Below the pieces are notes generated by a model. That model did not search any database and was not told the DNA's origin. It saw only the letters and a list, made by a program, of their open reading frames with translations. This document shows, piece after piece, positions 1 through 64,000 of a DNA stretch of 64,000 nt. The translations under genes and the position numbers were made by a program. Each line of letters begins with the position of its first letter. Within the stretch, counting starts at the first letter, position 1. The stretch spans positions 328,989 to 392,988 of the forward strand of contig OZ244924.1 in assembly GCA_965221925.1 (NCBI GenBank), in the 5' to 3' direction. The DNA comes from Dehalococcoidia bacterium. GTDB taxonomy: Bacteria; Chloroflexota; Dehalococcoidia; Lucifugimonadales; UBA2985.

Positions 1-1
1 G

Positions 2-235
2 GCAATAGTCCAGGATCAGGGCTTGACCCAGATAAACGACCCCGGAATTCTGATCGCGGCCGTAGCGGAGGTCATCCGGCAGAACCCTCAAGCGGTTCAG
101 GACTTCATTGGAGGCAAGGAGACCGCCATCAAATTTCTGATAGGCCAGGTGATGAAGGAGACGCGGGGCAGGGCGAACCCAGCCGTGGTAAACCGGATAC
201 TCGCAGCGAGTCTGGGCCCAGGGGACAACGGATAA
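2..235 (+). CDS. gatB: Asp-tRNA(Asn)/Glu-tRNA(Gln) amidotransferase subunit B, C-terminal part (5' end outside window)
   Basis: ORF is open to the window edge. AIVQDQGLTQINDP...KFLIGQVMKETRGRANPAVVNRIL matches the conserved GatB/YqeY-type C-terminal domain. Confidence 0.8.
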   Translation, partial: AIVQDQGLTQINDPGILIAAVAEVIRQNPQAVQDFIGGKETAIKFLIGQVMKETRGRANPAVVNRILAASLGPGDNG

Positions 236-462
236 TGGAAGCCTTCTTCCAGACGTCCCAGATACTGGTATCCGTACTGCTGGTGGGCATCATCCTGGTC
301 CAGGTCAGGGGACAGGGATCGGGTTTCTTCGGATCGGGTCAGGCATCGTTCCGTACCCGCCGGGGTGTGGAGAAGACCCTGTTCCAGCTTACAATCGCGC
401 TTGCAGGGCTCTTTACCTTTCTGGCCATAATGAGCGCCGTGCGGCCATCCTGGCTCTTCTGA
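235..462 (+). CDS. secG: preprotein translocase subunit SecG
   Basis: 75 aa with two hydrophobic helices flanking a Gly-rich loop (RGQGSGFFGSGQ). ATG overlaps the gatB stop (TAATG). Confidence 0.7.
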   Translation: MEAFFQTSQILVSVLLVGIILVQVRGQGSGFFGSGQASFRTRRGVEKTLFQLTIALAGLFTFLAIMSAVRPSWLF

Positions 463-490
463 CCACTTCGTCCGCATCCGGGGACTTTCC

Positions 491-1318
491 TTGATAACCC
501 TCACCACGGATTTCGGGACACGGGACTCCTACGTGGCCGAGATGAAGGGGGTGGTCCTTGGACTCAACCCGCGGGCTGTAATAGTGGACGTCTCCCACGA
601 CATCGACCCACAGATCACGGCCCACGGGGCCTTTGTGCTGGGACGCGCGTATCCCTCCTTTCCGGGGAATGCTGTCCATGTGGCTGTCGTTGACCCCGGC
701 GTGGGAACTTCCCGCAGGGCGATTCTGCTGGTCACGCCAACGGGCCGCTTTCTGGCCCCGGACAACGGCCTTCTCACCTATCCGGTCAGGGAAAGCCCCG
801 AGTACGATGAGACTGTCCGAGGCCGACGCTTCCTGGAGCCGGTGGAGGCTCCCGTTCCGGCGGGATGCGCCGCGTACGAGTTGTCCAACCACAGCCTGTG
901 GCGCGCCACCCTGAGCGATACCTTCCACGGCCGCGACGTCTTCGCTCCCGTGGCGGCGCATCTGTCCCTGGGCGTTCCACCGGAGGAGGTGGGAGAGCGG
1001 CTGCAATCTATGGTTTGCTTGTGCATTCCCAATCCACAGGAGCGGGGAAACGTCCTGGCCGGCCATGTTGTACACGTGGACGGGTTTGGAAACCTCATAA
1101 CCACCATAGGCGGTGAGGCGCTCCGGCAGAGAAGCATGGAGGTGTCGGTTAAGGGCCATCGCATACGCGGGATAAGCAGGTCATACGAGGAGGGGCCGGA
1201 CACGCTGGCGATTGTCGGCAGCCACGGCAGCCTGGAGGTGGCCGTCAGGAACGGCAGCGCCGCGCGGGAGCTCGGCGTGCAGGTGGGCGACGAGGTTGTT
1301 GTGGAGCTGCGGCGGTGA
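491..1318 (+). CDS. SAM hydrolase / S-adenosyl-L-methionine hydroxide adenosyltransferase family protein (DUF62)
   Basis: ITLTTDFGTRDSYVAEMKGV N-terminus and VAVVDPGVGT motif are typical of the DUF62 family. Full-length 275 aa ORF. Confidence 0.75.
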   Translation: MITLTTDFGTRDSYVAEMKGVVLGLNPRAVIVDVSHDIDPQITAHGAFVLGRAYPSFPGNAVHVAVVDPGVGTSRRAILLVTPTGRFLAPDNGLLTYPVRESPEYDETVRGRRFLEPVEAPVPAGCAAYELSNHSLWRATLSDTFHGRDVFAPVAAHLSLGVPPEEVGERLQSMVCLCIPNPQERGNVLAGHVVHVDGFGNLITTIGGEALRQRSMEVSVKGHRIRGISRSYEEGPDTLAIVGSHGSLEVAVRNGSAARELGVQVGDEVVVELRR

Positions 1319-1333
1319 GTCGCCACGCCTTCG

Positions 1334-1370
1334 CCCCGCTCGTGTGGTTCGACAGGCTCACCACGAACGG
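1334..1370. repeat. intergenic repeat family A, copy 1 (CCGCTC-N4-TGGTTCGACAGGCTCACCACGAACGG)
   Basis: Near-identical ~36 nt sequence also at 2351-2386 and 4081-4115, always between genes. Confidence 0.8.
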
Positions 1371-1476
1371 GAATTAGGGTTGGTCTAGCGCGAGCGGGGC
1401 AAGGGCGTGAGCGGTAAGTCGGCTTGGTGAATACCAACGCTCGCACGGCTGGACCGGCTCAGGAGGGAGAAAGAAT

Positions 1477-2328
1477 ATGTCCAGACCGATTCTTCCAAGG
1501 TGGGACTCTCACTACCCGGATCCCCTCAGGCTCCGGCGGGAGGTGGATTCGATGGCGGACTCCTTTGTGGAGGCGCTGCTGGACGCAATACCGCATGAGG
1601 AGATCCAGGGCATCTACCTGAAGGGGTCCGGGCACAAGGAGTGGGACTCCCCCGTAGACTACGTTCCGGAGATGAGCGACGTGGACGTCCACGTCCAGTT
1701 CTACAGCGACGAGAGTTGGCCCAAGCGCATCGGGGCTTTCGCGCAGGCGATGAATATCCAGCGCGCGGTAGAGACGGCGTACCTGTCGAAGATAAGGGAG
1801 TCGCTGCACCTGCCAAGGCCGCAGCTGATGGTTGTGAACAAGCTGATGAAGGATATCGAGTTCATCCACTCGCCCAGGAGTACGGTCAAGACGCTCTATG
1901 GCGAGGAGTACCCAATGGCCGACTACAGCGATCCGGACCACGTAAAGCGCGTGGAGCGCCAAAGGCTGCTGGCCGACGGCGCGTACATGGACGGCCTGGC
2001 TCTGCACGTTATCGACAGGCCGGGCAGGTACATGCGGGAGACGCTTCGCAACCTGGTTTGGCGGGTCTCGCCATCCGGGCCTCGCGCCCTGCACCTGCTG
2101 GGAACCGATACGGAGCTGGCCTGGAGCGTGAACCGCACCCGCGTAGTCTCAATGCTAACGGAGTTGGGCCAATTGGACCTGGCCGCAAGCTACCTGGAGT
2201 TCTACCGCTCAGGCTGGGAGTACTTTCTCTCCGGCTATGAGGACTCCGACGCGGGACGCTCCACCGTAAGCGCCGCAGTGGAGACGCTGACCATCGCGCG
2301 GGAGATAGCCGAGCGCTGGCTGGCCTGA
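1477..2328 (+). CDS. hypothetical protein, possible minimal nucleotidyltransferase fold
   Basis: 283 aa ORF. The YLKGSGHKEW...MSDVDVHVQF pattern resembles the GS...DxD nucleotidyltransferase motif. Family not recognised. Confidence 0.4.
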   Translation: MSRPILPRWDSHYPDPLRLRREVDSMADSFVEALLDAIPHEEIQGIYLKGSGHKEWDSPVDYVPEMSDVDVHVQFYSDESWPKRIGAFAQAMNIQRAVETAYLSKIRESLHLPRPQLMVVNKLMKDIEFIHSPRSTVKTLYGEEYPMADYSDPDHVKRVERQRLLADGAYMDGLALHVIDRPGRYMRETLRNLVWRVSPSGPRALHLLGTDTELAWSVNRTRVVSMLTELGQLDLAASYLEFYRSGWEYFLSGYEDSDAGRSTVSAAVETLTIAREIAERWLA

Positions 2329-2350
2329 CGACGTTGAGGCGCGGCGCCTT

Positions 2351-2386
2351 CCCGCTCAAGTGGTTCGACATGCTCACCACGAGCGG
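2351..2386. repeat. intergenic repeat family A, copy 2
   Basis: cccgctcaagtggttcgacatgctcaccacgagcgg. It runs directly into the 28-bp tandem array. Confidence 0.8.
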
Positions 2387-2520
2387 GCAAGGACATTCCG
2401 CTCACCCTGAGCGGGCAAGGACATTCCGCTCACCCTGAGCGGGCAAGGACATTCCGCTCACCCTGAGCGGGCAAGGACATTCTGCTCATCATGAGCGGGC
2501 AAGGACATTCTGCTCACCCT
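2381..2520. repeat. tandem repeat, 5 x 28 bp (GAGCGGGCAAGGACATTCCGCTCACCCT)
   Basis: Five head-to-tail copies counted by hand (2381, 2409, 2437, 2465, 2493). The last two copies carry 1-3 substitutions. No spacers, so not CRISPR-like. Confidence 0.9.
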
Positions 2521-2582
2521 GAGCTTGTCGAAGGGCGTGAGAAGGCTGCCGTGCGCAGGAGTACAGATCCCATGCAGACCTC

Positions 2583-4010
2583 CTACAGCCCCAGCTTGCC
2601 GGGGTTCATTATGTTATGCGGGTCAAGCGCCGACTTTATGCCCCGGAGGACTTCCATGCCGCTCCCCAGCTCGCGCGGAACCAGGTGGGCCAGCTTTGTC
2701 CCCACGCCGTGGACGTACTCCATCGAGCCACCCATGTCCTGCGCCAGCGTGAGCGCCTCGTCCACCGCGCGGTCCAGCCGCTCAGACGGCCCATCGTCCT
2801 CAAGGCCAACGTCAACCAGGACTACCGAAAACAGGTCCGGCTGAGTCCACAGGGCGTACTCCCGAATCTCCAGGCCGGCTCCGGCGGCGATCTCCTGGCA
2901 CCGGCGTCGATACTCCAGCGCTCGTGAGGCTGGGATGGCAACGTGGGGGTAGGCCGTTGTCCTGGGCCAGCCACGCGCGGGCGGTCTCTCCGATGCCTTC
3001 CCGTCCAGAAACCTCTCCTTGTAGCGGTACGCCGAGTCGTGGCGGGTGTCCCAGTACTCTTGGGCCGGGCCCGGCCCGATGTCCATTCCATTGGAGGCAT
3101 TGCAGACCTGCAGAGCCCTCGCGTACTGGGCCTCCACCTCTTCCCGGTATCCCTCAAACACCATGTACATCCACGTCTTGCATGGGACGGGGCGGTCCGG
3201 AGCTCCGCGCTTGGACTCATCGGGCTCCTCGGTCAGGTCGATGAGGGCGGGCTTGAGGCCCAACGAGAACAACTCCAGCATTGCACGGAACCCGTCCTCG
3301 AATTGTGGAAAGGCGATAGTCTTGAACAGGCGGGATTCCGGCAGCCGGAAGACCCGGATGGCGGCCTTGGTTATGACGCCGAAGACCCCCTCGGCTCCGA
3401 TGAACAGCGGGTGCAGGGATGGCCCCGCGGATGTCTTGGTCACGGCCCTTGTGCGGAGCGTCTCCCCGGTGGGCAGAACCACCTCTAGGCCCAACGCCTG
3501 CTCGCCCATTGAGCCGTACTTGGCCGCCCTGTAACCCACCCCGTTGGTGGAGAGCGCGCCGCCTATGGTGGCTATGGGGACGCTGTAAGGGTCGTGGCCC
3601 AGCATGAGGCCGTGGCCGGCAAGCGCGTTGTTCAGGTCGCCGAGGATGACGCCCGCTTCGACGGTCGCCGTCCTGTCTTCCGGGCTTATCTCCAGGATGC
3701 GATTCATTCGCTTCATGTCCACGGCTATGCCGCCCATGAGAGGCGTCACCGCGCCGGCCACGCCCGTGCCGCCGCCGTAGGGCACGATAGGAATGCGCTC
3801 CCGGTGCGCCAGCTTCACCACCTCCGCGACCTCCTCAGTTGAGCAGGGGCGCGCTACAGCGAATACACGAGGAGCATCCGGGGCAAGGGGAGCGCCTCGC
3901 CAGCGGCCGTAGGCGTCCACGGAGTAGTAAGCGAGGGCAGGTTCGTCGAGGACGACGTTCCCTGGCCCCACGATGCGCTTGAGGTCTGTTGCAACCGACT
4001 GAGAAATCAC
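2583..4010 (-). CDS. FAD-binding/FAD-linked oxidase (GlcD-like dehydrogenase)
   Basis: 475 aa. N-terminal FAD-binding PCMH-type region (RPCSTEEVAEVVKLAHRERIPIVPYGGGTGVAG) and a C-terminal FAD-oxidase domain ending HGVGTKLAHLV...LDPHNIMNPGKL. Confidence 0.8.
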   Translation of the reverse strand: MISQSVATDLKRIVGPGNVVLDEPALAYYSVDAYGRWRGAPLAPDAPRVFAVARPCSTEEVAEVVKLAHRERIPIVPYGGGTGVAGAVTPLMGGIAVDMKRMNRILEISPEDRTATVEAGVILGDLNNALAGHGLMLGHDPYSVPIATIGGALSTNGVGYRAAKYGSMGEQALGLEVVLPTGETLRTRAVTKTSAGPSLHPLFIGAEGVFGVITKAAIRVFRLPESRLFKTIAFPQFEDGFRAMLELFSLGLKPALIDLTEEPDESKRGAPDRPVPCKTWMYMVFEGYREEVEAQYARALQVCNASNGMDIGPGPAQEYWDTRHDSAYRYKERFLDGKASERPPARGWPRTTAYPHVAIPASRALEYRRRCQEIAAGAGLEIREYALWTQPDLFSVVLVDVGLEDDGPSERLDRAVDEALTLAQDMGGSMEYVHGVGTKLAHLVPRELGSGMEVLRGIKSALDPHNIMNPGKLGL

Positions 4011-4080
4011 GGCAATCCTTCCCGCTCATCCTGAGCGTGTCTAAGGAAATGAGCGGAGGTAACTACGCCCGCAGTATACA

Positions 4081-4115
4081 CCCGCTCATATGGTTCGATA
4101 GCCTCACCACGAACG
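4081..4115. repeat. intergenic repeat family A, copy 3
   Basis: cccgctcatatggttcgatagcctcaccacgaacgg. A related CCGCTCATCCTGAGCG motif lies at about 4021-4036. Confidence 0.75.
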
Positions 4116-4262
4116 GTAACAAGGCTGCCCCGCGTCCCTCCCTAGACCCCTGCTTTCGCAGGGGTGGTTCGGGCTTGAACCCCGTTCATCAACAGACCAT
4201 TCCTCCGGAAGGAGACCTTTGCATAACCCCTGGGCGCCATCCTGTGAAAAGACGCTCCAACT

Positions 4263-4391
4263 GTCATTCCGAACGGAGCACAGCGGAGTGAGGAATCTAA
4301 AGGCTCTCATCCCCCACGAGGACCCTTGTGGCTGGAATCTTCTCATGACTACGGCGCAACGTCTTAGATTCCTCGCTGCGCTCGGAATGAC
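4263..4391. repeat. imperfect inverted repeat (GTCATTCCGA...GAGGAATCTAA / TTAGATTCCTCGC...TCGGAATGAC)
   Basis: Arms at 4263-4300 and 4364-4391 are reverse complements apart from an indel in the left arm. They sit in the 550-bp repeat-rich spacer between cysS and the oxidase gene. Confidence 0.7.
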
Positions 4392-4558
4392 ATCAAATGG
4401 CGCGTTGGGCGATTGCGCAAAGGTCTCCGGAAGGAGGACTCCAGGGGGAACGGAGAAGCCAATCCTGAGTCGTCTATTTTCATGGTAATGACAGGAAATG
4501 GGTCCTCTTGGCAAGCTTCGCAGAGGTCTTTGGGTTGCAGAGGGAACGCTAATCGGAA

Positions 4559-5941
4559 TCACTGGGGGCCTTTGAATCTCCACTGCGTCCCGCCTGCCGC
4601 GTCCTCCAGAGCCACGCCCAAGCCTTCCAGCCGGTCCCGGATGGAGTCTGCCAGCTTCCAGTTTCGCTCGGCTCTCAGCTGAGAGCGGGTCTCTACCAGC
4701 AGCTCGACAAAGGAGTCGATGTCCGAGCCCTCGGCTCCGCGGCGCTCCTCCAGCCTGAGGCCAAGTACTGAGGCCATCTCCCGCAATGCATCCTGGGCTT
4801 GCGCCACTGCCATGCCGGCCTCACGGGACCGGTTTATCTCCCGCGCCGTGTCGAACAGCGCGGCTATGGCCTGGGGGGTGTTGAGGTCGTCGTCCATTGC
4901 AGCGCGGAAGCGGTCCCAAAAGGGGCCAGCGTCCATTGATGAGCCGGCGTCGGCTAGGGAGCCGACACGGAGGGCGTTGAGAAGCCGCTCCAGCGCCCTT
5001 TCGGCAGAGGCTATCCCCTCATCGGTGTAGGTGATGGGGCTTCTGTAGTGGGAGGAGAGCAGGAACAGGCGTATGGCGTCTGGCTTGTACCGCTCCAGGG
5101 CGTCCTGGCAGCTGACGAAGTTGCCGCGGTGACGCGTCATCTTCTCCTCGTCGTCCTCCTGGAGGCGCAGCAGGCCGTTATGGACCCAGAACCGGACGAA
5201 TGGGCTCTCTCCGGTGTACACCTCCGACTGCGCTATCTCGTTCTCATGGTGCGGAAAGATAACGTCCTGCCCGCCGCCGTGTATGTCAACGTGGTTGCCC
5301 AGCAGGCTCAGGGACATGGCGGAACACTCTATGTGCCAGCCGGGGCGCCCCGGCCCCCAGGGGCTGGGCCAGGCCGGCTCCCCATCCTTGGACGATTTCC
5401 ACAGAGCGAAGTCCATGGGGTCTTCCTTGCGCTGGTCCACCTCCACGCGCGTGCCGGACATCATCTCATCCAGGGGACGCTTGGAGAGCTGCCCGTAGGT
5501 CTCGAAGGCGCGGACCCTGAAGTAGACGTCGCCGTCCAGGGGGTAGGCGTGGCCGTTGTCTATTAGATGCTGGACTATCTCGATCATGCGGTCGATGTAC
5601 TCGGTCGCACGCGGGTAGTCGTGGGCGCGCTGTATGCCGAGGGCGTCCATCTCCCGCAGGAAGCGCAGGATGTAATGCTCCGCCAGCTCGCCTATGCTCC
5701 GGTCGCCTCCCTGGGCAACCTCGATTATGCGGTCCTCTATGTCCGTAAAGTTCTGAACGTGATGGACCGGGTAGCCCTGGCGCTCCAGGTAGCGGCGGAG
5801 CACGTCAAAGACTATGTAGGACAGGGCATGGCCTATGTGGCACGGGCCGTACAGGTTGGGGCCGCACACGTACATGGCCACACGCTCCCCCAGGGGCGCA
5901 AAGTCGCGCTTTTCGCCGGATAGGGTGTCGTACAGCCTCAT
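4559..5941 (-). CDS. cysS: cysteine--tRNA ligase
   Basis: Start set at MRLYDTLSGEKRDF (ATG 5941), 140 codons inside the listed 600-aa ORF. Class I HIGH motif (CHIGHALSY) and conserved WPSPWGPGRPGWHIECS block. ATGA overlap with the ispF stop. Confidence 0.9.
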   Translation of the reverse strand: MRLYDTLSGEKRDFAPLGERVAMYVCGPNLYGPCHIGHALSYIVFDVLRRYLERQGYPVHHVQNFTDIEDRIIEVAQGGDRSIGELAEHYILRFLREMDALGIQRAHDYPRATEYIDRMIEIVQHLIDNGHAYPLDGDVYFRVRAFETYGQLSKRPLDEMMSGTRVEVDQRKEDPMDFALWKSSKDGEPAWPSPWGPGRPGWHIECSAMSLSLLGNHVDIHGGGQDVIFPHHENEIAQSEVYTGESPFVRFWVHNGLLRLQEDDEEKMTRHRGNFVSCQDALERYKPDAIRLFLLSSHYRSPITYTDEGIASAERALERLLNALRVGSLADAGSSMDAGPFWDRFRAAMDDDLNTPQAIAALFDTAREINRSREAGMAVAQAQDALREMASVLGLRLEERRGAEGSDIDSFVELLVETRSQLRAERNWKLADSIRDRLEGLGVALEDAAGGTQWRFKGPQ

Positions 5942-6420
5942 GCGACCGCCTCGACAGTGGCGATTGCCAGGGCCGCTATGCCCTCGCCACGGCCCGGAAA
6001 ACCCAGGCCGTCGGTGGTGGTGCACTTGATGTTGACCTGCGCCGGGGACAGGCCCAAGGTTGCCGCGATTGTGTCTCTCATGTTCTGTACGTAAGGAGCA
6101 AGCCTGGGACGTTCGGCGACTATTGTAGCATCCAGATTTACCGGCTGCCACCCTTGCCGGCCCAGGAGTTCGGCAACCTCTCTCAGAAACCGCAGGCTGG
6201 ATGCGCCGCGATACCGGGGGTCGGACGATGGGAAATGCGCGCCGATGTCCCCCAGCCCGGCGGCTCCCAGCAGGGCGTCCACCAGCGCATGTACCAGCGC
6301 GTCCCCGTCGCTGTGTCCTGCCAGCCCCGCCTCGAACTCCACCCGGACGCCGCCAAGCCACAGGGGAATGTCCGGCTCCAGCGCGTGGACATCGTACCCT
6401 ATGCCGGCGTGGAAAGCCAT
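5938..6420 (-). CDS. ispF: 2-C-methyl-D-erythritol 2,4-cyclodiphosphate synthase
   Basis: 160 aa. GIGYDVHAL...GHSDGDALVHALVDALLGAAGLGDIG...KCTTTDGLGFPGRGEGIAA are canonical IspF motifs. Confidence 0.9.
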   Translation of the reverse strand: MAFHAGIGYDVHALEPDIPLWLGGVRVEFEAGLAGHSDGDALVHALVDALLGAAGLGDIGAHFPSSDPRYRGASSLRFLREVAELLGRQGWQPVNLDATIVAERPRLAPYVQNMRDTIAATLGLSPAQVNIKCTTTDGLGFPGRGEGIAALAIATVEAVA

Positions 6421-6433
6421 AAAAGCCCCGGCC

Positions 6434-7153
6434 CTACCGACCGGCCCGGTTTCTTAGGATAGCCTCGGCTACCAGCACGTCCATAGGGGTGGTCACCTTG
6501 ATGTTGTCCGGAGACCCTGGGAACGCCTTGACCGGACGCCCCATCCGCTCCACCAGGGAAGCGTCGTCCGTCACCCCGCCCAGGTCTTCCCCGTATGCCC
6601 TCAGCAGCAGGTCGTACTCAAATACCTGGGGCGTCTGGACCGCCCGCAGGCTGTCGCGCGGAAGTGTCTCTACCACAACGCCCTCCCCGTCCACACTCTT
6701 GACGGTGTCGCTGACGGCGATTGTGGGTATGGCTGCGCCTGTCGCCTCCGCTTCCAGGAGGCACTGCCGGAGGATGTTCTGGGTGACGCATGGCCTGGCC
6801 CCATCGTGGACCATCACCCAGCGGCAGGGCGACAGGCTGTCCAGCCCCGCCTTAACCGAGTCCTGCCGTCGTTCGCCTCCGGGGCACACCCCCTTCACTT
6901 TCGTCCACCCCTCCGTCTCGACTAGCCACCTGCCCCGATCAAGGTTGTCCCTGTGCATGACCAGGACTATCTCGCCGACGTCAGCGTACTCCTCAAAGGC
7001 CGAGACAGTGTGAGCTATGAGAGGCTTCCCAAGCAGAGGGGCAAAGACCTTGTCCACGCCTGCCATCCGGCGGCTTGATCCGGCGGCAACGATGACAACC
7101 CCGGCGCGGGCGTCGTCGCCACCGCCCGATGAAGCAGGTATCCTCCGGGTCAC
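6434..7153 (-). CDS. ispD: 2-C-methyl-D-erythritol 4-phosphate cytidylyltransferase
   Basis: VVIVAAGSSRRMAGVDKVFAPLLGKPLIAHTV matches the IspD N-terminal signature. Lies immediately upstream of ispF. Confidence 0.85.
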   Translation of the reverse strand: MTRRIPASSGGGDDARAGVVIVAAGSSRRMAGVDKVFAPLLGKPLIAHTVSAFEEYADVGEIVLVMHRDNLDRGRWLVETEGWTKVKGVCPGGERRQDSVKAGLDSLSPCRWVMVHDGARPCVTQNILRQCLLEAEATGAAIPTIAVSDTVKSVDGEGVVVETLPRDSLRAVQTPQVFEYDLLLRAYGEDLGGVTDDASLVERMGRPVKAFPGSPDNIKVTTPMDVLVAEAILRNRAGR

Positions 7154-7155
7154 CG

Positions 7156-8253
7156 CTAGTTCCCCTGCGGTTGGGCGAAGATTATGCGGCCGGCGGCGGT
7201 CTGGAGCACCCTGGTGATGGATACGCCCAGGTGGGAGTTGATGTGCTTCCGGCCACCCTCTACAACAACCATTGTGCCGTCATCCAGGAAGCCTACGCCC
7301 TGGCCGTACTCCTTTCCCTCCTGAATAACTCGGACCACCATATCCTCGCCAGGCAGCACAACGGGCTTGAGAGAGTTGGCCAACTCGTTGATATTGAGGA
7401 CGGGGACGCCCTGAAGCTCGGCGACGCGGTTCAGGTTGTAGTCTGTGGTCAGTATCTGGGCATTCAGGCTCTTTGCCAACTTCACCAGCTTTCCGTCCAC
7501 GTCTGAGTTGTCGTGGAAGTCCACTTCCGTTATCTGAATGGGCACCTCTGCCTCTTTTCTCAGCTTGTTAAGCATCTCAAGCCCGCGGCGGCCGCGATTG
7601 CGTTTGAGAGCGTCACTGGAGTCGGCTACGTGCCTGAGCTCGTCCAGAATGAACCTGGGAATGACCATGGTGCCGTGCACAAAGCCTGTTTTGCTTATGT
7701 CCGCGATCCTCCCGTCGATGATAGCGCTGGTATCCATCAGGACTCGTCCGTTGCCGTTGCTGCCGGCGACAACCTCTCCCCGTCCGGAGACTTCAGGCAG
7801 CAGTTGGAACAGCTCTCTCTCTCGTGAGACCGCAACGACTAGGCCAAGAAGCCCCAATAGTACGGTTGAAGCGATGGGAATAACCACTCCGGGCCAGCCC
7901 GGCAGCTTGGAAAAGGCGACGGAGAGCAACGCCGCCACTGTCAGCCCGACTAGCAGGCCCGCCGTGCCGGACACCACTGTGCTGAAGGCTATTTTGGAAA
8001 AAGCCCTGCCAAGATGGGCAATCGGGCGAAGGGCCAGTTGGATCAAATAAGGAGTAATGAGTAGACCGATGCCTCCCCCCGCCAGCAGCCCGCCAAGACC
8101 CCAGGGAACAGCCCCCGTGTCATCCAAAGCCCAGGGCGCAAACTCCGCGGCGCCGTCCAGTACCAATGAGTGACCTATCCATATCCCCAACGCCCATCCA
8201 CTCGGCCCGGCGAGAAGCGCTCCCGCAAGGCGTTGCCACCACTGTTTCCCCAT
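7156..8253 (-). CDS. PIN/TRAM domain membrane protein (YacL-like)
   Basis: N-terminal TM helices, a PIN-like core (LMDTSAIIDGRIADI...ILTTDYNLNRVAELQGV) and a C-terminal TRAM-like segment (GEDMVVRVIQEGKEYGQGVGFLDDGTMVVVEGG). Conserved position upstream of ispDF. Confidence 0.75.
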   Translation of the reverse strand: MGKQWWQRLAGALLAGPSGWALGIWIGHSLVLDGAAEFAPWALDDTGAVPWGLGGLLAGGGIGLLITPYLIQLALRPIAHLGRAFSKIAFSTVVSGTAGLLVGLTVAALLSVAFSKLPGWPGVVIPIASTVLLGLLGLVVAVSRERELFQLLPEVSGRGEVVAGSNGNGRVLMDTSAIIDGRIADISKTGFVHGTMVIPRFILDELRHVADSSDALKRNRGRRGLEMLNKLRKEAEVPIQITEVDFHDNSDVDGKLVKLAKSLNAQILTTDYNLNRVAELQGVPVLNINELANSLKPVVLPGEDMVVRVIQEGKEYGQGVGFLDDGTMVVVEGGRKHINSHLGVSITRVLQTAAGRIIFAQPQGN

Positions 8254-8375
8254 ATACCGTTCTCCTTTCTCCCTCTATTCAAGGGTATTAGGCATCAGAT
8301 GCCCCTATGGCCGGAACCAAGCTGTCCTTACGTCAAACGGACTATACCTGCGGCCTCTCCAAAAAAACCGACTAC

Positions 8376-8407
8376 ATTATATCACGAGAGTATATGCGTG
8401 ATATAAT
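8376..8407. promoter_or_regulatory. AT-rich perfect palindrome (ATTATATCACG-N10-CGTGATATAAT) upstream of the yacL-ispDF-cysS operon
   Basis: 11-bp arms are exact reverse complements. Contains TATAAT on both strands. It is a strikingly AT-rich patch in a GC-rich genome. Confidence 0.4.
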
Positions 8408-8470
8408 GGCCTCATCAAGGGGACGCGGAAGTCTGCGCTGGGGGCCGCTGCCGGCGCTCGCACGGGGAGC

Positions 8471-8499
8471 TTGACCCCTCTCACTCCCTAACCTATGAT
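8471..8499 (+). promoter_or_regulatory. sigma-70-type promoter for tRNA-Pro
   Basis: TTGACC (8471-8476), a 17-nt spacer, then TATGAT (8494-8499). The tRNA 5' end follows 8 nt later. Confidence 0.6.
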
Positions 8500-8506
8500 G
8501 AAGCGG

Positions 8507-8581
8507 CGGGGTGTAGCGCAGGGGCAGCGCGCCTGGTTTGGGACCAGGAGGTCGGCGGTTCAAATCCGCCCACCCCGACCA
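8507..8581 (+). tRNA. tRNA-Pro (anticodon UGG)
   Basis: Acceptor stem CGGGGTG/CACCCCG, anticodon arm CCTGG-TTTGGGA-CCAGG, T-loop GGTTCAAATCC, encoded CCA. Confidence 0.85.
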
Positions 8582-8658
8582 CGACCCTCACCACGAATGT
8601 TGAATATCATGTGTAGCGGGTCTCACTGCTTCCTGTCGGTACGCAAAAGGAAGGGATT

Positions 8659-9702
8659 GTGCAGAAGATACGACTATGGGAAATATCCCCCGACCAAAAG
8701 CTTGCCGAGTTGACCACCAACCAGATCTCCCTGGAGGAGCGGCTGGAAGACTGGCTGGCAAGCGACATTTCGGTACTGGACCCCAATCTGCTCGTCATAG
8801 GAAGGCAGGTGAACACCGACTTCGGCGGCGCCATAGACCTGTTGTGTCTTGACAGCGCAGGCGACACGGTAGTTGTGGAGTTGAAGAAAGGCAAGACTCC
8901 GCGTGAAGTTACCGCACAAGCCCTGGACTACGCGTCCTGGGTGAAGGACCTGTCTTCAGAACGGCTTGGGGGCATAGCCGATGACTACTTCCGTAGTCCC
9001 GACTCACTGGGTGCGCAGTTTCAGAACAATTTCGGGGAAGACCTGCCGAGTGAGCTTAACCTGAACCATCGTTCTCTGGTAGTCGCCGAGGAGATAGACG
9101 CCGGCACGGAGAGAATAGTGCGTTACCTGTCTGATATGAACGTGCCTGTCAACGCAGCCACGGCGCAGCGCTTCAGAGATAAAGACGGGCGCGAGATATT
9201 GGCGCAAGTTTACCTGATAGAGCCTGAAGTGGCGGAGGCGAAGTCCAAGTCCGCGTCAAAGAGGACGCCACGTCATAGCCTGCAGGAACTTCAGGCCATG
9301 GCTGAAGAGAACAGCCTAGGTGAAATGTTTCGGCTGATAAGAGAGGGTACTCGGGGGATTCTTCTCGCACGGACCTACTTCCAGAGAATTTTGTATGGTG
9401 TGCGGACTGACAGCGGCGGTCAACGGTTGGCGCTAATTGTTCACTCTATTCCAAATGGAGATGGCCCCGGCTTGCCTTTTGTCGCACACGCTTCCCGGTT
9501 CAGCGAGTACTTGGGTGTGAGTATGGAGCAACTGCTGAAATGGCTGCCGGAAACCACTAGGGAAGCTCCCGTGAATCACTGGAGCGGCAGTTCTCCCGAG
9601 GAGAGAGCAAACGCGCTGGGCTTGACGGGGTCTTTCCAAGGCGTTGAAGAGGTGGAAACGTTCCTCGCCGGACTCAGGAGCAGGGTTCAGAGCAACTTAT
9701 AG
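8659..9702 (+). CDS. NucS/DUF91-like PD-(D/E)XK nuclease domain protein with uncharacterised C-terminal half
   Basis: GTG start with an AAGGAAGGGA SD. N-terminal GGAIDLLCLDSAGDTVVVELKKGKTPREVTAQALDYASW is the D...(D/E)xK pattern of the NucS C-terminal/DUF91 family. Confidence 0.55.
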   Translation: MQKIRLWEISPDQKLAELTTNQISLEERLEDWLASDISVLDPNLLVIGRQVNTDFGGAIDLLCLDSAGDTVVVELKKGKTPREVTAQALDYASWVKDLSSERLGGIADDYFRSPDSLGAQFQNNFGEDLPSELNLNHRSLVVAEEIDAGTERIVRYLSDMNVPVNAATAQRFRDKDGREILAQVYLIEPEVAEAKSKSASKRTPRHSLQELQAMAEENSLGEMFRLIREGTRGILLARTYFQRILYGVRTDSGGQRLALIVHSIPNGDGPGLPFVAHASRFSEYLGVSMEQLLKWLPETTREAPVNHWSGSSPEERANALGLTGSFQGVEEVETFLAGLRSRVQSNL

Positions 9703-9804
9703 ACGACCTACAGCCTTCTCCACCCCCTTGCGCCGCGCCACACCTACGGAAGAAGGCGGTCCGGCCACTGCCGGATATTCACGCAAAAATCGGTGGGAAA
9801 TGGG

Positions 9805-9833
9805 TTGACTTTCCTATTGCAGGGGAGTATATT
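9805..9833 (+). promoter_or_regulatory. sigma-70-type promoter candidate for rpoBC
   Basis: TTGACT (9805-9810), a 17-nt spacer, then TATATT (9828-9833), about 120-160 nt upstream of the rpoB start candidates. Confidence 0.5.
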
Positions 9834-9950
9834 GGCATATTGCCATCTATGCCCCACAAATTTCTCTGTTTTCTCTTTGAGCCTTTTCGATTGCGGGTTT
9901 CTCGCGTCCGGTACATGCCGTCCCAAATTCGCCCAGGAGCGTGATTTATC

Positions 9951-12900
9951 GTGGAATCTCTAGCTGTCGCTTCCCCTTCGAGTGTCCCCATGTCCTTTGC
10001 CCAGAAGTCCTACGCCAAAATACCGCGGGTGCTGGACGTCCCCAACCTGATACAGCTGCAGACCACCTCCTTTGACTGGTTCATAGGCGATTGTCTGAAG
10101 TCCCTGTTCCAGGAAATATCGCCCATACAGGATTTCACCGGCGGCAGGTTTGAGTTGTCCTTCCTGGATCACGAGTTCCACCAACCCAAGTTCACGGAGG
10201 AGGAGTGCAGAGCAAGGGAGAAGACCTTTGCGGCATCCCTTTACATTACTGCGCGTCTTCTGATCAAGGAGACCGGGGAGATGAAGGAGATGAAGCTCTT
10301 CATGGGCGACGTTCCCATGATGACGTCTCAGGGCACCTTCGTAATTAACGGTGTAGAGCGGGTTGTGGTTAGTCAGTTGGTAAGGTCTCCGGGGATATAC
10401 CTGACCGTGGAGAGGGACGTAGCCAGCGATAGAGACCTGTGCGCGGGCAAGCTCATCCCCTACAGGGGCGCATGGCTGGAGTTTGAGACCAGCAACAAGG
10501 ATGTCCTGTCGGTGAAGGTCGACCGCAAGCGGAAGGCGCCCCTTACCACCCTTCTCCGCGCTCTGGGACTGGTGGGCGAGAGTGAGCTGTTGACCCTGTT
10601 CCAGGACGTGGACAACGACATCAACCACCAGTTCATCAGGGCTACGCTGGAGCGGGACACCCACGTCCAGAGCCAGGACGAGGCCCTTCTGGAGTTCTAC
10701 CGTCGTCTGAGACCCGGCGAGCCGCCAAACGTGGAGAACGCTCGAAGCCTCATGGATAACCTGTTCTACAACGCTCGCCGCTATGACCTGGGCAAGGTGG
10801 GACGCTACAAGCTGAACCGCAGATTGGGCATAGACGTCAGTCCGTCTGAGCAGACCCTCACCAAGGAAGACCTGATAGCCGTGGTCAGGAAGATGATACT
10901 GGTGAACAACGGCCATGAGCCTCCGGACGACATCGACCACCTGGGAAATCGAAGGGTAAGAGCGGTTGGAGAGCTCCTTCAGAACGCCCTGCGAGTGGGG
11001 TTCCTCCGCATGGAGCGCGTTATCAGAGAGAGAATGACAACCCAGCCCAACCCTACCGAGGTTACCCCCGCTACACTGATAAACGTACGCCCGGTAGTGG
11101 CGGCCGTCAGGGAGTTCTTTGGAGGTTCGCAGCTCTCCCAGTTCATGGACCAGACCAACCCCCTGGCAGAACTGACACACAAACGGCGCCTTTCCGCCCT
11201 GGGGCCCGGCGGCCTCTCCAGGGAGCGGGCGGGGTTTGACGTGCGGGACGTGCACCACTCCCACTACGGCCGCATATGCCCCATAGAGACCCCGGAAGGC
11301 CCGAACATCGGCCTCTTGGGCTCTCTGGCTACCTACGCAAGGACCAACGAGTTCGGCTTTATCGAGACGCCCTACCGCAGAGTTCTGCGGGAGGCGCCAA
11401 ACAGCTACCCGGACCTCCGGGGACGCACCATCACCGAGGCCGTGGTAAATGACAGTGGCAAGGTGGTCGCCAAGAGCGGACAGACCGTGACGGGCGCCTT
11501 GGCGAAGCGTCTCGCCGCCATGCCTCCGTGTACCATCAAGGTGAAGCCCTTTGCCTCCACGGACCCGGAGGACATCGTCTACCTGGCCGCCGACGAGGAA
11601 GAGCGGTACCCCATAGCCCAGGCCAACTCTCCCCTGGATGACAAGGACCAGTTCACTACCGAGAAGGTTGAGATAAGACGGGGCGAGGTCTTCTCGCTGG
11701 AGCCGCCTGAGAACGTGTCCTACATGGATATATCTCCCATACAGATAGTAAGCGTGTCCGCAGCGCTGATCCCCTTCCTGGAGCACGATGACGCCAACAG
11801 GGCCCTCATGGGGTCCAACATGCAGCGTCAGGCCGTGCCTCTACTTCGCACGGAAGCCCCGCTGGTGGGCACGGGCATGGAGGGCAGAGTAGCTATGGAC
11901 AGCGGTCAGGTGGTCATATCTCGCACCGCCGGCGTCGTCAGCAGCGTATCGGGGAACAGCATTGAGGTCACAGACGTGGATCGCAAGGCGCATAAGTACC
12001 CGCTGATCAAGTTCCTGAGAAGCAACCAGGGCACCTGCATCACCCAGCGCGCCATTGTCACCAAAGGCGACGTGGTGCAGGCCGGGCAGCCACTGGCCGA
12101 TAGCTCCTCTACAGACCACGGCGAGTTGGCCCTGGGGCAGAACGTCCTGGTCGCCTTTATGAGCTGGGAGGGATACAACTTCGAGGATGCCATAATCGTC
12201 AGTGAGGACCTCCTGCGCAAGGACAAGTTCACGTCCGTGCACATAGAGAAGTACGAGGTGGAGGCACGGGACACCAAGCTGGGCGCGGAGGAGATCACGC
12301 GGGACATCTCCAACGTGGGAGAGGACGGGCTACGGAACCTGGACGAGGTCGGAGTGATCTATCCGGGCGCAGAGGTGGGACCGGGGGACATCCTGGTTGG
12401 GAAGATCACCCCCAAGGGTGAGACGGAGCTCACCGCCGAGGAGAAGCTGCTCAGGGCCATCTTCGGAGAGAAGGCCAGGGACGTTAGGGATACCTCCCTG
12501 AGAGTCCCCCACGGCGAAAGAGGCAAGGTAATAGACGTGAAGGTGCTCTCCCGGGAGAACAAGGACGAGCTCCAGCCGGGGGTGAATACCCTGGTGCGGG
12601 TGTGGATTGCCCAGACCAGAAAGATCGCAGCAGGCGACAAGATGGCGGGCCGCCACGGCAATAAGGGCGTCATCTCCCGCGTGCTCCCCGCGGCCGACAT
12701 GCCGTACCTTGCCGATGGGACCCCTGTGGACATCATACTTAACCCAATTGGTGTGCCCTCCAGGATGAACCTGGGACAGCTGTTTGAGACCCACCTTGGC
12801 ATGGCAGCCCATAGCCTCGGTATGAGAGTGGCAACCCCCGTCTTCGACGGAGCGGAGGACGGAGCCATTGAGGACGGACTTGCCAAGGCGTGGATGATAA

Positions 12901-13889
12901 GGCAGTCCGGGGCCAGAGACCCCCACTCGCCAAACGGCGACTCCCCTCCAAATATGGAGATAGTGAGGGAGTGGCTGGCCGGGAGAGGGTATGACCCGAA
13001 CCTGGTCCTGAGCGACGCGCATCCGGGTGAGGCCCGGCGGGCGTGTCTCAGGATTTGGCTCTCTGAGGAGATTGGGCTGGACATCTCTCAGATGTCGGAC
13101 GAGGACATTTCACGGGAGACCATTCGTCTGAGCAAGGAGGCCGGCAAGTCGGCTCCAACTCTGGGCAAGAGCATCCTGTATGACGGGCAGTCCGGCGAAC
13201 CCTTCTACCAGCCGGTCACGGTGGGCTTCATCTACATGATGAAACTCATTCACCTGGTGGAGGATAAGATACACGCCAGGTCAACAGGCCCCTACTCCCT
13301 GATAACACAGCAGCCCCTGGGAGGCAAGGCCCAGTTCGGAGGACAGCGGTTTGGCGAGATGGAGGTGTGGGCGCTGGAATCCTACAGCGCTGCTTACAAC
13401 CTCCAGGAGATGCTCACGGTCAAGTCCGACGACGTGATAGGACGGGTCAAGACCTACGAGGCAATTGTGAAGGGAGAGGACGTGGTCCAGCCGGGAGTCC
13501 CGGAGTCCTTCCACGTTCTGGTGAAAGAGCTGCAGAGCCTGGGCCTCTCGGTGGAGTTGCTCCATCAGGATGATGAACCACTTGTACTCCAGGACCCCGC
13601 GGAAGGGGTCACCCCGGAAGGTGAAAACCTGGATGAGGTTGGCGGCATTGACTGGGTGATGGACGTAGACGGGACAGACCTTGTGGACGGCGCTGATCTG
13701 GTCAATGGGATGGACCTTGTGGGCGGTACGGACCTGGTCGATGGGACTGACCTTGTGGGCGGTACGGACCTGGTCGATGGGGCTGACCTTGTGGACAGCG
13801 CCGACGAAAGCGATGCAGACACAGTCGGTGAAACAGACGGAACAAACGAAACAGAGGAGGTGGAGAATGCCTCAGACCATGGAATTTAA
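9951..13889 (+). CDS. rpoB: DNA-directed RNA polymerase subunit beta, with repeat-containing acidic C-terminal extension
   Basis: Canonical RpoB blocks throughout (e.g. [45 protein letters not shown]). Start is either GTG 9951 (AGGAG upstream) or ATG 9990 (MSFAQKSY). Confidence 0.95.
13671..13796 (+). repeat. 7 x 18-nt coding tandem repeat (hexapeptide G-x-D-L-V-D/G/N) in the rpoB 3' end
   Basis: [43 protein letters not shown] 32-nt stretch is duplicated exactly (13713-13744 and 13749-13780). Confidence 0.9.
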
Positions 13890-16800
13890 CGCTATCCGCA
13901 TCTCCATTGCTTCCCCGGAGCAGGTGAAATCCTGGTCTTACGGAGAGGTAACCAAGCCGGAGACCATCAACTACCGTACCTTAAGGCCGGAGAAGGACGG
14001 GCTTTTCTGCGAGAGGATCTTCGGTCCCACAAAGGACTGGGAGTGCTTCTGCGGAAAGTACAAGAAGATACGCTACAAGGGCGTGATCTGCGACAGGTGC
14101 GGCGTGGAAGTGGCGCGCTCCAAGGTCAGGCGAGAGCGGATGGCCCACATCCAGCTCGCCGCTCCCGTAGCCCACGTCTGGTTCTCCAAGGGAATCCCCA
14201 GCCGCCTGGGGCTTCTCCTGGACCTCTCACCCAGGAACCTGGAAAGGGTCCTGTACTTCGCCAAGTACATCATCACCCATATAGACGAGGAAAAACGCTC
14301 CCGCTTCCTCCAGTCCCTCAAGGACTTCCTGGACCAGGAGGAAGAGGCGATTGACCAATCGCAGGCCCTGTCTCCAGAGGAGTCCACAGAGGAGTCCACC
14401 CCGGCTCCTACCAATGGAGTCGCAGCCAATGGGCATCAGGTCAACTCGGTGGCGGAAAGGGAGAAGCGGATAGAGGAGGCCCAGGCCCAGATAGACCAGC
14501 TGGAAGGACTGCGGACAATGGACCTCTTGACGGAAGCCACCTATCGCGAGCTGCGAGACAAGTACGGGGACATCTTCAAGGCCGACATGGGCGCGGAAGG
14601 CATCTTGGCTATCTTACAGCAGATGGACCTTGAGGCGCTCAAGCTGCATCTGCACGAGGAAATAGACGCAACCTCCGGGCAGCGCCGCAAGAAATCTATA
14701 AAGCGCCTCCGCGTTGTGGAGTCTCTGATAAAGAGCGATAACGAGCCTCAATGGATGATCCTGTCCGTGCTGCCCGTGCTGCCGCCGGACCTGCGGCCCA
14801 TGGTGCAGCTGGACGGAGGGCGGTTTGCCACCAGCGACCTCAACGACCTCTACCGGCGAGTCATAAACCGCAACAACAGGCTGAAGCGTTTGCTGGAGCT
14901 GGGCGCCCCGGAGATAATCGTCCGCAACGAGAAGAGGATGCTTCAGGAAGCCGTGGACGCCCTCATAGATAACGGGCGTGTTGGCAAAGCCATCTCCGGG
15001 AGCCATAACCACAAGCTCAAGTCTCTGGCAGACCTCCTCCGAGGCAAGCAGGGAAGGTTCCGGCAGAACTTGCTGGGCAAGAGGGTGGACTACAGCGGGC
15101 GTTCCGTTATAGTGGCGGGGCCTGAGCTGAAGCTCAACCAGTGCGGCCTTCCCAAGAGGATGGCCTTGGAGCTGTTCAAGCCCTTTGTGATGAATCGCCT
15201 GATCCTGGACGGCCACGTCCACAATATAAAGAGCGCTAAGCGTATGGTGGAGCGGGTGAGGCCGGAGGTGTGGGACATTCTGGAAGAGGTGATAGCCAAG
15301 AGGCCCGTGCTTCTCAACCGCGCGCCCACGCTGCACCGGCTGGGAATTCAGGCCTTTGACCCGGTGCTTGTGGAGGGGAGCGCTATCAAGATCCACCCCC
15401 TGGTCTGCACGGCTTTCAACGCCGACTACGACGGCGACCAGATGGCAGTGCACGTTCCCCTGTCCAGAGAGGCTGTCCAGGAAGCCAGACAGCTCATGCT
15501 CAGCACGCAGAACATGCTCTCGCCCAGCTCCGGAGAGCCGATTGTGGCCCCCACCCTTGACATCGTTTTCGGCTGCTACCATCTGACCATGGAGACCCCT
15601 GGCGCCGCGGGGGACGGCTCCAGGTACAACGACTTTAATGAGGCCAGAACGGCCTATGAGAATGGCGTGGTGGGCCTGAGAGCTCCAATTCTCATAAAGC
15701 AGTCCAACAACGGCTCCGGCGTTACCTGGTTCAAGACCACCGTGGGACGCATCATCTTCAACGAAGTCCTGCCTGAGGGCATCAGCTTCCGCAACCAGAT
15801 AATGGACAAGAACCTGCTCAAGGATCTGGCCGCGGAGTGCTACCGCACCCAGGGGAACAAGGTGACCGCAGACGTGCTGGACAGGATCAAGCGGCTGGGC
15901 TTCCACTACGCCGGACAGTCCGGCACCACAATAGCCATCAACGACATTGAGGTGCCCGCTCAGAAGAAATCGCTGATAGATGGCGCCACCAGCAAGATCG
16001 ACAGCCTCGAAGAGCAGTTCCAGAGAGGACTCATCACCGAGGACGAACGATACAATACGGCCGTTCAGATCTGGACGGAAACCAACGACCGTATGACCAA
16101 GGTCATTGAGGAACAGCTGCCCACCTACGGCGGGGTCTACCTCATGGCTATCTCCGGGGCCAAGGGCAACATAGCCCAGATAAAACAGATGGCCGGTATG
16201 CGTGGACTGATGAGCAACCCGCGTGGCCGCATTATCGAGCTGCCCATCAAGTCCAGCTTCCGAGAGGGACTCAGCGTCCTGGAGTACTTCATATCCACCC
16301 ACGGAGCGCGCAAGGGTCTGGCGGACACGGCGCTGCGGACCGCCGATAGCGGTTACCTAACTCGCCGCTTGATCGACGTATCGCAGGAGGTAATCATCCT
16401 GGAGTACGATTGCGGCACCGCTATGGGCATTACGCTGGAATCGCATCCCGACAAGCCCCTGGAAGCCCCATTTGACACCCGCATCGTGGGTCGCACCGCC
16501 GCCAGCCCCGTGGCAGACCTCGCCACGGGCGAGATCATCGTGGAGCGCGATCAAGAGATAAACGAGGACCTTGCGGCAAAGATCGTCGCCCTGGATATCG
16601 GCGAGGTACGCGTACGCTCCGCTCTCAACTGCGAGTCTCGCAGCGGAATGTGCAGCCTGTGCTACGGACGCAACCCGGCTACAGGCAAGCAAGCCATATC
16701 CGGAGAAGCGGTGGGCGTCATGGCGGCTCAGAGCATTGGAGAGCCGGGGACACAGCTGACTATGAGGACGTTTCATACCGGCGGCATTGCCGGCGTGGAT

Positions 16801-17832
16801 ATTACCAGCGGCCTTCCCAGGGTTGAGGAGCTCTTTGAGGCCCGCTCACCCAAGGGACAGGCCGCCCTGGTGGAGATCGACGGTGTGGTGGAGAGGATCG
16901 AAGACGGAGAAGAGCGGCGGATAAGGGTGGCCAGCACCGATGAGTACTCGGAGGAATACGCTCTGCCCACCGGCTACCTGCCCCTGGTGGCGGAGGGCGA
17001 ATGGGTAGAGGTGGGCGCCACGCTGGCCGGCCCTGAGCAGGAATCGCCCCAAAGCGACGGGGAGAGCGTTCCCCAACCCCTCCCGTTGACGGCCAGAATC
17101 GCCGGGCGGACCCGGATTACCGACAACGCCATCACCCTGGTTTGGGAGGAGCGGGATGAGCGGGAGTACCTGATACCACCGGCCTCCCATGTGCTGGTGG
17201 AGGACGGCGCCACGGTGAACGCCGGCGACCCCATTACCGCAGGCCCCCTCAACCCGCAGGACATACTGCGCATACTGGGTCGGGAGGCGGTGCAGCAGTA
17301 CCTGCTGGACGAAGTGCAGAGGGTCTACCGCTCCCAGGGCGTAAACATCAACGACAAGCACATTGAGGTGATAGTGCGGCAGATGCTCAAGAAGGTTAGG
17401 GTGGACTCCCCCGGCGATACCGACATCCTCCCAGGCGAGTTGGTGGACAGGATAAGCTACGAAGACTCAAACGCCAAGGTGCTGGCCGAAGGTGGTGAAC
17501 CGGCGATGGCATCGCCGGCCCTGCTGGGTATCACAAGAGCGTCACTGAGCACGGACAGCTTCCTGGCCGCTGCCTCCTTCCAGGAGACGGCGCGGGTCCT
17601 TACGGAAAGCAGCATGAATGGGGCCGTGGACCACCTGAGGGGGCTGAAGGAGAACGTCATCATTGGCCGCCTCATCCCAGCCAATCTCAACTCCTCTCAA
17701 GAGGGTAGGGACCGCCTGGGGCTGGGTGGGGTAGGCGCGGACGGGGACGCTCCGGGCGCTTCTCAGCTGACCCTGGAGTCAGAGGCCATCTCTCACGTTC
17801 TGGAGTCTGCGCCCGGCGACGTGGAGTTCTGA
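13867..17832 (+). CDS. rpoC: DNA-directed RNA polymerase subunit beta'
   Basis: Start set at [20 protein letters not shown] (ATG 13867), which overlaps the rpoB end by 23 nt. Zn-binding CxC...Cxx[10 protein letters not shown] catalytic motif and conserved C-terminal blocks. Confidence 0.95.
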
Positions 17833-17881
17833 AAAGCGGACTGCGAAAGTGGAGGGGCATCTCCCCGGGGTATCACGGTAA

Positions 17882-17958
17882 GGGCGGTTAGCTCAGCTGG
17901 TTAGAGCGCTACCTCGACACGGTAGAGGTCAGTGGTTCGAGTCCACTACCGCCCACCA
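17882..17958 (+). tRNA. tRNA-Val (anticodon GAC)
   Basis: Acceptor GGGCGGT/ACCGCCC, D-arm GCTCAGCTGGTTAGAGC, anticodon arm CTACC-TCGACAC-GGTAG, T-arm AGTGG-TTCGAGT-CCACT, encoded CCA. Confidence 0.9.
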
Positions 17959-19116
17959 GAATGTACCGAACTGCGAACTCGGCCGTTCAGGGCGATCTCT
18001 GCGGCGTCGGCTCCCCCTATGGGAGAGTCCTCCGGCGTGGGTATGGAGTAGACGATGGCGGCCCTGCCGGGCTTGACCGCGACCTCCTTGACGAAAGAGT
18101 GGACGAAGGCCCTGGTCTCGGTAAGCTCGCTGGTCTTGAGGAACTCGCTCATGTCCTCGGCGAAGGTGGCGATGGTGTCGGCGCTGTCCAGGAACTGCCG
18201 CCGCTCTGCGAGCATCGCTCTCGCCTCCTGTGCGGCGACCTCCAGCTTCTCCTTGCGCTCCCGGTGCTCCCTGATGCGCTCGGAGGCGTCGGCCATCTCG
18301 ATGTCGGTGGTCTCGATGACCTGCCAAATGCGACCCAAGCGCCGCTTGACCTCCTCAAGCTCCTCCTCGATGGTCTGAAGCCGCTGGCGCTGCTCGTGGG
18401 CCACCCCGTCCATCTCCTCGTCCAGCAGCTTCACCAGGTCTCGGATGTTGGACTCGGTGAGGACGTTGGCCCGAATCTCGTCTACGATGAGCTTCTCGAA
18501 GGACTTGGCGTTGAGCCTGGGGGTCTTGCAGGTCCCGCTGCCCCGCTTGAGGAGGGAGTGGCAGACGTAGTAGGTGTACCTGCCGCTCTTGGCCTCGGCG
18601 GCGGTCATGGCCTTGCCGCAGGTCTCGCACTTGAGCAAACCGCTGAGCAGGTAGGGGCTGGAAGCGCGTCGGGGGTTCACCTTCTTGGGGGCGCGTGACC
18701 CCAGCAGCTTCTTGACCTTCCGGAACTCCCCCTTGGAGACGATGGCGGGGTGTGCGTTCTCGACGCGCACCGGCGGCGCGCCGTCCTTGGCGGTGGTTCC
18801 CCAGACCAGGGTGCCCGTGTAGGCTTCGTTGAGCAGCACGTTGTGGATGGTGGTCTTCAGCCACCTCTTGCCGTTGGTGGTGGGGATGCCCTCGGAGTTG
18901 AGGGGTCTTGGTCACGTCGAGGATGCTGCTGCCTTGGAGTGCCATATCGAAGATGCGCCGTACCACGGCGTCGGCGGGCGGGTCAAGCTCCAGCTTGGGG
19001 CGCTTCTTCGTCCCGTCCTGGACGTAGACCTTCCGGTAGCCGTAGGGGGCGAAGGTGGTGACCCAGAAGCCTCTGGAAGCGGCCTCCCGCATCCCTCTCG
19101 TGACCTCTTGGGCAAG
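17946..19116 (-). pseudogene. large serine recombinase, C-terminal ~390 codons (split by insertion, plus a 1-nt frameshift near 18900)
   Basis: Two frames join as ...SSILDVTKT / LNSEGIPTTNGKRW.... Recombinase domain (FAPYGYRK), zinc ribbon (CETCGKAM...YYVC) and coiled coil. The last 13 nt overlap tRNA-Val. The N-terminal domain lies at 37602-38022. Confidence 0.8.
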
Positions 19117-19126
19117 GATATCGGTT
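19107..19126. other. left junction of nested element (attL-like): ttgggcaAG|gatatcgg
   Basis: Homology to the split recombinase gene stops at 19116. Confidence 0.65.
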
Positions 19127-19158
19127 ATTCAATCGACACAAAAAGATCAGGTATACAT

Positions 19159-19254
19159 GGGCGGTTGGACTTGAAGCCAGTTGACAACGACGATTGCTCA
19201 CGAAGCCTGCGTGGTTCGAACCCCCATTACCGGGAGCGTACCGAACTGCGAACT
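19159..19254 (+). pseudogene. degenerate tRNA-Val-like relic plus 17-nt flank repeat (relic att region)
   Basis: Starts GGGCGGTT like tRNA-Val and contains GGTTCGAAC. It ends with GTACCGAACTGCGAACT (19238-19254), identical to 17963-17979 just 3' of the real tRNA-Val. The middle does not fold as a tRNA. Confidence 0.45.
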
Positions 19255-19292
19255 TGTTGCTGGGAGGTCTCCATCTGAGGACGGCGAGCTAT

Positions 19293-21245
19293 TCAGCGTA
19301 TCTTGCCTGTGGCGCAATGAGCACGGACAGGGCAGTCCCCGCACTTTGGGGCGCGAGCCGTACACGTCAACGCACCGAGGTCCAGTAGCGCCTGATTCCA
19401 TTCGGCGGTCGCGCCCTTGGGTCCAGCCAACTGGTGCAAGTAGAGCCGTTGGCGCCAAGGTCTAGAGGTCCCCCCCATCAACCTTCGTGCAATCCTCGTA
19501 GTGTTTGTGTCCATTAGGATACTGCGACGTCCAAAGGCAAAACAGAGCACGGCGGATGCAATGTAATCCCCCACACCTGGTATGGCTACCAACTCCTGCC
19601 AGTTATCGGGCACATCGCCATCCAACCTCTCCTGCACAAATGTTGCAGCAGAAGTGATGTTGTCAGAGCGCCAGCGAAGACCCAACGTGGACAGTAAGGG
19701 TTGCAGCGTTTTCGAGTTATCCAGGAATTCTTGAGGGGTCCGCCCCAAGGCGAGCAATTCTTCTCCGATCTTGGCCACCTGCGGTGCCCTTGTTCGGTGG
19801 AGGCACATCTCAACCAACAGATGTTGCCAGGGAGTCAGGGATGAACTCCTCCAGGGGAATTCCCGCCCACTGTGGTTGAACCACCTTGCCAAGGCATCTC
19901 GAAAGTGGCCGTCAGTTGTTTCATCGCTAGAGCCAGGATTCGCCAGACTCTCGCTGGCCGAGTGAGCGTTGAGCGTCCGCAAGAGGGACGAGGCAATGGC
20001 CGATGCCAGCATGGGAGGAACCGCATTTCCGATCTGCTGGAACCTGGTGGACGGAGGCCCAGCGAAGCGGAACCTGTCCGGAAAAGTCTGAATCCTGGCG
20101 GCTTCCCGAATGGAGAGAGTGCGGTGCTCGCGGGGATGAATGTACCAGTACCCATCCTTTGCGATGTGAGCCGTAATAGTCCTCGACAGATCATTGAATG
20201 AAAGCCTGAGGTACTTGTCGTCAAATATGTCTGACCTGTACCGCCTGAGACGTTCGGGGGTGTCCAGGTACGTGTCTCCAGGTTTCATGTGACTGTAAAT
20301 CTCAGCGTCGTCCGGGCGAACAGCTCTCGTAATGTGGTCACGGATCAAATAGGACTCCTTGCCCCTCAAACCCCTTCGCAACAGCCTGGCTAGTGTGGTT
20401 GTCGGCGGGCCATCGTACAGCAGGGCCTCCTCACGTGAATCCGCCTGAACGACGGGAAGGTCTCCTATGGCCTGGCCAACCGTTGGCCGCCTCCCCATGG
20501 GCTTAGGCCACTCAAACTGACCATTCCCTTTGATTCCGACCACAAAGAGCCGAGAGCGGTGCTGTGGAACTCGGTACTTCCACGCCTCCAGTACATCCAC
20601 GTGCACCCTGTATCCTCGATGCTTCAATTCATCGAGCAATGCGATTAGCAGTGCCCCACCCTGGGACTGGGTGAAATTCGGTACATTTTCGAAGAGAATT
20701 ATACTGGGCTCCAGTCGGTCAGCAATAGCAAAAAAGCTCTGCCAAAGGTCGGCCCTCTCGTCACGAGCTTGGCGGTGCCCCTTCCTCACTAGGTCGCCGA
20801 TCTTTGAGGCTCCGGCTATTGAGAAGGGCTGACAGGGAGGTCCGCCTGCTACTAGATCGACCTTGCCGATACCCCACTCGTTCAGTTGGCTGATGAATCC
20901 GTCGGGTTTGGAGAGGTCCCCCGTCCACGTGAGGCCCTGGATGTTGGCGGCATACGTCTCGGTTGCCACTCGGTCAGAGTCAGCTGCGGCGACTACAGAG
21001 AAACCTGAGTCCTCTAGACCAAGGCTCAGGCCGCCCGCTCCGCAGAACAGATCAACGGCCCAAGGGCGAGGACGGCCTTTCAACCACGCCCCAACCGAGT
21101 CAGGGTCAGTGGGGTCGGGAGAACTTGGGTGCGGATCGAGCGCTATCCGGGTCCCACGGCGAACTTTCACGCCGTAACGCGACTGTCCCTCGGCAGAGTC
21201 GAGAGGAATTCCCAATGCCTCGTCCACTTTGGAATGACCAACCAT
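19293..21245 (-). CDS. DNA (cytosine-5)-methyltransferase fused to a C-terminal HhH-GPD (EndoIII/MutY/Mig-like) glycosylase domain with 4Fe-4S motif
   Basis: C5-MTase motifs: DLFCGAGGLSLG (I), GGPPCQPFS (IV), ENVPNF (VI), QIGNAVPP (X). C-terminal half: GVGDYIASAVL hairpin, MDTN aspartate, and CTARAPKCGDCPVRAHC, which is C-x6-C-x2-C-x5-C. Confidence 0.85.
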   Translation of the reverse strand: MVGHSKVDEALGIPLDSAEGQSRYGVKVRRGTRIALDPHPSSPDPTDPDSVGAWLKGRPRPWAVDLFCGAGGLSLGLEDSGFSVVAAADSDRVATETYAANIQGLTWTGDLSKPDGFISQLNEWGIGKVDLVAGGPPCQPFSIAGASKIGDLVRKGHRQARDERADLWQSFFAIADRLEPSIILFENVPNFTQSQGGALLIALLDELKHRGYRVHVDVLEAWKYRVPQHRSRLFVVGIKGNGQFEWPKPMGRRPTVGQAIGDLPVVQADSREEALLYDGPPTTTLARLLRRGLRGKESYLIRDHITRAVRPDDAEIYSHMKPGDTYLDTPERLRRYRSDIFDDKYLRLSFNDLSRTITAHIAKDGYWYIHPREHRTLSIREAARIQTFPDRFRFAGPPSTRFQQIGNAVPPMLASAIASSLLRTLNAHSASESLANPGSSDETTDGHFRDALARWFNHSGREFPWRSSSLTPWQHLLVEMCLHRTRAPQVAKIGEELLALGRTPQEFLDNSKTLQPLLSTLGLRWRSDNITSAATFVQERLDGDVPDNWQELVAIPGVGDYIASAVLCFAFGRRSILMDTNTTRIARRLMGGTSRPWRQRLYLHQLAGPKGATAEWNQALLDLGALTCTARAPKCGDCPVRAHCATGKIR

Positions 21246-23293
21246 CAGTTGGACTCCACCGAGAAACCGAGTGCAGCCGCCCTGTCAAGAATCTCGACTG
21301 CCCGTTCGGCATCCTGGGGTTTGATGCTATTCCCCCTCTGCAAGGCTCTGCCAACCCGTACGGCGGTCTGCCGCTGGCTGGCATCGAGCGAGCCTGTTTC
21401 CACGCCCCAACTGGCGAGCATCGTCCAGCCCTCTGAGGTCACCTCAACCAACCTCTTTAGATTCCCCACATGGTCTGAGGAGAGGTTCGACATTGAGCGC
21501 TTCTGTTCCCTGCGGGTTGCTTCTACATTGAGCAGTTCGGTCGAAATGCGGTCGATGGGCACCCGAGAAGCAGAGTTGCGGACAGCATCCCAGCATGCTT
21601 CGGCCTTGCACCATTCGGTGATGTTACGAGCGGTTGGAGGGTTGGTGATGATCCGATGCACATCATGGGAGAGTTCCGCTATCACCTCCTGCAGATTCGG
21701 CGTTAGGGTCTGCTCCCTCCAAATCCTGTCTAGGTCGATTCTCTGACTCGTGGCATTCGAGAGCAGGGCGATCGTGTAAGTGACGATGTTGGCCCTGTAT
21801 CCACCAAGGTTCTGCCGCTGCACGATGCGCTCGGTCGTTCGGAACAGAATCGCCTTGGCCACCAACCGTTCGAAATGGGTTCGTTCGACCTCCATCTGGT
21901 CGTGTTCCCCAAGTCTAATCATGTAGTCCGAGAAGTTCTTCTGCGCCCCCCGGCTCACGACATGAGGCAACTGCCCCCAGGTGTTCTCAAACTTCGCAAG
22001 GTCGGTCTTTGTGAACCGCTGCCCTGTGGGATGTTCAGCCAAGAAGGCCCTGCGCCTGGCAGGTGTCGTCTGAGACGCCCTGGCGTCCTGATACTGCCCG
22101 CGAGCGCGCTCGTAGAACCATCTTGTTTGCCTCTGCGACCCACCTACCGGAGGGGCCCACATGGTTCTTGAGAGCTCTTCAAGGCGAACATGGAATGGAT
22201 CGTTTGCTGAGAAATCAGCCTCAGAGATGCGATTCTGCGAGTTGGCGTAACGTGAGACGTTTCTGACCAACTCGTCATGGACATCGCCAGCGTCCACCTC
22301 TATCAGCTTAGCTGCTACATAGATCTGAGAGAGGTCGGCACGTCCCCGGCTGGCAGCCAACAGCGAGGCCGTTGTCTGTCCACCATTCACTATCTGTAGA
22401 CCTTCCAGCCTCGCAACACCAACACCCTCTCCCGTATCAATCAGCTCCACCTCTTCGGCGGTTAGCGTAATCCCGTTGTTGTAGGCGAGGAACCTCTCAG
22501 GCTCTGTATTGATGGTGTCGCGGATACTGCGGTTCACCTTCCCACGAGCCTGGAGGAATGATCTGACGTTCGTCTCCAGCAACCGGGGCCCGTGATCCGC
22601 ATAGATACCGCGCAAGACCGCCCCCGGAATGAGCAGCAGGAATGCCCGATACCCATCCTGGGCATTGTCGGCTTGGAGGCATGGAAGCGGCTCCCCGTAG
22701 CGTTCCATCAAGTCAATCGAAATGGCATCTCGCCGACGGCCTGAGGTGCTCTCGCGATGAAGCCTGACGACATCCCACAGGGAGCAAGTGACAGCAATGT
22801 CCCCGAGGTAATAATCGTCTGGCACTCTCTCTACAGTGGTCCTGCCATCGGTGATCACACACAGCTTTGCCTTGGCCAGATTTGTTCTGGAGCCATGGAT
22901 GTGTGCCGCCATATCGAACACTGGGGACGATTCCTCCAGTTCTACGTATCTGCCGTCCAGGCACCATTCGAGGAAGGAGCGCAGCCTTCTGAAAGCGACT
23001 TCAACCCTCTGCCTCGTAACCGTCTCTGGTGGAGTTGAATTGGTGTGAATGCTGAGGAACAGCTCGACCCGCGCCTCATCCTCATCCACTGAGTATCCGC
23101 TGACCTCCATCCCACGCGCCCTGTGGTAACAGACCAGAGGATCCTCGAATTCGCCTGCCTCGGAGAGCAGGTCGAACACGGTCTGGGTGAACAGATCAGA
23201 GAGCATCATGTCCTGCTCAACAGACTCGGCCTGTGCGAGCACGTCTTGGCGCAGGTTCTCTGCGAATTCCTCAATTGAGTGCTGGGTGGTCAT
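21245..23293 (-). CDS. AIPR (abortive-infection phage-resistance) family protein
   Basis: 682 aa. The central block ETNVRSFLQARGKVNRSIRDTINTEPERFLAYNNGITLTAEEVE...IVNGGQTTASL matches the AIPR family as I recall it. Its stop overlaps the MTase start (TGATG). Confidence 0.7.
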   Translation of the reverse strand: MTTQHSIEEFAENLRQDVLAQAESVEQDMMLSDLFTQTVFDLLSEAGEFEDPLVCYHRARGMEVSGYSVDEDEARVELFLSIHTNSTPPETVTRQRVEVAFRRLRSFLEWCLDGRYVELEESSPVFDMAAHIHGSRTNLAKAKLCVITDGRTTVERVPDDYYLGDIAVTCSLWDVVRLHRESTSGRRRDAISIDLMERYGEPLPCLQADNAQDGYRAFLLLIPGAVLRGIYADHGPRLLETNVRSFLQARGKVNRSIRDTINTEPERFLAYNNGITLTAEEVELIDTGEGVGVARLEGLQIVNGGQTTASLLAASRGRADLSQIYVAAKLIEVDAGDVHDELVRNVSRYANSQNRISEADFSANDPFHVRLEELSRTMWAPPVGGSQRQTRWFYERARGQYQDARASQTTPARRRAFLAEHPTGQRFTKTDLAKFENTWGQLPHVVSRGAQKNFSDYMIRLGEHDQMEVERTHFERLVAKAILFRTTERIVQRQNLGGYRANIVTYTIALLSNATSQRIDLDRIWREQTLTPNLQEVIAELSHDVHRIITNPPTARNITEWCKAEACWDAVRNSASRVPIDRISTELLNVEATRREQKRSMSNLSSDHVGNLKRLVEVTSEGWTMLASWGVETGSLDASQRQTAVRVGRALQRGNSIKPQDAERAVEILDRAAALGFSVESN

Positions 23294-24315
23294 ACCAAAC
23301 CCTCAAGGAGTTTATGGGGCCGTTCCTCCGCCATTCGGAAGGAGCCACAAGAGGCCGTTGACACCAAGTACCGCACGTCACTTACTCCGGGCTGGAGTTC
23401 ACCAGACACGATTCTTGGGAACCCTTCGCCAACCCGGAATGCGTACAGGGACCGAAGGCTGTATCCGATTTCGGAGTACGTGCCTGAGTCATCGCTGAGA
23501 TAACCAGACAGGTCCAGTCTGTGATCCAACAGGTGCAAGCAGCCATTTGCCGAGGCCATTGAACGGACGGAGCCAACCAAGTCAGGCAGCGTCTCGCCAT
23601 GGCCCACTCTGCCATCCAGGGACAGTCCGAGGAGCAACAACGCAACATCGTCCGGAACCTCCAGCTGCCGTTCACTGGAGATCGCCAGACGATCCAGACT
23701 GGCCGCCGTGCTGGTCTTCACCTCAATGCACGTGGCCCCTAGGTGGAAGTCCTGGTCAGAACCCATTGGGCCTCGCCATCCATTCACGGCAGCAGTCATG
23801 CCCACTGCTGGCACGACGACTTCTCTGAGCACCCACAGTTCGCCCCACAATCCCTGTTGTGTCTCCTGGCTCAACCCTCGTGGTCCGAGTCTCCTGAGAA
23901 GCTGTTGCCAGTCTGAGAGCCGCGCAAGAAATCGCCTTAAGCCCTCCCCTTCATCCTCGGGTTGCTCAGCAGCTTCAACCAGATCCCGCACCAAGAGGTC
24001 AAAGATGTCCCGGTGTTCCGAGTCGATCAGGGACAGCACCACCTCAGCCTCGTTGTCTTCCGCCTCCCTGGGGAGGACGCGCACAGTCAATCCACGCGAG
24101 TCCGGAACCTCTGGCAGCCCCGATGCCGAGTTTGCCGCAATGCGGAGTATGAGCATGCGATTCCTAGTGGGAATCTCCAAACCGAGAAATACGTCTCGCC
24201 GTCCGGAAGGCAGCAACCGACGCTGCACCCTTCCGGGAACATCGGCGATGCGGGTGTCCGCCTCCAAGTGACTCCACACCTCTACTAGATTCAACTCTCC
24301 AACTCCTCCTGCCAA
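23290..24315 (-). CDS. PD-(D/E)XK motif protein
   Basis: 341 aa. GLWGELWVL...SDQDFHLGATCIEVKT is a D...E-x-K nuclease-type core. ATGA overlap with the AIPR gene. Confidence 0.6.
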   Translation of the reverse strand: MAGGVGELNLVEVWSHLEADTRIADVPGRVQRRLLPSGRRDVFLGLEIPTRNRMLILRIAANSASGLPEVPDSRGLTVRVLPREAEDNEAEVVLSLIDSEHRDIFDLLVRDLVEAAEQPEDEGEGLRRFLARLSDWQQLLRRLGPRGLSQETQQGLWGELWVLREVVVPAVGMTAAVNGWRGPMGSDQDFHLGATCIEVKTSTAASLDRLAISSERQLEVPDDVALLLLGLSLDGRVGHGETLPDLVGSVRSMASANGCLHLLDHRLDLSGYLSDDSGTYSEIGYSLRSLYAFRVGEGFPRIVSGELQPGVSDVRYLVSTASCGSFRMAEERPHKLLEGLV

Positions 24316-27038
24316 TAGACGGAGTTCACAACGTACTCGACAGGCGTATCGATCTCGGCAGCGGGGAAGCTCGCAGCAAATCCCACAAATGGCACCCCAT
24401 CGTCGTCTACTTGCTCAAGCGGGTATATCAGGAGCAGTCCATTCTTAGGATCCCGGACCCGACGAATATGAGGCCCGCTGGGTCTTCTGGGTTCAGCGAA
24501 GTGTCGGCTACCCTCTCGGTCATTCCGGTGCTGCTGCACGGTTTGCTCCAATGCTAGCTTCCACTGTTCGTCGGTCAGGTCGATCACTTCGTCGGTGGGG
24601 CTGACAAGCCGGCGAATTCGATATACCTCTGTCTGGTCCAGACTGTCTGCTAGATAGGCCGCTCTCCGAAGTGGATAGACTTCGTGGCCCCCCAGTACTC
24701 TGGCCTGCCCACCGCTCTGGTTTGAGATGAGGGCCACCGTCCAACTCTCCAGGCCGCCCAGGGGGTTCTGCAAGTGGATGTACCTTGCCAGATAATCACC
24801 ACGAGCCTTACGAGACCCCGGATGTACACGGATGTCGACCAATAGCTCCGCAACGTTCTCACCAAGCACGTCACGCCAGACACGGTTGCCCGTTGAGAGC
24901 GGGGCTGTAGATCCGAGGGAGGCGATGAAGCGATTGAACCGCTCGTGATTCCTGCCATTCACAGCAGCGGCACGGTCGAACGAAATTGTCTCGCTGATTC
25001 CTGCGGAATACGAGACGGTCATCCTCATTCCATTGCGCATCTTGTTGGCGGCTGTGATGACAAGACCCGCGGGATGACTCCTCACTCTCAGACCAAACTC
25101 ACTGGGGGTCATCCCCCTGTCGGCCATCAGGTCAAACTCCTGCCTGAGCTCGTCGGTGGCCATCGTAATATGGCTGTAGAATTCCCGCAGTTCATCCGTT
25201 GTATAGAGCCGACAGAGGTCCACATAGCCGGGTCTGTAACCGAACCACCTACCCATCTGGAGGAGGGTGTCATACATGCGGGAGGCGCGTAGGTAGTAGC
25301 TGACGGACAAGCCCTCAAGTGTGAGACCACGAGACAGCTTGTCGCCGCCGATTGCTATCGCACTCAACCCGTCGGGGTGGTCCCAGTAATCAAGGGCGTC
25401 CTTCGCGGCACCATTGATTACCTTCACCTGAATCCTCTGTGAGGATTCAACCAGTTTCGACTGAACAGCGTCCCATGATACGTCGGTGCAGCCGACCATC
25501 AGATTGGAGTAAAGCCTCCTCACGGATCGGGAGCTCGGCTCGAAGTCCTCAAACCACATGTCCCGCAGCTGGTCAAGAATGGGGTAGGGAGAAGCGCCGT
25601 CTCCATACCTGATGCGATTCTGTAGGTCCCTCAGCTCAAACCTAACGAGGTCGGCCACCTGACTCTGCACGTCAACGAACCTGGTGACATGAATCAGCAT
25701 TGAGTTGTGCTGTCCCTCGTGCCCACGAGCGGCCCTGACAGCACAGGCGAGGATGAAGGCCCGCATAGCACTGGTGAGTGAATTGGGGAGTTCGTCAATG
25801 GTCAAACTGCTCCTATGGACGTTGGGAATCTGGTCCTCGTGGTCACTGACGACCCGGACGAGTGGCAGAGCAGGAATCGGCCCCACGTCATCATCATCCC
25901 TGGCCGGTAGGCCGAACACCTTGGTTGGCCCGACGTGATTACTTGGAACCGGCAGGTTGATTAGGAAATCACGTGGAAACAAATCCTGACCAAATCTGCC
26001 CGCCTCTTGGTCGGGATAGATGAAGATGTTTGCAAATGGTGTAGCGGTGTACCCGATATAGACACTCTGCTCAAACGCGTTCAGGAGTTCACGAATTCTC
26101 CCGTTGATAACGGTTGGGTCTTCATCATCACCAGTAGTAGCGGGCCTGGTATTGACGGATGCGAAGTCAGCCTCGTCGTCGATCACCAATGTGGGAGTGT
26201 TTGGTATGGACTCTTGAGGTCCCAAGAGGCTCAGGGACTTAGCCCAACGCGTCAGGTTTCGCAGGACCGAACCGTTCTTCTTGACCACCATGATCACCGG
26301 ATCACCTCCCAGTCTGACATTGAACTGGTTGGCGATTCTGAGATTGAAGTCTCCCGTCTCCTCAGCATTCGTTGAGGGGATGGCCCTGAGCAGAGGTTCA
26401 CCAATCAGCGTTCCCACGCCGACACGCTTGTTACTCGTGTCCAATGCCAGGTTGAGTCTCGTATCCCATCCGAGAAAGCCCTCGTCAAAGCGCAACTGGG
26501 TCTGGGCACGAAGGCTGTTGGTCATGCCAGTCAGCACCACGATGAATTTGTAGCCGGAGTCCGCCGCCTTGCAGATCAACTCGATATAGTTGGACGTCTT
26601 GCCAGACTGCACCTCCCCTACGACCATCCCTCGTCGGTCCCATGCGCCTGGCCTAGCAGGGTCCTCGATGAGCTCGAGGATGCGGTCTGTGAGGTCATCT
26701 GATCGCTGGAGTGTCGGGAGCGCCCAGCCCTTCCTTTCCTTCAGGAACCTCTGATAGCGCCTCGTAAAGCTCCAGCCAATCGAAGCCCTGCGGTCAGGGA
26801 GCCACGGAATGTGATCGGTACTGTCGTCCGTAAGGGTCGAGGCGGACCCGACAACCACATTCAGGTTCGCCTCCAACTCCCTGACGAGCGCGTCGACATC
26901 GATCTCTGCGCTGGGTGCCTGGGCCTTCACTGCTTGAACAGCGTTCTCAGCGGCACTCCTGACTGCCGCTTCGTCAGGAGGAGCACCCACACCCAGCAGG
27001 TTGAGAGCTATGATCCTGGCTGTCTCCCAGTCACTCAA
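24291..27038 (-). CDS. Z1 domain protein (P-loop / DEAD-like ATPase N-terminal half)
   Basis: 915 aa. Walker A VVGEVQSGKTSNY, Walker B/DEAD-like LVIDDEADFASV, and a long C-terminal Z1-like region. Confidence 0.7.
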   Translation of the reverse strand: MSDWETARIIALNLLGVGAPPDEAAVRSAAENAVQAVKAQAPSAEIDVDALVRELEANLNVVVGSASTLTDDSTDHIPWLPDRRASIGWSFTRRYQRFLKERKGWALPTLQRSDDLTDRILELIEDPARPGAWDRRGMVVGEVQSGKTSNYIELICKAADSGYKFIVVLTGMTNSLRAQTQLRFDEGFLGWDTRLNLALDTSNKRVGVGTLIGEPLLRAIPSTNAEETGDFNLRIANQFNVRLGGDPVIMVVKKNGSVLRNLTRWAKSLSLLGPQESIPNTPTLVIDDEADFASVNTRPATTGDDEDPTVINGRIRELLNAFEQSVYIGYTATPFANIFIYPDQEAGRFGQDLFPRDFLINLPVPSNHVGPTKVFGLPARDDDDVGPIPALPLVRVVSDHEDQIPNVHRSSLTIDELPNSLTSAMRAFILACAVRAARGHEGQHNSMLIHVTRFVDVQSQVADLVRFELRDLQNRIRYGDGASPYPILDQLRDMWFEDFEPSSRSVRRLYSNLMVGCTDVSWDAVQSKLVESSQRIQVKVINGAAKDALDYWDHPDGLSAIAIGGDKLSRGLTLEGLSVSYYLRASRMYDTLLQMGRWFGYRPGYVDLCRLYTTDELREFYSHITMATDELRQEFDLMADRGMTPSEFGLRVRSHPAGLVITAANKMRNGMRMTVSYSAGISETISFDRAAAVNGRNHERFNRFIASLGSTAPLSTGNRVWRDVLGENVAELLVDIRVHPGSRKARGDYLARYIHLQNPLGGLESWTVALISNQSGGQARVLGGHEVYPLRRAAYLADSLDQTEVYRIRRLVSPTDEVIDLTDEQWKLALEQTVQQHRNDREGSRHFAEPRRPSGPHIRRVRDPKNGLLLIYPLEQVDDDGVPFVGFAASFPAAEIDTPVEYVVNSVYWQEELES

Positions 27039-28611
27039 CTGCCATCTCCTTCAGCAAAGCATCCACAGTTGGTTCCACCAATTCAAAGCGGTCACCAATT
27101 GCCTCAGTAGAGTCCAATCGGGCGAGAGCCTCGGGATGGGCCATCCCAGTGTTCGTGAAGGCCGTGTAGAGAGCACGAATCAGCTGTATTATCTCCCTGT
27201 CTCCAGCCGACTCGAAGGGCTGACTCTGCGATTCGTCGCCCTCGGCCATATCAACCCATATCTGCTGCACGGGAACGTACTCCTCGACCAAGCGCAGGAT
27301 TTGCTGCAACTTCGCGGAATCAATGGATGCGGCCTCCAATGCCTCCTTGACAAGCGGATGGGCACGGTTGATGACATATGACACCTTGTTCCCCCTGACA
27401 TGCCGCTGCCATACGAAGACAGGGCTCTTCCTGGCCGTTCGTGCAAGTGACTTGCCGCGATGTCGATAGACGCTAACGGCTCTCTTGCGCACCGCCTGAG
27501 CGACACGGCGAAGACCATCTCTGTACCGCAATGGGGGGAGGGCTTTCGACTTCCGAACATCGATGTCCCACTCATGATCGGAGGCGTTGGAAAGGTCGAG
27601 TTGGATACGGGCCAGCTTGTAGTGTTCTTCCTTCACGAATCCCAGCCCAAGCCAATCGCCTGCGAGAAGAAGCCGTCGGTTTCGATAGACGTAGAAGCCC
27701 TGCTGAGCGTTCCACCCAGCTGGGCCACCTGCCTCTCGGTGTTTCTCACCGGAGAGCCGGGAATGGTGTGGGAGTACGTAAGGTATGACAGCCAATGAGT
27801 CGCCGGAATTCCCCAACACCTCGGTTGGCAGTCGCTGTGTTGCAGCTTCGTTCGAGAGGAAAGGGTCCCATGGCTTGACCATCTGACCATTGAGCCATAT
27901 CGAGAGAGGATTCCGTTCTGTCATGAAGCGATGGAACACCATCGCAATGTGTTCCTCCACCCCCCTTAGAGCGTTGTGGAAGTGTCGCTGTGTTAGTGTA
28001 TTGTCAGCCCCAGCTTTACCCACCAACCTGTCAAGCTTGTTCCAGATAACAAGGGTCCCGTTGTTCAGCCCACACAGCCGATCCATATGGTGTTCAGCAA
28101 TGGCTCCAACCGGGACTTTCAGCAATTGCCAGTCGCCGGCAGATGCCAAGTGGTCTAGGTCCCACCTCCTGATATGTACTCCGGTGTCGTTCGCAGTGTG
28201 CGTTGCAACGGTCAGTGACCTTGCCTGCGAAATCGAAGCCGTCTTCAAGCCCAAACCGTAACGCCCCAAGTCGTAGGGGTCACGTTGTTCCTGTGGACTC
28301 TTAGAACCGATTCTCATCGCGTCGATCAGGCTCAACTCAGCCATCCCAGATCCGTCGTCAAGAATAGACACCCAGGAGTCCGCGCCGGCCCAGTGAAAGT
28401 CTAGCCAGACATTCCGGGCACCGGCTGTGATGCTGTTGTCTATTAGGTCAGATATGGCGTCCGGCAGGGAGTATCCGGTCGCTCTCAGCGACTCCATGAG
28501 GACATCGGCCTTGGGCGCAACGACATCAAAAGAGCCTTGATCCACAGCGCCAGAGGGAACTACAATCATGGGACTCCCCAATAGTGACTGTTTATCGAAA
28601 TCACAGGCCAC
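27031..28611 (-). CDS. GHKL-superfamily (MORC/MutL-like, HATPase_c_3-type) ATPase
   Basis: Bergerat-fold motifs: DLIDNSITAGA (N box), ILDDGSGM (G1), GRYGLGLKTAS (G2). 8-nt overlap with the Z1 gene. Confidence 0.75.
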   Translation of the reverse strand: MACDFDKQSLLGSPMIVVPSGAVDQGSFDVVAPKADVLMESLRATGYSLPDAISDLIDNSITAGARNVWLDFHWAGADSWVSILDDGSGMAELSLIDAMRIGSKSPQEQRDPYDLGRYGLGLKTASISQARSLTVATHTANDTGVHIRRWDLDHLASAGDWQLLKVPVGAIAEHHMDRLCGLNNGTLVIWNKLDRLVGKAGADNTLTQRHFHNALRGVEEHIAMVFHRFMTERNPLSIWLNGQMVKPWDPFLSNEAATQRLPTEVLGNSGDSLAVIPYVLPHHSRLSGEKHREAGGPAGWNAQQGFYVYRNRRLLLAGDWLGLGFVKEEHYKLARIQLDLSNASDHEWDIDVRKSKALPPLRYRDGLRRVAQAVRKRAVSVYRHRGKSLARTARKSPVFVWQRHVRGNKVSYVINRAHPLVKEALEAASIDSAKLQQILRLVEEYVPVQQIWVDMAEGDESQSQPFESAGDREIIQLIRALYTAFTNTGMAHPEALARLDSTEAIGDRFELVEPTVDALLKEMAVE

Positions 28612-28632
28612 ATCTGCGTGTACCTGGTATTC

Positions 28633-29070
28633 TCACTCACGGAACTCCCCTAACCAGCGTACGTTGTCGATGCTTGGGCTTGCCGTCCGATAGAATCGCT
28701 CGTCGGCGGTCCACAGCTCGCAACCGAGGTTCTCGGCAAGCGCCAGATAGTGGGCGTCGTAGGCGGCGCCCTGACCGAATCGACTTGCCATCTCCAACGC
28801 CTTTCCGTGGAGATTCCACGGCTGATGCAACTCAATCTGAGAGGTGAGCAGGTTTCCGATAAGGTCAACCGCCCCCTCAACGCTCAACTCCCCTCGGGTC
28901 ACTCTCTTGTGGAGCGCGTTGGATACCTCGAACGGCAGCAGGTGGGGAGCGGCTGGAGTAACGTCCTCGTTATGCCACACCCGAAGAAGCGCCAGAGCCT
29001 TGTCAGTGTGCTCCTCCCTCACCAACCACTTGAAGGCAAGGCTGGCGTCTACAACCACGAAGCCGCTCAA
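28633..29070 (-). CDS. vapC: PIN-domain toxin (VapC-like)
   Basis: 145 aa. N-terminal VVDASLAFKWL acidic residue, later AYDAHYLALAE and LWTADERF, which is the PIN acidic quartet pattern. 4-nt overlap with the upstream antitoxin gene. Confidence 0.75.
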   Translation of the reverse strand: MSGFVVVDASLAFKWLVREEHTDKALALLRVWHNEDVTPAAPHLLPFEVSNALHKRVTRGELSVEGAVDLIGNLLTSQIELHQPWNLHGKALEMASRFGQGAAYDAHYLALAENLGCELWTADERFYRTASPSIDNVRWLGEFRE

Positions 29071-29369
29071 GCTATCCCCTCCAACTGGGCGTCCCTAGCC
29101 TCCCGCGCTTCCCGGATGAACTCGGCCCCGTTGCTGGGAAGCACCTTGTCACCAAAGTACTTCTTTTGGAGTTCCTCGAACCGCTCGGCGTCAGACCAAC
29201 TGGACACGGGACTGCCGAAGCCCTGTGTCTCGTCTTGCGCCAACTCTTTGTCTATGGCTGTATAGCAGTAATGGCGCATGGTCACTCCCTTGAGGGCGGC
29301 AACCACCTTCAGCCTGCGCTGAAAGGTTGGCTCCAAATCCAATGTGAGCCTCTTCTTCTTGACTTCCAT
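29067..29369 (-). CDS. antitoxin, ribbon-helix-helix-like N-terminus (VapB-like)
   Basis: 100 aa. KKRLTLDLEPTFQRRLKVVAALKGVTMRHYCYTAI resembles an RHH beta-strand plus helices. Genetically coupled to vapC. Confidence 0.6.
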   Translation of the reverse strand: MEVKKKRLTLDLEPTFQRRLKVVAALKGVTMRHYCYTAIDKELAQDETQGFGSPVSSWSDAERFEELQKKYFGDKVLPSNGAEFIREAREARDAQLEGIA

Positions 29370-29483
29370 GGTTTGCTCCTTCCGAGAGAGTCTTGGTGCT
29401 TGAATTATAGTACATACACAGAAATAGCTTCAATACCCCGTTGATAATAGGCAACAAAAAGGACCACCATACATAAATCTGTT

Positions 29484-29522
29484 GGGGGAGGGTCATCGTT
29501 AGGAATTCGATGACCCTCCCCC
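29484..29522 (-). terminator. strong hairpin (15-bp perfect stem, 9-nt loop) downstream of the triple-HTH gene
   Basis: GGGGGAGGGTCATCG-TTAGGAATT-CGATGACCCTCCCCC. An A/T-rich stretch follows on the minus strand. Confidence 0.6.
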
Positions 29523-29604
29523 ATGTGAGTGACGGCCCAGCGCCCCTCGCTGTCCGGCTCAGCCTCTCACTGCTTCTCAAGCCCACTTGCCCGCTAGGGG
29601 AGGA

Positions 29605-30537
29605 CTAGGCAGCACGCAGCTCAGGTAGCGTCAACATGGCGGAGTAGCCCCGCTCGACGACGTGCGTCACCGACACGCGGCCCGTGCCGTCGTACCCGGC
29701 GCGGTAGGCGAACTCCGCCTTCGCGCCCCAAGGCACCCGGCCGCCGACCCGGATGGCGCCGCCGCCGGACCTGGCGCCGCGCACCACCATCCCGCTCCGC
29801 TCGCCCTTCCGCCAACCCAGCACCTTCACCTCGGCGGGCATGACCCGCTCCTCCGACTGCGACCGCTGGAACAGGACCCCGTGCAGCCTCTTCAGAACGC
29901 CCGGCGACGGCTTGGACTTGCCGGACATGATCTGGGAAAGATAAGCGGAACTCAAACCGGCCCGCCGAGCAACTTCGTTCTGGCTGATGCCGTGAGTATT
30001 CATCCGGTCCCACACGGCTTGGCGATCAACGACCGCGCACTTCGCAGCGGCAACCTTCGCCGGAGCCTCCAACGCCGACTCCACCCGGGCCTGGACCTTC
30101 ACGCCCATGTTCCTGTAACCACGGGACACCTGCGTCATGTAGCCATAAGACACCCCTGCACGCTCGGCCAGATCCTGCATACTCATGCCCAGCTCACGAG
30201 CACGCTCCCGGATGTAGCTGCTCTCCCCGCTTACGACGCCGCCCTGTCGGTAGACGACTCCCTGTCCGGGAACATCTCCCAACAGCGCCGCAGCCTTTTC
30301 CCGCATCTTCGGCGTCCAGGGTTTACACCCCGTCGCAATCTGCGACAGGTGACTCGCAGACACACCCATCTTGGCCGCAAGCTCCTTCATCGTGATCCCG
30401 CGCCGCCTCGCCGCAGCCCGAAGCTGAGTCTCTGACCTGCCAGGGTTCGATCCGGGTTTCGCTGTCTCGGCTAGTATCTCCAGGGCCTGCGCCGTGCCTG
30501 ATGCGGGGACATGCCTGTCAATGCTCGTAGTCGTCAT
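29605..30537 (-). CDS. protein with three tandem XRE-type helix-turn-helix domains
   Basis: Start set at MTTTSIDRH (ATG 30537, AAGGAGGA SD). Three HTH units: ITMKELAAKMGVSASHLSQIATG, MSMQDLAERAGVSYGYMTQVSRG, ISQNEVARRAGLSSAYLSQIMSG. Confidence 0.75.
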   Translation of the reverse strand: MTTTSIDRHVPASGTAQALEILAETAKPGSNPGRSETQLRAAARRRGITMKELAAKMGVSASHLSQIATGCKPWTPKMREKAAALLGDVPGQGVVYRQGGVVSGESSYIRERARELGMSMQDLAERAGVSYGYMTQVSRGYRNMGVKVQARVESALEAPAKVAAAKCAVVDRQAVWDRMNTHGISQNEVARRAGLSSAYLSQIMSGKSKPSPGVLKRLHGVLFQRSQSEERVMPAEVKVLGWRKGERSGMVVRGARSGGGAIRVGGRVPWGAKAEFAYRAGYDGTGRVSVTHVVERGYSAMLTLPELRAA

Positions 30538-30838
30538 GTCGCTTTCCTCCTTGTAGATGGAAAGCGAGGCCGCCCCCGTTGGAGACGACCCCGCTCGATT
30601 CCGTGTCCCGATAGTCGGGGCCGTCTCGTTGTGTAGTGTTGTTGCCGTGGCGAATGGCTGTTGCGGATTCCCTACGGGAAGCCGTGTGCGGGCAAGGCCC
30701 GTCGTGAATTGGGCACAGCTCCTCCTGGGCAGTGAGAGTGAGATGGGTGAGGCGGGAGCAGACCCCGCAAGCAAGGGATCGAAGCGAGCAAGCTCCGCTG
30801 TGGTGAAGCGGTGTGGAAAGTAGGGAAGCGGTTGACCG

Positions 30839-31123
30839 CTACCAGGCGGGGCGGGTGGCCCGTGCAAGCAGCCGCGGAAAGGCGGTGCGTCGTTGCGGGT
30901 GGGTTGCAAACGCAGTCGCAACGACGCCATCGGGGAGGGTGACGAATGGCCACGCGTCGTGGAATGGGCAAACGCCCCGGCGAACCCGGCCCCTTCCCCT
31001 GAGACGCACGTCCGACGCCTCAACCGTGTCGCGCGACTGGTAGCGCGCCTTCAGCGCAAGGATGGCAATGGGAGCATGGGCTACGACCAGGACGCGCCTC
31101 CCCCCGACCCGGGTCGAAGGCAA
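30839..31123 (-). pseudogene. internally deleted primase remnant (N-terminal ~45 aa fused to C-terminal ~45 aa)
   Basis: ILALKARYQSRDTVEASDVRLRGRGRVRRGVCPFHD aligns with the N-terminus of the 55203-56267 primase. ...VTLPDGV...AFPRLLARATRPAW aligns with its C-terminus. Most of the CHC2 finger after CPFHD and the whole TOPRIM region are missing. Confidence 0.7.
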
Positions 31124-31597
31124 GCCTTTCCCAGGGGCCTCAGCCCCCGCAGGCTGCGCCGCGAGACGATGTTGCCGGGCCGCCAGCGCATCCCCAGGAC
31201 CGCCGCGACCTCAAGCGTCCCGCCGTCGTCGGTGGCCACCAGGGCGGCGGCCCGTCCTGTGCCCTGGCTGTAGACCACAGCCTCCTGGTCGCCGAACTGC
31301 CGCCGCACCAGGTCCGTCCACTCGGCGAAGGTCAAACCGAGCCTGGTGCGGCTCAGCCTTCGTTGTGTCCATGCCGGCGAGGACCGCCAGCGCACCGTCA
31401 ACGTCCCCCGCCTGCCTGAGCCGCCGCGCCTCGTGGACGCTCTTGGCCACGCTCGGTGTCTCCGTCGCCGGTGCCGTCTCCGGCTGCTCCGAGAACAGCG
31501 CCGCCATTACCCGGTCGACCAGTTCTTCGAGGCTGCGCCTGGGCCGCACCGCCGTCTCCATCGTCCGATTGCCAGTTGCCAATGTTGCCCTTGTCAT
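31081..31597 (-). pseudogene. frameshifted paralog of the 54739-55206 gene (unknown function)
   Basis: Two frames together (RPRRSLEELVDRVMAALF...HEARRLRQAGDVDGAL and ...FAEWTDLVRRQFGDQEAVVYSQGTG...LGMRWRPG) align with the intact copy. Confidence 0.65.
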
Positions 31598-31964
31598 CAC
31601 GACCTCCTTCGTGTTGTGTTGCCTTGTTGATTGCGCCCTTGTGGGCAAAGAAGAAGGGCCGCCCCCGGCTGGAGACGACCCTTGCGTGTTGGGATGGGTT
31701 TGAGCGGCTCGAAACCGTCAGCCTTTGAACCGCCCCACCGTGTACCGTCCCGTTACTTCCATTCCTGTGTCCGTGATTCGTCTATGCCGATGTGACCTCC
31801 TTTCCGTGCTCGATGCCGTTGATCTCCGTCATCCATGTGCCAGTGCCCACAACGCCCGCAGTCCGACGATGAGCCGAATGCTGGAGACGGAGCGGGGTTG
31901 AAGAAGGCGCAGTTCGGCCCAGGGGCAACTCAGGGAAATGGACTCAGGGGGAGTTGCGATGAAA

Positions 31965-32455
31965 TGTGGGAGAACCGACCGGCCTGCAGATCGACCACAG
32001 GACGGCCCGGTGAGAGATGCAGCGAGACCCGGGAGCTACGTCGGTAACGTCCTGGGATGCTGCGTCAGGGGGAAGCGGCCAGCCTACAACGCAATCGCAG
32101 ACCGGCGCGTGGTGAAGCTGCGGCCAGTTCCACAGGAACCATGCCGCAGACGTGAGGAACCGGCCAGTGTGCAGGGCGCACTCCGACCAGGGTGTCCGAG
32201 GGCCGAGGCGCAGAGACGCATCGCCCTGGGTGACCCGTCTTCCGAACCGGCATCGGAGGAGCAGTGCTCGACCCCTCGACCGGCTCACGCAGCGGGAAGG
32301 CGCTTATCCCTCGTGGAACGCCGTCGGGAGAGCAGGGCTCGATCCGTCAGGCCGCTCCGGGTCGGGGATGGACCCTCCAGGTTTCTAGGCACGAAACGCT
32401 GGAAAAAGCCAGAAACTGCGTCAATTATCGCCCGAACATCCGACCGAATGGAAGG
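31965..32455 (-). repeat. conserved non-coding blocks, left copy (inverted relative to 53408-53877)
   Basis: Manual alignment shows three blocks of about 80-110 nt that are nearly identical to the right copy, separated by a diverged ~150-nt segment. Confidence 0.8.
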
Positions 32456-32534
32456 CCCCGGACGGGCAAATCAGCCCCTACGCCCAAATTGCTCGCTCCG
32501 ACTTAGCTCCTATTTCGCAGCCAGCGGCCCGGGC

Positions 32535-33431
32535 CTACTTCCTCCACAGTCCGAAGGTGAGGACGCGCCGGAGCCACCGACGCAGCAGCGCCCGGTTGCG
32601 CTCCGCTCGCACCCGCTTGAGGTCCTGAGTCCGCTCCCAGACCTTATCCCGCCGGTCGAACTCGTCCCAGGGGAACGAGGCGGGGGGCAGCGTCAGCTCG
32701 TGCTCCCCAACGAGGGCGATCTCCATCTCCAACATTGGCTCCTGAACCTCCGTCCTGTCCAGCGTGGCGCCGGTCTTCAGGGTCTTGAGGAACTCGGCCC
32801 GCACCCTCCGCCACTCGACGATCATCGGCGCCGCTTCGCCGTACACCAGGTCTTCGTCGGGTTCGGCTTCCGGGGTCACCAGCTGGGGATACGTCCTTGG
32901 GCGAACGTACCTTCGCTTCGTCGGCTCAGTCTCTGCTCCGGTCGGAGAGGGCGTCTCGGACTCGCTCCTTCCCGCCTCCAGCCGCACCAGCCGCCGCTCC
33001 ACGTGCCGCATCGACCTTGCGTGCTCCTCCCTGAACGCCTTGACCTCTCCCACGACGGCTTCGAGGCCGCCGCGCAGCTCCCGCTCCAAAGCAGACACCC
33101 GCTCCACCAACGCATCGACTCGATCCCGCTGCTGGGCGGCAGCCGAGCCGCCCCCCAGCAGCAGGTGCCGCTCCAAAGCGTCGGCCATCCGGTCGGTCAA
33201 CCGGCCCGTCTCCTCGTGACGCACCAGGGTTCGGTAGTTGACGCCCAGCGCCGCCGCCGTCTGCACCTTGCCCTCAGCTTCGATCATGTCGCGCAGCAGC
33301 GCCAACAGCCGCATATGCCGCAGGCTGTCCAGACTCCGGCTCGATTCGGGGTAGAAATCCTGTTCACTCACGCCTTCGGCCTCCCCGATTGCACTTCTAC
33401 AACTTTCGTAGGGCGCACTGTCCACTCGCAC
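32535..33431 (-). CDS. coiled-coil/HTH-like protein, paralog of 52385-53329 (unknown function)
   Basis: Aligns with the right-arm copy (LGVNYRTLVRHEETGRLTDRMADALERHL vs LGVAYRTLVKAEESGELTGRMSDALERLL; both end RRVLT(F/L)(G/W)LWRK). The real start may be GTG 33372 (GGAGG SD). Confidence 0.6.
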   Translation of the reverse strand: MRVDSAPYESCRSAIGEAEGVSEQDFYPESSRSLDSLRHMRLLALLRDMIEAEGKVQTAAALGVNYRTLVRHEETGRLTDRMADALERHLLLGGGSAAAQQRDRVDALVERVSALERELRGGLEAVVGEVKAFREEHARSMRHVERRLVRLEAGRSESETPSPTGAETEPTKRRYVRPRTYPQLVTPEAEPDEDLVYGEAAPMIVEWRRVRAEFLKTLKTGATLDRTEVQEPMLEMEIALVGEHELTLPPASFPWDEFDRRDKVWERTQDLKRVRAERNRALLRRWLRRVLTFGLWRK

Positions 33432-33597
33432 CCGCTTTTCCCGATTGCACTTCTGCCACTTTCACAGGGGGCGTTGTCCAAATCCCGTGGAAGGAACCCC
33501 GGAGACAAAGTGCTCGCAGGCTACCTCCTGTAGGGGGGCGTTCCACGCCTACGCCAGCTTGCCCACTACCTCGATTACAACCCGTCCACCGGACTCA

Positions 33598-33632
33598 AAT
33601 CCCTGTACACGGGTATCACACCACAACCGGCC
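33598..33632 (+). repeat. 35-nt direct repeat, copy 1 (AATCCCTGTACACGGGTATCACACCACAACCGGCC)
   Basis: 33/35 identical to 34211-34245. One related copy lies in inverted orientation at about 52095-52130. Confidence 0.8.
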
Positions 33633-33656
33633 CTCCATTTATCAGGCCCTGCAAGG

Positions 33657-33806
33657 GGGGACTCTGCGCGAGCCCGGGCACGCCGGGAGATGACTCCGAC
33701 ACAGGGTCGTGGTGCCCGGGGACTCTGCGCGAGCCCGGGCACGCCTGAGTCATCTTGTAATGACGTGCTCATGTCGATGGGGACTCTGCGCGAGCCCGGG
33801 CACGCC
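33657..33806. CRISPR. CRISPR-like mini-array: 3 identical 28-bp repeats, 2 unique 33-bp spacers, no cas genes in the window
   Basis: GGGGACTCTGCGCGAGCCCGGGCACGCC at 33657, 33718 and 33779 (61-bp period). Spacers are gggagatgactccgacacagggtcgtggtgccc and tgagtcatcttgtaatgacgtgctcatgtcgat. The repeat is homologous to a single regulatory hairpin at the same position in the sister element, so a non-CRISPR origin is possible. Confidence 0.35.
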
Positions 33807-33899
33807 GAAAGGCCTCCCTCGCTCACCATTCCTAAGACGTTCCCGGCTTCCCAGACTCAATGGGAGGCATCACGAACCCACCTGCGAGGAGGCGAAGAC

Positions 33900-33977
33900 G
33901 TGGGAGTTCCATCGACCGCCCGGCGGATCCTTGGCAGAGTCGGCGGAAGGACCAGAAGGCTGATTCCCGTGGCCCCA
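33900..33977 (+). pseudogene. remnant of the first T4SS-operon gene (signal-peptide region only)
   Basis: GAGGAGG SD, then GTG and GVPSTARRILGRVGGRTRRLIPVA, which aligns with MGAKSTVRRTLGRARRLMPVA of 51326-51970. Homology then ends. Confidence 0.4.
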
Positions 33978-34029
33978 TGTCCTGTAGAGGGCTGTCCTAT
34001 AGGGAGTTGCACACCCCCGATTCCAGCCT

Positions 34030-34200
34030 CCACGTCCAATTGCTCGCTCCGATGTAGCCCCAACCTCCGACTTCCCTTTTTGCAACTGCGTCCCATTTTT
34101 CGGAATCAGCCCATTCACAAATTGCTCGCTAGGACGGCCCCGACTTCCCTCTTTTCTTGCCATTTTCAGGTTCAAAACAGCCCCCGACTTGTATTTCGGG
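34030..34200. repeat. iteron-like repeat cluster (AATTGCTCGCTCCGA ... CGACTT ... TGCAACTG units), left copy
   Basis: AATTGCTCGCTCCGA at 34038-34052, AATTGCTCGCT at 34120-34130, a further copy at 32487-32501, and related units in inverted orientation at 52140-52330. Confidence 0.65.
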
Positions 34201-34210
34201 AACTGACGCC

Positions 34211-34245
34211 AATCCCTGTACACGGGTATGACACCACATCCGGCC
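34211..34245 (+). repeat. 35-nt direct repeat, copy 2
   Basis: AATCCCTGTACACGGGTATGACACCACATCCGGCC, followed by the hairpin GGGAGGAC-GCGCGT-GTCCTCCC (34269-34290). Confidence 0.8.
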
Positions 34246-34393
34246 TATTTGCTCCCATGTCCTCAAAAGGGAGGACGCGCGTGTCCTCCCATATACGGCA
34301 TGGTGTCCCGCCCCACGACCCCTCAGACTCGGCGGCAGGCAAACCGGCGGTGACAGCCGGACGCGTGCTCACGCCCGCCCGGCGAAGAGAGAT

Positions 34394-34621
34394 ATGAAGG
34401 AAAAGAGCAGACAGAGCGGGCGACGGATGCCCGAAGAGGACGCCTCCGAGTTCGGGGTGGTCAGGGTCATCTCCAGGCCCGCCCCCGACGCGGAGGACCG
34501 GCTGCGCCGCCTCTTCACCCTGCTGCTCGAACACGCAGCCAGGGAGAGGCAGGCCGCGCCCGAGAAGGATTCCCTTCCAGGGGCGGAACTCACTGGCGAC
34601 GACATCGAGGCGGAAGCCTAA
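34394..34621 (+). CDS. small hypothetical protein
   Basis: 75 aa ORF whose stop overlaps the start of the next gene (TAATG). No recognisable domain. Confidence 0.45.
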   Translation: MKEKSRQSGRRMPEEDASEFGVVRVISRPAPDAEDRLRRLFTLLLEHAARERQAAPEKDSLPGAELTGDDIEAEA

Positions 34622-35844
34622 TGCAGCCGGAATCGTTCCCCACCGACGACAGCCTGGGCCGGAGTGTCCAACCCGCATCTGCGCCACTCTCGGCGAAGGA
34701 GGGCGCGTTCGGCGAGGAGAACGCTCCGTACGAGGCAGTCTTCGGGGACGTGTCGAAGATCATCGACGCGGCCAGGGGATCGGCAGTCCGCTCGGTGAAC
34801 GCCGCCATGACCGCCGCGTACTGGCTGATCGGACGCCGCATCGTCGAGTTCGAGCAGTCGGGCGAGGAGCGGGCCGAGTACGGAGCCGCGCTCATCGAGA
34901 GACTGGCGGAGGACTTGACCGGACGGTTCGACCGCGGCTTCTCCCGTCAGAACGTCCAGAACATGCGCCTGTTCTACCTCTCATACCCAATCGAGAAGAT
35001 TCGCCAGACACTGTCTGGCAAATTGCCTGCATCCCCTCGATGGCGGATTCGCCAGACGCCGTCTGGCATATCCGAAGCCGCTTCCATCGAGCTGGGCTTC
35101 GACGACCTTCTCGTGGCCTTTCCGCTGCCCTGGTCAGCCTACGTGCGGCTGCTGTCGGTCAGGAACGAGAGCGCCCGCGAATTCTACGAAGCCGAGGCGC
35201 TGAGAGGCGGATGGTCGGTCCGCCAGCTCGACCGGCAGATCGGCTCCCAGTTCTACGAGCGCACCGCCCTCTCCAAGAACAGGGCCTCCATGCTGACGAG
35301 CGGGCAGAGGGAGCGCCCCGAAGACATCGCACTCCCCGGCGAGCAGATCAAGGACCCCTTCGTCCTGGAGTTCCTCGACCTCAAGGACGAGTACTCCGAG
35401 AGCGACCTCGAGGAGGCGCTCATCCACCACCTGGAGACCTTCCTCCTAGAGTTGGGAGACGACTTCTGCTTCATCGGCAGGCAGAGGCGCCTGCGCGTCG
35501 GCCACCAGTGGTACCGGGTTGACCTGCTGTTCTTCCACCGCCGCCTCAGATGCCTCGTGGTCATCGACCTGAAGATCGGCAGCTTCACCCACACCGACGC
35601 CGGGCAGATGCACTTCTACCTGAACTATGCGCGGGAGCACTGGGTACGGGAGGGCGAGAACCCGCCCGTCGGACTGATCCTCTGCTCCGAGAAGGACGAG
35701 GTCCTCGCCCGGTATGCCCTTGAGGGGCTGTCGAACAACGTGATGGCCGGGGAGTACCGCATCACCCTGCCCGACGAGGAGATGCTGGCAGCCGAGCTCG
35801 ACCGGACGAGGCAGACGATGGAGCTGCGCGCACAAGCGCTTTGA
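34621..35844 (+). CDS. YhcG-family PDDEXK nuclease (DUF1016)
   Basis: N-terminal DUF1016 helical region (AAYWLIGRRIVEFEQSGEERAEYG...LPWSAYVRLLSV) and a C-terminal nuclease core (YRVDLLFFHRRLRCLVVIDLKIG). Confidence 0.75.
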   Translation: MQPESFPTDDSLGRSVQPASAPLSAKEGAFGEENAPYEAVFGDVSKIIDAARGSAVRSVNAAMTAAYWLIGRRIVEFEQSGEERAEYGAALIERLAEDLTGRFDRGFSRQNVQNMRLFYLSYPIEKIRQTLSGKLPASPRWRIRQTPSGISEAASIELGFDDLLVAFPLPWSAYVRLLSVRNESAREFYEAEALRGGWSVRQLDRQIGSQFYERTALSKNRASMLTSGQRERPEDIALPGEQIKDPFVLEFLDLKDEYSESDLEEALIHHLETFLLELGDDFCFIGRQRRLRVGHQWYRVDLLFFHRRLRCLVVIDLKIGSFTHTDAGQMHFYLNYAREHWVREGENPPVGLILCSEKDEVLARYALEGLSNNVMAGEYRITLPDEEMLAAELDRTRQTMELRAQAL

Positions 35845-35963
35845 CGCCCCCCTGTCCAACGGGGTAAAATGGTGGGTAGAAGTTGACCCGGCGGTGCGCT
35901 AACACCCCGGGCCGTGGCGCCACCTGTTAAAGCCAGGCGATGCGAATAGATTGTACTACTCGC

Positions 35964-36000
35964 AGACCCGCTCTCGACAGGAGGCGGGTCTTCTTCATTT
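35964..36000 (+). terminator. rho-independent-type terminator after the YhcG gene
   Basis: Stem AGACCCGC / GCGGGTCT (8 bp) with a 12-nt loop, followed by TCTTCATTT. Confidence 0.5.
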
Positions 36001-36024
36001 CAAGGGACACGAGAGGAGGCAGTC

Positions 36025-37638
36025 ATGGCGAAAACCGCCTATAGGAAGACGGAACCGAATCGAGCGGCCATCTACGCCCGCGTCTCGGACAAGAGCCAGG
36101 ACGCGGAGGACAAGACCTCCATCTCCGAGCAGATCTCCGACATGGAGACCCACTGCAAGCGCAGGGGGCTGACCATCGTCGCCCGCTACCAGGAGGTGGG
36201 CAGAGGATGGTCGAAGAAGCGCCCCGAGTTCCAGAGGATGCTGGCCGACGCCCGACAGGGACGCTTCGACACCATCGTCTGCTGGAAGTCCGACCGCCTC
36301 AGCAGGGGCATGTACCCCGCCGCCGCCCTCATGGAGGTCGTGGAGGCGCACCGCATCAACCTCCAAGCCGTCATGGACGCCATCGACATGAAGACCTTCG
36401 GTCTCATGGCCGCCGTCGGCAAGATAGAGTTGGACAACTTCCGGGAGCGCTCTTCGATGGGCAAGCGCGGCACGGCCAAGCAGGGCCGCATCCCCATCAG
36501 CAACGTCCCCTACGGCTACTGCATCGGAGAGGACGGCAGGCCGGAGGTCGTGGAAGCCGAGGCCGAGGTGGTGCGCCGCGTCTACAGGACGTACGTCCGC
36601 GATGGGAAGGGAGCGCCCGCCATCACCCGGCAGCTGAACGCCGACGGCGTGCCGTTGGCGAAGGAGGGCAAGCGGTGGTACGACGGTACGGTCCATCGCA
36701 TACTCAGCAACGAGACCTACAAGGGCACCTGGTGGTACGGCAAGGCCCGCTACGTCTCAACCGAGGAGGGAATCCAGGTCTACGAGCAGCCGGAGGACGA
36801 GTGGATAGCGGTCCCGTTCCCCCCTCTCGTGGATGAAGATACCTGGGAGCGAGCCAGGGTGCTCCGCAGGCAGCGCTGGACCAGAGCCAAGCGCAACACC
36901 AAGGTGTTCTACCTGTTGCAGCACATGATGAGGTGCTCGGAATGCGGGTTCCTCATGGGCGGATCGGCGAATACGAAGAAGGAAGTCAAGCGCAACGGCA
37001 AGCTCTACAAGTATGAGTTGGACCCTCCCCGCCGGTACTACAGGTGCTACGGCTATCAGCAGATGCGCCTACAGTGCCGGGCAAAGCCGATGATCCGGGC
37101 CGAGCGACTGGAGAGCCTCGTCTGGAACCAGGTCAAGAATGCCCTGGAGAATCCCGGCCTGATCGTCGCCGGCATTGAGGCCCTTAACGCCCAGGAAGAC
37201 GGCGGCGGACTGGCCGAGGAGATCGCCCTGGCGGAGCGCGACCTCCAGAAAGTCCAGATGGAGGAGGACCGCGCAATCAGGCTCTACGTGTCGGGGAAGA
37301 TCACCGAGGACCAGCTGGACCGTCAGCGCAGGTTCATCACGGAGCGGCTGGAGACGCTCCGGGCCAGGCTGGACGAGTACCGCTCTCAGCAGACGGCGTT
37401 GGCCGAGAAGCGCATCCTGATGGAGAACATCGTCACCTGGGCCGAGAAGATGGGCGACAGGCTGGACGACCTGTCCGACGACGGACGCCGCGAGGTGTTG
37501 GAGCTTCTTCTCGACGGGGTGACCATCGACCGCGACAACAACGTCGAGATCACGCTGGCTGTCCCCACGGAAGAATTTGTCTCGATTGAACCATCGGCAT
37601 CAGATTTTCGCTGTAGAATTCGTCCACGCTCTCGATGA
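36025..37638 (+). CDS. large serine recombinase (intact)
   Basis: N-terminal resolvase domain (AAIYARVSDKSQ...CWKSDRLSRG), recombinase domain (VPYGYCIGEDG), zinc ribbon (CSECGF...YYRCYGY) and coiled coil. The last ~12 codons cross the right junction of the nested element. Confidence 0.9.
   Translation: MAKTAYRKTEPNRAAIYARVSDKSQDAEDKTSISEQISDMETHCKRRGLTIVARYQEVGRGWSKKRPEFQRMLADARQGRFDTIVCWKSDRLSRGMYPAAALMEVVEAHRINLQAVMDAIDMKTFGLMAAVGKIELDNFRERSSMGKRGTAKQGRIPISNVPYGYCIGEDGRPEVVEAEAEVVRRVYRTYVRDGKGAPAITRQLNADGVPLAKEGKRWYDGTVHRILSNETYKGTWWYGKARYVSTEEGIQVYEQPEDEWIAVPFPPLVDEDTWERARVLRRQRWTRAKRNTKVFYLLQHMMRCSECGFLMGGSANTKKEVKRNGKLYKYELDPPRRYYRCYGYQQMRLQCRAKPMIRAERLESLVWNQVKNALENPGLIVAGIEALNAQEDGGGLAEEIALAERDLQKVQMEEDRAIRLYVSGKITEDQLDRQRRFITERLETLRARLDEYRSQQTALAEKRILMENIVTWAEKMGDRLDDLSDDGRREVLELLLDGVTIDRDNNVEITLAVPTEEFVSIEPSASDFRCRIRPRSR
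37592..37611. other. right junction of nested element (attR-like): cggcatcAG|attttcgc
   Basis: Homology to the split recombinase gene resumes at 37602. Confidence 0.65.
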
Positions 37639-38022
37639 TGGCCTCAAGGAGCTTGCCGGTGGGGGTGTCGTCGGCCTGCTCGGTGATGGAGACCACGCGG
37701 ACGCCCCTGCGCCTCAGCATGGACTTGAAGGCGACGGAGCGCTCCCGCTTGCGGGTGAAGCGGGAGAACTTCCAGACGAGGATCTCCTTGAAGGGGGACT
37801 CCGGCTTGGCGGCCTCATCCAGCATCTTTTGGAACTGGGGCCGGTCGGCGATGCGCCCGCTCTCGGCCTCGTCCACGTACTCGCGGGCGACCAGGTAGTC
37901 GTGCTTCTCGGCGTAGTCCCGGAGCGCCCGCAGCTGGGCGGCCACGGACAGGTCCACGTCCTGGCGGTCGCTGGAGACCCTGGGTAGAGGGCCACTGGCG
38001 TCAGATCAAATCGCTCGTTCAT
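37602..38022 (-). pseudogene. large serine recombinase, N-terminal resolvase domain (split from 17946-19116, plus a 1-nt frameshift near 37980)
   Basis: MNERFDLTPVALY / (frameshift) RVSSDRQDVDLSVAAQ...LLEAIIESVDEFYSENL. The catalytic-serine motif is present but out of frame with the start codon. Confidence 0.8.
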
Positions 38023-38243
38023 CGGTCTGTCCTCCTTGTCTCTTCCTGTTGGGCATGGCTGGCTTTCAGCCGTTCCAGCCGTTCCCGTGTGCGCCACTCC
38101 CGTTCATCCATGAACAGGCGGATGGCCTGGCGGAGCAGCTCGCTCACGGAGAGGTTCTCATCCTTCATCACCCGGCGCACCTGCGCCTCCATCTCCGGGG
38201 GCAGGGAGAAGGTGAGGGTCTTGGACTTTCTGGAGGTGGTCAC
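38019..38243 (-). CDS. ribbon-helix-helix (CopG-like) protein
   Basis: 74 aa. KTLTFSLPPEMEAQVRRVMKDENLSVSELLRQAIRLFM is an RHH pattern. ATGA overlap with the recombinase pseudogene start. Confidence 0.65.
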   Translation of the reverse strand: MTTSRKSKTLTFSLPPEMEAQVRRVMKDENLSVSELLRQAIRLFMDEREWRTRERLERLKASHAQQEETRRTDR

Positions 38244-38695
38244 TCTCTTTTTGCCTCCTGCTGTAGTGTATGGTCTTACTCTACACTATCGGGCACCGGC
38301 CTTCAACCCCTTCAAAACAGAATCGTCGCGGGTCTGGGCGCTGCAACAATTGTCATGTTTCGACCTGTTGGGGGCTGACACCGTAAGTGGCGGAATGCCC
38401 TTTTGTCCCCCTACAGGAAGTCGTGGGAACGGACTGGGGCCAGTGATGGAACATGCTCCGGTGGCCATCACGGGGCTGGTCATCAAGGTCTGCGGTGATG
38501 CTGGTGTTGCTACGAGCCAAAGCTGAGAGGCGAGAGGAATGTGCTGGGGACGGGGCCTCCCCTGACGCATCAAATCTGCACCACTTTGTAATCGGGAGGG
38601 CGTAAGATGTAAGAGCTGCTGCAAGTGGGCGGACAGTGGTCCCAGCAGCCATGCTGGGACACCCCCTACAGGAAGTGGTCGGAACGGCGTGGTGG

Positions 38696-40159
38696 TCATT
38701 TTGGCACCTGGTCCAGGGCGGACAAAGGCCTCCTGTCGAGGGAATGCGGCGGCGGTAGAATCCACGAGTCGCCTAGGATGCCATGCTCGGCAAGGGTCTC
38801 TGCGTTGGAGGTGATGATGGGCGCCCCCTTCACCGTGTCTGCGACGTCGAGGAAGGCGTCCTCGCTGCTGGGGGACTCGAACACGAAGACCACCCGGGGC
38901 AGGCGTCCCTCGTGGTCTCGCTCAGCCCATCCGCTCAGGAAGTACCGCTGGTAGGACTTCAGGCGGGAGCGGGCACGCTTCGGCGTCGTGGCCCGACGCT
39001 CGAACTCCAGGAGGAAGGGACGACACCGGCCCTGGTACTCCAGGGTGAAGGAGGCGTCGGGGTGAATCACGTAGGTGGTCCAGTCGTAGCGGTAGCCGAT
39101 GCTGGAGCGATGAGTGGGCAGCAGGTCGAACAGGTCGTAGTCGGGGGAGCGGGCGACCTCGGCAGACAGGGCGGCGGCGAAGCCAGTGACGCCGGCGTGG
39201 TGTCGCAACTGGGATGCCAGGGCTCGCACGGCGGTTCCGGCGTAGACATCGGAGTTCAGGTACAGAGGCTCGGCGCTCCAGCGGTCGAGGGTCAACCCCA
39301 CGGCGGCCCGGTCCCTGCGGGCCAGGTACGTCAGCCCCTCGTCGGTGAGCACGTGCAGGGAGTCATCCTCCCGCGCGAGGCCATGCTGCCGCAGGGAGCG
39401 GAGCACCTGATTGACCCGGCGCAGGGTGACCCCGCCCATCAGTCCGGCAAGCTGCTCGCGGGTGCCCAGCGGCCATGCTGCCAGCAGGTCGAGGGCGTCC
39501 TTCTCGGCGCTGGTCAGCTGAACCGAGAGGGTTGATGTGAGTTGCTCAGTAGGCTCCGGCATGGAGGCCTGCACGCCGGAGGGGTAGAGCGTGCCGGGCT
39601 TCGGCTTCGGGTTGTCACGAAGGAAGGGGTAGGACGACTCCAGCAACCGCTCCGTCCACGCTATGATACCTGCCGGGGATCCGTCGGGTGAGATACGCAC
39701 TGGAGGGTTTTCGCCCAGGCCGCTACCACACTGCTGCCAGACGACCCCGGTGTGGTCTCCGGCCAGAAGCTCTCCCTCCGTCACCGCGAAGGTCCTGCGG
39801 TGCTCCCTCGGATCGCCCAGGGAGCGGATGGCCCTGCGGGTGGCCTGGTCTGCGTGGGTCAACACCAGGGTGACGAAGGGCGTCTCGAAGCTGTGCAGCC
39901 GCTCGATGCTCCTCAGGCGGTAGCGCAGATTGGCCGTGGGCAGCGTAGGCCCCTGGCGAACCAGGCCGATGGAGCGGCCCCCGGACAGGGTGAGCAGCAT
40001 GTCGTAGGGGCCGTTGCGGTAGTGGTCCACGCGCACGGGGTCGTTGTGGGGGTCGGCGCCGGCGATCATGGCGGCGACGCGGTAGAGCACAGCCACGGCG
40101 TCCAGCCGCTCGGCCAGCAGCCGGAACCACTGCTTCGACACCGGGTAGGCCCCCAGCAT
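38696..40159 (-). CDS. replication-relaxation-like (Replic_Relax-type) protein, paralog 1
   Basis: Winged-helix segment (LTSAEKDALDLLAAWPLGTREQLAGLMG...LRSLRQHGLA), then HHAGVTGF and IHPDASF...FLLEFERR motifs. Paralogous to 41386-43056. Confidence 0.5.
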   Translation of the reverse strand: MLGAYPVSKQWFRLLAERLDAVAVLYRVAAMIAGADPHNDPVRVDHYRNGPYDMLLTLSGGRSIGLVRQGPTLPTANLRYRLRSIERLHSFETPFVTLVLTHADQATRRAIRSLGDPREHRRTFAVTEGELLAGDHTGVVWQQCGSGLGENPPVRISPDGSPAGIIAWTERLLESSYPFLRDNPKPKPGTLYPSGVQASMPEPTEQLTSTLSVQLTSAEKDALDLLAAWPLGTREQLAGLMGGVTLRRVNQVLRSLRQHGLAREDDSLHVLTDEGLTYLARRDRAAVGLTLDRWSAEPLYLNSDVYAGTAVRALASQLRHHAGVTGFAAALSAEVARSPDYDLFDLLPTHRSSIGYRYDWTTYVIHPDASFTLEYQGRCRPFLLEFERRATTPKRARSRLKSYQRYFLSGWAERDHEGRLPRVVFVFESPSSEDAFLDVADTVKGAPIITSNAETLAEHGILGDSWILPPPHSLDRRPLSALDQVPK

Positions 40160-40231
40160 GGATGAGGGCGACCGTCGTCAGCCTCGACGGGGCGAACCTA
40201 TGTGATCTTCAAAAAGGAGGAGGAAGGACTA

Positions 40232-40519
40232 ATGACTATTGAGGAACGGAATCGGACCCTGGACTTCAGCCCGCCGCCCTGGCCGGAGGATTTTCCGCGG
40301 CGGCTGGAGCGATTGAAGAAGCTGGCAGGCGTCTCCTGGAAGCGGATGGCTGAGCGACTGGGGGTGACGGACCGGGGCGCGCTCAAGTGGCGCAGGACGG
40401 GAAGGCCCTCGGCGGGCAACCTCCTAGCGATCTTGGAACTGGCCCGCGAGATTCCCGGCGGCTACGACCTGATGATGTACGGCGACGAGAGGACGGAATC
40501 GGCTGACGGCGAACGGTAG
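40232..40519 (+). CDS. small helix-turn-helix protein
   Basis: ATG 40232 has an AGGAGGAGGAAGG SD. LKKLAGVSWKRMAERLGVTDRGALKWRR is HTH-like. Confidence 0.55.
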   Translation: MTIEERNRTLDFSPPPWPEDFPRRLERLKKLAGVSWKRMAERLGVTDRGALKWRRTGRPSAGNLLAILELAREIPGGYDLMMYGDERTESADGER

Positions 40520-40606
40520 CAGCAGGAGTCCCCCTGAACACAGAGAGGGCCAGGTGGTTCATACCACCCGGCCCTCTCTGTCGTTCCGCCCTTGCCGCCT
40601 CTTCTC

Positions 40607-41389
40607 TTACCGCCTGACGACGCCCTGGGGGTCTCGCCTCGAAGCTCTGCGGTTGAGGGCTTGGTCGAGGGTCCCGAAAGCCCGCCCGATGCCCAGGCGC
40701 TCCACCCTGGGCGACGGCTCCTCTTCCTGCTTGAGGAGGGCGTGGGCGATGAGGTCGGCCATCTGGAGCAGGCAGTCGGCGTGGGAGCTTCGGAAGGCGG
40801 GGCCGCCGATGACTCGCTCGATGGGGATGTCTTTCGTGGCCTGGCCGTCCTCCCACGCCTCGTATTTGCTGGGCACGGGGTTGCGGCTCCTGAGCCTGCG
40901 GTAGAGGCGTGAGACCATCTCCTCCCGACCCTCGTCGAAGATGAGGAAGGCGTGGCGGTTGGCGGATGCGACGGAAGAGTTGATGCGGTTGAGGAGCCGG
41001 TCCAGGTTGACCCGCTCGTAGCCCATCACGTCGGGCTTGTGGAGGCAGACGTTGACGACCTCCACGCCGCCGATGCTCCTTGCGGCGTCCTCGATGACGC
41101 GCAGCCCGCCCAGGAAGACCTCGGCCCCGTGCTTCGGGGAGAGCCTGCGGCCGGCGTTGCCCTGGCGGGCCGGCTTGCCCCGTCCGGCCAGCAGAGCCTG
41201 CCCCGTACCCGATACGGGGTCGCAGGCGTGCAGCTCCCGGCTTGTCGGGACGCTGTAGTCGCCCGCCAACGCCGTGCGCCAGTCCTGAATGCGGCCATGC
41301 AGGCCGTTCCATCGTTCGGCGTTCACGCCCAGGGCGGAGCGGACGTAGTAGCGGGGACCCTCGGACTCGTCGATGTAATAGATTCTCAT
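40607..41389 (-). CDS. DUF3800 family protein
   Basis: Start set at MRIYYIDESEG (ATG 41389, ATGA overlap with the upstream gene). The IYIDES N-terminus and C-terminal ...LLQMADLIAHAL are typical of DUF3800. Confidence 0.6.
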   Translation of the reverse strand: MRIYYIDESEGPRYYVRSALGVNAERWNGLHGRIQDWRTALAGDYSVPTSRELHACDPVSGTGQALLAGRGKPARQGNAGRRLSPKHGAEVFLGGLRVIEDAARSIGGVEVVNVCLHKPDVMGYERVNLDRLLNRINSSVASANRHAFLIFDEGREEMVSRLYRRLRSRNPVPSKYEAWEDGQATKDIPIERVIGGPAFRSSHADCLLQMADLIAHALLKQEEEPSPRVERLGIGRAFGTLDQALNRRASRRDPQGVVRR

Positions 41390-43056
41390 GGCCTTGGTTC
41401 TCCTTGCATGTCGGTCAGGGGGCGCACCGGCTCGAAGCCTCCGCCCGGGGCGAACCAGGCCCGTCCCAGCGGCCCCTCCCGCTCGACCAGCTCCCGGTGG
41501 GAGGCCAGCAGGGGGACGGCGGTCCTGAGACGGTCCATCTCGTCCTGCGCCACTCTCAGGAAGTGGGTCTGAGCGATGTCGTCGTCGAAGACGATCAGGA
41601 CGGCGGGCGGCGCGCCGTGGTCGTCGATGGGCCGGCGAGAGGAGTAGTAGCGCAGGTAGGGGGCCAGCCGCGCCGCCATCGTGACTGGGCGCACCGCCCG
41701 CCGCTCCCACTCCAGGAAGAAGGGCCACACGGCGCCTTCACGTCGCAGGATGCCGAAGGCGTCGGGGTGGACGGAGCGCATCCCGCCGAAGTAGCTGAAG
41801 TAGCGGGAGGCCCTGCGGGGCGGGTCGAGCTGGCCGGTCTCCCAGCCCAGGTCGCGGGCCTGGGTTGCCAGGGCCGCCATGAAGCCGTGGACGGCTGCGG
41901 TGTGCTCCATGTTGCGCAGGAGCTGGCGGCTTCGCCTGCCGGAGACGCTGCGCCAGTCGCCGGCGTCGGTGGGGGCGGCGCTCCACCGCTTCCTGGCCCC
42001 GCCCACGGCGGCGCGGTCCCTGCGGGCCAGCATCGCCAGCCCCTGGTCGGTGAGGGTGAGGCGTCGCCCCCCAGCGGGGACGCGGGTGACGAGGCCGAAC
42101 CCTTGGAGGGCGGCGGCGATCTCGTAGGTGCGGGTGCGGACGAGGCCCAGCAGCCCGGCCAGGTCGCCCAGGGTGATCCAGGGCCAGTCGGAGATGAGGT
42201 CGAGGGCGCGCTTCTCGGCGGGCTTGAGGGTGGCGGGCAGCAGATAGTCGGGGACCTTCCACCCCGGACCCTCGACGGAGAGGTCGGCTGGGACCGAGAC
42301 CATCCGGGGCTCGTCCTCCTCGGGAAGGAGACTTCCCTTCTCGATCCGGTCGAGGACCGAGCGCAGCTCGACGGAGGCGCTGACCGCGGGCGGGCTCCAC
42401 ACCGGGTCGTCCGGCGACGTCGCGACCGCCTCGCGCTCGAGGGCGAGATAGAAGGGGACGGGGGCGCCGGCCAGCGTCCTGCGGACATGCTTGAGCCGAA
42501 CGTCGTCGGCCATCAGCACGAGAACGGCTCCGGGGAGCGGCCCCTGGCGGGGCAGCCTCCACATCCGGTTGGAGAAGCCGGTCCTGTCGGCGGTGAGCCC
42601 CTGCCTGACGATGCCGACGGTGCGGCCGCCGGGAAGCTCGACGGCGGCGTCCAGGGTCGAGGCCCTGTACCACCGGAACCGTATGGGGTATGCGACGCCG
42701 GAGACGGCGACCGCCAGCCGGTAGATCGCGGCGAGGGAGTCGAGCCGTCCCATCAGGTTGCGCCGCCACTCGGCGGATACGGGGCGGCCGCGTACGAGCT
42801 CGTCCAGGGAGGTCTCCTCCTCCTCGGCCAGCCGCCCCAGCCCGGCGGCGGTGAGGTGGAACCTCTGGGTCGATGAGGGAAATAGGGCGGTGGCGTGGGG
42901 CACGGCGGCGCAGAAGCCGCCGGAGTCCAGCCTGTCGACGGCCTCGTGGACCGCGGCCTTCGACCAGCCGGTGACGGCCACCATCTCCGTCCGGTCGAGG
43001 AAGGGCATCGACGCCAGGGCTCGGAGGGTCTGGGCTTCACATCCCTCAGTTCTCAT
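41386..43056 (-). CDS. replication-relaxation-like protein, paralog 2
   Basis: Same architecture as 38696-40159 (LKPAEKRALDLISDWPWITLGDLAGLLG, EHTAAVHGF, VHPDAFG...FFLEWERR). Confidence 0.5.
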   Translation of the reverse strand: MRTEGCEAQTLRALASMPFLDRTEMVAVTGWSKAAVHEAVDRLDSGGFCAAVPHATALFPSSTQRFHLTAAGLGRLAEEEETSLDELVRGRPVSAEWRRNLMGRLDSLAAIYRLAVAVSGVAYPIRFRWYRASTLDAAVELPGGRTVGIVRQGLTADRTGFSNRMWRLPRQGPLPGAVLVLMADDVRLKHVRRTLAGAPVPFYLALEREAVATSPDDPVWSPPAVSASVELRSVLDRIEKGSLLPEEDEPRMVSVPADLSVEGPGWKVPDYLLPATLKPAEKRALDLISDWPWITLGDLAGLLGLVRTRTYEIAAALQGFGLVTRVPAGGRRLTLTDQGLAMLARRDRAAVGGARKRWSAAPTDAGDWRSVSGRRSRQLLRNMEHTAAVHGFMAALATQARDLGWETGQLDPPRRASRYFSYFGGMRSVHPDAFGILRREGAVWPFFLEWERRAVRPVTMAARLAPYLRYYSSRRPIDDHGAPPAVLIVFDDDIAQTHFLRVAQDEMDRLRTAVPLLASHRELVEREGPLGRAWFAPGGGFEPVRPLTDMQGEPRP

Positions 43057-45612
43057 TGCTCGGCCTCCTCTCCCGTCGAGTTGTCGTTCCCGGCGGCTCC
43101 GTCCTCGCGCTTCCCGTCCGTCCCTCGCCGTCCTTCTCCAGGTCGGCGGCGCGGTCTTTGAAGTCCCGGACCTTCTTCTGGGCGGCTGACCCGGCGTCCT
43201 CCAGGTCCTGGGCCGTCAGGGTGTATGCGGAGGCCGTGCTGCGGATCTGCGCGGCGACGGCGGGGTCTCCGTCCTCCGGCTTTCTGACCATCATCGAGAA
43301 GGCGGGCATCCGCTCGATGCCGACGGTGGCCCTGACGTAGCAGTGGTGCACCGGCAGCGACGTGATGTCGTCCTCGGTCACCCGCTCCTTGCCCAGCTCC
43401 CACACCAGCTGCCTTGCGTCGCTCCCGGCCACCTGGAAGACGGCCAGGCATCCGACGTTGGCGAGCAGGGTGTCCCGCATGGTGCGTGAGAGGTCGTCGA
43501 GCTTCGCGAGGCTCTGGATGGCGAGGATGAAGCTGGCCCCGAACTTGCCCAGCTCCGAGAGCATCGACTCGTAGTCCACGCCGGGCATCGACTGCATCTC
43601 GTCCACCACGACCAGCGCGCGCCGTCTCTGCTCCGGGGGCAGGCTTCCCTGCTCTCGGAGCACGGCGTCAACCAGGTTGAGGAGGGACGCGCCCACCAGG
43701 GCCGGCCACATCCCTCCCGACGGCTCCCTGGGCGGTGGAGACCAGGAGGATGCCGCCGTTGAGGATGGTGTCGCGCAGGTCGATGGTGGATCGGGACTGG
43801 CCGAGGATGGCCCTGGCCCGCTTGGAGGATGCGTAGTAGGAGAGGCGGGTCTGCACCGGGGCCAGGGCGTCGGCGCGGGTCTCGCGCCGCCAGCCGAAGA
43901 AGTCCCTGCCCCACCATTCAAGGAGGTAGGGGTCCTCGACCCTCTTGAGCACGCCGTCCCGGAACTTCCGGTCGGAGAGGAGCTTCAGCCCGTCGAGGAT
44001 GGTGTGCTGGCTGCCCTCGTCGGTTTCCGGGTGCTCGTTGGCCTCGTGCAGCGTCTTGACCGTCTGCTCTAGTATCGACTGCATCCTCGGCCCCCATTGC
44101 TCCCACAGGCCCTTTGCGACGCGCACCACCGAGTCGGCGGTGCGGTCGCGGTCGGCGAAGATGCGGGTGTCCAGCAGGTTGATGCCCGGCGCCCTCCGCT
44201 GGTCGGCCAGGTCGATGAGCCGCACCCGGTCGATGAGGGACTCCGGCACCTGCCGGAGCAGCCCCGCCACCAGGTCGGCGTGGGGATCGACCACGACGAT
44301 GGCGTCGCCGTCGCGTCCCGCCGCCTTCTCCTCCAGCTTGTGCCTGACGATGTGGTGCATCAGGGTGGACTTGCCCATGCGCGTGCGCGCCACGTAGAGG
44401 TGGTGGCGTCTGAGCAGGTCGGCGGGGAAGTGAATCTTCCGTGGGGTTCCGGTGGTGGTGTCGCCGACGTGGGCGCCGCCCGCTGACGCTGCGGGCCGTG
44501 GGCAGAAGCACCTTGGCCCCGGCGCGGGCCACCAGGGGCGTCTCGTCCCCCGCTCCGGGCGGGTGCCACAGGCAGGCGATCTCGCGGACGCCCAGGACGC
44601 TGCGTGCGCCGAACAGGCCGGAGCCTGCGGGGTGGAGCATCGCGGGGTCGGGCACGGCGGGTCGCACCCGGTTCACGTCGAGGCGCGCCCCGGCGGGGTT
44701 GTCGTAGTGGCGGTATGCCGCCGCCACGGGCTCAAGTACCCTCCTAGCCCGCTCCAGTCCCTCCCGCGGCTCGTCCGTCGCGGGGAGGATGGCCGTCACC
44801 TGTATCTCCCCCTCGAAGGCGATGCGGGAGACCTTCTCCCTGATGATCAGAGGGTCGTAGACGCGCTTCTTGGCCTTCTTCCAGCGGTGCCACAACCAGC
44901 CCCCGGCGGTCAGAGCGGCGGCGACGCCGATGCCCATGACCACGGCCTTCCAGGTCTCCCCCGCCTGCACCCACAGGTAGCCCCGCAGCGCGGCAAGGGC
45001 CGCCACGCCCAGCACGGCCATCGTCACGCCGTCGGTCTGGAGGGGCCTGGTCTGATAGGTGTAGGCGGGGTCCCGGCGGTCGTCCACGGGCCGCTTGTGG
45101 GTCTTCTCCAGATGGGCCTGCGACCACTCGGGTCCCAGGGAGCGCAGCAGCAGCCGCGCCACGATGCGCTCGTCGTCGTTCAGGTTGGAGAACGCGCCCA
45201 GGATGGCGATGAGGGGGTCTGAGCCGGGGTCGAGCAGGTCGTCGTCCCGGAAGACCCTGAGCGGGACGTACTCGGGGCCGTCGGCCCGCAGCGTCATGGC
45301 CCACGCCTGCTCGCCCTCGCCCATGCGCAGGGGGTCGTCGTCCGGGTCCAGCCTCCGGATGCGGGCCTGGGGATAGTGGGCGGAGAGATGGCCGCGCACC
45401 ACCTCGTCGTCGAGGCAGCGAGCCATGAGCATCACGCCGTCCATGTCCCCGGCCAGCTCCAGGGAGAAGGGATCCGGCACCGCGATGGAGCCGAGCATGT
45501 TCTCCACGCCCAGCAGGGTGCGCTCCCCGGCGCGGGGCGGCGTCACCGTCAGCAGGACGGGCTTCTTCTCGGTGTCGTTTCCAAACAGGATTTGCTTCGG
45601 GTTCAGCTTCAT
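43046..45612 (-). pseudogene. T4SS coupling-protein-like ATPase (VirD4/TraD/FtsK-HerA superfamily), two frameshifts
   Basis: Three frames join: an N-terminal region with two TM helices, then ...HHLYVARTRMGKSTLM (Walker A), then ...RRRALVVVDEMQ (Walker B). Shifts lie near 44470 and 43715. Confidence 0.65.
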
Positions 45613-45628
45613 CGGTATAGTCCTTTCT

Positions 45629-47858
45629 CTAATGGCGTCCGGGCGTCCACTCGATGACCTTCGTCTCCTCCGGGGTGGCCTCGATGCGGACGGGGAAGCG
45701 GTTCCCCTTCGACAGCAGCAGGCCGTCTCCCCTGGGGCACGACAGCAGCCAGCGCTGGAGGTCCTGGGGCAGGTCGAAGGCGTCGCCGACCGTGCTTATG
45801 GCCGCCGCGTCCTGCTGGAGCAGGGGCTTGAAGGCGGCGTTCTGGAGGAGGGCGCGACCGGAGTGGCCGGTGATGGTGCGGGAGGTGTCCTCGCTCAAGA
45901 GGTCCTGCACGTCCTGGGTGATGAACTGCAACCCCAGCCGGTGCTTGCGAGCGCGCTTCGCCATGCTGACCATGAATGCGGCCCCCTCGGGGTGCTGCAT
46001 GATGCTCCACACCTCGTCCACGACCAGAAGCCTCGGCTTGGGGGTCCTGGGCTGCCGCCGCCCACACCGTCTCGGTGCAGACCATCGCGGCGGCGGGTCG
46101 GAGCTCGGGTTCGAGCAATCGAAGGTCGAAGACCGTCACAAGGGCCTCGTTGCCCAGCAGGTCGTCGCCCTCGTCGGAGAGCAGGTTGCGCAGGCTGCCG
46201 GTGGCGAAGGGCCTGAGCAGGCAGGCCAGATCGGGGTCGCCCGCCTCGTCCTCTTGCAGATACTGGTAGAAATCGCGGAAGCCGGTGCGCTCGCGGGGCT
46301 GGGCGTAGTAGCCCGCCAGAGCGTGGTCGAGCGACGCCCTGCGCTCCGCGCCCAGCCGCTCCCCCACCATCACCTCGATGAGCCGGCGCAGGCTGCCGAT
46401 GCGCTGCAACAGCTCCTCGGAGTCGCCCCGCTCGATGACGAAGGGGTTCATGCCCTGGCCCGGCACGCCGGGGGAGAGCACCCTCCCTCCTGCGGCGCGG
46501 GCCATGTCCGCGTACTCGCCCTCCGGGTCGATGACGTAGGCGGTCACGCCTCTCGTCAGACCCCTGAGCACGCCGAGCTTGGTGGCGAATGACTTGCCGC
46601 TGCCCGACCTTGCCAGCACCGCGGTGTTGGCGTTCAGGTGTGTGCCGTCCCAGGGGTCGTAGACCACCGGGGCGCAGGCCCGCAGGTCGATGCCGTAGAG
46701 CGTTCCGCTCCTGGTGTCCAAATCCGGGGGCGAGAAGGGGAAGAGCCGCGCCAGGCTGGACGTGTCGAGGCTGCGCCACTCGGCCACGGCGTTCAGGGCC
46801 AGGGGCAGCGTGGACAGGATGCCCTCGCGCTGCCGGAAGGCCAGGGGATCGAGCTTGCAAAGCGTGGCGGCGAAGTGGGCCCTGGCCCGCTGGGTCATCT
46901 CCTTGAGCGACGCCTCGTCCTTTGCGTGGAGGGTGATGGACAGGGAGGCGTGGAAGAGCCTCTCCCGGCCCCGCTGCACCTCGTCCCGCAGGCGGGTCAC
47001 GTCCTCCAAGGCTATCTCCGCCTCCGGCGACATCGTTCTGCCCCGCTTGAATGAGAGGGACTGGGCCGACTCGAACCTGACCTTCTGCCACTCCAGGGTG
47101 CGGGCCGCCTGCTCGGCGGGGATCGGCCCCAGGTGGATGGACAGGTCCATCGGCGCTCCCGCGGCCATCAGCCCCTGGAGGAAGCCGGGGGCCAATGACC
47201 GGGGCCACTTGCCCAGGTGGAGCGACCGCACGAGGGTCCCGCCTATGCGCATGCCGCGGCGGCCTATCGCCACCTCGACCGGCGTCTCCTCGTCAAGCTC
47301 GGAGGGTGAGCCGCCCAGGGCGGCTGCTACGAAAAACATCCGAAGCTGGCGGCCTCTGAGGGGGTGGACGGACAGACCGGCCCTTGCCAGCAGGCCGCGC
47401 AGCTCGTCGGCCCGCTCGAACTCGCACACGGCGTAGAAGCGCCGGTCGAGGTTGCCGTCGCGGGCCTCCAGGTCGGTCAAGAGACGCTGGAGGGACTCGG
47501 CGGCGGCCCTCGTCTGCGGGGGAAGGTCGTCCGGTTGGGACTCCTTCAGCTTCGCCCGCATCCCTCCGAGCCGCGGCGGGTGCTGCCTGATGAGCAGTTG
47601 GGCGGGGAAGTCCAGGGCGTTGAGCGCCCCGGCGAAGGCCCCCAACTTCGGCTCGTCGATCTCAAGACCCATCACCTCGCACACGCCGAGCTTCACCCCG
47701 TCAAGCCGCACGGGTCCGTCCTCCTCCAGGTGGGAGAGCATGAAGAACGGGGGCAGGGGCAGCGGCGGCTTGGGAGCGGGCGCCTGCGGCTCCGTGGGTT
47801 CCTGGATCTGCGGAGCGGCCGCTCCGTCTCTCTTGAATCGTTCCAACAGCTTCTTCAA
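45629..47858 (-). pseudogene. VirB4/TrsE-like conjugation ATPase, one frameshift in a C/G run near 46041-46045
   Basis: Walker A VLARSGSGKSF. After the shift the sequence reads PKPRLLVVDEVWSIM (Walker B), and the C-terminus continues in the second frame (ORF 45629-46021). Confidence 0.7.
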
Positions 47859-47877
47859 CTCGGTGTTCTCCTTTGCG

Positions 47878-48210
47878 CTAGGGGGTTGGGAACGGGACGA
47901 GGCCGCTGCGCAGCAGGGCGGCGACCGCCTTGGCCAGAAGGACCAGCACCAGGCCGACGACGGCCATGACGACGGCGCTCTTGGCCCTGCCGCCGCCCCG
48001 CTCCTCGCCGCCCTCGGCCATCAGGACGAATCCCGCCCAGACGATGGCGAAGACGGCGAGTCCGGCGGCGGCGTAGGCCATCGCGGTCAGCGCCCGGTCG
48101 AAGGCGTCCAGCATGGCCTGCTCCTCGGCCGGGGCCGCGCCGGTGGTCGCCAGCACAGCCCCGGCCAGAATCGTTGCCGTCAATAGGTGTCTCACCAGGG
48201 CCACTCCCAT
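47878..48210 (-). CDS. small secreted/membrane protein with VirB2/TrbC-like topology
   Basis: 110 aa with a signal-peptide-like N-terminus followed by two hydrophobic helices. Confidence 0.4.
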   Translation of the reverse strand: MGVALVRHLLTATILAGAVLATTGAAPAEEQAMLDAFDRALTAMAYAAAGLAVFAIVWAGFVLMAEGGEERGGGRAKSAVVMAVVGLVLVLLAKAVAALLRSGLVPFPTP

Positions 48211-49904
48211 CCGAGCAGGTCGAACCAGTCGCTCAGCCCGCCTGCGGGCGTCTGCTCGGCGGGCGGTTCGACCGGCTCAGGCTCCGGCATGACCAGGACC
48301 TCGAAGGGGTCGTCAGCCCCCACGCGAGACGCCAGGGCCAGCGTCTCGTCACGACTCCGGCTGATGGGGGATCGCTCCACCACCTCGGCCTTGACGTGCT
48401 CCTTGTGCAGGACGTCCACCGTCACCTCCTTGGCGATGGTGGCGCTGGGGACGTAGGCGTACGCCGTCGCGGTGGCGGTCGACGTGGCGCCGTCATCGCA
48501 GGTGGCCGTCGCCGTCTCACTGTCCGAGTCGCTGTCCCCTGGCCGATGGAGGCGCACCGTCTTGGTGACCTGCTCCACCCGCTCCGGGTGGTGAGTGAGC
48601 CGCGTCAGCGGTGGGATCGGGATGCTCAGGGACGCGTCAAGGCTCATGTCCACGCTCACGGCGTGAATCGCCCTACCATCCCCGACGGGAAGCCGGAAGC
48701 GCGTCTCGCCGCCCGCGACGAACGTGACGCTCGTGTGGGCCGCGCCGGTCGCTGCGGCGACGGTCCCAGTGATGGCGGTCACCTGGGCGTCCATGAGCGC
48801 CGTCTCGGTGACGCTGGCGTGTCCCGCCACCGTCTGAAGGCTGACCGCCTCCTCGAAGGCGGACACGCACTCGGAAGCGACGGCCCCCTCGATTGCCCCC
48901 GGACTCCAGCCCAGGGAGACGACCCGCAGGTCGCACAGCTCCCCGTCGATGGCCGGGAGGGGGTAGGGGATCTGCTCGCTCTCGACAGTGACGGCCCCAG
49001 CCTGCCCCAGCGTGTCCTCCCACGAGACGGTGAAGGACGGGCTGGGTCCGTGCAGGGGGAGGGAGTATTCGATCCGCTCCCCCTCGTCCAGGGAGGCCGA
49101 TCCCCAGAAGCGCAGCGAGCTGCCCTCCGGCCCGCCGAAGGCCCGCACCCGGATGTCCAGGGGGGTGGCGGCCCGCAGGATGACGGCGGCCCGGTCGCCG
49201 GAGACGCTCAGCCCCTCGACGAAGAGCCGTCGCCCTTCGACCGGCTCCTCGACCTCGAAGTCGATCTCGTCGCGCCAGGGTTCGTGGCCGTCGGCAAGGG
49301 CGGCCTGGGGGACGGCGACCGCCGCCGCGAGGGCGACGACGGCCGCGATTGCCAGGAAGCCCTTCGGGAGCTTGCTTTGCCGGGATTTCCGGCTCCCCTC
49401 TCCGTTGCCGTTGATGTTGTCCTTGTCCGTCCTCCTTGGCTTGCCGAACCAGCGGTGCGGACGGAAGGGCATCCGCCCGCCCTTCCGCTCCCGGGACTTG
49501 CGCTTGGGACGGAGGCGGCGCAGGGTCTTGCCCGCCCGCCTCGCCATCAGCTGCAGGGGGCCGGGGCCGCTCTTGTCCGGCTGCGCCGGCGCGGGCGGTT
49601 CGCTGCGCACCAGCTCGGACGGCGGACCGGCGTAGAGCCTCGCCCCCAGCCGGTATTTCAGCAGGTCGGCGGCCACCAGGGGCAGCCGCCGACCGCCTAT
49701 CTTCCCGGCGACGGCGGCGATCCCCGCCAGGCCCAGGAGGACGGCCAGCGCCATCCGCACCTCGGACGGCCCGACGGGGGCGTAGCGGTATGCGCCGTAG
49801 GACAGGGCGCACACCGCCATCATCGCCACGACCTGCGGGAAGGTGAACCACAGCAGCACCCTGTCCTCGGCCTGCACGTGGGTCGGCACCTCGTGTTCTC
49901 TCAT
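48192..49904 (-). CDS. PrgI/VirB3-like N-terminal membrane domain with a large extracytoplasmic C-terminal region
   Basis: HVQAEDRVLLWFTFPQVVAMMAV followed by two TM helices resembles PrgI-family proteins of Gram-positive T4SS. The remaining ~400 aa are not recognised. Confidence 0.4.
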   Translation of the reverse strand: MREHEVPTHVQAEDRVLLWFTFPQVVAMMAVCALSYGAYRYAPVGPSEVRMALAVLLGLAGIAAVAGKIGGRRLPLVAADLLKYRLGARLYAGPPSELVRSEPPAPAQPDKSGPGPLQLMARRAGKTLRRLRPKRKSRERKGGRMPFRPHRWFGKPRRTDKDNINGNGEGSRKSRQSKLPKGFLAIAAVVALAAAVAVPQAALADGHEPWRDEIDFEVEEPVEGRRLFVEGLSVSGDRAAVILRAATPLDIRVRAFGGPEGSSLRFWGSASLDEGERIEYSLPLHGPSPSFTVSWEDTLGQAGAVTVESEQIPYPLPAIDGELCDLRVVSLGWSPGAIEGAVASECVSAFEEAVSLQTVAGHASVTETALMDAQVTAITGTVAAATGAAHTSVTFVAGGETRFRLPVGDGRAIHAVSVDMSLDASLSIPIPPLTRLTHHPERVEQVTKTVRLHRPGDSDSDSETATATCDDGATSTATATAYAYVPSATIAKEVTVDVLHKEHVKAEVVERSPISRSRDETLALASRVGADDPFEVLVMPEPEPVEPPAEQTPAGGLSDWFDLLGWEWPW

Positions 49905-49916
49905 AGCCTTTCCTCC

Positions 49917-50192
49917 TTAATCGGTTTCGCCGGGATTGGGCACGATGGGGTCCACCGGCGATCCGACGACCGCGTTCATCACCAGCTCGATGACGCCGTA
50001 GGCCACCATGGCCAGCACGACGCCGGCGAGGGCGGTCATCATGGCGCTCTTGCCCCGCTCCATCTGGTGGGGCGCTCCCGAGGCCGTCAGGTACAGGTAG
50101 GCCCCGTAGATGAAGAAGCCCACGCCAACGACCCCCACGACGCCCAGCAGGATGCCCACCAGGTTCGATATGGTCTGTGTCAGGTCTTCCAT
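49917..50192 (-). CDS. small two-TM membrane protein (pilin/VirB2-like topology)
   Basis: 91 aa with two long hydrophobic helices. Position within the T4SS-like operon. Confidence 0.4.
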   Translation of the reverse strand: MEDLTQTISNLVGILLGVVGVVGVGFFIYGAYLYLTASGAPHQMERGKSAMMTALAGVVLAMVAYGVIELVMNAVVGSPVDPIVPNPGETD

Positions 50193-50338
50193 TCGTTTTC
50201 TCCTCTCTGTCTTCAGAGTGTTCCGCTTGCGTTCTTCCGTTCCGTTGCGTCCGCTCGCCTACTGGCACATCGCTCCACCTCCTTCGCTTGATCGTTGGCG
50301 CGAATCCCGTTCGCGCCGTTCTGAGTTGTCGTTTTCAG

Positions 50339-51322
50339 CTACTCCCCCGCGCTCCGGGGGGCGTCTCCCCCGCCGCCGTCTCCGCCCGCCGATGGGGTCG
50401 CCATCGAAGCCGCCGAGCTGAGGCCGCTGCCAGCCGCCGACAGGCCAGCGCTGGCGGCAACCGCACCCACCGCAACGCCGCCCGGCCCTCCGGCGGCCCC
50501 GCCCGCCAGCAGCCCGATGGTCCGGGCGGACCGCACCATCGAGGAGGGCAGATTCATGCCGAAATAGAGCATCGAGAGCCAGGAGTCGAAGGTCCCGGAG
50601 TTGCCCAACATGGCGGGCACCCGGGTCGCCATGTAGATGAAGCCCAGCGACATGAGGAGCTTCCACACCAGGTCCTGCACCGGCTCGAAGGCCGCTATCG
50701 CGGCGAACTCCTTGAGGAAGCCGAACCCCAACGCCAGGGCGATGAGCTGGATCGCCTGCTGGAACACCGTCGTCATGAACAGCCGGAGCCAGTGGCGGCC
50801 CCAGCCCGCCGTGTGGGGCAATATCCACAGCCCCAGGGCAATCGGGGCCAGGGCCAGCAGGATGTCAATGAGGGCCAGTCGCAGCACCATCTGCACGATG
50901 ACGTAGAGGACGAAAAAGCCGTAGACCAGGTAGAGCAGTGCCAGCAGCAGGGCCATGCCCACGCTCCCGGCCTGAACCGCCGTCATCAGCGTGCGGAGCG
51001 TCGAGCGCAGCATGTCTCCGGGGGTGACGTTCAGGGAGAAGGCGACGAAGCCGGACACGGCGTCGGCCACGTCGATGACCAGGGCGCACCACCACAGGGA
51101 CGATGCCGCGGCCACCAGGCCCAGCGCCAGGCGGGGCACCATCTCCCGCCAGCCCGCCTGACGGGTCCCCAGGTGCTCGGCCATGATGAAGCTCAGCCCC
51201 ATCCAGCCGAGGATGACCGCCAGAGCGGCGGAGGTTATGGCCCAGACGACCATCCACGCCTGCTGCACTAGCCAGTGGCCGTAGGTGAGGTCGGCGGGAG
51301 TCCCGGTGAGGATGTCGCTCAT
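50339..51322 (-). CDS. polytopic membrane protein (VirB6/TrbL-like)
   Basis: 327 aa with at least 6 predicted TM helices and a Gly/Ala/Ser-rich C-terminal tail. Operon context supports the call. Confidence 0.45.
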   Translation of the reverse strand: MSDILTGTPADLTYGHWLVQQAWMVVWAITSAALAVILGWMGLSFIMAEHLGTRQAGWREMVPRLALGLVAAASSLWWCALVIDVADAVSGFVAFSLNVTPGDMLRSTLRTLMTAVQAGSVGMALLLALLYLVYGFFVLYVIVQMVLRLALIDILLALAPIALGLWILPHTAGWGRHWLRLFMTTVFQQAIQLIALALGFGFLKEFAAIAAFEPVQDLVWKLLMSLGFIYMATRVPAMLGNSGTFDSWLSMLYFGMNLPSSMVRSARTIGLLAGGAAGGPGGVAVGAVAASAGLSAAGSGLSSAASMATPSAGGDGGGGDAPRSAGE

Positions 51323-51325
51323 GGG

Positions 51326-51970
51326 CTAACTCCCTCCCCGGCAGTTGTCGGCGTCCTCGCCGGACGCCCGCTCAACGACGCCGCAGAGGGTCCCGTGGAC
51401 TCCCTCGATGACCCAGCCGGCGAAGGCCCTCGCCCAGCGCGCCGGGTTGAGTGCGCTCAGAATCTTGTCCCAGATGCGCCCCGGCTGGTGGATGGGGACC
51501 ACCGCGTAGAAGTCTCCTCGCTCACCGCCGTCGGCCACCGCCAGCATGACCAGCAGGTAGGCCCGGTCGCGGTCGAGCTCGGGGTGCTCGTCCAGGTCGG
51601 GGTACTCCCAGGAGTACTCCCAGCCGTCGCTGCGTTTCTTCTCGCCGCCCTTCACCCGGTACATGGCGCTTATCCAGTCGCCGGTGTCGGCGTCGCGGAC
51701 GGCGTAGAAGAGGTTCGCGATCTTCCGGTCGAAGACGGGCCTTGCGACGAACTCGCCGCCGCCCTTGCGCTCGACGAACTCCCGGTCGGCGTTGACCAGA
51801 GCCGGCCCCGTACTTGATACGGGGACGATCTCGTCGCCAGGCGGCGATTGGGCTAGGGCGAGGTTGCTTGCGGGGATTGCCAGCAGCGCCGCCAGGAGCA
51901 GCGCGGCGGCCACGGGCATCAGCCGCCTGGCTCTGCCAAGGGTCCTTCGGACGGTCGATTTCGCTCCCAC
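51326..51970 (-). CDS. secreted hypothetical protein, first gene of the T4SS-like operon
   Basis: 214 aa with a signal peptide (RRLMPVAAALLLAALLAIPASNLALA). Contains a 27-nt hairpin element in frame at 51798-51824. Confidence 0.55.
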   Translation of the reverse strand: MGAKSTVRRTLGRARRLMPVAAALLLAALLAIPASNLALAQSPPGDEIVPVSSTGPALVNADREFVERKGGGEFVARPVFDRKIANLFYAVRDADTGDWISAMYRVKGGEKKRSDGWEYSWEYPDLDEHPELDRDRAYLLVMLAVADGGERGDFYAVVPIHQPGRIWDKILSALNPARWARAFAGWVIEGVHGTLCGVVERASGEDADNCRGGS

Positions 51971-52139
51971 GTCTTCGCCTCCTCTTCGTCAATGGGGTCG
52001 TCTGCCTCCCGTCGAGTCTGGGGAGTCGAAATCCGCTTAGGAATGGTGCGTGAGGGGGACACGCGCAGGGGTCCCCCTCACGGGGCCTGCCTATCGGAGG
52101 CCCGTTGTGATGTCATGGGGGTGTACAGGGATGTGCGTC

Positions 52140-52330
52140 AGTTGCAGAAAGGCAAGTCGGGGCGGTTTCCAACGTGAAACAGGGGGAAGAGAGGCGAGAT
52201 GGAGCAAGGTAGCAAGCAATGTTTCGTCGGGGAGGTTTCCACGGATTGGGGGCGAGTTGCACAAAGTCAAGTCGGCAAGACAGCCGCATCGGAGCAAGCA
52301 ATTCGGTGGAGGGGCCGATTGCGGGGGAGA
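52140..52330. repeat. iteron-like repeat cluster, right copy (inverted relative to 34030-34200)
   Basis: The reverse complement contains AATTGCTTGCTCCGA (52289-52303) and CATTGCTTGCT (about 52211-52221), with CGACTT...TGCAACT units. Confidence 0.6.
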
Positions 52331-52384
52331 GAAGCCCCTACAGGACAGCCCCCTATCGGACATGAGAGCGAGGAGGTTTGACGC

Positions 52385-53329
52385 ATGGACGAGAAGCGGG
52401 TGAACGGCACAGAGGCGGATGAGGCCCAGGCGACGGAGGCGCAGTGGGACGAGGACGAGGCCGGCGGGACGCTGGAGGACGGCACGCTGCCTGTCGGCGA
52501 GGGGAGCGACGGCCTGGACGTGGCGAAGATGCGGCGGCTCAGGCTCACCGGGTTCCTGCGGGAGCTGGTGCGGGCGGAGGGCCGGATGGAGGCGGCGGAG
52601 CTGCTGGGAGTGGCGTACCGCACGCTGGTGAAGGCCGAGGAGTCGGGCGAGCTGACCGGGCGCATGAGCGATGCGCTGGAGCGGCTGCTGGGCACGGGCG
52701 AGGACCCCGAAGCGGCGAGGCTGCGGGAGCGCGTCGGCGCGCTGGAGGAGCGCGTGGAGGCGCTGGCGAAGGAGATGCGGGACGGCCTCGAAGAGGTCAG
52801 GTCCTCCGTCGCTGGCGTCGAGGCCGGAGACAGAGCGGACGGACAGACTCAGGATGGGGCGAACGGTCGGGTCGATGGTCAGGCCGGGGGGCATGGCAAG
52901 AGGGCGGGCCGGTCGGAGACCAGGGCCGCCCCTCCGGTTGCGGGGTTAGGCCCGAAGAGTCCCTTCGCTGCGCGGCGGCTGGACCCGGAGATCGTCACCG
53001 AGGAGCCTGCCGACGATGACGCCGAGGTCTACGGCGCGGCGTGGCCGCTGGTCGAGGAGTGGCGAGAGCGGCGGTTCGGGCACCCCCGCCAGGGGAAGAG
53101 CCTGTCGTGGCTGGCGACGGAGAAGCGGCTGCTGACGTTGGAGCTGGCGATGCTGGAGGAGCACGGGCTGACGCTGCCTCCTGAGAAGCAGCCGCTCAGG
53201 GGGTTCGGGCGCAAGGGTCAGACCAGCTGGCGCAGGAAGGCGCTCTACGACACGCAAGTGGCGTTGAGAAAGCGGGAGTTGCTGCGCTGGGTGCGGCGGG
53301 TCCTCACCCTGTGGCTGTGGCGGAAGTAG
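52385..53329 (+). CDS. coiled-coil/HTH-like protein (unknown function), paralog of 32535-33431
   Basis: 314 aa with a GAGGAGG SD. Divergently oriented to the T4SS-like operon. Confidence 0.6.
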   Translation: MDEKRVNGTEADEAQATEAQWDEDEAGGTLEDGTLPVGEGSDGLDVAKMRRLRLTGFLRELVRAEGRMEAAELLGVAYRTLVKAEESGELTGRMSDALERLLGTGEDPEAARLRERVGALEERVEALAKEMRDGLEEVRSSVAGVEAGDRADGQTQDGANGRVDGQAGGHGKRAGRSETRAAPPVAGLGPKSPFAARRLDPEIVTEEPADDDAEVYGAAWPLVEEWRERRFGHPRQGKSLSWLATEKRLLTLELAMLEEHGLTLPPEKQPLRGFGRKGQTSWRRKALYDTQVALRKRELLRWVRRVLTLWLWRK

Positions 53330-53407
53330 GGCCTGGCTGCGGTGTTGGCTGCGTTGCCACATCGCGGCAAGTGATTTGGGTCGAGATGGCCCCAAACTCC
53401 CTCGGAA

Positions 53408-53877
53408 GCCTTCCATCCGGTCGGATGTTCGGGCGATAATTGACGCAGTTTCTGGCTTTTCCAGCGTTTCGTGCCTAGAAACCTGGAGGATTCCCGTCCC
53501 CCGAATCCGGGACCGGCTGCATAGGATCGAGCCTTGCTCTCCGAACAGCCACCCAGGGGTCGAACCGGAAGGATTGAGCCTCGCTCTCCCGATGGTCGCC
53601 CCGGAGGACACATTCGCAGCGGTTGGAGCGTCTCTCGCTTCGGCCCCTCGGACACCCTGGTCGGAGTGCGCCCTGCACACTGGCCGGTTCCTCACGTCTG
53701 CGGCATGGTTCCTGTGGAACTGGTCGCAGCTTCACCACGCGCCGGTCTGCCATTGCAAGCTGGCTGGCCGCTTCCCCTTCGCGCAGCATCCCAGGACGTT
53801 ACCGACGTAGCTCCCGGGTCTCGCTGCGTCTCACCGGGCCGTCCTGTGGTTGATCTGCAGGCCGGTCGGTTCTCCCC
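53408..53877 (+). repeat. conserved non-coding blocks, right copy
   Basis: Near-identical to the reverse complement of 31965-32455 in three blocks (about 53408-53490, 53648-53750, 53766-53877). Confidence 0.8.
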
Positions 53878-54050
53878 CATTCCATAGCAGCTCCCACGAG
53901 TCCGTTCCCGTGATGTGACCCTGGCCGAGCTGCGTCTTCTTTCAACACGGCGTCTCCCTCGTTCGGCTCATCGTCGGACTGCGGGCGTCGTCGGCACGGC
54001 CACACGGATTCAACGGCAACGGCATGAGATTCAGCAAGGAGGTAGCGCAC

Positions 54051-54323
54051 ATGGACAGGCAAGTTGGTCGGTATCAGAAGGTCGAACGGCAGGTGATCGG
54101 CGACCGCGTGGTCCTCAACCCACGCACCCGCCTCTGCTCCCTGCGAGACGCCGAGGGCAACGTCTTCGACACGTTCAGGCTGTCTCTCGAGGTCTGCGGC
54201 TGCGGGTACTCCTTCGCGCGGGCGGGGGTGGGCTACAGAGGCTCGGACGGCTGGTACTGCAAGCGATGCGGGCAGCTCACACATTGGACGGGGAGCAATC
54301 CGCGAGCGACCCGGCCCTCCTGA
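54051..54323 (+). CDS. small Cys-rich (zinc-ribbon-like) protein
   Basis: ATG 54051 has an AAGGAGGT SD. Contains CGCG ... CKRCG cysteine pairs. A truncated homolog start (MEVTGRYTVGRFKG*) is present in the left arm. Confidence 0.5.
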   Translation: MDRQVGRYQKVERQVIGDRVVLNPRTRLCSLRDAEGNVFDTFRLSLEVCGCGYSFARAGVGYRGSDGWYCKRCGQLTHWTGSNPRATRPS

Positions 54324-54437
54324 AGCCCGATCCATCGCGGGTAAGGGAGTTCGACGTGGGCATCCGGGTATCCCCCGACTGGTCCACGCCCAGCGACCTG
54401 TAGTCCGGCACGGGTCAACAACGGAAAGGAGGCGTCA

Positions 54438-54839
54438 ATGCACGTCAAGGACATCAAGGCAACGGTTTCAAGGGTCAAGGGACTCGCGGTCAAGGCGGGC
54501 GGGTTCATGCGGCGGCACAAGCGGCTGACAATAGCGGTCGTGGTCGCGGCGCTGCTGCTCGGGCCGCTGGTGACGACTGACGGCGAGCTGGTCTTCCTGA
54601 ACGCGGTCGGCCTCGGCCTCGGTGCGCTGCTGCTCAGGCGGTTCATCAGGCCCGGAGGCAGGCAGCGAACGGGACGGACGCAACAGGCACAACGGCAACG
54701 GACGGCAAAGGCAACAACACAGAACGAAGGAGGACACGATGACGACGCAAGCAACGACGATTGGTGGGACTGGGACAAGGCCGCGGCCAAGCCTCGAAGA
54801 GCTGGTCGACCGGCTGATAGCGGCGATGTTCAGGGCTGA
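54438..54839 (+). CDS. small membrane protein
   Basis: GGAAAGGAGG SD and two hydrophobic helices (LTIAVVVAALLLGPLV, VFLNAVGLGLGALLL). Its 3' end overlaps the next gene by about 100 nt, so the true end is uncertain. Confidence 0.4.
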   Translation: MHVKDIKATVSRVKGLAVKAGGFMRRHKRLTIAVVVAALLLGPLVTTDGELVFLNAVGLGLGALLLRRFIRPGGRQRTGRTQQAQRQRTAKATTQNEGGHDDDASNDDWWDWDKAAAKPRRAGRPADSGDVQG

Positions 54840-55206
54840 GCCGGAGAGGGCGCCGCAGGCGGAACCCCCCAGCGTGGCCCGCAGCGTCCATGAGGCGCGG
54901 CGGCTGCGGCAGGCGGGGGACATCGACGGGGCGCTGGAGGTCCTCGCCGGCGTGGACACGGCGGGGGCGGTGACTACGAAGGAGGCGCGGTGGGCCTACG
55001 CCGAATGGCAGGCGCTGGCGAAACGGCGCTTCGGTGACCGGGACGCGCTGGTCTACAGCCAGGGCACGGGCAAGGCAGCGGCGCTGGTTCCCACGGGCGA
55101 CGGGACGCTTGAGGTCGCGGCGGTCCTGGGGATGCGCTGGGAGCCGGGCAAGCTGGTCTCCCGGCGCAGCCTGCGGGGTCTGCGGCCCCTGAGCGGAGGT
55201 GCGTGA
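54739..55206 (+). CDS. hypothetical protein (intact copy of the 31081-31597 pseudogene)
   Basis: ATG 54739 has a GAAGGAGGA SD. Its stop overlaps the primase start. Confidence 0.55.
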   Translation: MTTQATTIGGTGTRPRPSLEELVDRLIAAMFRAEPERAPQAEPPSVARSVHEARRLRQAGDIDGALEVLAGVDTAGAVTTKEARWAYAEWQALAKRRFGDRDALVYSQGTGKAAALVPTGDGTLEVAAVLGMRWEPGKLVSRRSLRGLRPLSGGA

Positions 55207-56267
55207 TGGTCGTAGCCAATGCTTCCGTTGACATCCCGGCGCTGAAGGCCCGTCACCCCCTGGGCGACACGGTGGAGGCGTCGGGAGTGAGGCTGCGCGG
55301 TCGGGGCAGGGTCCGCCAGGGCGTCTGCCCCTTCCACGACGAGGCGGAGGGGAGCTTCACGGTGTACGCCGACACTGAGCGGTTCTACTGCTTCGGCTGC
55401 GGGCTGGGGGGCGACGTGCTGGACTTCATCCGGCGGGCCGAGAACCTGAGCCTGCCGGAGGCGATCCAGCGGCTGGACGGCGGCGCGTGGGTGGTTCCAG
55501 GGGCCGCCATCCGCTCCCAGGCGGCGGTCAAGCCTCGCGGCTCAACCGCCGCCGCGTTGCCTCCCAGGGACCCGTCGCTGCTGACGGCGGCGGCGCGGTT
55601 CTACGCCGGGCAGCTGCGGCGCAGCCCGGTTGCCAAGGAGTACCTTGCCTCGCGGGGCGTGGGTCTTGACTCCGCCTTGCGGCTCGGCCTCGGCTATGCG
55701 CCGGGACACGGGCTGCGGGAGGCCCTTGAGTCGGACGGCTTCGCCGCCGAGCGGCTCAGGGACTGCGGGCTGTTCATGGAGCGCGGGGGTGAGCGGTTCG
55801 CCGGCATGGTGGTCGTTCCCGACGCCTCCGGCGGCCTTGTTCACTGGCTCGTCGGGCGGGCCATAGACCCCGACCGGACGCCCCGGTTCCAGGCTCCTCC
55901 CGGCCCCAAGCCGGTGCTTGGACTTGGGCGTCTTGGAGTTGCGCCTCCTTGGGCGGTCGTTGCCGAGGGCGTCTTCGACTGGCTTGCCCTTGCCTGCTGG
56001 GGCGTCCCCGCCGTCTCTGCCCTGGGCGCCCAGGGGGTCGAGAAGGTGGCGGAGGGCTTGCGGGGCTGCCCCCAGGTCTTCCTTGCCTTCGACGCCGACG
56101 ATGCGGGCCTTGAGGCCACGGAGCGGCTTGCGGGCTTGCTTGGACGCCGGGCAGCCGCCGTCACCCTGCCCCAGGGCGTCGGCGACGTGGCCGAGCTTGC
56201 GGCCCTGCCCCACGGCCGCGCCGTATTCCTCCGCCTGCTGGCTCGGGCGGCGCGCTCCGCCCGCTAG
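55203..56267 (+). CDS. DnaG-like primase (CHC2 zinc finger plus TOPRIM)
   Basis: CPFHDEAEGSFTVY...FYCFGCGLGGDVLDF (CHC2 finger) and a TOPRIM-like EGVFDWLA...FLAFDADDAG. Start is GTG 55203 or ATG 55206. Confidence 0.8.
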   Translation: MMVVANASVDIPALKARHPLGDTVEASGVRLRGRGRVRQGVCPFHDEAEGSFTVYADTERFYCFGCGLGGDVLDFIRRAENLSLPEAIQRLDGGAWVVPGAAIRSQAAVKPRGSTAAALPPRDPSLLTAAARFYAGQLRRSPVAKEYLASRGVGLDSALRLGLGYAPGHGLREALESDGFAAERLRDCGLFMERGGERFAGMVVVPDASGGLVHWLVGRAIDPDRTPRFQAPPGPKPVLGLGRLGVAPPWAVVAEGVFDWLALACWGVPAVSALGAQGVEKVAEGLRGCPQVFLAFDADDAGLEATERLAGLLGRRAAAVTLPQGVGDVAELAALPHGRAVFLRLLARAARSAR

Positions 56268-56546
56268 CGACTCCTTCCCCGCTTCTCACTTCCCACCACA
56301 CTTCCCCTCTACCGGAGCCTGCCTCGCTCCGGCCCTGCTTGCGGGACTCCCTCCCGCTTTCCCGATTCCCACTCTCACCCCCCAGAGCCTGCCCCCGACT
56401 CCGATCGGGGGAGGAGCTATGCCCAATGCACGACGGGCCTTGCCCGCCCACGGCTTCCCGTAGAGCCTGCCCCGTACTTGATACGGGGGGAATCCGCACC
56501 GGCTATTCGCTACAGGAACACACCACACAGACAGAAGGAGACAGAC

Positions 56547-57410
56547 ATGGTGAACAGGAACGGAAGCAACAACGGACACAGCAACGGGACTGGCAACGGC
56601 CTCGTCCACACCAACGGCAACGGCAACGGGCACAAGCCCGACGCCGCAATCGTCAGCGAGCACGACCTGCTTTGGGACGGGCTGCCGCCCACCGTCACGG
56701 GCGCCCTGGGGCAGCCCCTCGACCCCGCGCTGGTCTCCCAGCGCAAGGGCCGCGCCGGGCGCACCTACGACTACCTGGAAGGCCACGTCGTCATCGCCCA
56801 GGCCAACCGGATATTCGGGTTCGGCGGATGGGGCTACGAGCTGGCGGGAGACGTGACCCTGCGCCAGTTCGAGAACGTCGATACGAGGACTGGAGAGGTG
56901 ACCACCACCTCCTTCTACAGCGCCCCGGTGCGGGTCACCGTCGCAGGTGCGCTGCCACGCACGGACATCGGGTTCAACGCCGTGGCCGAGGACAACGCAG
57001 ACGGCCACGAGACCGCCATCAAGGGCGCGGTCACGGACGGCATGAAGCGGGCGCTCAGGAGCTTCGGCGTCCAGTTCGGCAACGGCTTCTACGGAGACCA
57101 GCCGACGGAGGGGGCCGGAGGCCGCCGGACGGCTGCCAGACAGACGGGCAGGAACGGCGGCGGCGCCTCCCGCCCCCAGCGGGCTCCCGCCCAGGCAAAG
57201 GCGGCGTCCGGCCCCGACAACGTGCCAGCGCTGCGCAAGCAGCTCATCGAGATCGCCGTCGAGCAGGGCTTCGACGAGGACGGGGTGCGGACCGCCGTCA
57301 AGAACAAGACGGGCAAGGACCTGGACGCCCTGGACGCCTCGGAGCTGGCCCTGCTGGTGGAGGCCGCCGCCAAGAAGCTCCAGGAGACCCGGCAGGCGCA
57401 GGCGGCCTAG
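56547..57410 (+). CDS. Rad52/Rad22-family single-strand annealing protein
   Basis: ATG 56547 has a GAAGGAGA SD. YLEGHVVIAQANRIFGFGGWGYE...HETAIKGAVTDGMKRALRSFGVQFGNGFY is the Rad52-fold signature. Confidence 0.75.
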   Translation: MVNRNGSNNGHSNGTGNGLVHTNGNGNGHKPDAAIVSEHDLLWDGLPPTVTGALGQPLDPALVSQRKGRAGRTYDYLEGHVVIAQANRIFGFGGWGYELAGDVTLRQFENVDTRTGEVTTTSFYSAPVRVTVAGALPRTDIGFNAVAEDNADGHETAIKGAVTDGMKRALRSFGVQFGNGFYGDQPTEGAGGRRTAARQTGRNGGGASRPQRAPAQAKAASGPDNVPALRKQLIEIAVEQGFDEDGVRTAVKNKTGKDLDALDASELALLVEAAAKKLQETRQAQAA

Positions 57411-57502
57411 CCCGTCCTGACATTCGGGACACGGGAATCGAGCGGGGCCGTCCCTTCCGGGGCCGCCCCGTTCTCCATTTACAGGACAGGAGGACACGAC
57501 CG

Positions 57503-57835
57503 ATGACGACGATGCACACACCCTGGGGACCGCCCCAGGACATCGAGGAGCTGGCCGAGGGCGTCTGGCGGGTGTCCACCGCCAGCCACGGCGGGCTGAA
57601 GCTCAGCCGGGAGCGGTGGCACTCGCTGCCCGACTGCGTCCGGGACGCCATGTTCAACGCGACCTTCGCCGAGGAGGACTGCGAGGAACCCATCGTCAGG
57701 ACGCTCCTGGGTCTCGGCGACGACCGGGAACGGGAGGCGGTGCTCAGGACCGCCGAATACTTCGAGCGGTACGCCCCCGCGCTGTCCTATGTCCGGGGAA
57801 AGGAGGAGCGCCATGACCACGACCACGCGGCCTAG
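57503..57835 (+). CDS. hypothetical protein
   Basis: 110 aa with a CAGGAGGA SD. Its first codons (MTT) and upstream region are homologous to the region upstream of the triple-HTH gene in the left arm. Confidence 0.5.
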   Translation: MTTMHTPWGPPQDIEELAEGVWRVSTASHGGLKLSRERWHSLPDCVRDAMFNATFAEEDCEEPIVRTLLGLGDDREREAVLRTAEYFERYAPALSYVRGKEERHDHDHAA

Positions 57836-58208
57836 ACCCCGCAGCCTGCCCAGCACCACCACCAAGCTCACCACCGAGATGGGCAACCTCTACGTCACCG
57901 TCTCGACGGACCAGGACGGCGAGCCCTTCGAGGTCTTCGGCTGGCTGGGCAAGGGCGGCTCGTTCCAGCACGGGGTCACCGAGCTGGCCTGCCGCCTCAT
58001 CTCGCTGCACCTGCGGCGGGGCACCCCGGTCGAGGAAATCATCGACCAGTGCCGGGGCATCCAGGAGATGCAGCCCTTCTTCAACCGTCTGCCCGACGGC
58101 GGGAGCATGGCGGTGCTTGGCATCGGCGACGGCATCGCCCACGTGCTGAAGCAACACCTGAAGGCAAGGGAGGAGGCGCAGGAGGCCGAAGCAGCGAAGG
58201 CCGCCTGA
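57813..58208 (+). CDS. TSCPD-domain protein
   Basis: LYVTVSTDQDGEPFEVFGWLGKGGSFQHGVTELACRLISLHLRRGTPVEEIIDQCRGI resembles the TSCPD domain found at the C-terminus of class II ribonucleotide reductases. Confidence 0.6.
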   Translation: MTTTTRPRPRSLPSTTTKLTTEMGNLYVTVSTDQDGEPFEVFGWLGKGGSFQHGVTELACRLISLHLRRGTPVEEIIDQCRGIQEMQPFFNRLPDGGSMAVLGIGDGIAHVLKQHLKAREEAQEAEAAKAA

Positions 58209-58303
58209 AGGAGCACGGACAACGGACGCAGGGCGCAACGACGGGGCTGTCTCCACACGGGGGCGGCCCCGCTTCTCATTTACAGGAAGAAGGAGCAAAG
58301 GAC

Positions 58304-59371
58304 ATGACTACGAAGACGATGGACAGCAAGGCGGATGTCTACTCCCGCCCCAACGCCCGCTTCGACGGGGACGGGCAGCTTGAGATACGGGCATCGGCGG
58401 CGGGCAACTGCCGCCGCGCCCTCTGGTACGAGGCGACGGGCTACGAGGTCACCAACCCCAAGACCGAGGAGTCCCTGACGGTGCTGGAGGCCGGCAACGC
58501 CCTGGAGCCGGTGGTGGTGCGGGCGATGGAGCGGGCCGGCTGGGAGGTGACTCCCGCCGACCCCAAAGACCCCCAAGCGGTGTCGGTGCGGGTCGGCCCC
58601 AACATGGTGGTCACCGGCCACCCCGACGCCACAGGTGTCATGCCCCTGTTCGGCGGCGAGGCGGTCGTCGAGGTCAAGACCAGGGGGCCGGAGGCGTTCA
58701 AGCGCTGGCGAACCCTGGGCGCGGAGCGCAGCCACCCGGCGTCGGTGGCCCAGGCCGGCTTCTACACCCTGGGGACCTACGGGGAGCTGCGGGACGCGGT
58801 GATCGCCACGATGGACACCGGCAGCCGCCAGTGGGACTACGAGGTGATACCCGCCGAGCGGGTGGGACAGGCCCTGGAGCGGGCCTCCGAGTGGCTCGGA
58901 CAGCTGGGCGCCCACCTGGTCCAGAGCGGGCCGGACCCCGATGCCCTGCCGGAGCGGGACTTCTTCGCAGGCGACTGGCAGTGCAGATCCTGTCCCTTCC
59001 TGAACGTCTGCCTGCCGGGCGATACGGCGGAGGCCGAAGGGGAACCGGAACCCGCAGAGGACCCCGGGCCTGCGGAGCCGGTGACCGACGAGGAGGCGCG
59101 CAACGCGCTCCACGAGTACGAGGAGATCCAGGACACGATCCGGGAGTTCGAGGACGAGAAGCGGTGGGTGGTGGAGAGGCTCCGGGCCTGGCTGGGCCAG
59201 CAGGGAGTGGACAAGGCGAAGCTCCAGGGGCGGGAGAAGACCCGCTCCGTGGGCATGGTCAAGTCCCGCCGCTACTCGGTGGACTACCGCAAGCTCAACA
59301 ACCTGCTTGACCCGGCGACCCGCTCGGAGATCGTCACCGAGAACGTCTCCGAGTACCTGCGGGTCAGCTAG
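58304..59371 (+). CDS. PD-(D/E)XK exonuclease with Cas4-like cysteine pattern
   Basis: ATG 58304 has a GAAGGAG SD. One N-terminal Cys (AAGNCRRALW), a GHPDA...VVEVKT nuclease core, and a C-terminal CRSCPFLNVC (C-x2-C-x5-C). Confidence 0.65.
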   Translation: MTTKTMDSKADVYSRPNARFDGDGQLEIRASAAGNCRRALWYEATGYEVTNPKTEESLTVLEAGNALEPVVVRAMERAGWEVTPADPKDPQAVSVRVGPNMVVTGHPDATGVMPLFGGEAVVEVKTRGPEAFKRWRTLGAERSHPASVAQAGFYTLGTYGELRDAVIATMDTGSRQWDYEVIPAERVGQALERASEWLGQLGAHLVQSGPDPDALPERDFFAGDWQCRSCPFLNVCLPGDTAEAEGEPEPAEDPGPAEPVTDEEARNALHEYEEIQDTIREFEDEKRWVVERLRAWLGQQGVDKAKLQGREKTRSVGMVKSRRYSVDYRKLNNLLDPATRSEIVTENVSEYLRVS

Positions 59372-59485
59372 ACGCTCCCCAAGGGGCGCGCAACCACGGG
59401 GCCGCTTCCCTCTACCGGGGACGGCCCCGCTCTCATTCAACCGGGCGCGGCAATGACAGCGCCACACCATGCAGGAGGAACCGAA

Positions 59486-59878
59486 ATGGCACGCACCATC
59501 AACAAGGTAGAGCTTTTGGGCAGGGTCGGGACCGAGCCGGAGATGAAGTACACCCCGAACGGCACCGCCGTCGTTCAGCTGCGGCTGGCCACCGAGCGCC
59601 GCCGCCAGGACGGGGAGGTCGAGGCCGACTGGCACAACGTCGTCGCCTGGGGCAAGCAGGCCGAGGCGGTGAACGAGTACATCGGGAAGGGCGACCGCAT
59701 CTACGTCGCCGGACGACTGGTCCAGAACACCTGGGAGGGCGACGACGGGCAGCGACGCTACCGCACCGAGATTCACGCCTCCGAGGTCGTCTTCCTCGAC
59801 TCCCGGGGCGGCAACGGCGGGCAGGACAACGGCGACGCCTCGGACATCGAGCAGCCGGTCGCCGCCTCTCCCTTCTAG
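59486..59878 (+). CDS. ssb: single-stranded DNA-binding protein
   Basis: MARTINKVELLGRVGTEPEMKYTPNGTAVVQLRLAT...WHNVVAWGKQAE OB-fold signature, a Gly-rich linker and an acidic tail ending ...SPF. Confidence 0.85.
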   Translation: MARTINKVELLGRVGTEPEMKYTPNGTAVVQLRLATERRRQDGEVEADWHNVVAWGKQAEAVNEYIGKGDRIYVAGRLVQNTWEGDDGQRRYRTEIHASEVVFLDSRGGNGGQDNGDASDIEQPVAASPF

Positions 59879-59986
59879 TCCCACAACCGCAGACCGACGC
59901 CTTCCCAAAGGCGCACACGGGTCCGCTTCCCACCTACAGGGGGCGGCCCCGCTCCTGTTTCTAACCGACTGCGAAAGGAGGCCGAC

Positions 59987-60496
59987 ATGACCAGGAAGAA
60001 GACCCCCACCAAGGACGCCGCGCTGCTGGAGGCGCTGCGCAGCAACCTGCACCTGCTGGGCGAGATCGCCATGCGCTACGAGGTCGAGACCCAGCCGGAG
60101 CGCCCCACGGAAGACCTGCCCGCCATCAACTGCCCCGAAGACGTGCGGCTGCTGCTGGGACCGGAGATGGCCCCGCTCGCCCAGGAGCAACTTCGGGTGC
60201 TGCTGCTGAACACCAGGAACCAGGTGCTGGGGCAGCGGGTCATCTACCAAGGCAACGTCAACTCCTCAATGATCAGGCCCGCCGAGGTGCTGCGCCCCGC
60301 CGTCATCGAGGCCGTCCCCAGCATCATCATCAGCCACAACCACCCGTCGCACGACCCAACGCCCAGCCCGGAGGACGCGGCCATCACCAAAGACATCGCC
60401 GAGGCCGGGAAGCTGCTGGGCATCGAGTTGCTCGACCACGTCGTTATCGGCGGGGAGCGCTTTGTCAGCCTCAAGGAGCGAGGGCTCATGGCCTGA
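59987..60496 (+). CDS. radC: RadC-like JAB/MPN domain protein
   Basis: JAMM motif IIISHNHPSHDPTPSPEDAAIT and LLDHVVIG. Confidence 0.8.
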   Translation: MTRKKTPTKDAALLEALRSNLHLLGEIAMRYEVETQPERPTEDLPAINCPEDVRLLLGPEMAPLAQEQLRVLLLNTRNQVLGQRVIYQGNVNSSMIRPAEVLRPAVIEAVPSIIISHNHPSHDPTPSPEDAAITKDIAEAGKLLGIELLDHVVIGGERFVSLKERGLMA

Positions 60497-60571
60497 CGCT
60501 CAACGCCGTCCGGCGCGAACGCGGGGACCGCTCCCCGCGCATCCACGAAACGCACAATAAGGAGACATGAC

Positions 60572-61204
60572 ATGCTTGCGACCCACACCATAGACCCCGA
60601 AGAGCTCTTCACCATCACGGCGGGCGGCTTCTCGGCCACCGCCGACGCCTTCGCCCGCGACGACAACACCGACGGCCTCTGGTTCGTCTCGATGGTCGGC
60701 TCCCAGACCGCGCTCAAGGCGATATGGGCCTCGCTGCTCAAGCAGCCGCCGGACGTCGCCCACATCATCAAGGGAGCGGACGGCATGGCGCTCTCGGGCG
60801 GCTACCAGCGGTGCGTCGTCCCCTACGAGACCATCGGAACGTGGACGACCAAGATCGCCCGGCTGCCGGTCTCCGGCGGCTGGCACGCCCTGGTCTACAC
60901 CAAGACCGCCGAGTACGGCTTCGAGAAGGACAGCTTCCTGCTGCTGGCGCAGACCGAAGAGGAGGCCCCGACGCTACACCACCGCTTCCTCGACAAGCGC
61001 AGCCCGCTGCCCCTGCACGGCTCCTGGGCGGACTGGCTCTGGCGGCGGGGCCTCGACGAAGGGGAGATCGTCCCCCTCCAGTCCGTCGGCGTCTCCGCCT
61101 ACCGGTGCTCCCCCCAGGCCGCCAAGCTCCGCGAAGACCTCTCCGGCGCCGTGGCGTCGGGCTGGCTCACCCTGCCCAGGGAGAAGGATGAGAACGATGG
61201 ATAG
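60572..61204 (+). CDS. hypothetical protein
   Basis: 210 aa ORF with an AAGGAGA SD. No recognisable motif. Confidence 0.5.
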   Translation: MLATHTIDPEELFTITAGGFSATADAFARDDNTDGLWFVSMVGSQTALKAIWASLLKQPPDVAHIIKGADGMALSGGYQRCVVPYETIGTWTTKIARLPVSGGWHALVYTKTAEYGFEKDSFLLLAQTEEEAPTLHHRFLDKRSPLPLHGSWADWLWRRGLDEGEIVPLQSVGVSAYRCSPQAAKLREDLSGAVASGWLTLPREKDENDG

Positions 61205-61334
61205 GATGCTGAAAAGGGCAACCCGCAGGAACAAGCGGCGGGGCCAGCGCAACTCCGGGGCCTGGCAGCGCTTCTCCCCCGACGGGACGACCTGTAGGTA
61301 CTGCAAACACGACGGTGCGCCGCGTAACGCGGCA
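61197..61334 (+). CDS. 5' exon of a small basic, Cys-containing gene interrupted by the group II intron
   Basis: MDRMLKRATRRNKRRGQRNSGAWQRFSPDGTTCRYCKHD-, and the frame then runs into GTGCG at 61335. An HNH-like identity is only a guess. Confidence 0.35.
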
Positions 61335-61825
61335 TAGGATACCCGACTCAATCGGGAAGGACTCGGAGGAAGTTCTTGGGCCAACCGACCCACCTCGGAG
61401 CGAAAGCCTAGGGGGAAAACAGCATGTCGGTAAAGCGGCTACGGCCTGAAAGCGTTGTAGGGCCGGTTCCGCAAGGCCCGCGCGATACGGTGAAAGCTTG
61501 ATTGCCTGAACCCCAGTTCCCAGATGGTGTTATTGCCGCCCGCCGGTAGAACGCTTGTAACCCGGCGCCACTCATTGCACTGGCCGGTCGTCGTGACCGG
61601 TGCACCTCTGGTGAGTGGGCGATGACCGATGCGGTCATTCAAGGGAATGAACGGGGCACCTACAGTCGTGCTCGGACGTCCTATGTCAAACGGAACGCGG
61701 GATGGCCTACGGGGGGAGACCCCTATGGTCACGGAGCCCTCGTAGTAGTCCGAACCGGGGAAAGCCCGGCACATGGCGAAGGAGGGCAGGTGGTTTAGAC
61801 GGAATACGACAGGGAGGTACTCAGG

Positions 61826-63598
61826 ATGAGACCAGCCGAAACTGTACTGAACGTCATACGCGAACGCGGAGAACGAGGATTGCCGCTGGAGAACATCTAT
61901 CGGCTGCTGTACAACCGGGAACTCTACCTGCGGGCCTACGGTCGTCTCTACTCAAACCAGGGAGCGATGACCAAGGGAACCACCGCAGAGACCGTGGACG
62001 GTATGTCACTGGCGAAGATCGACCGCATCATCGAAGCCCTGCGCTACGAGCGGTTCCGGTGGACGCCGGTGCGACGGGTCAACATTCCCAAGCCTAACGG
62101 CAAGACCCGCGCCTTGGGCCTACCGACATGGACGGACAAACTGCTGCAAGAGGTCATCCGGATGCTTCTGGAAGCCTACTACGAGCCGCAGTTCTCCGAC
62201 CGCTCCCACGGCTTCCGGCCCGACCGGGGGTGCCACACCGCTTTGGGCGAGGTGGTCACTCACTGGACCGGTGTCCGCTGGTTCGTCGAGGGAGACATCA
62301 AGGGGTGCTTCGACAACATCGACCATGAGGTCATGCTGTCGGTGCTCGGAGAAAAGCTTCACGACAACCGTTTCCTCAACCTGCTCAAGTACCTACTGAA
62401 GGCGGGTTACTTGGAGGATTGGCACTATGGCCGCACCCTGAGCGGTACGCCGCAAGGCGGCGTGGTCAGCCCAATCCTCGCCAACGTCTACTTAGACCGG
62501 TTGGACAGATTCGTCGAAAGGGTGCTGATTCCAGCACATACCCGTGGCACAGCCCGAAGAGTCAACCGTCCGTGGAATGCGTTGAAGGGCCGAATGGCGT
62601 ACCAGAAGGAAAAGGGGAACTACACGCTGGCGGCGCAACTGCGCAAGCAGATGCAACAACTCCCGTCAGTCGATCCTCATGACCCTGGATTCCGCAGGCT
62701 CCGATACGTCCGATACGCAGACGACTTCGTGCTGGGATTTAGTGGGCCAAAAGCCGAAGCCGAGCAGATAAAAGAGTCCCTGAAGACGTTCCTGCGCGAT
62801 ACACTCAAGCTGGAGCTGTCCAGGGAAAAGACCCTCATAACCCATGCCACCAGCCAGGCGGCCAAGTTCCTCGGCTATGAACTCGTGAACCAGCAGGTCA
62901 ACGACAAGCTCGACCACACAGGTCGGCGCAGCGTCAATGGTCGTATCGGCTTACGAGTTCCCGCCAAAGTCATCGAGCAACACTGCCAAGCCTACATGAG
63001 CAACGGCAAACCGGCACACCGCAGCGTGCTGATACACGATGAGGACTATTCCATCGTGAGCAAGTATCAATCGGAGTTCCGGGGCGTCGTTCAGTACTAC
63101 CTGCTGGCCCAGAACGTCTCCCACTTCGGGAAATTGCAATGGGTCATGGGACAGTCGCTGACCAAAACCCTTGCGAGCAAGCACAAAACCACGACCCGGA
63201 AGGTGTTCCGGCGCTACCGGAGCACCGCACTAACCGAGCACGGGGAACGGGCTTGCCTCAAGGTCGAAGTCCAGCGGGGCAATGGGAAACGCCCACTGGT
63301 GGCACAGTTCGGTGGCATACCCCTGAAGCGGAACCGGCAGGCAGTTCTCGCCGACCAGAAGCCCCAGCGGTACAGGTTTGAACGCAACGAGCTTGTCAAA
63401 CGGCTCCTAGCGGACGAATGTGAGATGTGCGGCTCAACGGTGGATGTCGAAGTCCATCACATCCGCGCACTTCGCGACTTGAACGTGAAAGGCCAACGGG
63501 AGAAGCCCAAGTGGGTACAAATCATGGCGGCGCGAAAACGCAAGACCCTCGTGGTCTGCCGAACGTGTCACATGGACATCCACGCCGGGCGCAAGTAA
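61826..63598 (+). CDS. group II intron reverse transcriptase/maturase with C-terminal HNH endonuclease domain
   Basis: RT blocks (RVNIPKPNGKTRALGLPTWTDKLLQ, SHGFRPDRGCHTAL, RYADDFVLGF), a maturase X region and an HNH domain (CEMCGS...VHHIRAL...CRTCHMDIHAG). Confidence 0.9.
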   Translation: MRPAETVLNVIRERGERGLPLENIYRLLYNRELYLRAYGRLYSNQGAMTKGTTAETVDGMSLAKIDRIIEALRYERFRWTPVRRVNIPKPNGKTRALGLPTWTDKLLQEVIRMLLEAYYEPQFSDRSHGFRPDRGCHTALGEVVTHWTGVRWFVEGDIKGCFDNIDHEVMLSVLGEKLHDNRFLNLLKYLLKAGYLEDWHYGRTLSGTPQGGVVSPILANVYLDRLDRFVERVLIPAHTRGTARRVNRPWNALKGRMAYQKEKGNYTLAAQLRKQMQQLPSVDPHDPGFRRLRYVRYADDFVLGFSGPKAEAEQIKESLKTFLRDTLKLELSREKTLITHATSQAAKFLGYELVNQQVNDKLDHTGRRSVNGRIGLRVPAKVIEQHCQAYMSNGKPAHRSVLIHDEDYSIVSKYQSEFRGVVQYYLLAQNVSHFGKLQWVMGQSLTKTLASKHKTTTRKVFRRYRSTALTEHGERACLKVEVQRGNGKRPLVAQFGGIPLKRNRQAVLADQKPQRYRFERNELVKRLLADECEMCGSTVDVEVHHIRALRDLNVKGQREKPKWVQIMAARKRKTLVVCRTCHMDIHAGRK

Positions 63599-63735
63599 TC
63601 CGCGCAAGCAAAAGTAGGTAGTGCCCTCAGCATCGGCAGCCCCAAGCGGGCTGGCGCGTTCCCTCCCTGCCCCGGTACTGTGTTGTACGACCCAGCCGCG
63701 GTAATAAGGAGTGGACGCAAGAAAGGAGATGCAAC

Positions 63736-63891
63736 ATGAAACAACGACCGAACGCCCGCAGCATCGGAGCCGGAATCGCGCTCGGCATCGGGGTTGGCGT
63801 AGCCCTAGGCGTGACACAGGATAACATCGCTCTTGGCGTGGGAGTAGGAATCGCCTTGGGCGTCAGTGTCGCTTTGAGCCTGAAGCCATGA
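63736..63891 (+). CDS. 51-aa glycine-zipper-type small membrane peptide encoded inside the intron, downstream of the RT ORF
   Basis: AAAGGAG SD 7 nt before the ATG. MKQRPNARSIGAGIALGIGVGVALGVTQDNIALGVGVGIALGVSVALSLKP. Below the ORF-track length cutoff and found by hand. Confidence 0.4.
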   Translation: MKQRPNARSIGAGIALGIGVGVALGVTQDNIALGVGVGIALGVSVALSLKP

Positions 63892-63947
63892 CGACGCTAG
63901 GCAGTGGTGACACTGCCTAGACACTACCACTTTGTAAAGACACTGGA

Positions 63948-63981
63948 GAGCCGGATGCGGTGAAAGCCGCACGTCCGGTTC
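63948..63981 (+). ncRNA. group II intron domain V
   Basis: GAGCCGGATGCGGTGAAAGCCGCACGTCCGGTTC: AGC catalytic triad, a 2-nt bulge and a GAAA tetraloop. Matches the 34-nt domain V consensus architecture. Confidence 0.85.
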
Positions 63982-64000
63982 GGAAGGGGGCCGACGGAAA

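Follow-up and report, generated by a model that had tools for sequence, protein, structure and literature searches.

Streptococcal IMEs with a serine recombinase have been described as nesting in conserved genes of conjugative elements, at the IME_SNF2, IME_PPI and Tn1549_traG sites (PMC7168690), and the LSR-bearing Tn6104/5/6 as residing inside Tn6103 of C. difficile (PMC3158075). The locus analyzed here, contained in a stretch of 64,000 nucleotides from a Dehalococcoidia bacterium (the window), resembles both in that a small serine-recombinase island with adaptive cargo is found in a conserved gene of a conjugative element by site-specific and recurrent insertion. In contrast to these systems, the target of the invading island is the integrase (LSR) gene of the host element itself, so that the insertion would remove the excision function of the host element. 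Furthermore, no relaxase domain was found in any ORF of the invader (Pfam, PHROGs, NCBIfam), the invader is related to its target, and the host phylum is Chloroflexota; the picture of islands nested in conjugative elements would thereby be extended from Firmicutes to Chloroflexota. It is highly probable (roughly 85%) that the island is an element moved by its LSR and inserted in the alpha-E segment of the LSR gene of tRNA-Val conjugative elements, disabling their excision.

The Tn5053/Tn402 'res hunters', too, are directed to the recombination locus of a different mobile element. They transpose via Tni proteins into res sites bound by resolvase. In contrast, the invader contains no TniA/B/Q genes and no transposase or Tni-type domains, and its target is a coding sequence on which an LSR acts. 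Gene-internal attB sites of phage and island LSRs, for example, in comM/Mg-chelatase and prolyl isomerase genes, with an enrichment of competence genes, were described by Durrant et al. (2022, PMC10083194). The invader LSR shares with these enzymes the domain architecture, the 2-nt core, the imperfect inverted attP arms and the conserved coding targets; recombinase genes as LSR targets were not mentioned in the main text of that paper according to a term search. A coding gene is also split precisely, in a manner that excision could reverse, by the gene-intervening LSR elements skin in sigK, SPbeta in spsM and gin in gerE (PMC5595907, PMC5025042). Unlike these, the invader interrupts a gene of a mobile element and not a host developmental pathway, and the interrupted gene has decayed. 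The ssrA genomic islands of Dehalococcoides (PMC3146451) come from the same bacterial class as the locus analyzed here. A serine recombinase inserts these islands into the 3' end of a gene for a tRNA-like RNA, comparable to the integration of the resident element at tRNA-Val. They parallel only the resident element's own integration and not the nested insertion.

The resident LSR gene is located on the minus strand in two halves (38022-37602 and 19116-17946), which join to 529 codons with the break after Leu141. The N-terminal fragment (37602-38022, codons 1-141) covers the catalytic domain through ...EFYSENL and terminates with ...LLEAIIESVDEFYSENL. The C-terminal fragment (17946-19116, codons 141/142-529 and the stop codon) opens with (L)AQEVTRGMREAASRGFWV, followed by the Recombinase domain, the Zn ribbon and long helices/coiled coil. 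In the joined protein, Pfam placed the Resolvase domain at residues 10-156, Recombinase at 190-279 and Zn_ribbon_recom at 296-355. More than 100 intact LSRs aligned with the protein end to end (86-91% identity, 100% coverage). The halves join without loss or duplication of a residue, and the nucleotide identity of the joined gene to single intact genes is 88-91% across the junction. EFYSENLAQEV, which spans the junction, was invariant in an alignment of nine sequences. As judged by these alignments, both fragments stem from one LSR gene and are colinear within it. The initial annotation had proposed one gene of about 530 codons split by about 18.5 kb, which agrees with the 529 codons and the 18,487 bp of the island, but it had missed two 1-nt frameshifts. 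Compared to the intact genes of loci L001 and L121, a G is missing at about position 37983 (codon 14) and an extra C is present at about 18903-18906; these two 1-nt indels were the only internal differences. The extra C falls in a run of C, whereas the missing G is not part of a homopolymer. Some of the frameshifts in the resident element could be consensus errors, the source being probably a long-read MAG. Relatives of the resident LSR in IMG/VR did not exceed 34% identity.

The insertion target had been assigned to the helix linking the catalytic and the recombinase domain. This is in accordance with its position in a conserved motif of alpha-E type, located where the Resolvase domain ends. 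The AF2 model of the homologue P0006, a resident-type LSR, weakly supports the assignment, as it contains a helix at residues 137-154 at low confidence (mean pLDDT of the catalytic domain 64.6, below 50 at residues 116-145).

The invader spans positions 19117-37603 and measures 18,487 bp including one copy of the crossover core. Its GC content is 0.56-0.66 compared to 0.61-0.73 in the flanking conjugative element, and Tandem Repeats Finder detected nothing within it. The core copies are located at 19115-19116 (left) and 37602-37603 (right) and read AG on the plus strand and CT on the minus strand. As already recognized in the initial annotation, this dinucleotide is the only identical sequence at the two junctions, which are free of long direct repeats; a core of only 2 nt was also observed at loci L054 and L059. 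The ATC/GAT dyad previously noticed around the core is real and extends to 21-bp arms. The left attP arm (19117-19137, GATATCGGTTATTCAATCGAC) is an imperfect inverted repeat of the right arm (37581-37601, CTCGATTGAACCATCGGCATC), with 15 of 21 positions symmetric in the reconstructed attP, and both arms are conserved across the invader LSR family. The right arm lies within the 3' end of the invader LSR gene (36025-37638, plus strand), which is intact and encodes 537 amino acids with Resolvase, Recombinase and Zn ribbon domains (Pfam). Its ORF crosses the junction, as had been reported, and its last 12 codons (DFRCRIRPRSR and the stop codon) lie beyond the crossover on the antisense strand of the resident gene. 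The invader LSR is distinct from the resident LSR (27% identity), and the residues R19, V20, S21, D22 and Q25 of its catalytic serine motif are invariant in 19 relatives. The uninterrupted gene, whose search had been recommended, was found at L001, where the intact LSR gene contains an empty attB with identity over 69 nt; similar empty attB sites are present at L021, L121 and L122. An uninterrupted, attP-like join of the left and right arms is located near the end of a 3-Mb contig at L010 and may represent a tandem copy or an assembly feature, and scans of JGI metagenome contigs and IMG/VR with the attP pattern yielded 0 matches and no circular junctions.

The preferred mechanism would start from a circular island whose LSR gene contains an attP at its 3' end, formed by the two 21-bp arms and the CT core. 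The invader LSR would recombine this attP with an attB in the ..EFYSENL|AQEV.. segment, for which the host gene appears to be the LSR gene of a widespread Dehalococcoidia family of conjugative elements integrating at tRNA-Val. The insertion would part the catalytic domain of the resident recombinase from its DNA-binding domains, leaving the conjugative element without excision or re-integration of its own. In the present locus, the resident element presumably decayed later, and its LSR, VirB4 and coupling-protein genes now carry frameshifts.

The same right junction, at the same codon (site A), was detected in 23 of 80 genome loci and 4 of 28 metagenome loci, and an independent left junction with the same core was found at L059. 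The site A junction is thus present in at least 27 other assemblies from several projects, and its recurrence in 27 independent loci excludes chance. In a neighbor-joining tree, the users of site A form one clade. Its sister clades use a site B in LSR genes (NEAYTGTL|VWG; L054 is a complete example with a CT core), an SNF2-like helicase gene, as known from the streptococcal IME_SNF2, or comM. Basal relatives of the site A clade sit at a comM-like motif, and its off-site members have a motif resembling GTAGAACTCG in common with the main site. The targeting of site A is, on sequence grounds, an inherited trait of the whole LSR clade. The LSR gene of L002 was also hit at about residue 81, which means that at least three positions in LSR genes are used by different lineages; some LSR genes were hit two or three times (L059, L002). 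Because the site recurs in at least 27 assemblies, a mobile-element lineage habitually targets, and probably immobilizes, another mobile element.

The locking of one mobile element by another had initially been called unusual. As a statement of rarity, this has to be restricted, because the insertion is habitual for the invader LSR clade and nested islands are known from Firmicutes (PMC7168690). However, an LSR gene as the habitual target of an LSR is not reported in those parts of the full-text literature covered by the search, and the integrase gene as a habitual target seems to be a new variant of nested islands. It amounts to a recurrent and heritable specificity of one mobile-element family for the integrase gene of another and would explain in concrete terms how conjugative elements become locked in place and subsequently decay. 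The natural sets of LSR, attP and attB (site A, site B, helicase sites, comM), whose specificities are related yet different, could serve studies on the evolution of target choice and the development of orthogonal integration tools.

The invader and its target element have common features beyond the insertion site. The backbone of the invader is collinear with the resident element at 51.9-58.3 kb. A conserved backbone ORF of 298 amino acids without family match (32535-33431, minus strand) is 40% identical to the resident ORF at 52385-53329, and a non-coding block (31949-32206, minus strand) with a conserved hairpin is 92.7% identical to resident positions 53640-53900. This shared block of approximately 260 nt is a candidate cis site such as oriT; its local hairpin shows some compensatory change, and the fold energy of the whole block was no better than that of shuffles (z = 0.44). 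The invader has the appearance of a reduced relative of the resident element's family. It is conceivable, albeit rather doubtful at present, that a clade of reduced satellites with defense cargo, derived from this Dehalococcoidia conjugative-element family, home to its integrase gene, immobilize the parent and keep the candidate oriT for the use of its transfer machinery. If true, this would represent an 'integrase-gene hunter' strategy in mobile-element conflict that drives the fossilization of conjugative elements in these genomes.

A tentative alternative, which deserves serious consideration even if it is not favored, is that the LSR gene is used solely as a conserved, horizontally spreading target dispensable to the host, with immobilization as a side effect of no selective role. 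The attB region is almost invariant at the DNA level across genomes, as expected for such a landing site. The comM gene targeted by the basal relatives is a classic, conserved LSR site (PMC10083194), and the helicase gene used by sister clades is another conserved gene of mobile-element type. However, different lineages use at least three positions of the same LSR genes (site A, site B and, in L002, about residue 81), and the invader has the backbone and the nearly identical non-coding block in common with the target family; both observations speak more for a specific relationship than for a neutral landing site. This alternative and the preferred reading have the same mechanism and differ in evolutionary meaning, on which sequence data cannot separate them.

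The resident element is located at a tRNA-Val(GAC) (17882-17958, plus strand; ARAGORN, Rfam), whose 3' end overlaps the last codons and the stop codon of the resident LSR gene and which marks the junction between the conjugative element and the chromosome. The location at tRNA-Val proposed in the initial annotation is further supported by an intact relative, whose LSR P0054 likewise adjoins a tRNA-Val(CAC) in L121 and L122. The remainder of the element (38019-64000) is encoded on the minus strand and comprises genes for an RHH protein (38019-38243), Replic_Relax proteins (38696-40159 and 41386-43056), DUF3800 (about 40607-41728), the coupling protein (43046-45612, two frameshifts), VirB4/TraC (45609-47858, one frameshift at about 46040), pilins (47878-48210 and 49917-50192), TrbL (50339-51322), a primase (55203-56267), Rad52 (56478-57410) and TSCPD (57789-58208), and a group II intron from 61826 onward. 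With VirB4, a coupling protein, a relaxase-type protein (Replic_Relax), pilins and TrbL, the element is conjugative. The same RHH and Replic_Relax genes come next at other loci with a disrupted LSR gene. Because the window ends inside the group II intron, the right end of the resident element is located past it, and a displaced 3' fragment of tRNA-Val was not found within 19-64 kb (up to 2 mismatches, pieces of at least 12 nt).

We strongly infer the loss of resident excision, because the C-terminal DNA-binding domains are cut off from the catalytic domain and the gene contains two frameshifts. A second recombinase could be encoded toward the right end of the resident element, beyond the limits of the window; a related LSR elsewhere in the genome could act in trans, and the resident element may already have been defective when the island inserted.

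Instead of a lock, the insertion might be a mobility switch similar to skin, SPbeta and gin, with conditional precise excision restoring the resident LSR gene. Excision by an LSR is precise and would re-create EFYSENLAQEV without any change. The N-terminal frame of 141 codons is open in most other site A loci (about 5 of 27 fragments, including that of the window, are clearly broken), which fits a recent insertion or a restorable gene. Nevertheless, we regard the switch as unlikely. In the window, the two frameshifts would remain in the LSR gene, in contrast to the functional gene restored in skin and SPbeta, and since the VirB4 and coupling-protein genes are broken as well, restoration would yield no working element. 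No candidate directionality factor was identified, the public contigs scanned contained no circular junction, and the repeated hits in some LSR genes do not favor a switch either. That the locus is an assembly chimera or combines fragments of different LSR paralogues has a negligible probability, as nothing but the probable metagenome-assembly origin speaks for it, whereas the halves join exactly, match single intact genes across the junction and have the same junction in 27 independent assemblies.

The cargo of the invader includes a complete Mza defense system with adjacent MzaA-E genes (19293-28611, minus strand; Pfam, PADLOC). Its single operon encodes MzaA, a C5-methylase with a C-terminal HhH/FeS region (19293-21245), MzaE/AIPR (21245-23293), MzaD/DUF4420 (23290-24315), MzaC/Z1 (24291-27038) and MzaB/HATPase_c_3 (27031-28611); PADLOC called MzaB, C, D and E plus the C5-methylase in the same operon. 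The Mza genes as well as rpoB and rpoC are intact, whereas the resident LSR, coupling-protein and VirB4 genes are frameshifted. For genome annotation, split LSR pseudogenes can flag the borders of nested defense-carrying islands. Type IV secretion genes are absent from the invader. A prophage was considered as well and dropped, because the analysis detected neither phage genes nor, in IMG/VR, relatives of the invader LSR. The ORFs of 298, 235, 106, 75 and 100 amino acids received no names from PHROGs or NCBIfam. The conserved backbone also includes a regulator of 472 amino acids with several HTH domains (29605-31023, minus strand). A PIN-domain toxin (28633-29070; Pfam) and its upstream partner of 100 amino acids (29067-29369) form a pair on the minus strand that is kept in L002 and L013. 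The ORF of 75 amino acids and a DUF1016/YhcG PD-(D/E)XK nuclease (together 34394-35844, plus strand; PADLOC PDC-S02) form a module that is also located upstream of the LSR gene in the intact conjugative element of L001.

Six-frame translation of the window assigned the two minus-strand fragments on either side of the invading island to a single large serine recombinase (LSR) gene of the resident element. The N-terminal fragment (38022-37602) encodes MNERFDLTPVALY..RVSSDRQ...LLEAIIESVDEFYSENL and the C-terminal fragment (19116-17946) encodes (L)AQEVTRGMREAASRGFWV..., with the stop at 17946. When the island (19117-37603; 18,487 bp) is removed, the join reads GAA AAT CTT GCC CAA (ENLAQ), neither dropping nor repeating a residue, and the surrounding sequence EFYSENLAQEV is invariant in an alignment of nine sequences. 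A database search with the joined LSR returned more than 100 intact proteins (86-91% identity, 100% coverage), and Pfam domains were detected for Resolvase (residues 10-156), Recombinase (190-279), and Zn_ribbon_recom (296-355). At the DNA level, the joined gene is 91% and 88% identical to the intact genes of the comparison loci L001 and L121, respectively, from which it differs in internal length at only two positions, each by 1 nt. A G is missing at approximately 37983 (codon 14, TAC[G]CCAGG) and an extra C is present at approximately 18903-18906; with both single-base corrections, the LSR comprises 529 amino acids. The gapless join and the full-length match to intact homologues bear out the initial annotation, which had described 37602-38022 and 17946-19116 as colinear halves of one gene; it was accurate apart from these two frameshifts, which it overlooked.

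The junctions on the minus strand read GAAAAT-CT-GATGCC on the N-terminal side and GATATC-CT-TGCCCAA on the C-terminal side. As claimed before, the dinucleotide CT (AG on the plus strand, at 37602-37603 and 19115-19116) is the sole sequence common to both. The reconstructed attP in minus orientation is GTCGATTGAATAACCGATATC-CT-GATGCCGATGGTTCAATCGAG, and the dyad previously seen around its core was recovered as inverted arms of 21 bp each, which match at 15 of 21 positions and perfectly at the outermost nine (TCGATTGAA). The right arm falls within the 3'-terminal part of the gene for the invader LSR (36025-37638), so that this ORF spans the crossover point, also in agreement with the initial annotation. 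In the integrated state, the last 12 codons of the invader LSR come from resident-gene sequence read in antisense; a circular form would give the protein a 23-residue tail instead. The empty attB was found as a 69-nt stretch in the intact LSR gene of L001 (10381-10449), identical to the reconstructed sequence, and near variants are present in L021, L121, and L122. In the comparison locus L010, right arm, AG, and left arm are uninterrupted (6642-6690, ..CCACCGGCATC-AG-GATATCGGTTATCCAATCAAC). Since this junction lies close to a contig end (approximately 5 kb away, on a contig of 3.07 Mb), it may represent a tandem copy, or else a circular form caught by the assembler, and is only suggestive as evidence for attP. 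Scans of JGI metagenome contigs and IMG/VR for the exact attP pattern gave no match.

The split point after Leu141 (site A) is used repeatedly. Among invader LSR homologues with identities as low as approximately 69%, a C-terminal ..SDSRCRTRPRSR followed by the stop is very frequent; this tail corresponds to the conserved IIESVDEFYSEN codons read in antisense. An antisense LSR N-terminal fragment ending at residue 141 directly follows the LSR in 23 of the 80 genome loci examined (all from Dehalococcoidia or Chloroflexota MAGs) and in 4 of the 28 metagenome loci. The junction form ..ATC-AG|ATTCTCGCTGTAGAACTCGTC.. is common to the site-A loci, and an independent left junction, CCTGGGCG-AG-GATATCGGTTATCCAATCGAC, was identified in L059. 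Genes for RHH and Replic_Relax proteins come after the interrupted LSR genes of other loci as they do in the window; therefore, the same element family is the target. In a neighbor-joining tree of the invader LSR relatives, the site-A users form a single clade. In the few members of this clade located elsewhere, the flanks contain a motif resembling GTAGAACTCG whose spacing from the core is unchanged, a pattern to be expected if a sequence-specific LSR had used pseudo-sites. Most of the N-terminal fragments at the other site-A loci still have an open frame, and approximately 5 of the 27 examined are clearly broken, including the one in the window. Many of the insertions may therefore be recent or potentially reversible.

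Other positions in LSR genes are occupied as well. A separate LSR clade uses site B at approximately residue 246 (NEAYTGTL|VWG), and the complete site-B element of L054 (10.6 kb) also has a CT core. In L059 (11571-11910), a single resident-type LSR gene carries inserts at both sites, with the right end of an element at site B and the left end of another at site A, so that only codons 142-246 remain between them. L002 supplies a third site within the resident LSR gene, at approximately residue 81 (..|ILVWKFSRFTR); here, a further LSR gene in opposite orientation (11760-13565) adjoins the already interrupted resident LSR. Other LSR clades (groups C, D, and F; loci L025-L078) use three positions in a gene encoding an SNF2-like helicase (658 amino acids), with insertions in both orientations around ..WDETD|YSVY... 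The helicase gene is also split at residues ~75 and ~229 in L030 and L035, with inserts of 2-3 kb. Basal relatives of the invader LSR are found at a comM-type motif (MNPCPCGY). The gene comM is a classic LSR target and is named in the main text of Durrant et al. (2022; PMC10083194) as a common one together with prolyl isomerase; a term search of that main text gave no mention of recombinase genes as LSR targets.

The mechanism is ordinary LSR integration, and nested elements of this type are known. Serine-recombinase mobilizable elements reside in the conserved conjugative-element genes SNF2, PPI, and traG in Streptococcus suis (PMC7168690), LSR-bearing elements are nested in Tn6103 of C. difficile (PMC3158075), and serine-recombinase islands occupy the tmRNA gene in Dehalococcoides (PMC3146451). 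The targeting of one element by another, which the initial annotation considered unusual, can in this general form be called so only with qualification, and the site itself recurs in 27 other loci; however, a full-text literature search turned up no case in which an LSR gene was described as being habitually targeted by another LSR element. What seems new is that the habitual target is the integrase gene of the host element itself and that invader and target are related.

The split leaves the catalytic domain on one side and the Recombinase, Zn-ribbon, and coiled-coil domains on the other. The latter three bind the att sites in LSRs. Because they are severed from the catalytic domain, loss of resident LSR function can safely be inferred, and the two frameshifts come in addition; to this extent, the proposed disabling of resident excision is supported. 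Compared with the L059 proteins, the coupling-protein gene is in three frames (two frameshifts, at approximately 43701 and 44500) and VirB4 in two (one frameshift, at approximately 46040). Other resident genes match their homologues in a single frame, and rpoB (1312 amino acids), rpoC (1383 amino acids), the Mza phage-defence genes, and the invader LSR are all intact. This clustering of frameshifts in mobility genes suggests that an immobilized element has genuinely decayed. The sequence probably stems from a long-read MAG, and some frameshifts in this GC-rich region may be consensus errors; unless they are such errors, the resident transfer genes look like pseudogenes.

By its gene content, the resident element is conjugative. 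It encodes an RHH protein immediately upstream of the LSR, two Replic_Relax proteins, a DUF3800 protein, the coupling protein (43046-45612), VirB4/TraC (45609-47858), two T4SS pilins, TrbL/VirB6, a DnaG-type primase, Rad52/22, and TSCPD. A group II intron (61826-64000) contains an RT/maturase/HNH ORF (61826-63598) and Rfam Intron_gpII domains V/VI (63946-64000); the latter are cut by the window end, which places the element's right-hand end outside the window. L001 has a related intron ORF in the corresponding position. A repeat of 32 nt that includes a hairpin (..GAGCCTGCCCCGTAC..GATACGGGG) is present in four copies (41188, 51793, 56379, and 56457). At its stop, the LSR gene overlaps with the 3' end of tRNA-Val(GAC), an arrangement that the intact relative P0054 repeats with tRNA-Val(CAC). 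The resident-family LSRs (P0001-P0120) are 86-91% identical across many genomes, and their C-terminal tails diverge just past ..SGG, at the point where the reading frame runs into the 3' end of the tRNA (window 17946-17960; L121 11578-11654). The crossover of the family is therefore placed at the tRNA acceptor end, and its members may use different tRNA genes.

The invader carries a complete Mza system, comprising MzaB, MzaC, MzaD, MzaE, and a C5-cytosine methylase fused to an HhH/FeS region. The methylase (19293-21245; 650 amino acids) has a C-terminal helix-hairpin-helix with an endonuclease-III-type FeS motif, and this part may act as a built-in T:G mismatch glycosylase. Further genes encode a PIN toxin pair, a multi-HTH regulator, a 75-amino-acid ORF with a DUF1016 nuclease, and several unnamed backbone ORFs; a search of the invader ORFs revealed none for secretion, a relaxase, or phage functions, and IMG/VR contained no relatives of its LSR. 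The invader and resident LSRs are merely 27% identical. The invader backbone (30.5-34.2 kb) is homologous to and collinear with resident 51.9-58.3 kb, and a non-coding block of approximately 260 nt is shared at 92.7% identity (31949-32206 and 53640-53900), including 60 identical nt, whereas the adjacent proteins are just ~40% identical. Within the block, no codon periodicity is seen in the mismatches; other parts of the alignment contain indels. Copies of the block also occur in L001 (in its intact element), L002, L003, and L018, other invaders included. The block contains a hairpin (CTGCGGC..GCCGCAG) with some compensatory changes in the inner stem. From these features, it is a candidate common cis site that may be an oriT or have a regulatory role. 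Short direct repeats lie upstream of a 235-amino-acid ORF and overlap its start (33384-33807, 34205-34245). Three 29-nt copies are spaced by 61 nt (33657, 33718, and 33779), and 41-nt repeats occur as two copies at 33384 and 33440 and as another pair at 33592 and 34205; the cluster may represent iterons or operator sites. A homologue of a 133-amino-acid resident-family ORF was found at 31126-31507 in two frames (31507-31355 and 31329-31126), which points to a frameshift or indel in this invader backbone gene.

Follow-up and report, generated by a model that had tools for sequence, protein, structure and literature searches.

Repair partners of cytosine methyltransferases

Every 5-methylcytosine (5mC) methylase carries a mutational cost, namely C-to-T changes at its own sites. 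The remedies known to us are the Vsr endonuclease, used by bacteria, and Mig, which one archaeal plasmid encodes as a separate gene. PDB entry 1kea is Mig.MthI, the T/G-mismatch thymine glycosylase of Methanothermobacter whose gene lies beside that of the GGCC methylase M.MthTI. Mig enzymes are described as having evolved against 5mC deamination (PMC1636421) and have a role in its repair (PMC2714593). Methylases are also found in multi-gene defence cassettes related to mzaABCDE, in which the canonical MzaA is sigma-factor-like and not a methylase; the accessible part of the article that describes these systems makes no mention of a glycosylase joined to the methylase (Miller et al. 2022, PMC9523054). 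A two-domain 'Nth-Dcm' protein of Deinococcus swuensis was reported as novel, with 'only a few' examples, and no function was assigned to it there (Lim et al. 2019, PMC6300522). Besides this remark and the cassette papers, the literature searched holds nothing on a fusion of methylase and glycosylase. The gene described here points to a third solution, widespread and poorly annotated, in which a predicted repair glycosylase is fused to the methylase itself.

The fusion gene and its operon

The window analysed here is a 64,000-nucleotide stretch of contig OZ244924.1 from a Dehalococcoidia bacterium (GCA_965221925.1). The fusion gene occupies 19293..21245 on the (-) strand, begins with ATG and encodes 650 aa plus a stop codon in a single intact frame whose translation contains no internal stops. 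These are exactly the coordinates of the single 650-aa ORF described in an earlier note on this DNA, which had given no strand, and all of the motifs quoted there, including GVGDYIASAVL, MDTN and CTARAPKCGDCPVRAHC, are found in the translation.

The N-terminal half is a C5-cytosine methyltransferase domain spanning residues 64-421 (19983..21056, (-) strand), matched by Pfam PF00145 with an E-value of 2.8e-59 (201.6 bits against a cut-off of 22) and by NCBIfam TIGR00675 with 182.3 bits against a cut-off of 100.65. The translation contains the C5-methyltransferase motifs that had been read from the letters, I (DLFCGAGG), IV (GGPPCQPFS, with the nucleophilic Cys in PCQ), VI (ENVPNF) and X (QIGNAVPP), together with motif VIII (QHRSRLF). 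A fold search with the full-length protein returned DNMT1, M.HaeIII and M.HhaI; it was swamped by such methylase matches, and the C-terminal domain was searched again in isolation. The two domains are joined by a linker of about 15 residues (~residues 431-445; 19911..19955, (-) strand), which is predicted to be disordered, with AlphaFold pLDDT values <50 over residues 431-443.

The fusion is not peculiar to this contig. Clusters of homologous proteins with identities of 65-94%, >120 in number, cover its full length, and both halves lie in a single uninterrupted frame in 73/80 species-representative genomes among the matches listed, which comprise 80 species-level genomes out of 486 genome hits. 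The hosts of these 73 include Dehalococcoidia, Solirubrobacterales, Dormibacteria and others, while the seven exceptions resemble pseudogenes or interrupted copies. Overall, the Dcm-to-glycosylase fusion is present in hundreds of genomes from several phyla. The full-length clusters and the single frame across genomes reject a frameshift artefact: no stop or frameshift separates the two halves, and the fusion is real.

The fusion is the last gene of an operon that lies entirely on the (-) strand. The operon begins with a GHKL ATPase (HATPase_c_3, MORC/MutL-like; 27031..28611) that resembles MzaB (PADLOC E 3e-119), followed by a Z1-domain helicase-like protein (24291..27038; MzaC-like, PADLOC E 4.5e-201), a DUF4420 PD-(D/E)XK protein (23290..24315; MzaD-like, PADLOC E 2.6e-18) and, directly upstream of the fusion, an AIPR protein (21245..23293; MzaE-like, Pfam AIPR E 4e-106, PADLOC E 2e-98) whose TGA overlaps the ATG of the fusion gene by one base (TGATG). 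The operon is thus an MZA-like cassette carrying a methylase, and all four of its other genes could be identified, in line with the Dcm-Z1-AIPR context proposed in the earlier note. None of the four homologues reaches its NCBIfam equivalog cut-off, the scores being 459/850, 719/1500, 127/420 and 438/1050 for MzaB, C, D and E, respectively. Profile searches gave no match for the sigma-like MzaA component. A 472-aa multi-HTH protein encoded nearby upstream is not supported as MzaA, as it matches other HTH models only. A scan for terminators and promoters around the 3' end of the fusion gene found nothing exceeding chance.

A Mig-like glycosylase domain

Residues 446-650 (19296..19910, (-) strand) constitute a Mig/MutY-type HhH-GPD [4Fe-4S] glycosylase domain by both phmmer and Foldseek. 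Against the PDB, residues 451-645 align end to end with Mig.MthI (1kea) at E ~3e-24 to 4.5e-25, and the catalytic domains of MutY match the same residues at E 1e-20. The isolated domain is modelled with a pLDDT of 94.4. Its best Foldseek match is again 1kea (TM 0.87/0.86, rmsd 2.4 A), and the predicted model shows an all-helical two-lobe fold with TM scores of 0.80-0.87 to 1kea, MutY and EndoIII. Two short Pfam matches lie within the domain and each barely exceeds its cut-off: the helix-hairpin-helix motif at residues 540-569, which includes Tyr561 (PF00633, 24.5 bits against 24; 19539..19628, (-) strand), and the Fe-S loop C628-x6-C635-x2-C638-x5-C644 at residues 628-644 (EndIII_4Fe-2S, PF10576, 22.8 bits against 20.5; 19314..19364, (-) strand). 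The segment CTARAPKCGDCPVRAHC is this C-x6-C-x2-C-x5-C loop, and its four cysteines are invariant in 69/69 fusions among the matches listed. The putative catalytic residue Asp579 (codon 19509..19511, (-) strand) aligns with D144 of Mig, D138 of MutY and D138 of Nth. The Pfam HhH-GPD model itself misses the domain in the window protein, and for most relatives of the fusion PF00145 is the sole entry in the precomputed Pfam lists. The HhH-GPD domain, catalytic Asp and 4Fe-4S loop recognised in the earlier note are all confirmed, and the structure prediction and profile search that it had proposed for this half lead to the fold of Mig.MthI rather than to one outside the glycosylases.

Mig and MutY are separated by the residues F27, E42, R47, A50, Y126, D144 and Leu187 in Mig.MthI numbering (PMC2714593). 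The fusion is Mig-like at six of these seven positions, with F463, E479, R484, A487, Y561 and D579 corresponding to F27, E42, R47, A50, Y126 and D144; where the fusion has Ala487 the MutY family has a conserved Val (PMC2714593). The remaining position, Q618, is MutY-like, equivalent to Q182 of EcMutY and to Leu187 of Mig, and it varies among the closest relatives, which carry L, Y, W, Q or F. In EcMutY, Q182 is an adenine contact. Since Q618 is of the MutY type and the Mig double mutant A50V/L187Q moves its preference to A/G (PMC2714593), the substrate is not readable from these residues with certainty. Tyr561 occupies the site of both Mig Y126 and EndoIII K120, so the glycosylase is predicted to be monofunctional.

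Other members of the superfamily fit less well. Identity with EndoIII (Nth) was rejected, given the Tyr at the Lys120 Schiff-base position and a score of 63.9 bits against the cut-off of 211.7 for the endonuclease III model TIGR01083. The same Tyr in place of Lys led to the rejection of an EndoIII-like bifunctional lyase and of DEMETER-like excision of 5mC. The highest-scoring NCBIfam glycosylase model is TIGR01084 (mutY), with 114 bits far under its cut-off of 286.5, and the protein terminates six residues past Cys644, so that the C-terminal domain of MutY is absent. The pattern of residues supports the prediction that the C-terminal domain is a Mig-type T/G mismatch glycosylase.

Relatives of the fusion and their relation to Vsr

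In related Z1 cassettes the partner is usually Vsr, which lies at 36/56 metagenomic loci with Dcm among the matches listed (the total of Z1 loci being >548); an association of Vsr with such Dcm cassettes was likewise reported by Iyer et al. (2008, PMC2292703). A search of the window with a Vsr profile made from 16 matches that Pfam had verified found no vsr at E <= 1. Among the matches listed, 69 fusions from different species were compared, and vsr lies within 10 kb of 0/51 fusions with an intact E-A-Y-D signature versus 14/18 with a decayed one. The Fisher p for this exclusion is 2e-11, a value that overstates the evidence because only ~3-4 independent lineages underlie the pattern; the vsr-linked fusions themselves form two clades plus one singleton. 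Three further metagenomic fusions near vsr have decayed signatures too, and three intact Mig-like ORFs adjoin methylases lacking a vsr of their own. Although the catalytic Asp and Tyr are lost from the vsr-linked fusions, the domain persists in them with its four cysteines. This is a hint of a further role other than catalysis, which the window protein might share.

Among 1.84 billion representatives, the nearest non-fused relatives are not full-length MutY but proteins of ~210-250 aa that share the E-A-Y-D signature. Split pairs of Dcm and Mig-like genes occur in haloarchaea and Thermus: in Halomicrobium the two genes are 10 bp apart, and in Thermus the glycosylase lies in an adjacent frame. 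Elsewhere the fused module is accompanied by a helicase and MZB pair, an AAA_13/metallo-beta-lactamase nuclease, a GHKL pair or a DUF6339 cassette, and GHKL, Z1, DUF4420 and AIPR are all absent within 10 kb of ~20/80 fusion loci among the matches listed. The glycosylase therefore tracks the methylase and not a particular effector.

Proposed function

It is probable, judging from sequence comparisons, that the domain repairs deaminated 5mC at the sites methylated by its own protein and so replaces Vsr, much as the earlier note had proposed for a Mig-like T:G repair function fused to the methylase. The C5 methyltransferase would mark host DNA for the co-transcribed GHKL-Z1-DUF4420-AIPR defence or restriction module. 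Spontaneous deamination of 5mC to thymine would then leave T:G mismatches precisely at the methylated sites, where the monofunctional Mig-type glycosylase, held by the linker and presumably aimed in this way at the methylase's own sites, would excise thymine, and probably uracil as well, where it faces guanine. After restoration of the C by the host's AP endonuclease, polymerase and ligase, the site would be re-methylated. By excising deamination-derived thymine the domain would perform the job that the Vsr endonuclease has in most cassettes of the same type. The Mig-type active-site residues, the fold match to Mig.MthI, the exclusion of vsr and the split Dcm and Mig-like pairs all support such repair, a role that we infer, the activity being predicted and the pocket including a MutY-like residue (Q618).

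The earlier note had also raised the possibility that the glycosylase acts on the DNA of invaders, and this is less likely than repair. As a defence effector it would excise bases from unmethylated or modified invader DNA, and the abasic sites left behind would either be toxic or attract the GHKL, Z1, DUF4420 and AIPR proteins. Glycosylase-type restriction enzymes such as R.PabI do exist, the fusion closes a defence operon in which stop and start codons overlap, and the domain and its Fe-S cysteines are retained even beside vsr. An effector is nonetheless unlikely, as the cassette has its own PD-(D/E)XK nuclease, the fused module has at least four unrelated partner sets besides the loci that lack the cassette genes of the window, and the active-site residues are those of a mismatch-specific repair enzyme; moreover, the exclusion of vsr by an intact signature is expected of a repair equivalent and not of an effector. 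It is distinctly unlikely, too, that the Fe-S glycosylase takes an active part in immunity itself and not (only) in housekeeping repair. It could, for example, create abasic sites at the methylase target in incoming DNA that is unmethylated, or use its Fe-S cluster to detect lesions, and the abasic site or lesion signal would license the GHKL-Z1-DUF4420-AIPR machinery, which would account for the decayed domain with an intact cluster in the vsr-linked relatives.

An adenine glycosylase of the MutY kind, directed at A:G or A:8-oxoG mispairs and having nothing to do with 5mC deamination, would explain the shared Gln at Q618, the top NCBIfam match and the close second place of MutY catalytic domains in both sequence and fold. 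This is improbable given that the mutY score is far under the equivalog cut-off, the C-terminal 8-oxoG-recognition domain is absent, Ala487 replaces the family Val, and F463 and R484 are methyl-pocket residues of Mig; adenine excision, moreover, offers no rationale either for a cytosine methylase partner or for the exclusion of vsr. It is very improbable that the domain is mainly a non-catalytic Fe-S module for binding DNA, with which the methylase would find or hold DNA and for which excision is irrelevant. Such a module would fit the vsr-linked fusions, with their invariant cysteines and lost catalytic residues, but the clade of the window protein strictly conserves E479, Y561, D579 and the pocket residues at a domain identity of merely 57-70%, which indicates selection on catalysis. 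Practically no credence can be given to an artefact in which sequencing or assembly error joined two genes in the window. 'Standalone' glycosylases of 170-250 aa do occur in protein databases, but the short forms examined come from low-coverage (3x-15x) long-read contigs on which the neighbouring genes are fragmented, and the single frame and the protein clusters described above stand against it.

Comparison with known systems

Repair of deaminated 5mC by a tethered glycosylase would overturn no current view, being a variant of the known pairing of methylase and repair enzyme. In several phyla the fused module moves from one defence system to another, and the apparent trade-off with vsr amounts to a natural experiment on the non-homologous replacement of a repair function. 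Hundreds of proteins annotated only as 'DNA cytosine methyltransferase' hide an unrecognised glycosylase, and a methylase-tethered enzyme with the predicted T:G activity might be worth attention as a tool for site-directed base excision.

The operon resembles mzaABCDE in that homologues of MzaB, C, D and E form one operon, and differs from it in that all four are far under the equivalog cut-offs and MzaA has no match. Its composition matches the predicted 'type II' arrangement Z1-DUF4420-Dcm-AIPR-MORC of Miller et al. (PMC9523054), and its cassette type is that of the GHKL/helicase/AIPR cassettes with Dcm and Vsr (Iyer et al. 2008, PMC2292703). Like the Dcm-Vsr pair, the fusion would provide a C5 methylase with a dedicated T:G repair enzyme, but whereas Vsr is a PD-(D/E)XK-like endonuclease that nicks the strand, the fusion is predicted to excise the base by means of an HhH-GPD Fe-S domain.

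Compared by description, the Nth-Dcm protein of D. swuensis also combines an EndoIII-superfamily glycosylase and a Dcm domain in one polypeptide, although its name suggests the opposite domain order, and its few examples contrast with the hundreds of genomes that carry the Dcm-to-glycosylase fusion. With MutY the domain shares the catalytic fold, the Fe-S loop and the Gln at the Q182 position, and it differs in having neither the 8-oxoG-recognition domain nor Val45 and in its score under the equivalog cut-off. Mig.MthI is the closest counterpart, being alike in fold (TM 0.87), best sequence match, four-Cys Fe-S loop, catalytic E and D, the Tyr at the position of the EndoIII Lys, the F, R and A pocket residues, equal size with no additional C-terminal domain, and the genetic tie to a C5 methylase. 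Unlike Mig, which is encoded by a separate gene, the fused domain is covalently attached to its methylase, shares ~31% identity with Mig and has Gln in place of L187; its hosts are bacterial (Chloroflexota, Actinomycetota and others), and its partner is an MZA-like multi-gene cassette in place of a simple type II restriction enzyme.

Domain organisation and integrity of the fusion

The fusion gene (19293-21245, minus strand) has a GC content of 57.9% compared with 63.8% for the window, and encodes 650 aa from an ATG start without an internal stop; all motifs quoted in the earlier note are found in its translation. Pfam places the C5 methylase at residues 64-421 (E 2.8e-59), a HhH motif at residues 540-569 and the EndoIII Fe-S motif at residues 628-644, and the protein passes the NCBIfam cut-off of TIGR00675 (dcm). 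The glycosylase domain (19296-19910, minus strand) goes unreported by Pfam's HhH-GPD model, PF00730, and is picked up only through the short HHH and Fe-S motifs. For this reason RefSeq and precomputed annotation give a plain 'DNA cytosine methyltransferase', and the glycosylase half of these proteins is overlooked by public annotation. The two halves separate cleanly in a search of PDB sequences: the N-terminal half resembles DNMT1, M.HaeIII and M.HhaI, and the top match of residues 451-645 is Mig.MthI (1kea, 'possible G-T mismatch repair enzyme'; E 3e-24), with the catalytic domains of MutY (E 1e-20) and EndoIII as the next matches. In the full-length AlphaFold model (mean pLDDT 77) the methylase core and the all-helical C-terminal domain are both confident and the linker, residues 431-443, is disordered (pLDDT < 50). 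The isolated C-terminal domain (pLDDT 94.4) is closest in fold to the thermostable thymine-DNA glycosylase 1kea (TM 0.87/0.86, rmsd 2.4 Å, 219 columns), with MutY catalytic domains and EndoIII ranking behind it. Sequence and profile searches and structure prediction agree with the HhH-GPD glycosylase assignment of the earlier note, which had suggested such checks for residues ~430-650; 1kea is the best match by sequence and by fold.

More than 120 protein clusters cover the full length at 65-94% identity. Scanning a single genome per species gave 486 relatives, of which 80 were retrieved, and 73 of the 80 carry both halves in one uninterrupted frame. The species genomes and the clusters bear out the claim of a single protein with no stop or frameshift between its halves, and it is scarcely credible that the fusion is an artefact. 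The majority of hosts are Dehalococcoidia MAGs, one of which (L002) is ~96% identical to the window; the others include Solirubrobacterales, Dormibacteria, Acidimicrobiales, one Tessaracoccus isolate and one Trueperaceae MAG. The protein database also holds short 'standalone' glycosylase homologues on 3x-15x long-read contigs where the adjoining genes are broken too, and given the low coverage and broken neighbours these were treated as frameshift artefacts rather than real separate genes. On three such metagenome contigs (L081-L083; 3x-15x) fragmented gene calls look like close, standalone glycosylase relatives of the fusion.

Genomic context

Five co-directional genes with overlapping stops and starts form the operon, and the fusion gene stands at its end. 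The other four encode a GHKL ATPase (27031-28611), a Z1 protein (24291-27038), a DUF4420 PD-(D/E)XK protein (23290-24315) and an AIPR protein (21245-23293), which are MzaB-E homologues according to PADLOC and NCBIfam, albeit far under equivalog cut-offs. A profile search found no vsr in the 64-kb window. The operon lies inside what looks like an integrated mobile/defence island (17946-40159) lying directly downstream of rpoB-rpoC. Serine recombinases are represented there by a 5'-truncated remnant (17946-18839) and a full large protein (36025-37638). Also in the island are a PIN toxin together with a small ORF upstream of it (28633-29369), a 472-aa multi-HTH protein (29605-31023), a PDC-S02/YhcG-DUF1016 nuclease (34621-35844) and a Replic_Relax protein (38696-40159). 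Neither Pfam nor PADLOC recognises four further long ORFs of the island (18355-19092, minus strand; 31062-31703, 31938-33533 and 33690-34397, plus strand); the first runs over part of the recombinase remnant in a different frame and may be spurious. As mechanical ORFs, rpoB (9951-13889) and rpoC (13681-17832), both on the plus strand, overlap by ~200 nt, and rpoC probably begins further downstream than the listed TTG.

Among the 80 retrieved loci, eight close relatives have MzaB-E and then the fusion, in the order of the window, and in many others a more divergent GHKL-Z1-DUF4420(-AIPR) set comes after the fusion. About 20 of the 80 have no GHKL, Z1, DUF4420 or AIPR gene within 10 kb, the neighbours there including a helicase and MZB/DUF1998-type protein (DISARM-like), an AAA_13/metallo-beta-lactamase beta-CASP protein or a double-GHKL protein. 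Such neighbours are seen in L024 (4606-11923), L046 (9950-14493) and L012 (5673-11911), and the helicase beside the MZB/DUF1998-type protein is large.

In cultured organisms the methylase and glycosylase occur both fused and split, a classic sign that two functions are coupled. A Synechococcus elongatus IITB6 plasmid (L084, 256-5820) encodes a fused 641-aa protein whose annotation reads just 'DNA cytosine methyltransferase'. The Halomicrobium urmianum plasmid NZ_CP084091 (L086, 5989-7750) carries a separate methylase (371 aa) and glycosylase (211 aa, annotated 'hypothetical protein') 10 bp apart, and on both plasmids the neighbour is the same uncharacterised cassette of three genes, one of them for a DUF6339 protein. 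On the Thermus thermophilus plasmid pTthSNM7-6d (L085, 3879-5700) an unannotated Mig-like frame directly follows dcm; an IS1634 transposase comes next.

The active site

Active-site residues were read from HMMER and MAFFT alignments against the residue analysis of PMC2714593. At the seven discriminating positions the fusion has F463, E479, R484, A487, Y561, D579 and Q618, corresponding to F27, E42, R47, A50, Y126, D144 and L187 of Mig.MthI and to L, E, Q, V, S, D and Q of E. coli MutY, so that six of the seven are Mig-like and only Q618 is MutY-like. EndoIII has a Lys in place of Tyr561, and the domain is therefore predicted to be a monofunctional glycosylase. As the fusion stops six residues past the last cysteine, it lacks the 8-oxoG-recognition domain of MutY. 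The nearest non-fused relatives among 1.84 billion representative proteins are ~210-250 aa long and mostly share the signature of E479, A487, Y561 and D579 (E-A-Y-D); their seventh position varies (L, Y, W, Q, F), and a long MutY-like tail is found in only 18 of 145. Judged by residue pattern, missing tail domain and short non-fused relatives, the domain belongs to a Mig-like branch within the MutY/Mig group. It is not bona fide MutY (TIGR01084 114 bits, cut-off 286.5), and MutY-like adenine excision by the C-terminal domain, to which Q618 would conform, is quite improbable.

Relationship with vsr

By an iterated profile search, 16 of the 80 loci contain vsr, three of them confirmed with Pfam. 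Among the 69 alignable fusions, vsr accompanies none of the 51 with an intact signature and 14 of the 18 with a decayed one, an exclusion that a Fisher p-value overstates, since the vsr-linked proteins form two clades plus a singleton (L041) in a neighbour-joining tree and hence represent few independent events. In vsr-linked fusions A487 and F463 (thymine pocket) are replaced and Asp579 and/or Tyr561 often lost; the four Fe-S cysteines are all kept. Decayed domains near vsr occur in L054-L061, L069 and L075-L079 (glycosylase part at ~11200-11900 of each locus), and also in L095 (17599-19683), L101 (10073-12064) and L109 (12661-14673).

A reverse survey, with a Z1-protein alignment as query against metagenome contigs, gave 56 loci with Dcm, 36 of them with vsr and six with a glycosylase. 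Three of these glycosylases are fused, all decayed and all with vsr; the other three are intact and are encoded by standalone or adjacent ORFs. Vsr is the usual companion of Dcm in these Z1 loci. In one metagenomic Z1 cassette with two C5 methylases (L130, 918-2949 and 10734-12661), vsr precedes one and an intact standalone Mig-like ORF (signature FERAYDW) the other.

Proposed function and comparison with known systems

The best-supported reading of these sequences, and a fairly probable one, is that the fusion both methylates and repairs. The methylase would label self DNA, 5mC deamination would produce T:G, and the tethered Mig-like domain would excise the T (probably U also) of the mismatch, with C restored afterwards by host BER. 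The analysis establishes what the two domains are, their conservation and the exclusion of vsr; the substrate of the domain and the benefit of tethering are what we infer. The varied neighbour sets indicate that the glycosylase accompanies the methylase and is not tied to a single effector set, and that the fusion serves several different putative defence systems; an effector role of the glycosylase on invader DNA is unlikely. The persistence of decayed yet cluster-bearing domains in vsr-linked relatives may reflect a second role, and a mainly structural Fe-S DNA-binding role is very unlikely as the main explanation of the domain.

The functional pairing that methylation with repair would embody is already textbook for Dcm-Vsr and M.MthTI-Mig. 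In the literature searched there appears to be no description of how widely the Dcm-to-Mig-like fusion occurs, of its membership of MZA-like and other defence cassettes or of its reciprocal relationship with vsr; a Deinococcus review notes an 'Nth-Dcm' glycosylase-methylase two-domain protein as rare, its function not given (PMC6300522). The composition of the window operon agrees with the Dcm/Vsr/GHKL/helicase/AIPR neighbourhoods of PMC2292703 and with that of a 'type II' Z1/DUF4420/AIPR/MORC system with a methylase, predicted in PMC9523054; the canonical MzaA described there is sigma-factor-like and not a methylase. Vsr achieves the outcome proposed for the tethered domain, but by nicking, and Mig.MthI is held to do the same job beside M.MthTI (PMC2714593, PMC1636421).

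Follow-up and report, generated by a model that had tools for sequence, protein, structure and literature searches.

A previously undescribed multi-hairpin RNA of about 500 nt in integrative elements of Dehalococcoidia

Introduction

Among the closest described systems is canT, the conjugation-associated antiterminator RNA of Tn916 (Wirachman & Grossman 2024), an ICE non-coding region with active fragments of 341-452 nt and many predicted stem-loops, which is cis-acting and orientation-specific and is needed to read through terminators into the ICE replication genes (PMC11658703). In conAn of pLS20 the gene of the ConAn1 protein is followed by a large conAn2 RNA region (~300-380 nt); conAn heads a long conjugation (T4SS) operon with internal terminators and is restricted to Firmicutes (PMC8191782). 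The pLS20 conjugation operon is furthermore described to carry a 456-nt leader with the zipper-type attenuator cATT, in which one long imperfect stem is extendable and sequesters a terminator (PMC13401043). Phage HK022 put RNAs and the EAR RNA from the eps operon in Bacillus are, as cited in the canT study, cis-acting RNAs located a short way downstream of a promoter that render the polymerase resistant to terminators (PMC11658703).

Here we describe an element of ~0.5 kb from a 64,000-nt stretch of a Dehalococcoidia genome (the window), in which an ICE (right arm) and a small T4SS-less integrative element (left arm) carry one copy each. An initial annotation had pointed out three non-coding blocks shared by the two arms and had offered an oriT, a replication origin or a structured RNA as explanations. 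Our analysis showed the blocks to be parts of one element, which in the right arm spans ~53447-53943 on the + strand, and favoured the structured RNA on the basis of covariation, strand-specific G.U pairs, RNA-specific stability, a promoter-like element and terminator-like hairpins at and after the 3' end. We estimate the probability that the element is a functional structured RNA at roughly 0.85. Bacterial RNAs of more than 400 nt whose structure is backed by covariation are rare, and every new class of them has been informative. RNA-based control of ICE gene expression is so far not known outside a small number of Firmicutes elements (canT, conAn).

Architecture of the right-arm copy

The element lies in the same orientation as the genes on either side of it and is composed of a promoter-like -35/-10 pair, at least nine sense-strand hairpins and a terminator-like hairpin, T1, with a U-rich tract. 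The features of the right-arm copy and its surroundings are given below.

52385-53329, + strand: anchor gene (314 aa), directly upstream of the RNA
53411-53440, + strand: promoter-like element, -35-like TTCCAT (53411-53416) and -10-like GATAAT (53435-53440) with an 18-nt variable spacer
53461-53486, + strand: P1 hairpin, CCAG-C-GUUUC / GAAAC-CUGG, the near-invariant core of block 1
53488-53508, + strand: P2 hairpin, GGAUU / AAUCC
53509-53554, + strand: hairpin unit 1, an inner hairpin GGA-UC-GAGC CUU GCUC UCC set off from an outer stem by an internal loop
53556-53602, + strand: hairpin unit 2, related to unit 1 and in tandem with it, not present in the left-arm copy
53621-53645, + strand: hairpin GGUUGGAGCG / CGCUUCGGCC, predicted from minimum-free-energy folds
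53657-53687, + strand: block 2 hairpin a, CUGGUCGG..GUGC GCCCU GCAC..CUGGCCGG
53698-53729, + strand: block 2 hairpin b, with GGUUCC UGU GGAACU as inner hairpin on the outer stem CUGCGGC / GGUCGCAG
53738-53877, + strand: block 3 region, with hairpin GCCGGUC..GGCUGGC and, after it, two more predicted hairpins
53887-53943, + strand: T1, a long hairpin with the closing stem GCAGCUC / GAGCUGC; the U-rich tract GUCUUCUUUC comes next
54036-54042, + strand: ribosome-binding site AAGGAGG, conserved in the alignment
54051-54323, + strand: first downstream ORF (90 aa), variable between elements

When the upstream sequences of 50 distinct loci were stacked, the two hexamers of the promoter-like element proved conserved and the 17-18 nt spacer between them did not, and subfamilies with TTGACA or TTGCCA as -35 became visible. 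The promoter-like element of the window lies below threshold in a simple sigma-70 consensus scan; such a scan of the leader, combined with a terminator scan, returned nothing, and both the promoter-like element and T1 were recognised only by comparison within the family. From the sequence we infer a transcription start near 53447. The first downstream ORF is present only in loci L001 and L018 and has no Pfam match.

In its AlphaFold model the anchor protein combines an XRE/Cro-like helix-turn-helix (HTH) domain with a coiled coil and, at the C-terminus, a helical domain that is uncharacterised. Both anchor proteins of the window had hits to 0 Pfam families at E <= 0.01 and no match in NCBIfam or PHROG, and their more than 1,000 homologs are unannotated. 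A Foldseek comparison with the PDB gave Cro/cII/XRE HTH domains throughout the top matches, none of them significant. The HTH domain looks like one that binds DNA and not RNA.

Distribution and database searches

The family was sampled as 70 loci that were picked solely through the anchor protein. The covariance model R1 found one strong match (63-141 bits) in 56 of these 70 loci, two in the window, and always on the strand of the anchor gene. Eight further members were found in metagenomes by DNA pattern alone, seven of them with the anchor gene upstream. Since only 8 of the 52 stretches returned by this pattern scan of JGI metagenomes were real according to the covariance model, the DNA pattern alone is not specific. 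Each mobile element carries one copy, and the hosts of the members found are uncultivated Dehalococcoidia without exception. In T4SS-type ICEs the RNA precedes a replication/recombination operon with genes for primase, Rad52, SSB, RadC and nucleases, and in small serine-recombinase elements it precedes the gene of a multi-HTH regulator. The anchor family with its more than 1,000 members is likely the partner of the RNA.

The ~500-nt multi-hairpin RNA of these integrative elements is previously undescribed. A search of the window against Rfam 15 at the gathering threshold returned just a group II intron and two tRNAs. With permissive settings, 53200-54200 had chance-level matches only (E at least 0.79), and the leader variants of loci L020 and L045 yielded nothing relevant in Rfam. 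DNA similarity searches against 72,556 plasmids and 50,697 phage records gave no match, a pattern scan of IMG/VR gave 0 matches, and no literature match for the RNA element was found.

Covariation and strand specificity

The blocks are conserved in homologs from other genomes, and covariation, proposed in the initial annotation as a means to tell structure from simple conservation, is evident over much of the element. In the 5' core 97.7% of the alignment cells are paired, compared to 27-55% with the partners slid, and 75 cells with a change on both sides were counted vs. 19.4 +/- 3.5 in shuffles. P1 is 98.5% paired and contains a pair that changes from G-C (25) to C-G (8); none of 500 shuffles reached the observed score. 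P2 varies at pairs 45:62 (A-U 21, G-C 21, G.U 12) and 47:60 (U-A 34, C-G 12). The repeated GAGCC..GCTCTCC units noticed earlier turned out to be hairpins of the form GGAUYGAGC-loop-GCUCUCC. In unit 1 the inner stem is invariant with a variable loop of 3-4 nt, and the outer stem is exchanged at pairs 73:105 (C-G 33, U-A 12, U.G 6) and 74:104 (U-A 33, C-G 20); unit 2 gives a weak secondary covariance-model match and is present or absent as a module across loci.

Block 2 is 95.7% paired, compared to 20-45% with slid partners, and has eight pairs changed on both sides. Helices 1-2 of alignment A6, which form hairpin a, are 91-99% paired, and a U.G pair is replaced by U-A or C-G in relatives. In hairpin b five of the six inner-stem pairs have changed on both sides (e.g. 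A-U 13 / G-C 13 and G-C 13 / C-G 12), and the outer pair 65:89 occurs as G-C 13, G.U 11 and A-U 1. The alternative pairings that had been considered for the GGTTCC and GGAAC repeats of block 2 are not needed, as these form a simple covarying stem. Covariation was also detected in the terminator-like hairpin T2 and in unit 3, both described below, as well as in the first hairpin of block 3 (pair 20:56, G-C 18 / A-U 6). The remainder of block 3, placed by its minimum-free-energy fold and by conservation in a subset of loci, is the least resolved part of the element.

Variants of the element differ by insertion or deletion of entire hairpins, and G.U pairs are abundant at covarying positions. Fold z-scores of 53455-53945 are -2.85 for the + strand as RNA, -1.02 with DNA parameters and +0.35 for the - strand as RNA. 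The blocks do not behave as part of a translated gene, since the reading frame is not conserved: the U-run of block 1 has a 1-nt indel in about 20 of 55 sequences, and further differences that break the frame are a 5-nt indel in the P2 loop, loops of either 3 or 4 nt and the indels of entire hairpins.

Several other structural readings were considered. An alternative 5' helix, in which CAGUUUCUGGC pairs with GCC-U-AGAAA-C-CUG in competition with P1, was rejected as a supported switch; it is 91% paired via conservation alone, its covariation score equals the shuffled mean and it suffers 9-15 uncompensated breaks. K-turn, CsrA-site (GGA) and UUCG/GNRA tetraloop readings of the repeat units were dropped on inspection by eye for their poor fit. 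A reading as type III toxin-antitoxin RNA repeats was likewise discarded, with only 2-3 diverged units present and the downstream ORFs variable and without family match.

The left-arm copy and comparison of the arms

The small T4SS-less integrative element encodes its own copy of the RNA and of the anchor gene.

31898-32453, - strand: second copy of the element, putative RNA ~32418-31898
32535-33431, - strand: left-arm anchor gene (298 aa)
31653-31684, - strand: T2, a terminator predicted by the terminator scan, between the leader and the frameshifted p155 gene

The left-arm copy (covariance-model match 32286-32413, - strand, 105 bits) contains a promoter-like pair (32453-32448 / 32429-32424), P1 (32402-32377), P2, unit 1, a unit 3 module and blocks 2 and 3; it also has a T1, in which two G-to-A changes disrupt the stem. 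The unit 3 module covaries, with the support limited to its inner hairpin and closing stem. T2 has the form of a canonical intrinsic terminator with a GC-rich stem of 11-14 bp (13-14 bp at 31653-31684), a tetraloop and CUUCUUCUUUG, and its family alignment A7 comprises 11 pairs with compensatory changes in four. T2 is absent from the window's own ICE.

Global alignments bore out that the three non-coding blocks are much more alike between the arms than their surroundings, and blastn recovered the blocks independently. Block 1 (53408-53490 vs. the reverse complement of 32374-32456) has 81 matches over 83 positions with one mismatch and one one-base indel, the two differences counted before. For block 2 (53644-53750 vs. 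the reverse complement of 32097-32203; 105/107) we found two differences instead of the single one that had been claimed. Block 3 (53766-53877 vs. the reverse complement of 31964-32078) differs little, as reported, with 105 matches, five mismatches, a 2-nt indel and end gaps, which amounts to an identity of ~90-94%. It is indeed conserved up to 53877, but similarity does not end there and runs on to the ribosome-binding site at 54036-54042. Outside of the blocks, identities between the arms are 59% in the spacer between blocks 1 and 2, 73% in the segment past block 3, 62% in the final 300 nt of the upstream gene and 79% in p155, the next conserved gene. The upstream proteins, which had been judged by eye as about half identical, share 40% of their residues.

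The spacer of ~150 nt is strongly diverged between the arms, as had been noted, but it is not diverged as such: its right-arm version recurs with 84-98% identity in some 40 further genomes. Family-wide, spacer variation consists of the gain and loss of entire hairpins, and the arms differ here because their sets of modules differ, with unit 2 in the right arm and the unit 3 module in the left arm. Nucleotide-level selection and gene conversion had been put forward as alternative causes of the likeness of the blocks, and both appear to apply, each to different blocks. Block 1 is near-invariant across the whole family and is therefore alike in the two arms because of strong purifying selection. 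Blocks 2 and 3 represent one of several compensated alleles that cut across the phylogeny of the neighbouring gene, which argues for recombination; they are alike because both arms carry the same recombining allele. This allele was also found alongside unrelated anchor lineages, and in locus L001 the identity is 100% over about 560 nt with differing flanking genes. The ICE and the small element of the window have allele a of block 2 in common. A general rule that co-resident elements share their block 2 alleles fails, because L002, L003 and L013, three loci of one genome, carry different variants.

Terminator-like hairpins downstream

T1 was recognised in at least 27 distinct loci, each time in the corresponding position, with a tract of UUUUU or UUUUUU in many of them. 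Its stem is conserved in sequence and shows no covariation, and its U-tract is weak in the window copy (UCUUCUUUC). It resembles an intrinsic terminator in part only, being a long branched hairpin with a U-tract that is strong in some loci, and T1 is a candidate 3' end of the RNA or a candidate attenuator. Three strong terminator-like hairpins were furthermore identified within the gene array downstream in the window.

57442-57471, + strand: terminator-like hairpin separating the Rad52 gene from the DUF7007 gene; stem of 13 bp with a T-rich tract after it
58240-58273, + strand: terminator-like hairpin between the TSCPD gene and the nuclease gene; stem of 13-15 bp, 10 of the pairs being G-C, with CTTCTCATTT after it
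59918-59951, + strand: terminator-like hairpin between the SSB and RadC genes, 13-bp stem

In the downstream arrays of 25 ICE loci, strong terminator-like hairpins are found 46 times in sense (+) vs. 8 times in antisense (-) orientation. On the T4SS side, similar features of hairpin and T-tract number 18 on the + strand, antisense to the genes, vs. 4 on the - strand, and therefore not all such hairpins fit a simple reading as operon terminators. The internal hairpins could also be ordinary gene-end terminators of separate transcription units.

Possible functions

Our analysis points to an RNA that might serve as a processive-antitermination or attenuation leader gating the replication/recombination genes, a reading that we hold at slightly less than even odds. 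RNA polymerase starting at the element's own predicted promoter would transcribe the structured RNA, and this RNA would affect the elongating polymerase in cis, perhaps aided by a host factor or by the upstream protein. The polymerase would then pass T1, T2 and the further predicted terminators between the downstream genes, and transcription entering from elsewhere would be stopped.

A free-standing, trans-acting ncRNA of ~0.5 kb that ends at T1 and serves as a regulatory or immunity RNA or as part of a ribonucleoprotein seems unlikely to us. Block 2 alleles a-d would then be specificity determinants, and downstream genes would be expressed via incidental read-through. Such a discrete unit would be bounded by the promoter-like start and the hairpin and U-tract at the end, and it would agree with an RNA that is conserved when the first downstream ORF is not, as well as with block 2 alleles that are discrete, fully compensated, each highly conserved and shuffled between element lineages, allele a being present in both the ICE and the small element of the window. 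However, the position and orientation ahead of the operon are invariant, a ribosome-binding site follows within about 100 nt, T1 is weak as a terminator in many loci, among them the window, alleles are not consistently common to co-resident elements (the three loci of one genome mentioned above), and target complementarity was not identified.

The remaining explanations treat the region as DNA or as devoid of function. For an oriT or another single-stranded DNA signal, e.g. a priming site, the + strand hairpins would be recognised by the Replic_Relax proteins or the primase, and T4SS-less elements would carry the same sequence for mobilisation by the ICE. The element does sit between the T4SS genes and a leading-region-like set (SSB, RadC, Rad52, primase) and is common to ICEs and T4SS-less elements, the transferred strand would show strand-specific hairpins as well, and the upstream HTH protein could be a relaxosome accessory factor. 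We nevertheless regard this proposal of the initial annotation as improbable: known oriTs do not resemble a region of ~0.5 kb with at least nine covarying hairpins and indels of entire hairpins, G.U (in DNA, G.T) pairs abound in the stems, the region reaches a z-score of only -1.02 as DNA vs. -2.85 as RNA, promoter-like element and ribosome-binding site frame the region as a transcribed leader, and, P1 aside, no invariant single-stranded nick-like motif beside an inverted repeat was identified. The Replic_Relax (PF13814) genes (38696-40159 and 41386-43056) lie at a distance of 10-14 kb, which is not decisive because an oriT can be distant. A double-stranded control region, be it an iteron replication origin or an operator array in which the upstream HTH protein would bind the repeated GAGC..GCTC units, is very improbable in our view. 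The units do occur in tandem with a period of ~47 bp and a short palindrome next to the genes of an HTH protein and a primase, but they are hairpins with compensated outer stems, in which complementarity is conserved rather than sequence and loop lengths vary, so that the origin or iteron array suggested earlier is not supported. Helices are swapped, G.U pairs would be A.C mismatches on the opposite strand, the palindrome spacers (the loops) have 3 or 4 nt with a constant 2-nt bulge on one arm only, and there is no AT-rich unwinding region. Hardly credible, finally, is that the region has no function of its own and is a mere remnant of recent gene conversion between co-resident elements or part of a protein-coding gene. 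While blocks 2 and 3 look like a recombination tract and long ORFs overlap the region (53376-53810 and 53534-53887), compensatory changes accompany its conservation across 56 independent loci, indels breaking the frame are common, and the coding signature of the overlapping ORFs does not exceed the expectation for DNA with 66% G+C.

Returning to the leader that gates replication/recombination genes, the anchor gene and the ~0.5 kb RNA might together be a portable and novel kind of regulatory cassette in mobile elements of Chloroflexota. In that case we would be dealing with a large RNA antiterminator or gatekeeper unrelated to put, EAR, conAn2 and canT, with its invariant 5' domain engaging RNA polymerase or a partner protein and the interchangeable, compensated block 2 alleles a-d acting as specificity determinants, and small T4SS-less elements would carry the cassette to couple their own activation to a co-resident helper ICE. 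Taken jointly, these proposals are speculative, with the odds clearly against all of them holding at once. If the RNA is an antiterminator or gatekeeper, RNA control of ICEs extends to an unrelated, high-GC uncultivated phylum, and this would suggest that RNA control is a general way of keeping integrated elements silent. By the covariance model, a whole family of ICEs and of satellite-like elements can be recognised in MAGs of Dehalococcoidia, and the compensated hairpin alleles provide a natural set for specificity tests.

Comparison with known systems

The put and EAR RNAs have roughly 70-120 nt. The RNA described here is far larger, and its region has no Rfam match. It is similar to oriTs in being located between transfer genes and a leading-region-like set, in T4SS-bearing as well as T4SS-less elements, and in its strand-specific hairpins, but differs from known oriTs in size, number of covarying helices, RNA-specific stability, framing by promoter and ribosome-binding site, and distance from the relaxase-like genes. 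With cATT it shares a long structured 5' leader with a terminator-like hairpin before the first genes of a conjugative-element operon; in contrast to the single cATT zipper it is a chain of separate hairpins, and a test of the 5' end revealed no supported alternative pairing with T1.

As in conAn, a protein gene (stop at 53329) directly precedes a large RNA region that heads an operon of a conjugative element. ConAn1, however, has the domain PF17362 (pXO2-34), whereas the anchor proteins lack PF17362 and look Cro/XRE-like instead; in the present elements, moreover, the T4SS genes run on the other strand, and it is the replication/recombination genes that follow the RNA. canT is found in low-GC elements of Firmicutes and has neither a reported covariation model nor a dedicated upstream partner gene; the present RNA differs from it by tandem hairpin units, modular variants and the HTH-protein gene upstream. 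Homology to canT is unlikely because base composition and host phylum are very different. By description, nevertheless, both are large multi-stem-loop non-coding RNAs of ICEs located upstream of terminators (predicted ones in our case), and the presence of several predicted intrinsic terminators inside the downstream operon is a feature that the present element has in common with both conAn and canT.

Gene context of the two elements

The window is high-GC DNA that carries two related mobile elements in opposite orientation. The right arm is a T4SS-type ICE whose - strand encodes a pair of Replic_Relax proteins together with a coupling protein, VirB4 and TrbL/VirB6. The left arm is a small element with genes for a large serine recombinase, a YhcG/DUF1016 nuclease and an anchor (the protein whose gene lies directly upstream of the RNA); its non-coding region is followed by a gene for a protein that contains three HTH domains.

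52385-53329, + strand, right-arm anchor gene, 314 aa, unannotated
32535-33431, left-arm anchor gene

On the + strand of the right arm the anchor is followed by the non-coding region, two small variable ORFs, the conserved gene p155, a DnaG-like primase and Rad52, and then, in order, by DUF7007, TSCPD, a nuclease, SSB and RadC. The two ORFs between leader and p155 (54051-54323, 90 aa; 54438-54839, 133 aa) had no family match and occupy the spot of the terminator T2 in most related ICEs; the 90-aa ORF contains CxC..CxxC cysteines and was found only in two related loci, L001 and L018. A group II intron (61826-64000) is inserted after RadC and one following gene, with a reverse transcriptase/maturase ORF at 61826-63598 (TIGR04416, E = 5e-81) and an Rfam Intron_gpII match that begins at 63946 and is cut by the window end. 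Elsewhere, genes for tRNA-Pro (8507-8581) and tRNA-Val (17882-17958) and a block of about 10 kb adjoining the left-arm element (about 19000-29000, G+C about 57% vs 62-72% elsewhere, large - strand ORFs) may mark sites of integration or a further island.

The left-arm element shows partial decay: p155, the counterpart of 54739-55206, is frameshifted there (31596-31132), and the primase is an N-terminal stub only (about 31101-30955). In left-arm T1, the hairpin at the putative 3′ end of the RNA (31898-31968, - strand), two G-to-A changes in the closing stem (GCAaCUC / GAaCUGC) break two of seven pairs. Together these changes suggest that the element is decaying though its RNA core is intact.

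Conservation of the non-coding region

Positions 53330-54060 (+) were compared with 32540-31790 (-) by blastn and MAFFT, followed by exact global alignments.

Global alignments between the two arms
Block 1, 83 nt: 81 matches, 1 mismatch, 1 one-base indel
Segment between blocks 1 and 2: 59%
Block 2: 105/107
Block 3: 105 matches, 5 mismatches, 2-nt indel
Segment after block 3: 73%
Upstream gene, 3′ end: 62%
p155, next shared gene: 79%

Since the anchor proteins of the two arms are only 40% identical, these figures confirm the initial annotation, which had described near-identical non-coding blocks amid diverged flanks. The arms have further non-coding pieces in common, 56410-56463 vs 30725-30672 (94% identity) and 57424-57510 vs 30611-30530 (79%); in the latter lies a hairpin resembling a terminator (57442-57471 / 30594-30564), located ahead of DUF7007 in the ICE and ahead of the multi-HTH gene in the small element.

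Related loci were sampled independently of the non-coding sequence: relatives of the anchor protein were looked for in a single genome of each species. The result was 70 loci, essentially all from Dehalococcoidia/Chloroflexota MAGs, with anchor identities from 95% to about 30%; about 20 are small elements resembling the left arm. Homologs without the blocks had been named as evidence against their significance, and the element is present in 56 of the 70: a covariance model of its 5′ core gave exactly one strong match (63-141 bits) in each of these and two in the window, always on the anchor's strand and 100-250 nt past its stop codon. Of the 14 loci without a match, one lies at a contig end and the rest have unrelated DNA after the anchor or belong to distant anchor lineages. 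A second, anchor-independent pattern scan returned no members from viral contigs (IMG/VR) and eight true members from JGI metagenomes, seven with the anchor upstream and one on a contig too short to tell. Synteny is kept, from T4SS genes through anchor, element and 0.7-1.3 kb without a conserved ORF to p155, primase, Rad52 and so on. Across the 70-locus sample, conservation is widest in block 1 and the right-arm segment that follows it (84-98% identity where the protein has 50-75%), so that this intervening segment, initially called strongly diverged, is in its right-arm version among the parts with the widest conservation. For blocks 2 and 3, close conservation is limited to a subset of loci.

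Evidence for RNA structure

The initial annotation had proposed a structured RNA as one candidate and a comparison of covariation with simple conservation as a check, and the result favours the RNA. In the 5′ core (hairpins P1, P2 and unit 1), 97.7% of cells are paired over 26 pairs, as compared to 27-55% after a shift of the partners by 1-3 columns; changes on both sides occur in six pairs, and double-change cells number 75 vs 19.4 +/- 3.5 in column shuffles. Changes include G-C to C-G in P1, a P2 pair found as A-U (21), G-C (21) or G.U (12), and neighbouring pairs of the unit 1 outer stem that occur as C-G, U-A or U.G and as U-A or C-G. The two hairpins of block 2 are 95.7% paired (20-45% when slid), and whole helices are swapped: where the window has the inner stem GGUUCC..GGAACU, already remarked on in the initial annotation, relatives have AACCG..CGGUU, GCUC..GAGC or ACUAC..GUAGU, and five of its six pairs are altered on both sides. 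Covariation also occurs in unit 3, the first hairpin of the block 3 region and T2, and variants gain or lose whole hairpins (unit 2, unit 3, an extra CCCCGUA-UCGAG-UACGGGG hairpin). At variable positions G.U pairs are frequent, corresponding to A.C mismatches on the opposite strand. Folding of 53455-53945 gave z = -2.85 for + strand RNA (0/100 shuffles as stable), -1.02 with DNA parameters and +0.35 for - strand RNA. The element is a structured single strand, most likely RNA.

The T1 stem is kept by sequence and does not covary, which hints at sequence-specific recognition. The motif GCUGCGUC recurs in block 3 (53824-53831) and in the 3′ arm of T1 (53929-53936), and takes the form GCUGCGUGA in unit 3 of the left arm and relatives.

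Selection and recombination

The initial annotation had offered selection or gene conversion for the likeness of the blocks; both selection and recombination act, on different parts of the element. Block 1 (P1) is near-invariant throughout the family, which indicates purifying selection. Blocks 2 and 3 exist as several compensated alleles, and that of the window, allele a, has 93-100% identity across nine loci whose anchors belong to both a right-arm clade (64-94% to the right-arm anchor) and a left-arm clade (73-93% to the left-arm anchor); alleles b, c or d occur at other loci of the right-arm clade. Units are reshuffled as well, since L052 and L053, the loci closest to the left-arm anchor, have a right-arm type unit 2. 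At L001 (CBDCYU010000003.1, 7107-7665) some 560 nt of leader match the window at 100% while anchor (94-95%), primase (84%) and Rad52 (71%) differ, which marks a sharp recombination tract centred on the RNA. Taken together, these comparisons identify the near-identity of blocks 2 and 3 as that of a widely exchanged allele, attributable to recombination within the element family, not to a sequence requirement; conversion between the window's two copies need not be invoked. Mere gene conversion is contradicted by the family data. So is a coding sequence, and no reading frame is conserved across homologs.

Transcriptional framing

The element, about 0.5 kb long, is a conserved sense-strand multi-hairpin structure bounded by signals that resemble a promoter and terminators.

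53411-53416 and 53435-53440, promoter-like hexamers, from the family comparison
53887-53943, T1, candidate 3′ end of the element, long hairpin closed by GCAGCUC/GAGCUGC, then a U-rich tract
31684-31653, T2 of the left arm
57442-57471, 58240-58273 and 59918-59951, strong hairpin-plus-T-tract sites in the short intervals that separate co-directional genes

All subfamilies carry, upstream of P1, a -35-like hexamer (TTCCAT, TTGACA, TTGCCA or GTTCCC), then 17-18 unconserved bases and a -10-like hexamer (GATAAT, TAACAC, TAATAC or GATACT), the whole lying at a nearly fixed distance to the invariant GTTTCTGGCTTTTCCAG; the window's signal fell below threshold in a simple consensus promoter scan. A further small hairpin (53360-53400; 32500-32460, -) stands after the anchor stop codon and before the -35-like hexamer; in the right arm it is AUUUGGG..CCCAAAC, and relatives partly keep it as CCC(A/G)A(A/G)ACCCC. 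In the window the U-rich tract of T1 reads GUCUUCUUUC; many relatives have UUUUU or UUUUUU there. An RBS and a variable first ORF come next. T2, a canonical intrinsic terminator before p155 (or the multi-HTH gene in small elements) at most loci, has an 11-14 bp GC-rich stem, a tetraloop, CUUCUUCUUUG and four covarying pairs; it is absent from the right arm. Across 25 distinct ICE loci, strong hairpin-plus-T-tract sites in the downstream gene array number 46 on the sense and 8 on the antisense strand.

On the T4SS side of 25 related ICE loci, strong features of this type favour the + strand (18 vs 4), the strand antisense to the T4SS genes, as at 50296-50318 in the window. Some just upstream of the anchor look like insulators (at locus L031, 5635-5672); others, between pilin-like and TrbL genes, are unexplained. 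A hairpin of 14 bp at 40545-40576 has T-rich tracts on either strand and so resembles a bidirectional terminator; it separates the two Replic_Relax-containing gene groups.

The anchor belongs to an unannotated family of >1,000 members. Its AlphaFold model (mean pLDDT 66.7) begins with a disordered N-terminus and a four-helix domain; a long coiled-coil helix comes next and is joined by a disordered linker to a C-terminal domain of three helices. A PDB fold search gave no significant match; all top (non-significant) matches of the N-terminal domain are Cro/cII/XRE helix-turn-helix proteins, so the anchor is probably a DNA-binding regulator.

Possible function and comparison with known systems

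The element is linked to this probable regulator gene and stands ahead of a gene array containing terminator-like hairpins. We consider it a functional structured RNA with a probability of about 0.85. How it works is a more tentative matter, for which we give slightly less than even odds to a cis mechanism: the transcript would let polymerase read through downstream terminators, by processive antitermination or attenuation, and thereby gate the element's replication and recombination genes. Among its main rivals is a free ncRNA that ends at T1 and acts in trans; another is an oriT or other single-stranded DNA signal. The latter fits the location and the presence in T4SS-less elements, but does not fit the size, the G.U-rich stems, the stability with DNA parameters or the framing by transcription signals. 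A duplex operator or iteron array, the form in which the replication origin initially suggested was considered, is contradicted by the covariation.

The read-through proposal draws support from three precedents. The canT RNA of Tn916 acts in cis, has multiple stem-loops and active fragments of 341-452 nt, and is needed for transcription to get past terminators into the ICE replication genes (PMC11658703); in the conAn system of pLS20, a large RNA element comes after a protein gene (PMC8191782); and the 456-nt leader of pLS20 is a transcriptional attenuator (PMC13401043). Membership in any of these families is not supported, because a Pfam scan found no PF17362 domain in the anchor, the suggested Rfam search (Rfam 15) matched no family, and host phylum and base composition differ. 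PLSDB plasmids, INPHARED phages and IMG/VR likewise held no matches to the element, and a full-text literature search returned no paper on such an RNA in Chloroflexota elements. The element is of a kind already known, the structured leader or antiterminator-type RNAs of conjugative elements, and within it constitutes a new RNA family with an unusual size, an architecture of modular repeats and, upstream, a regulator gene of its own.
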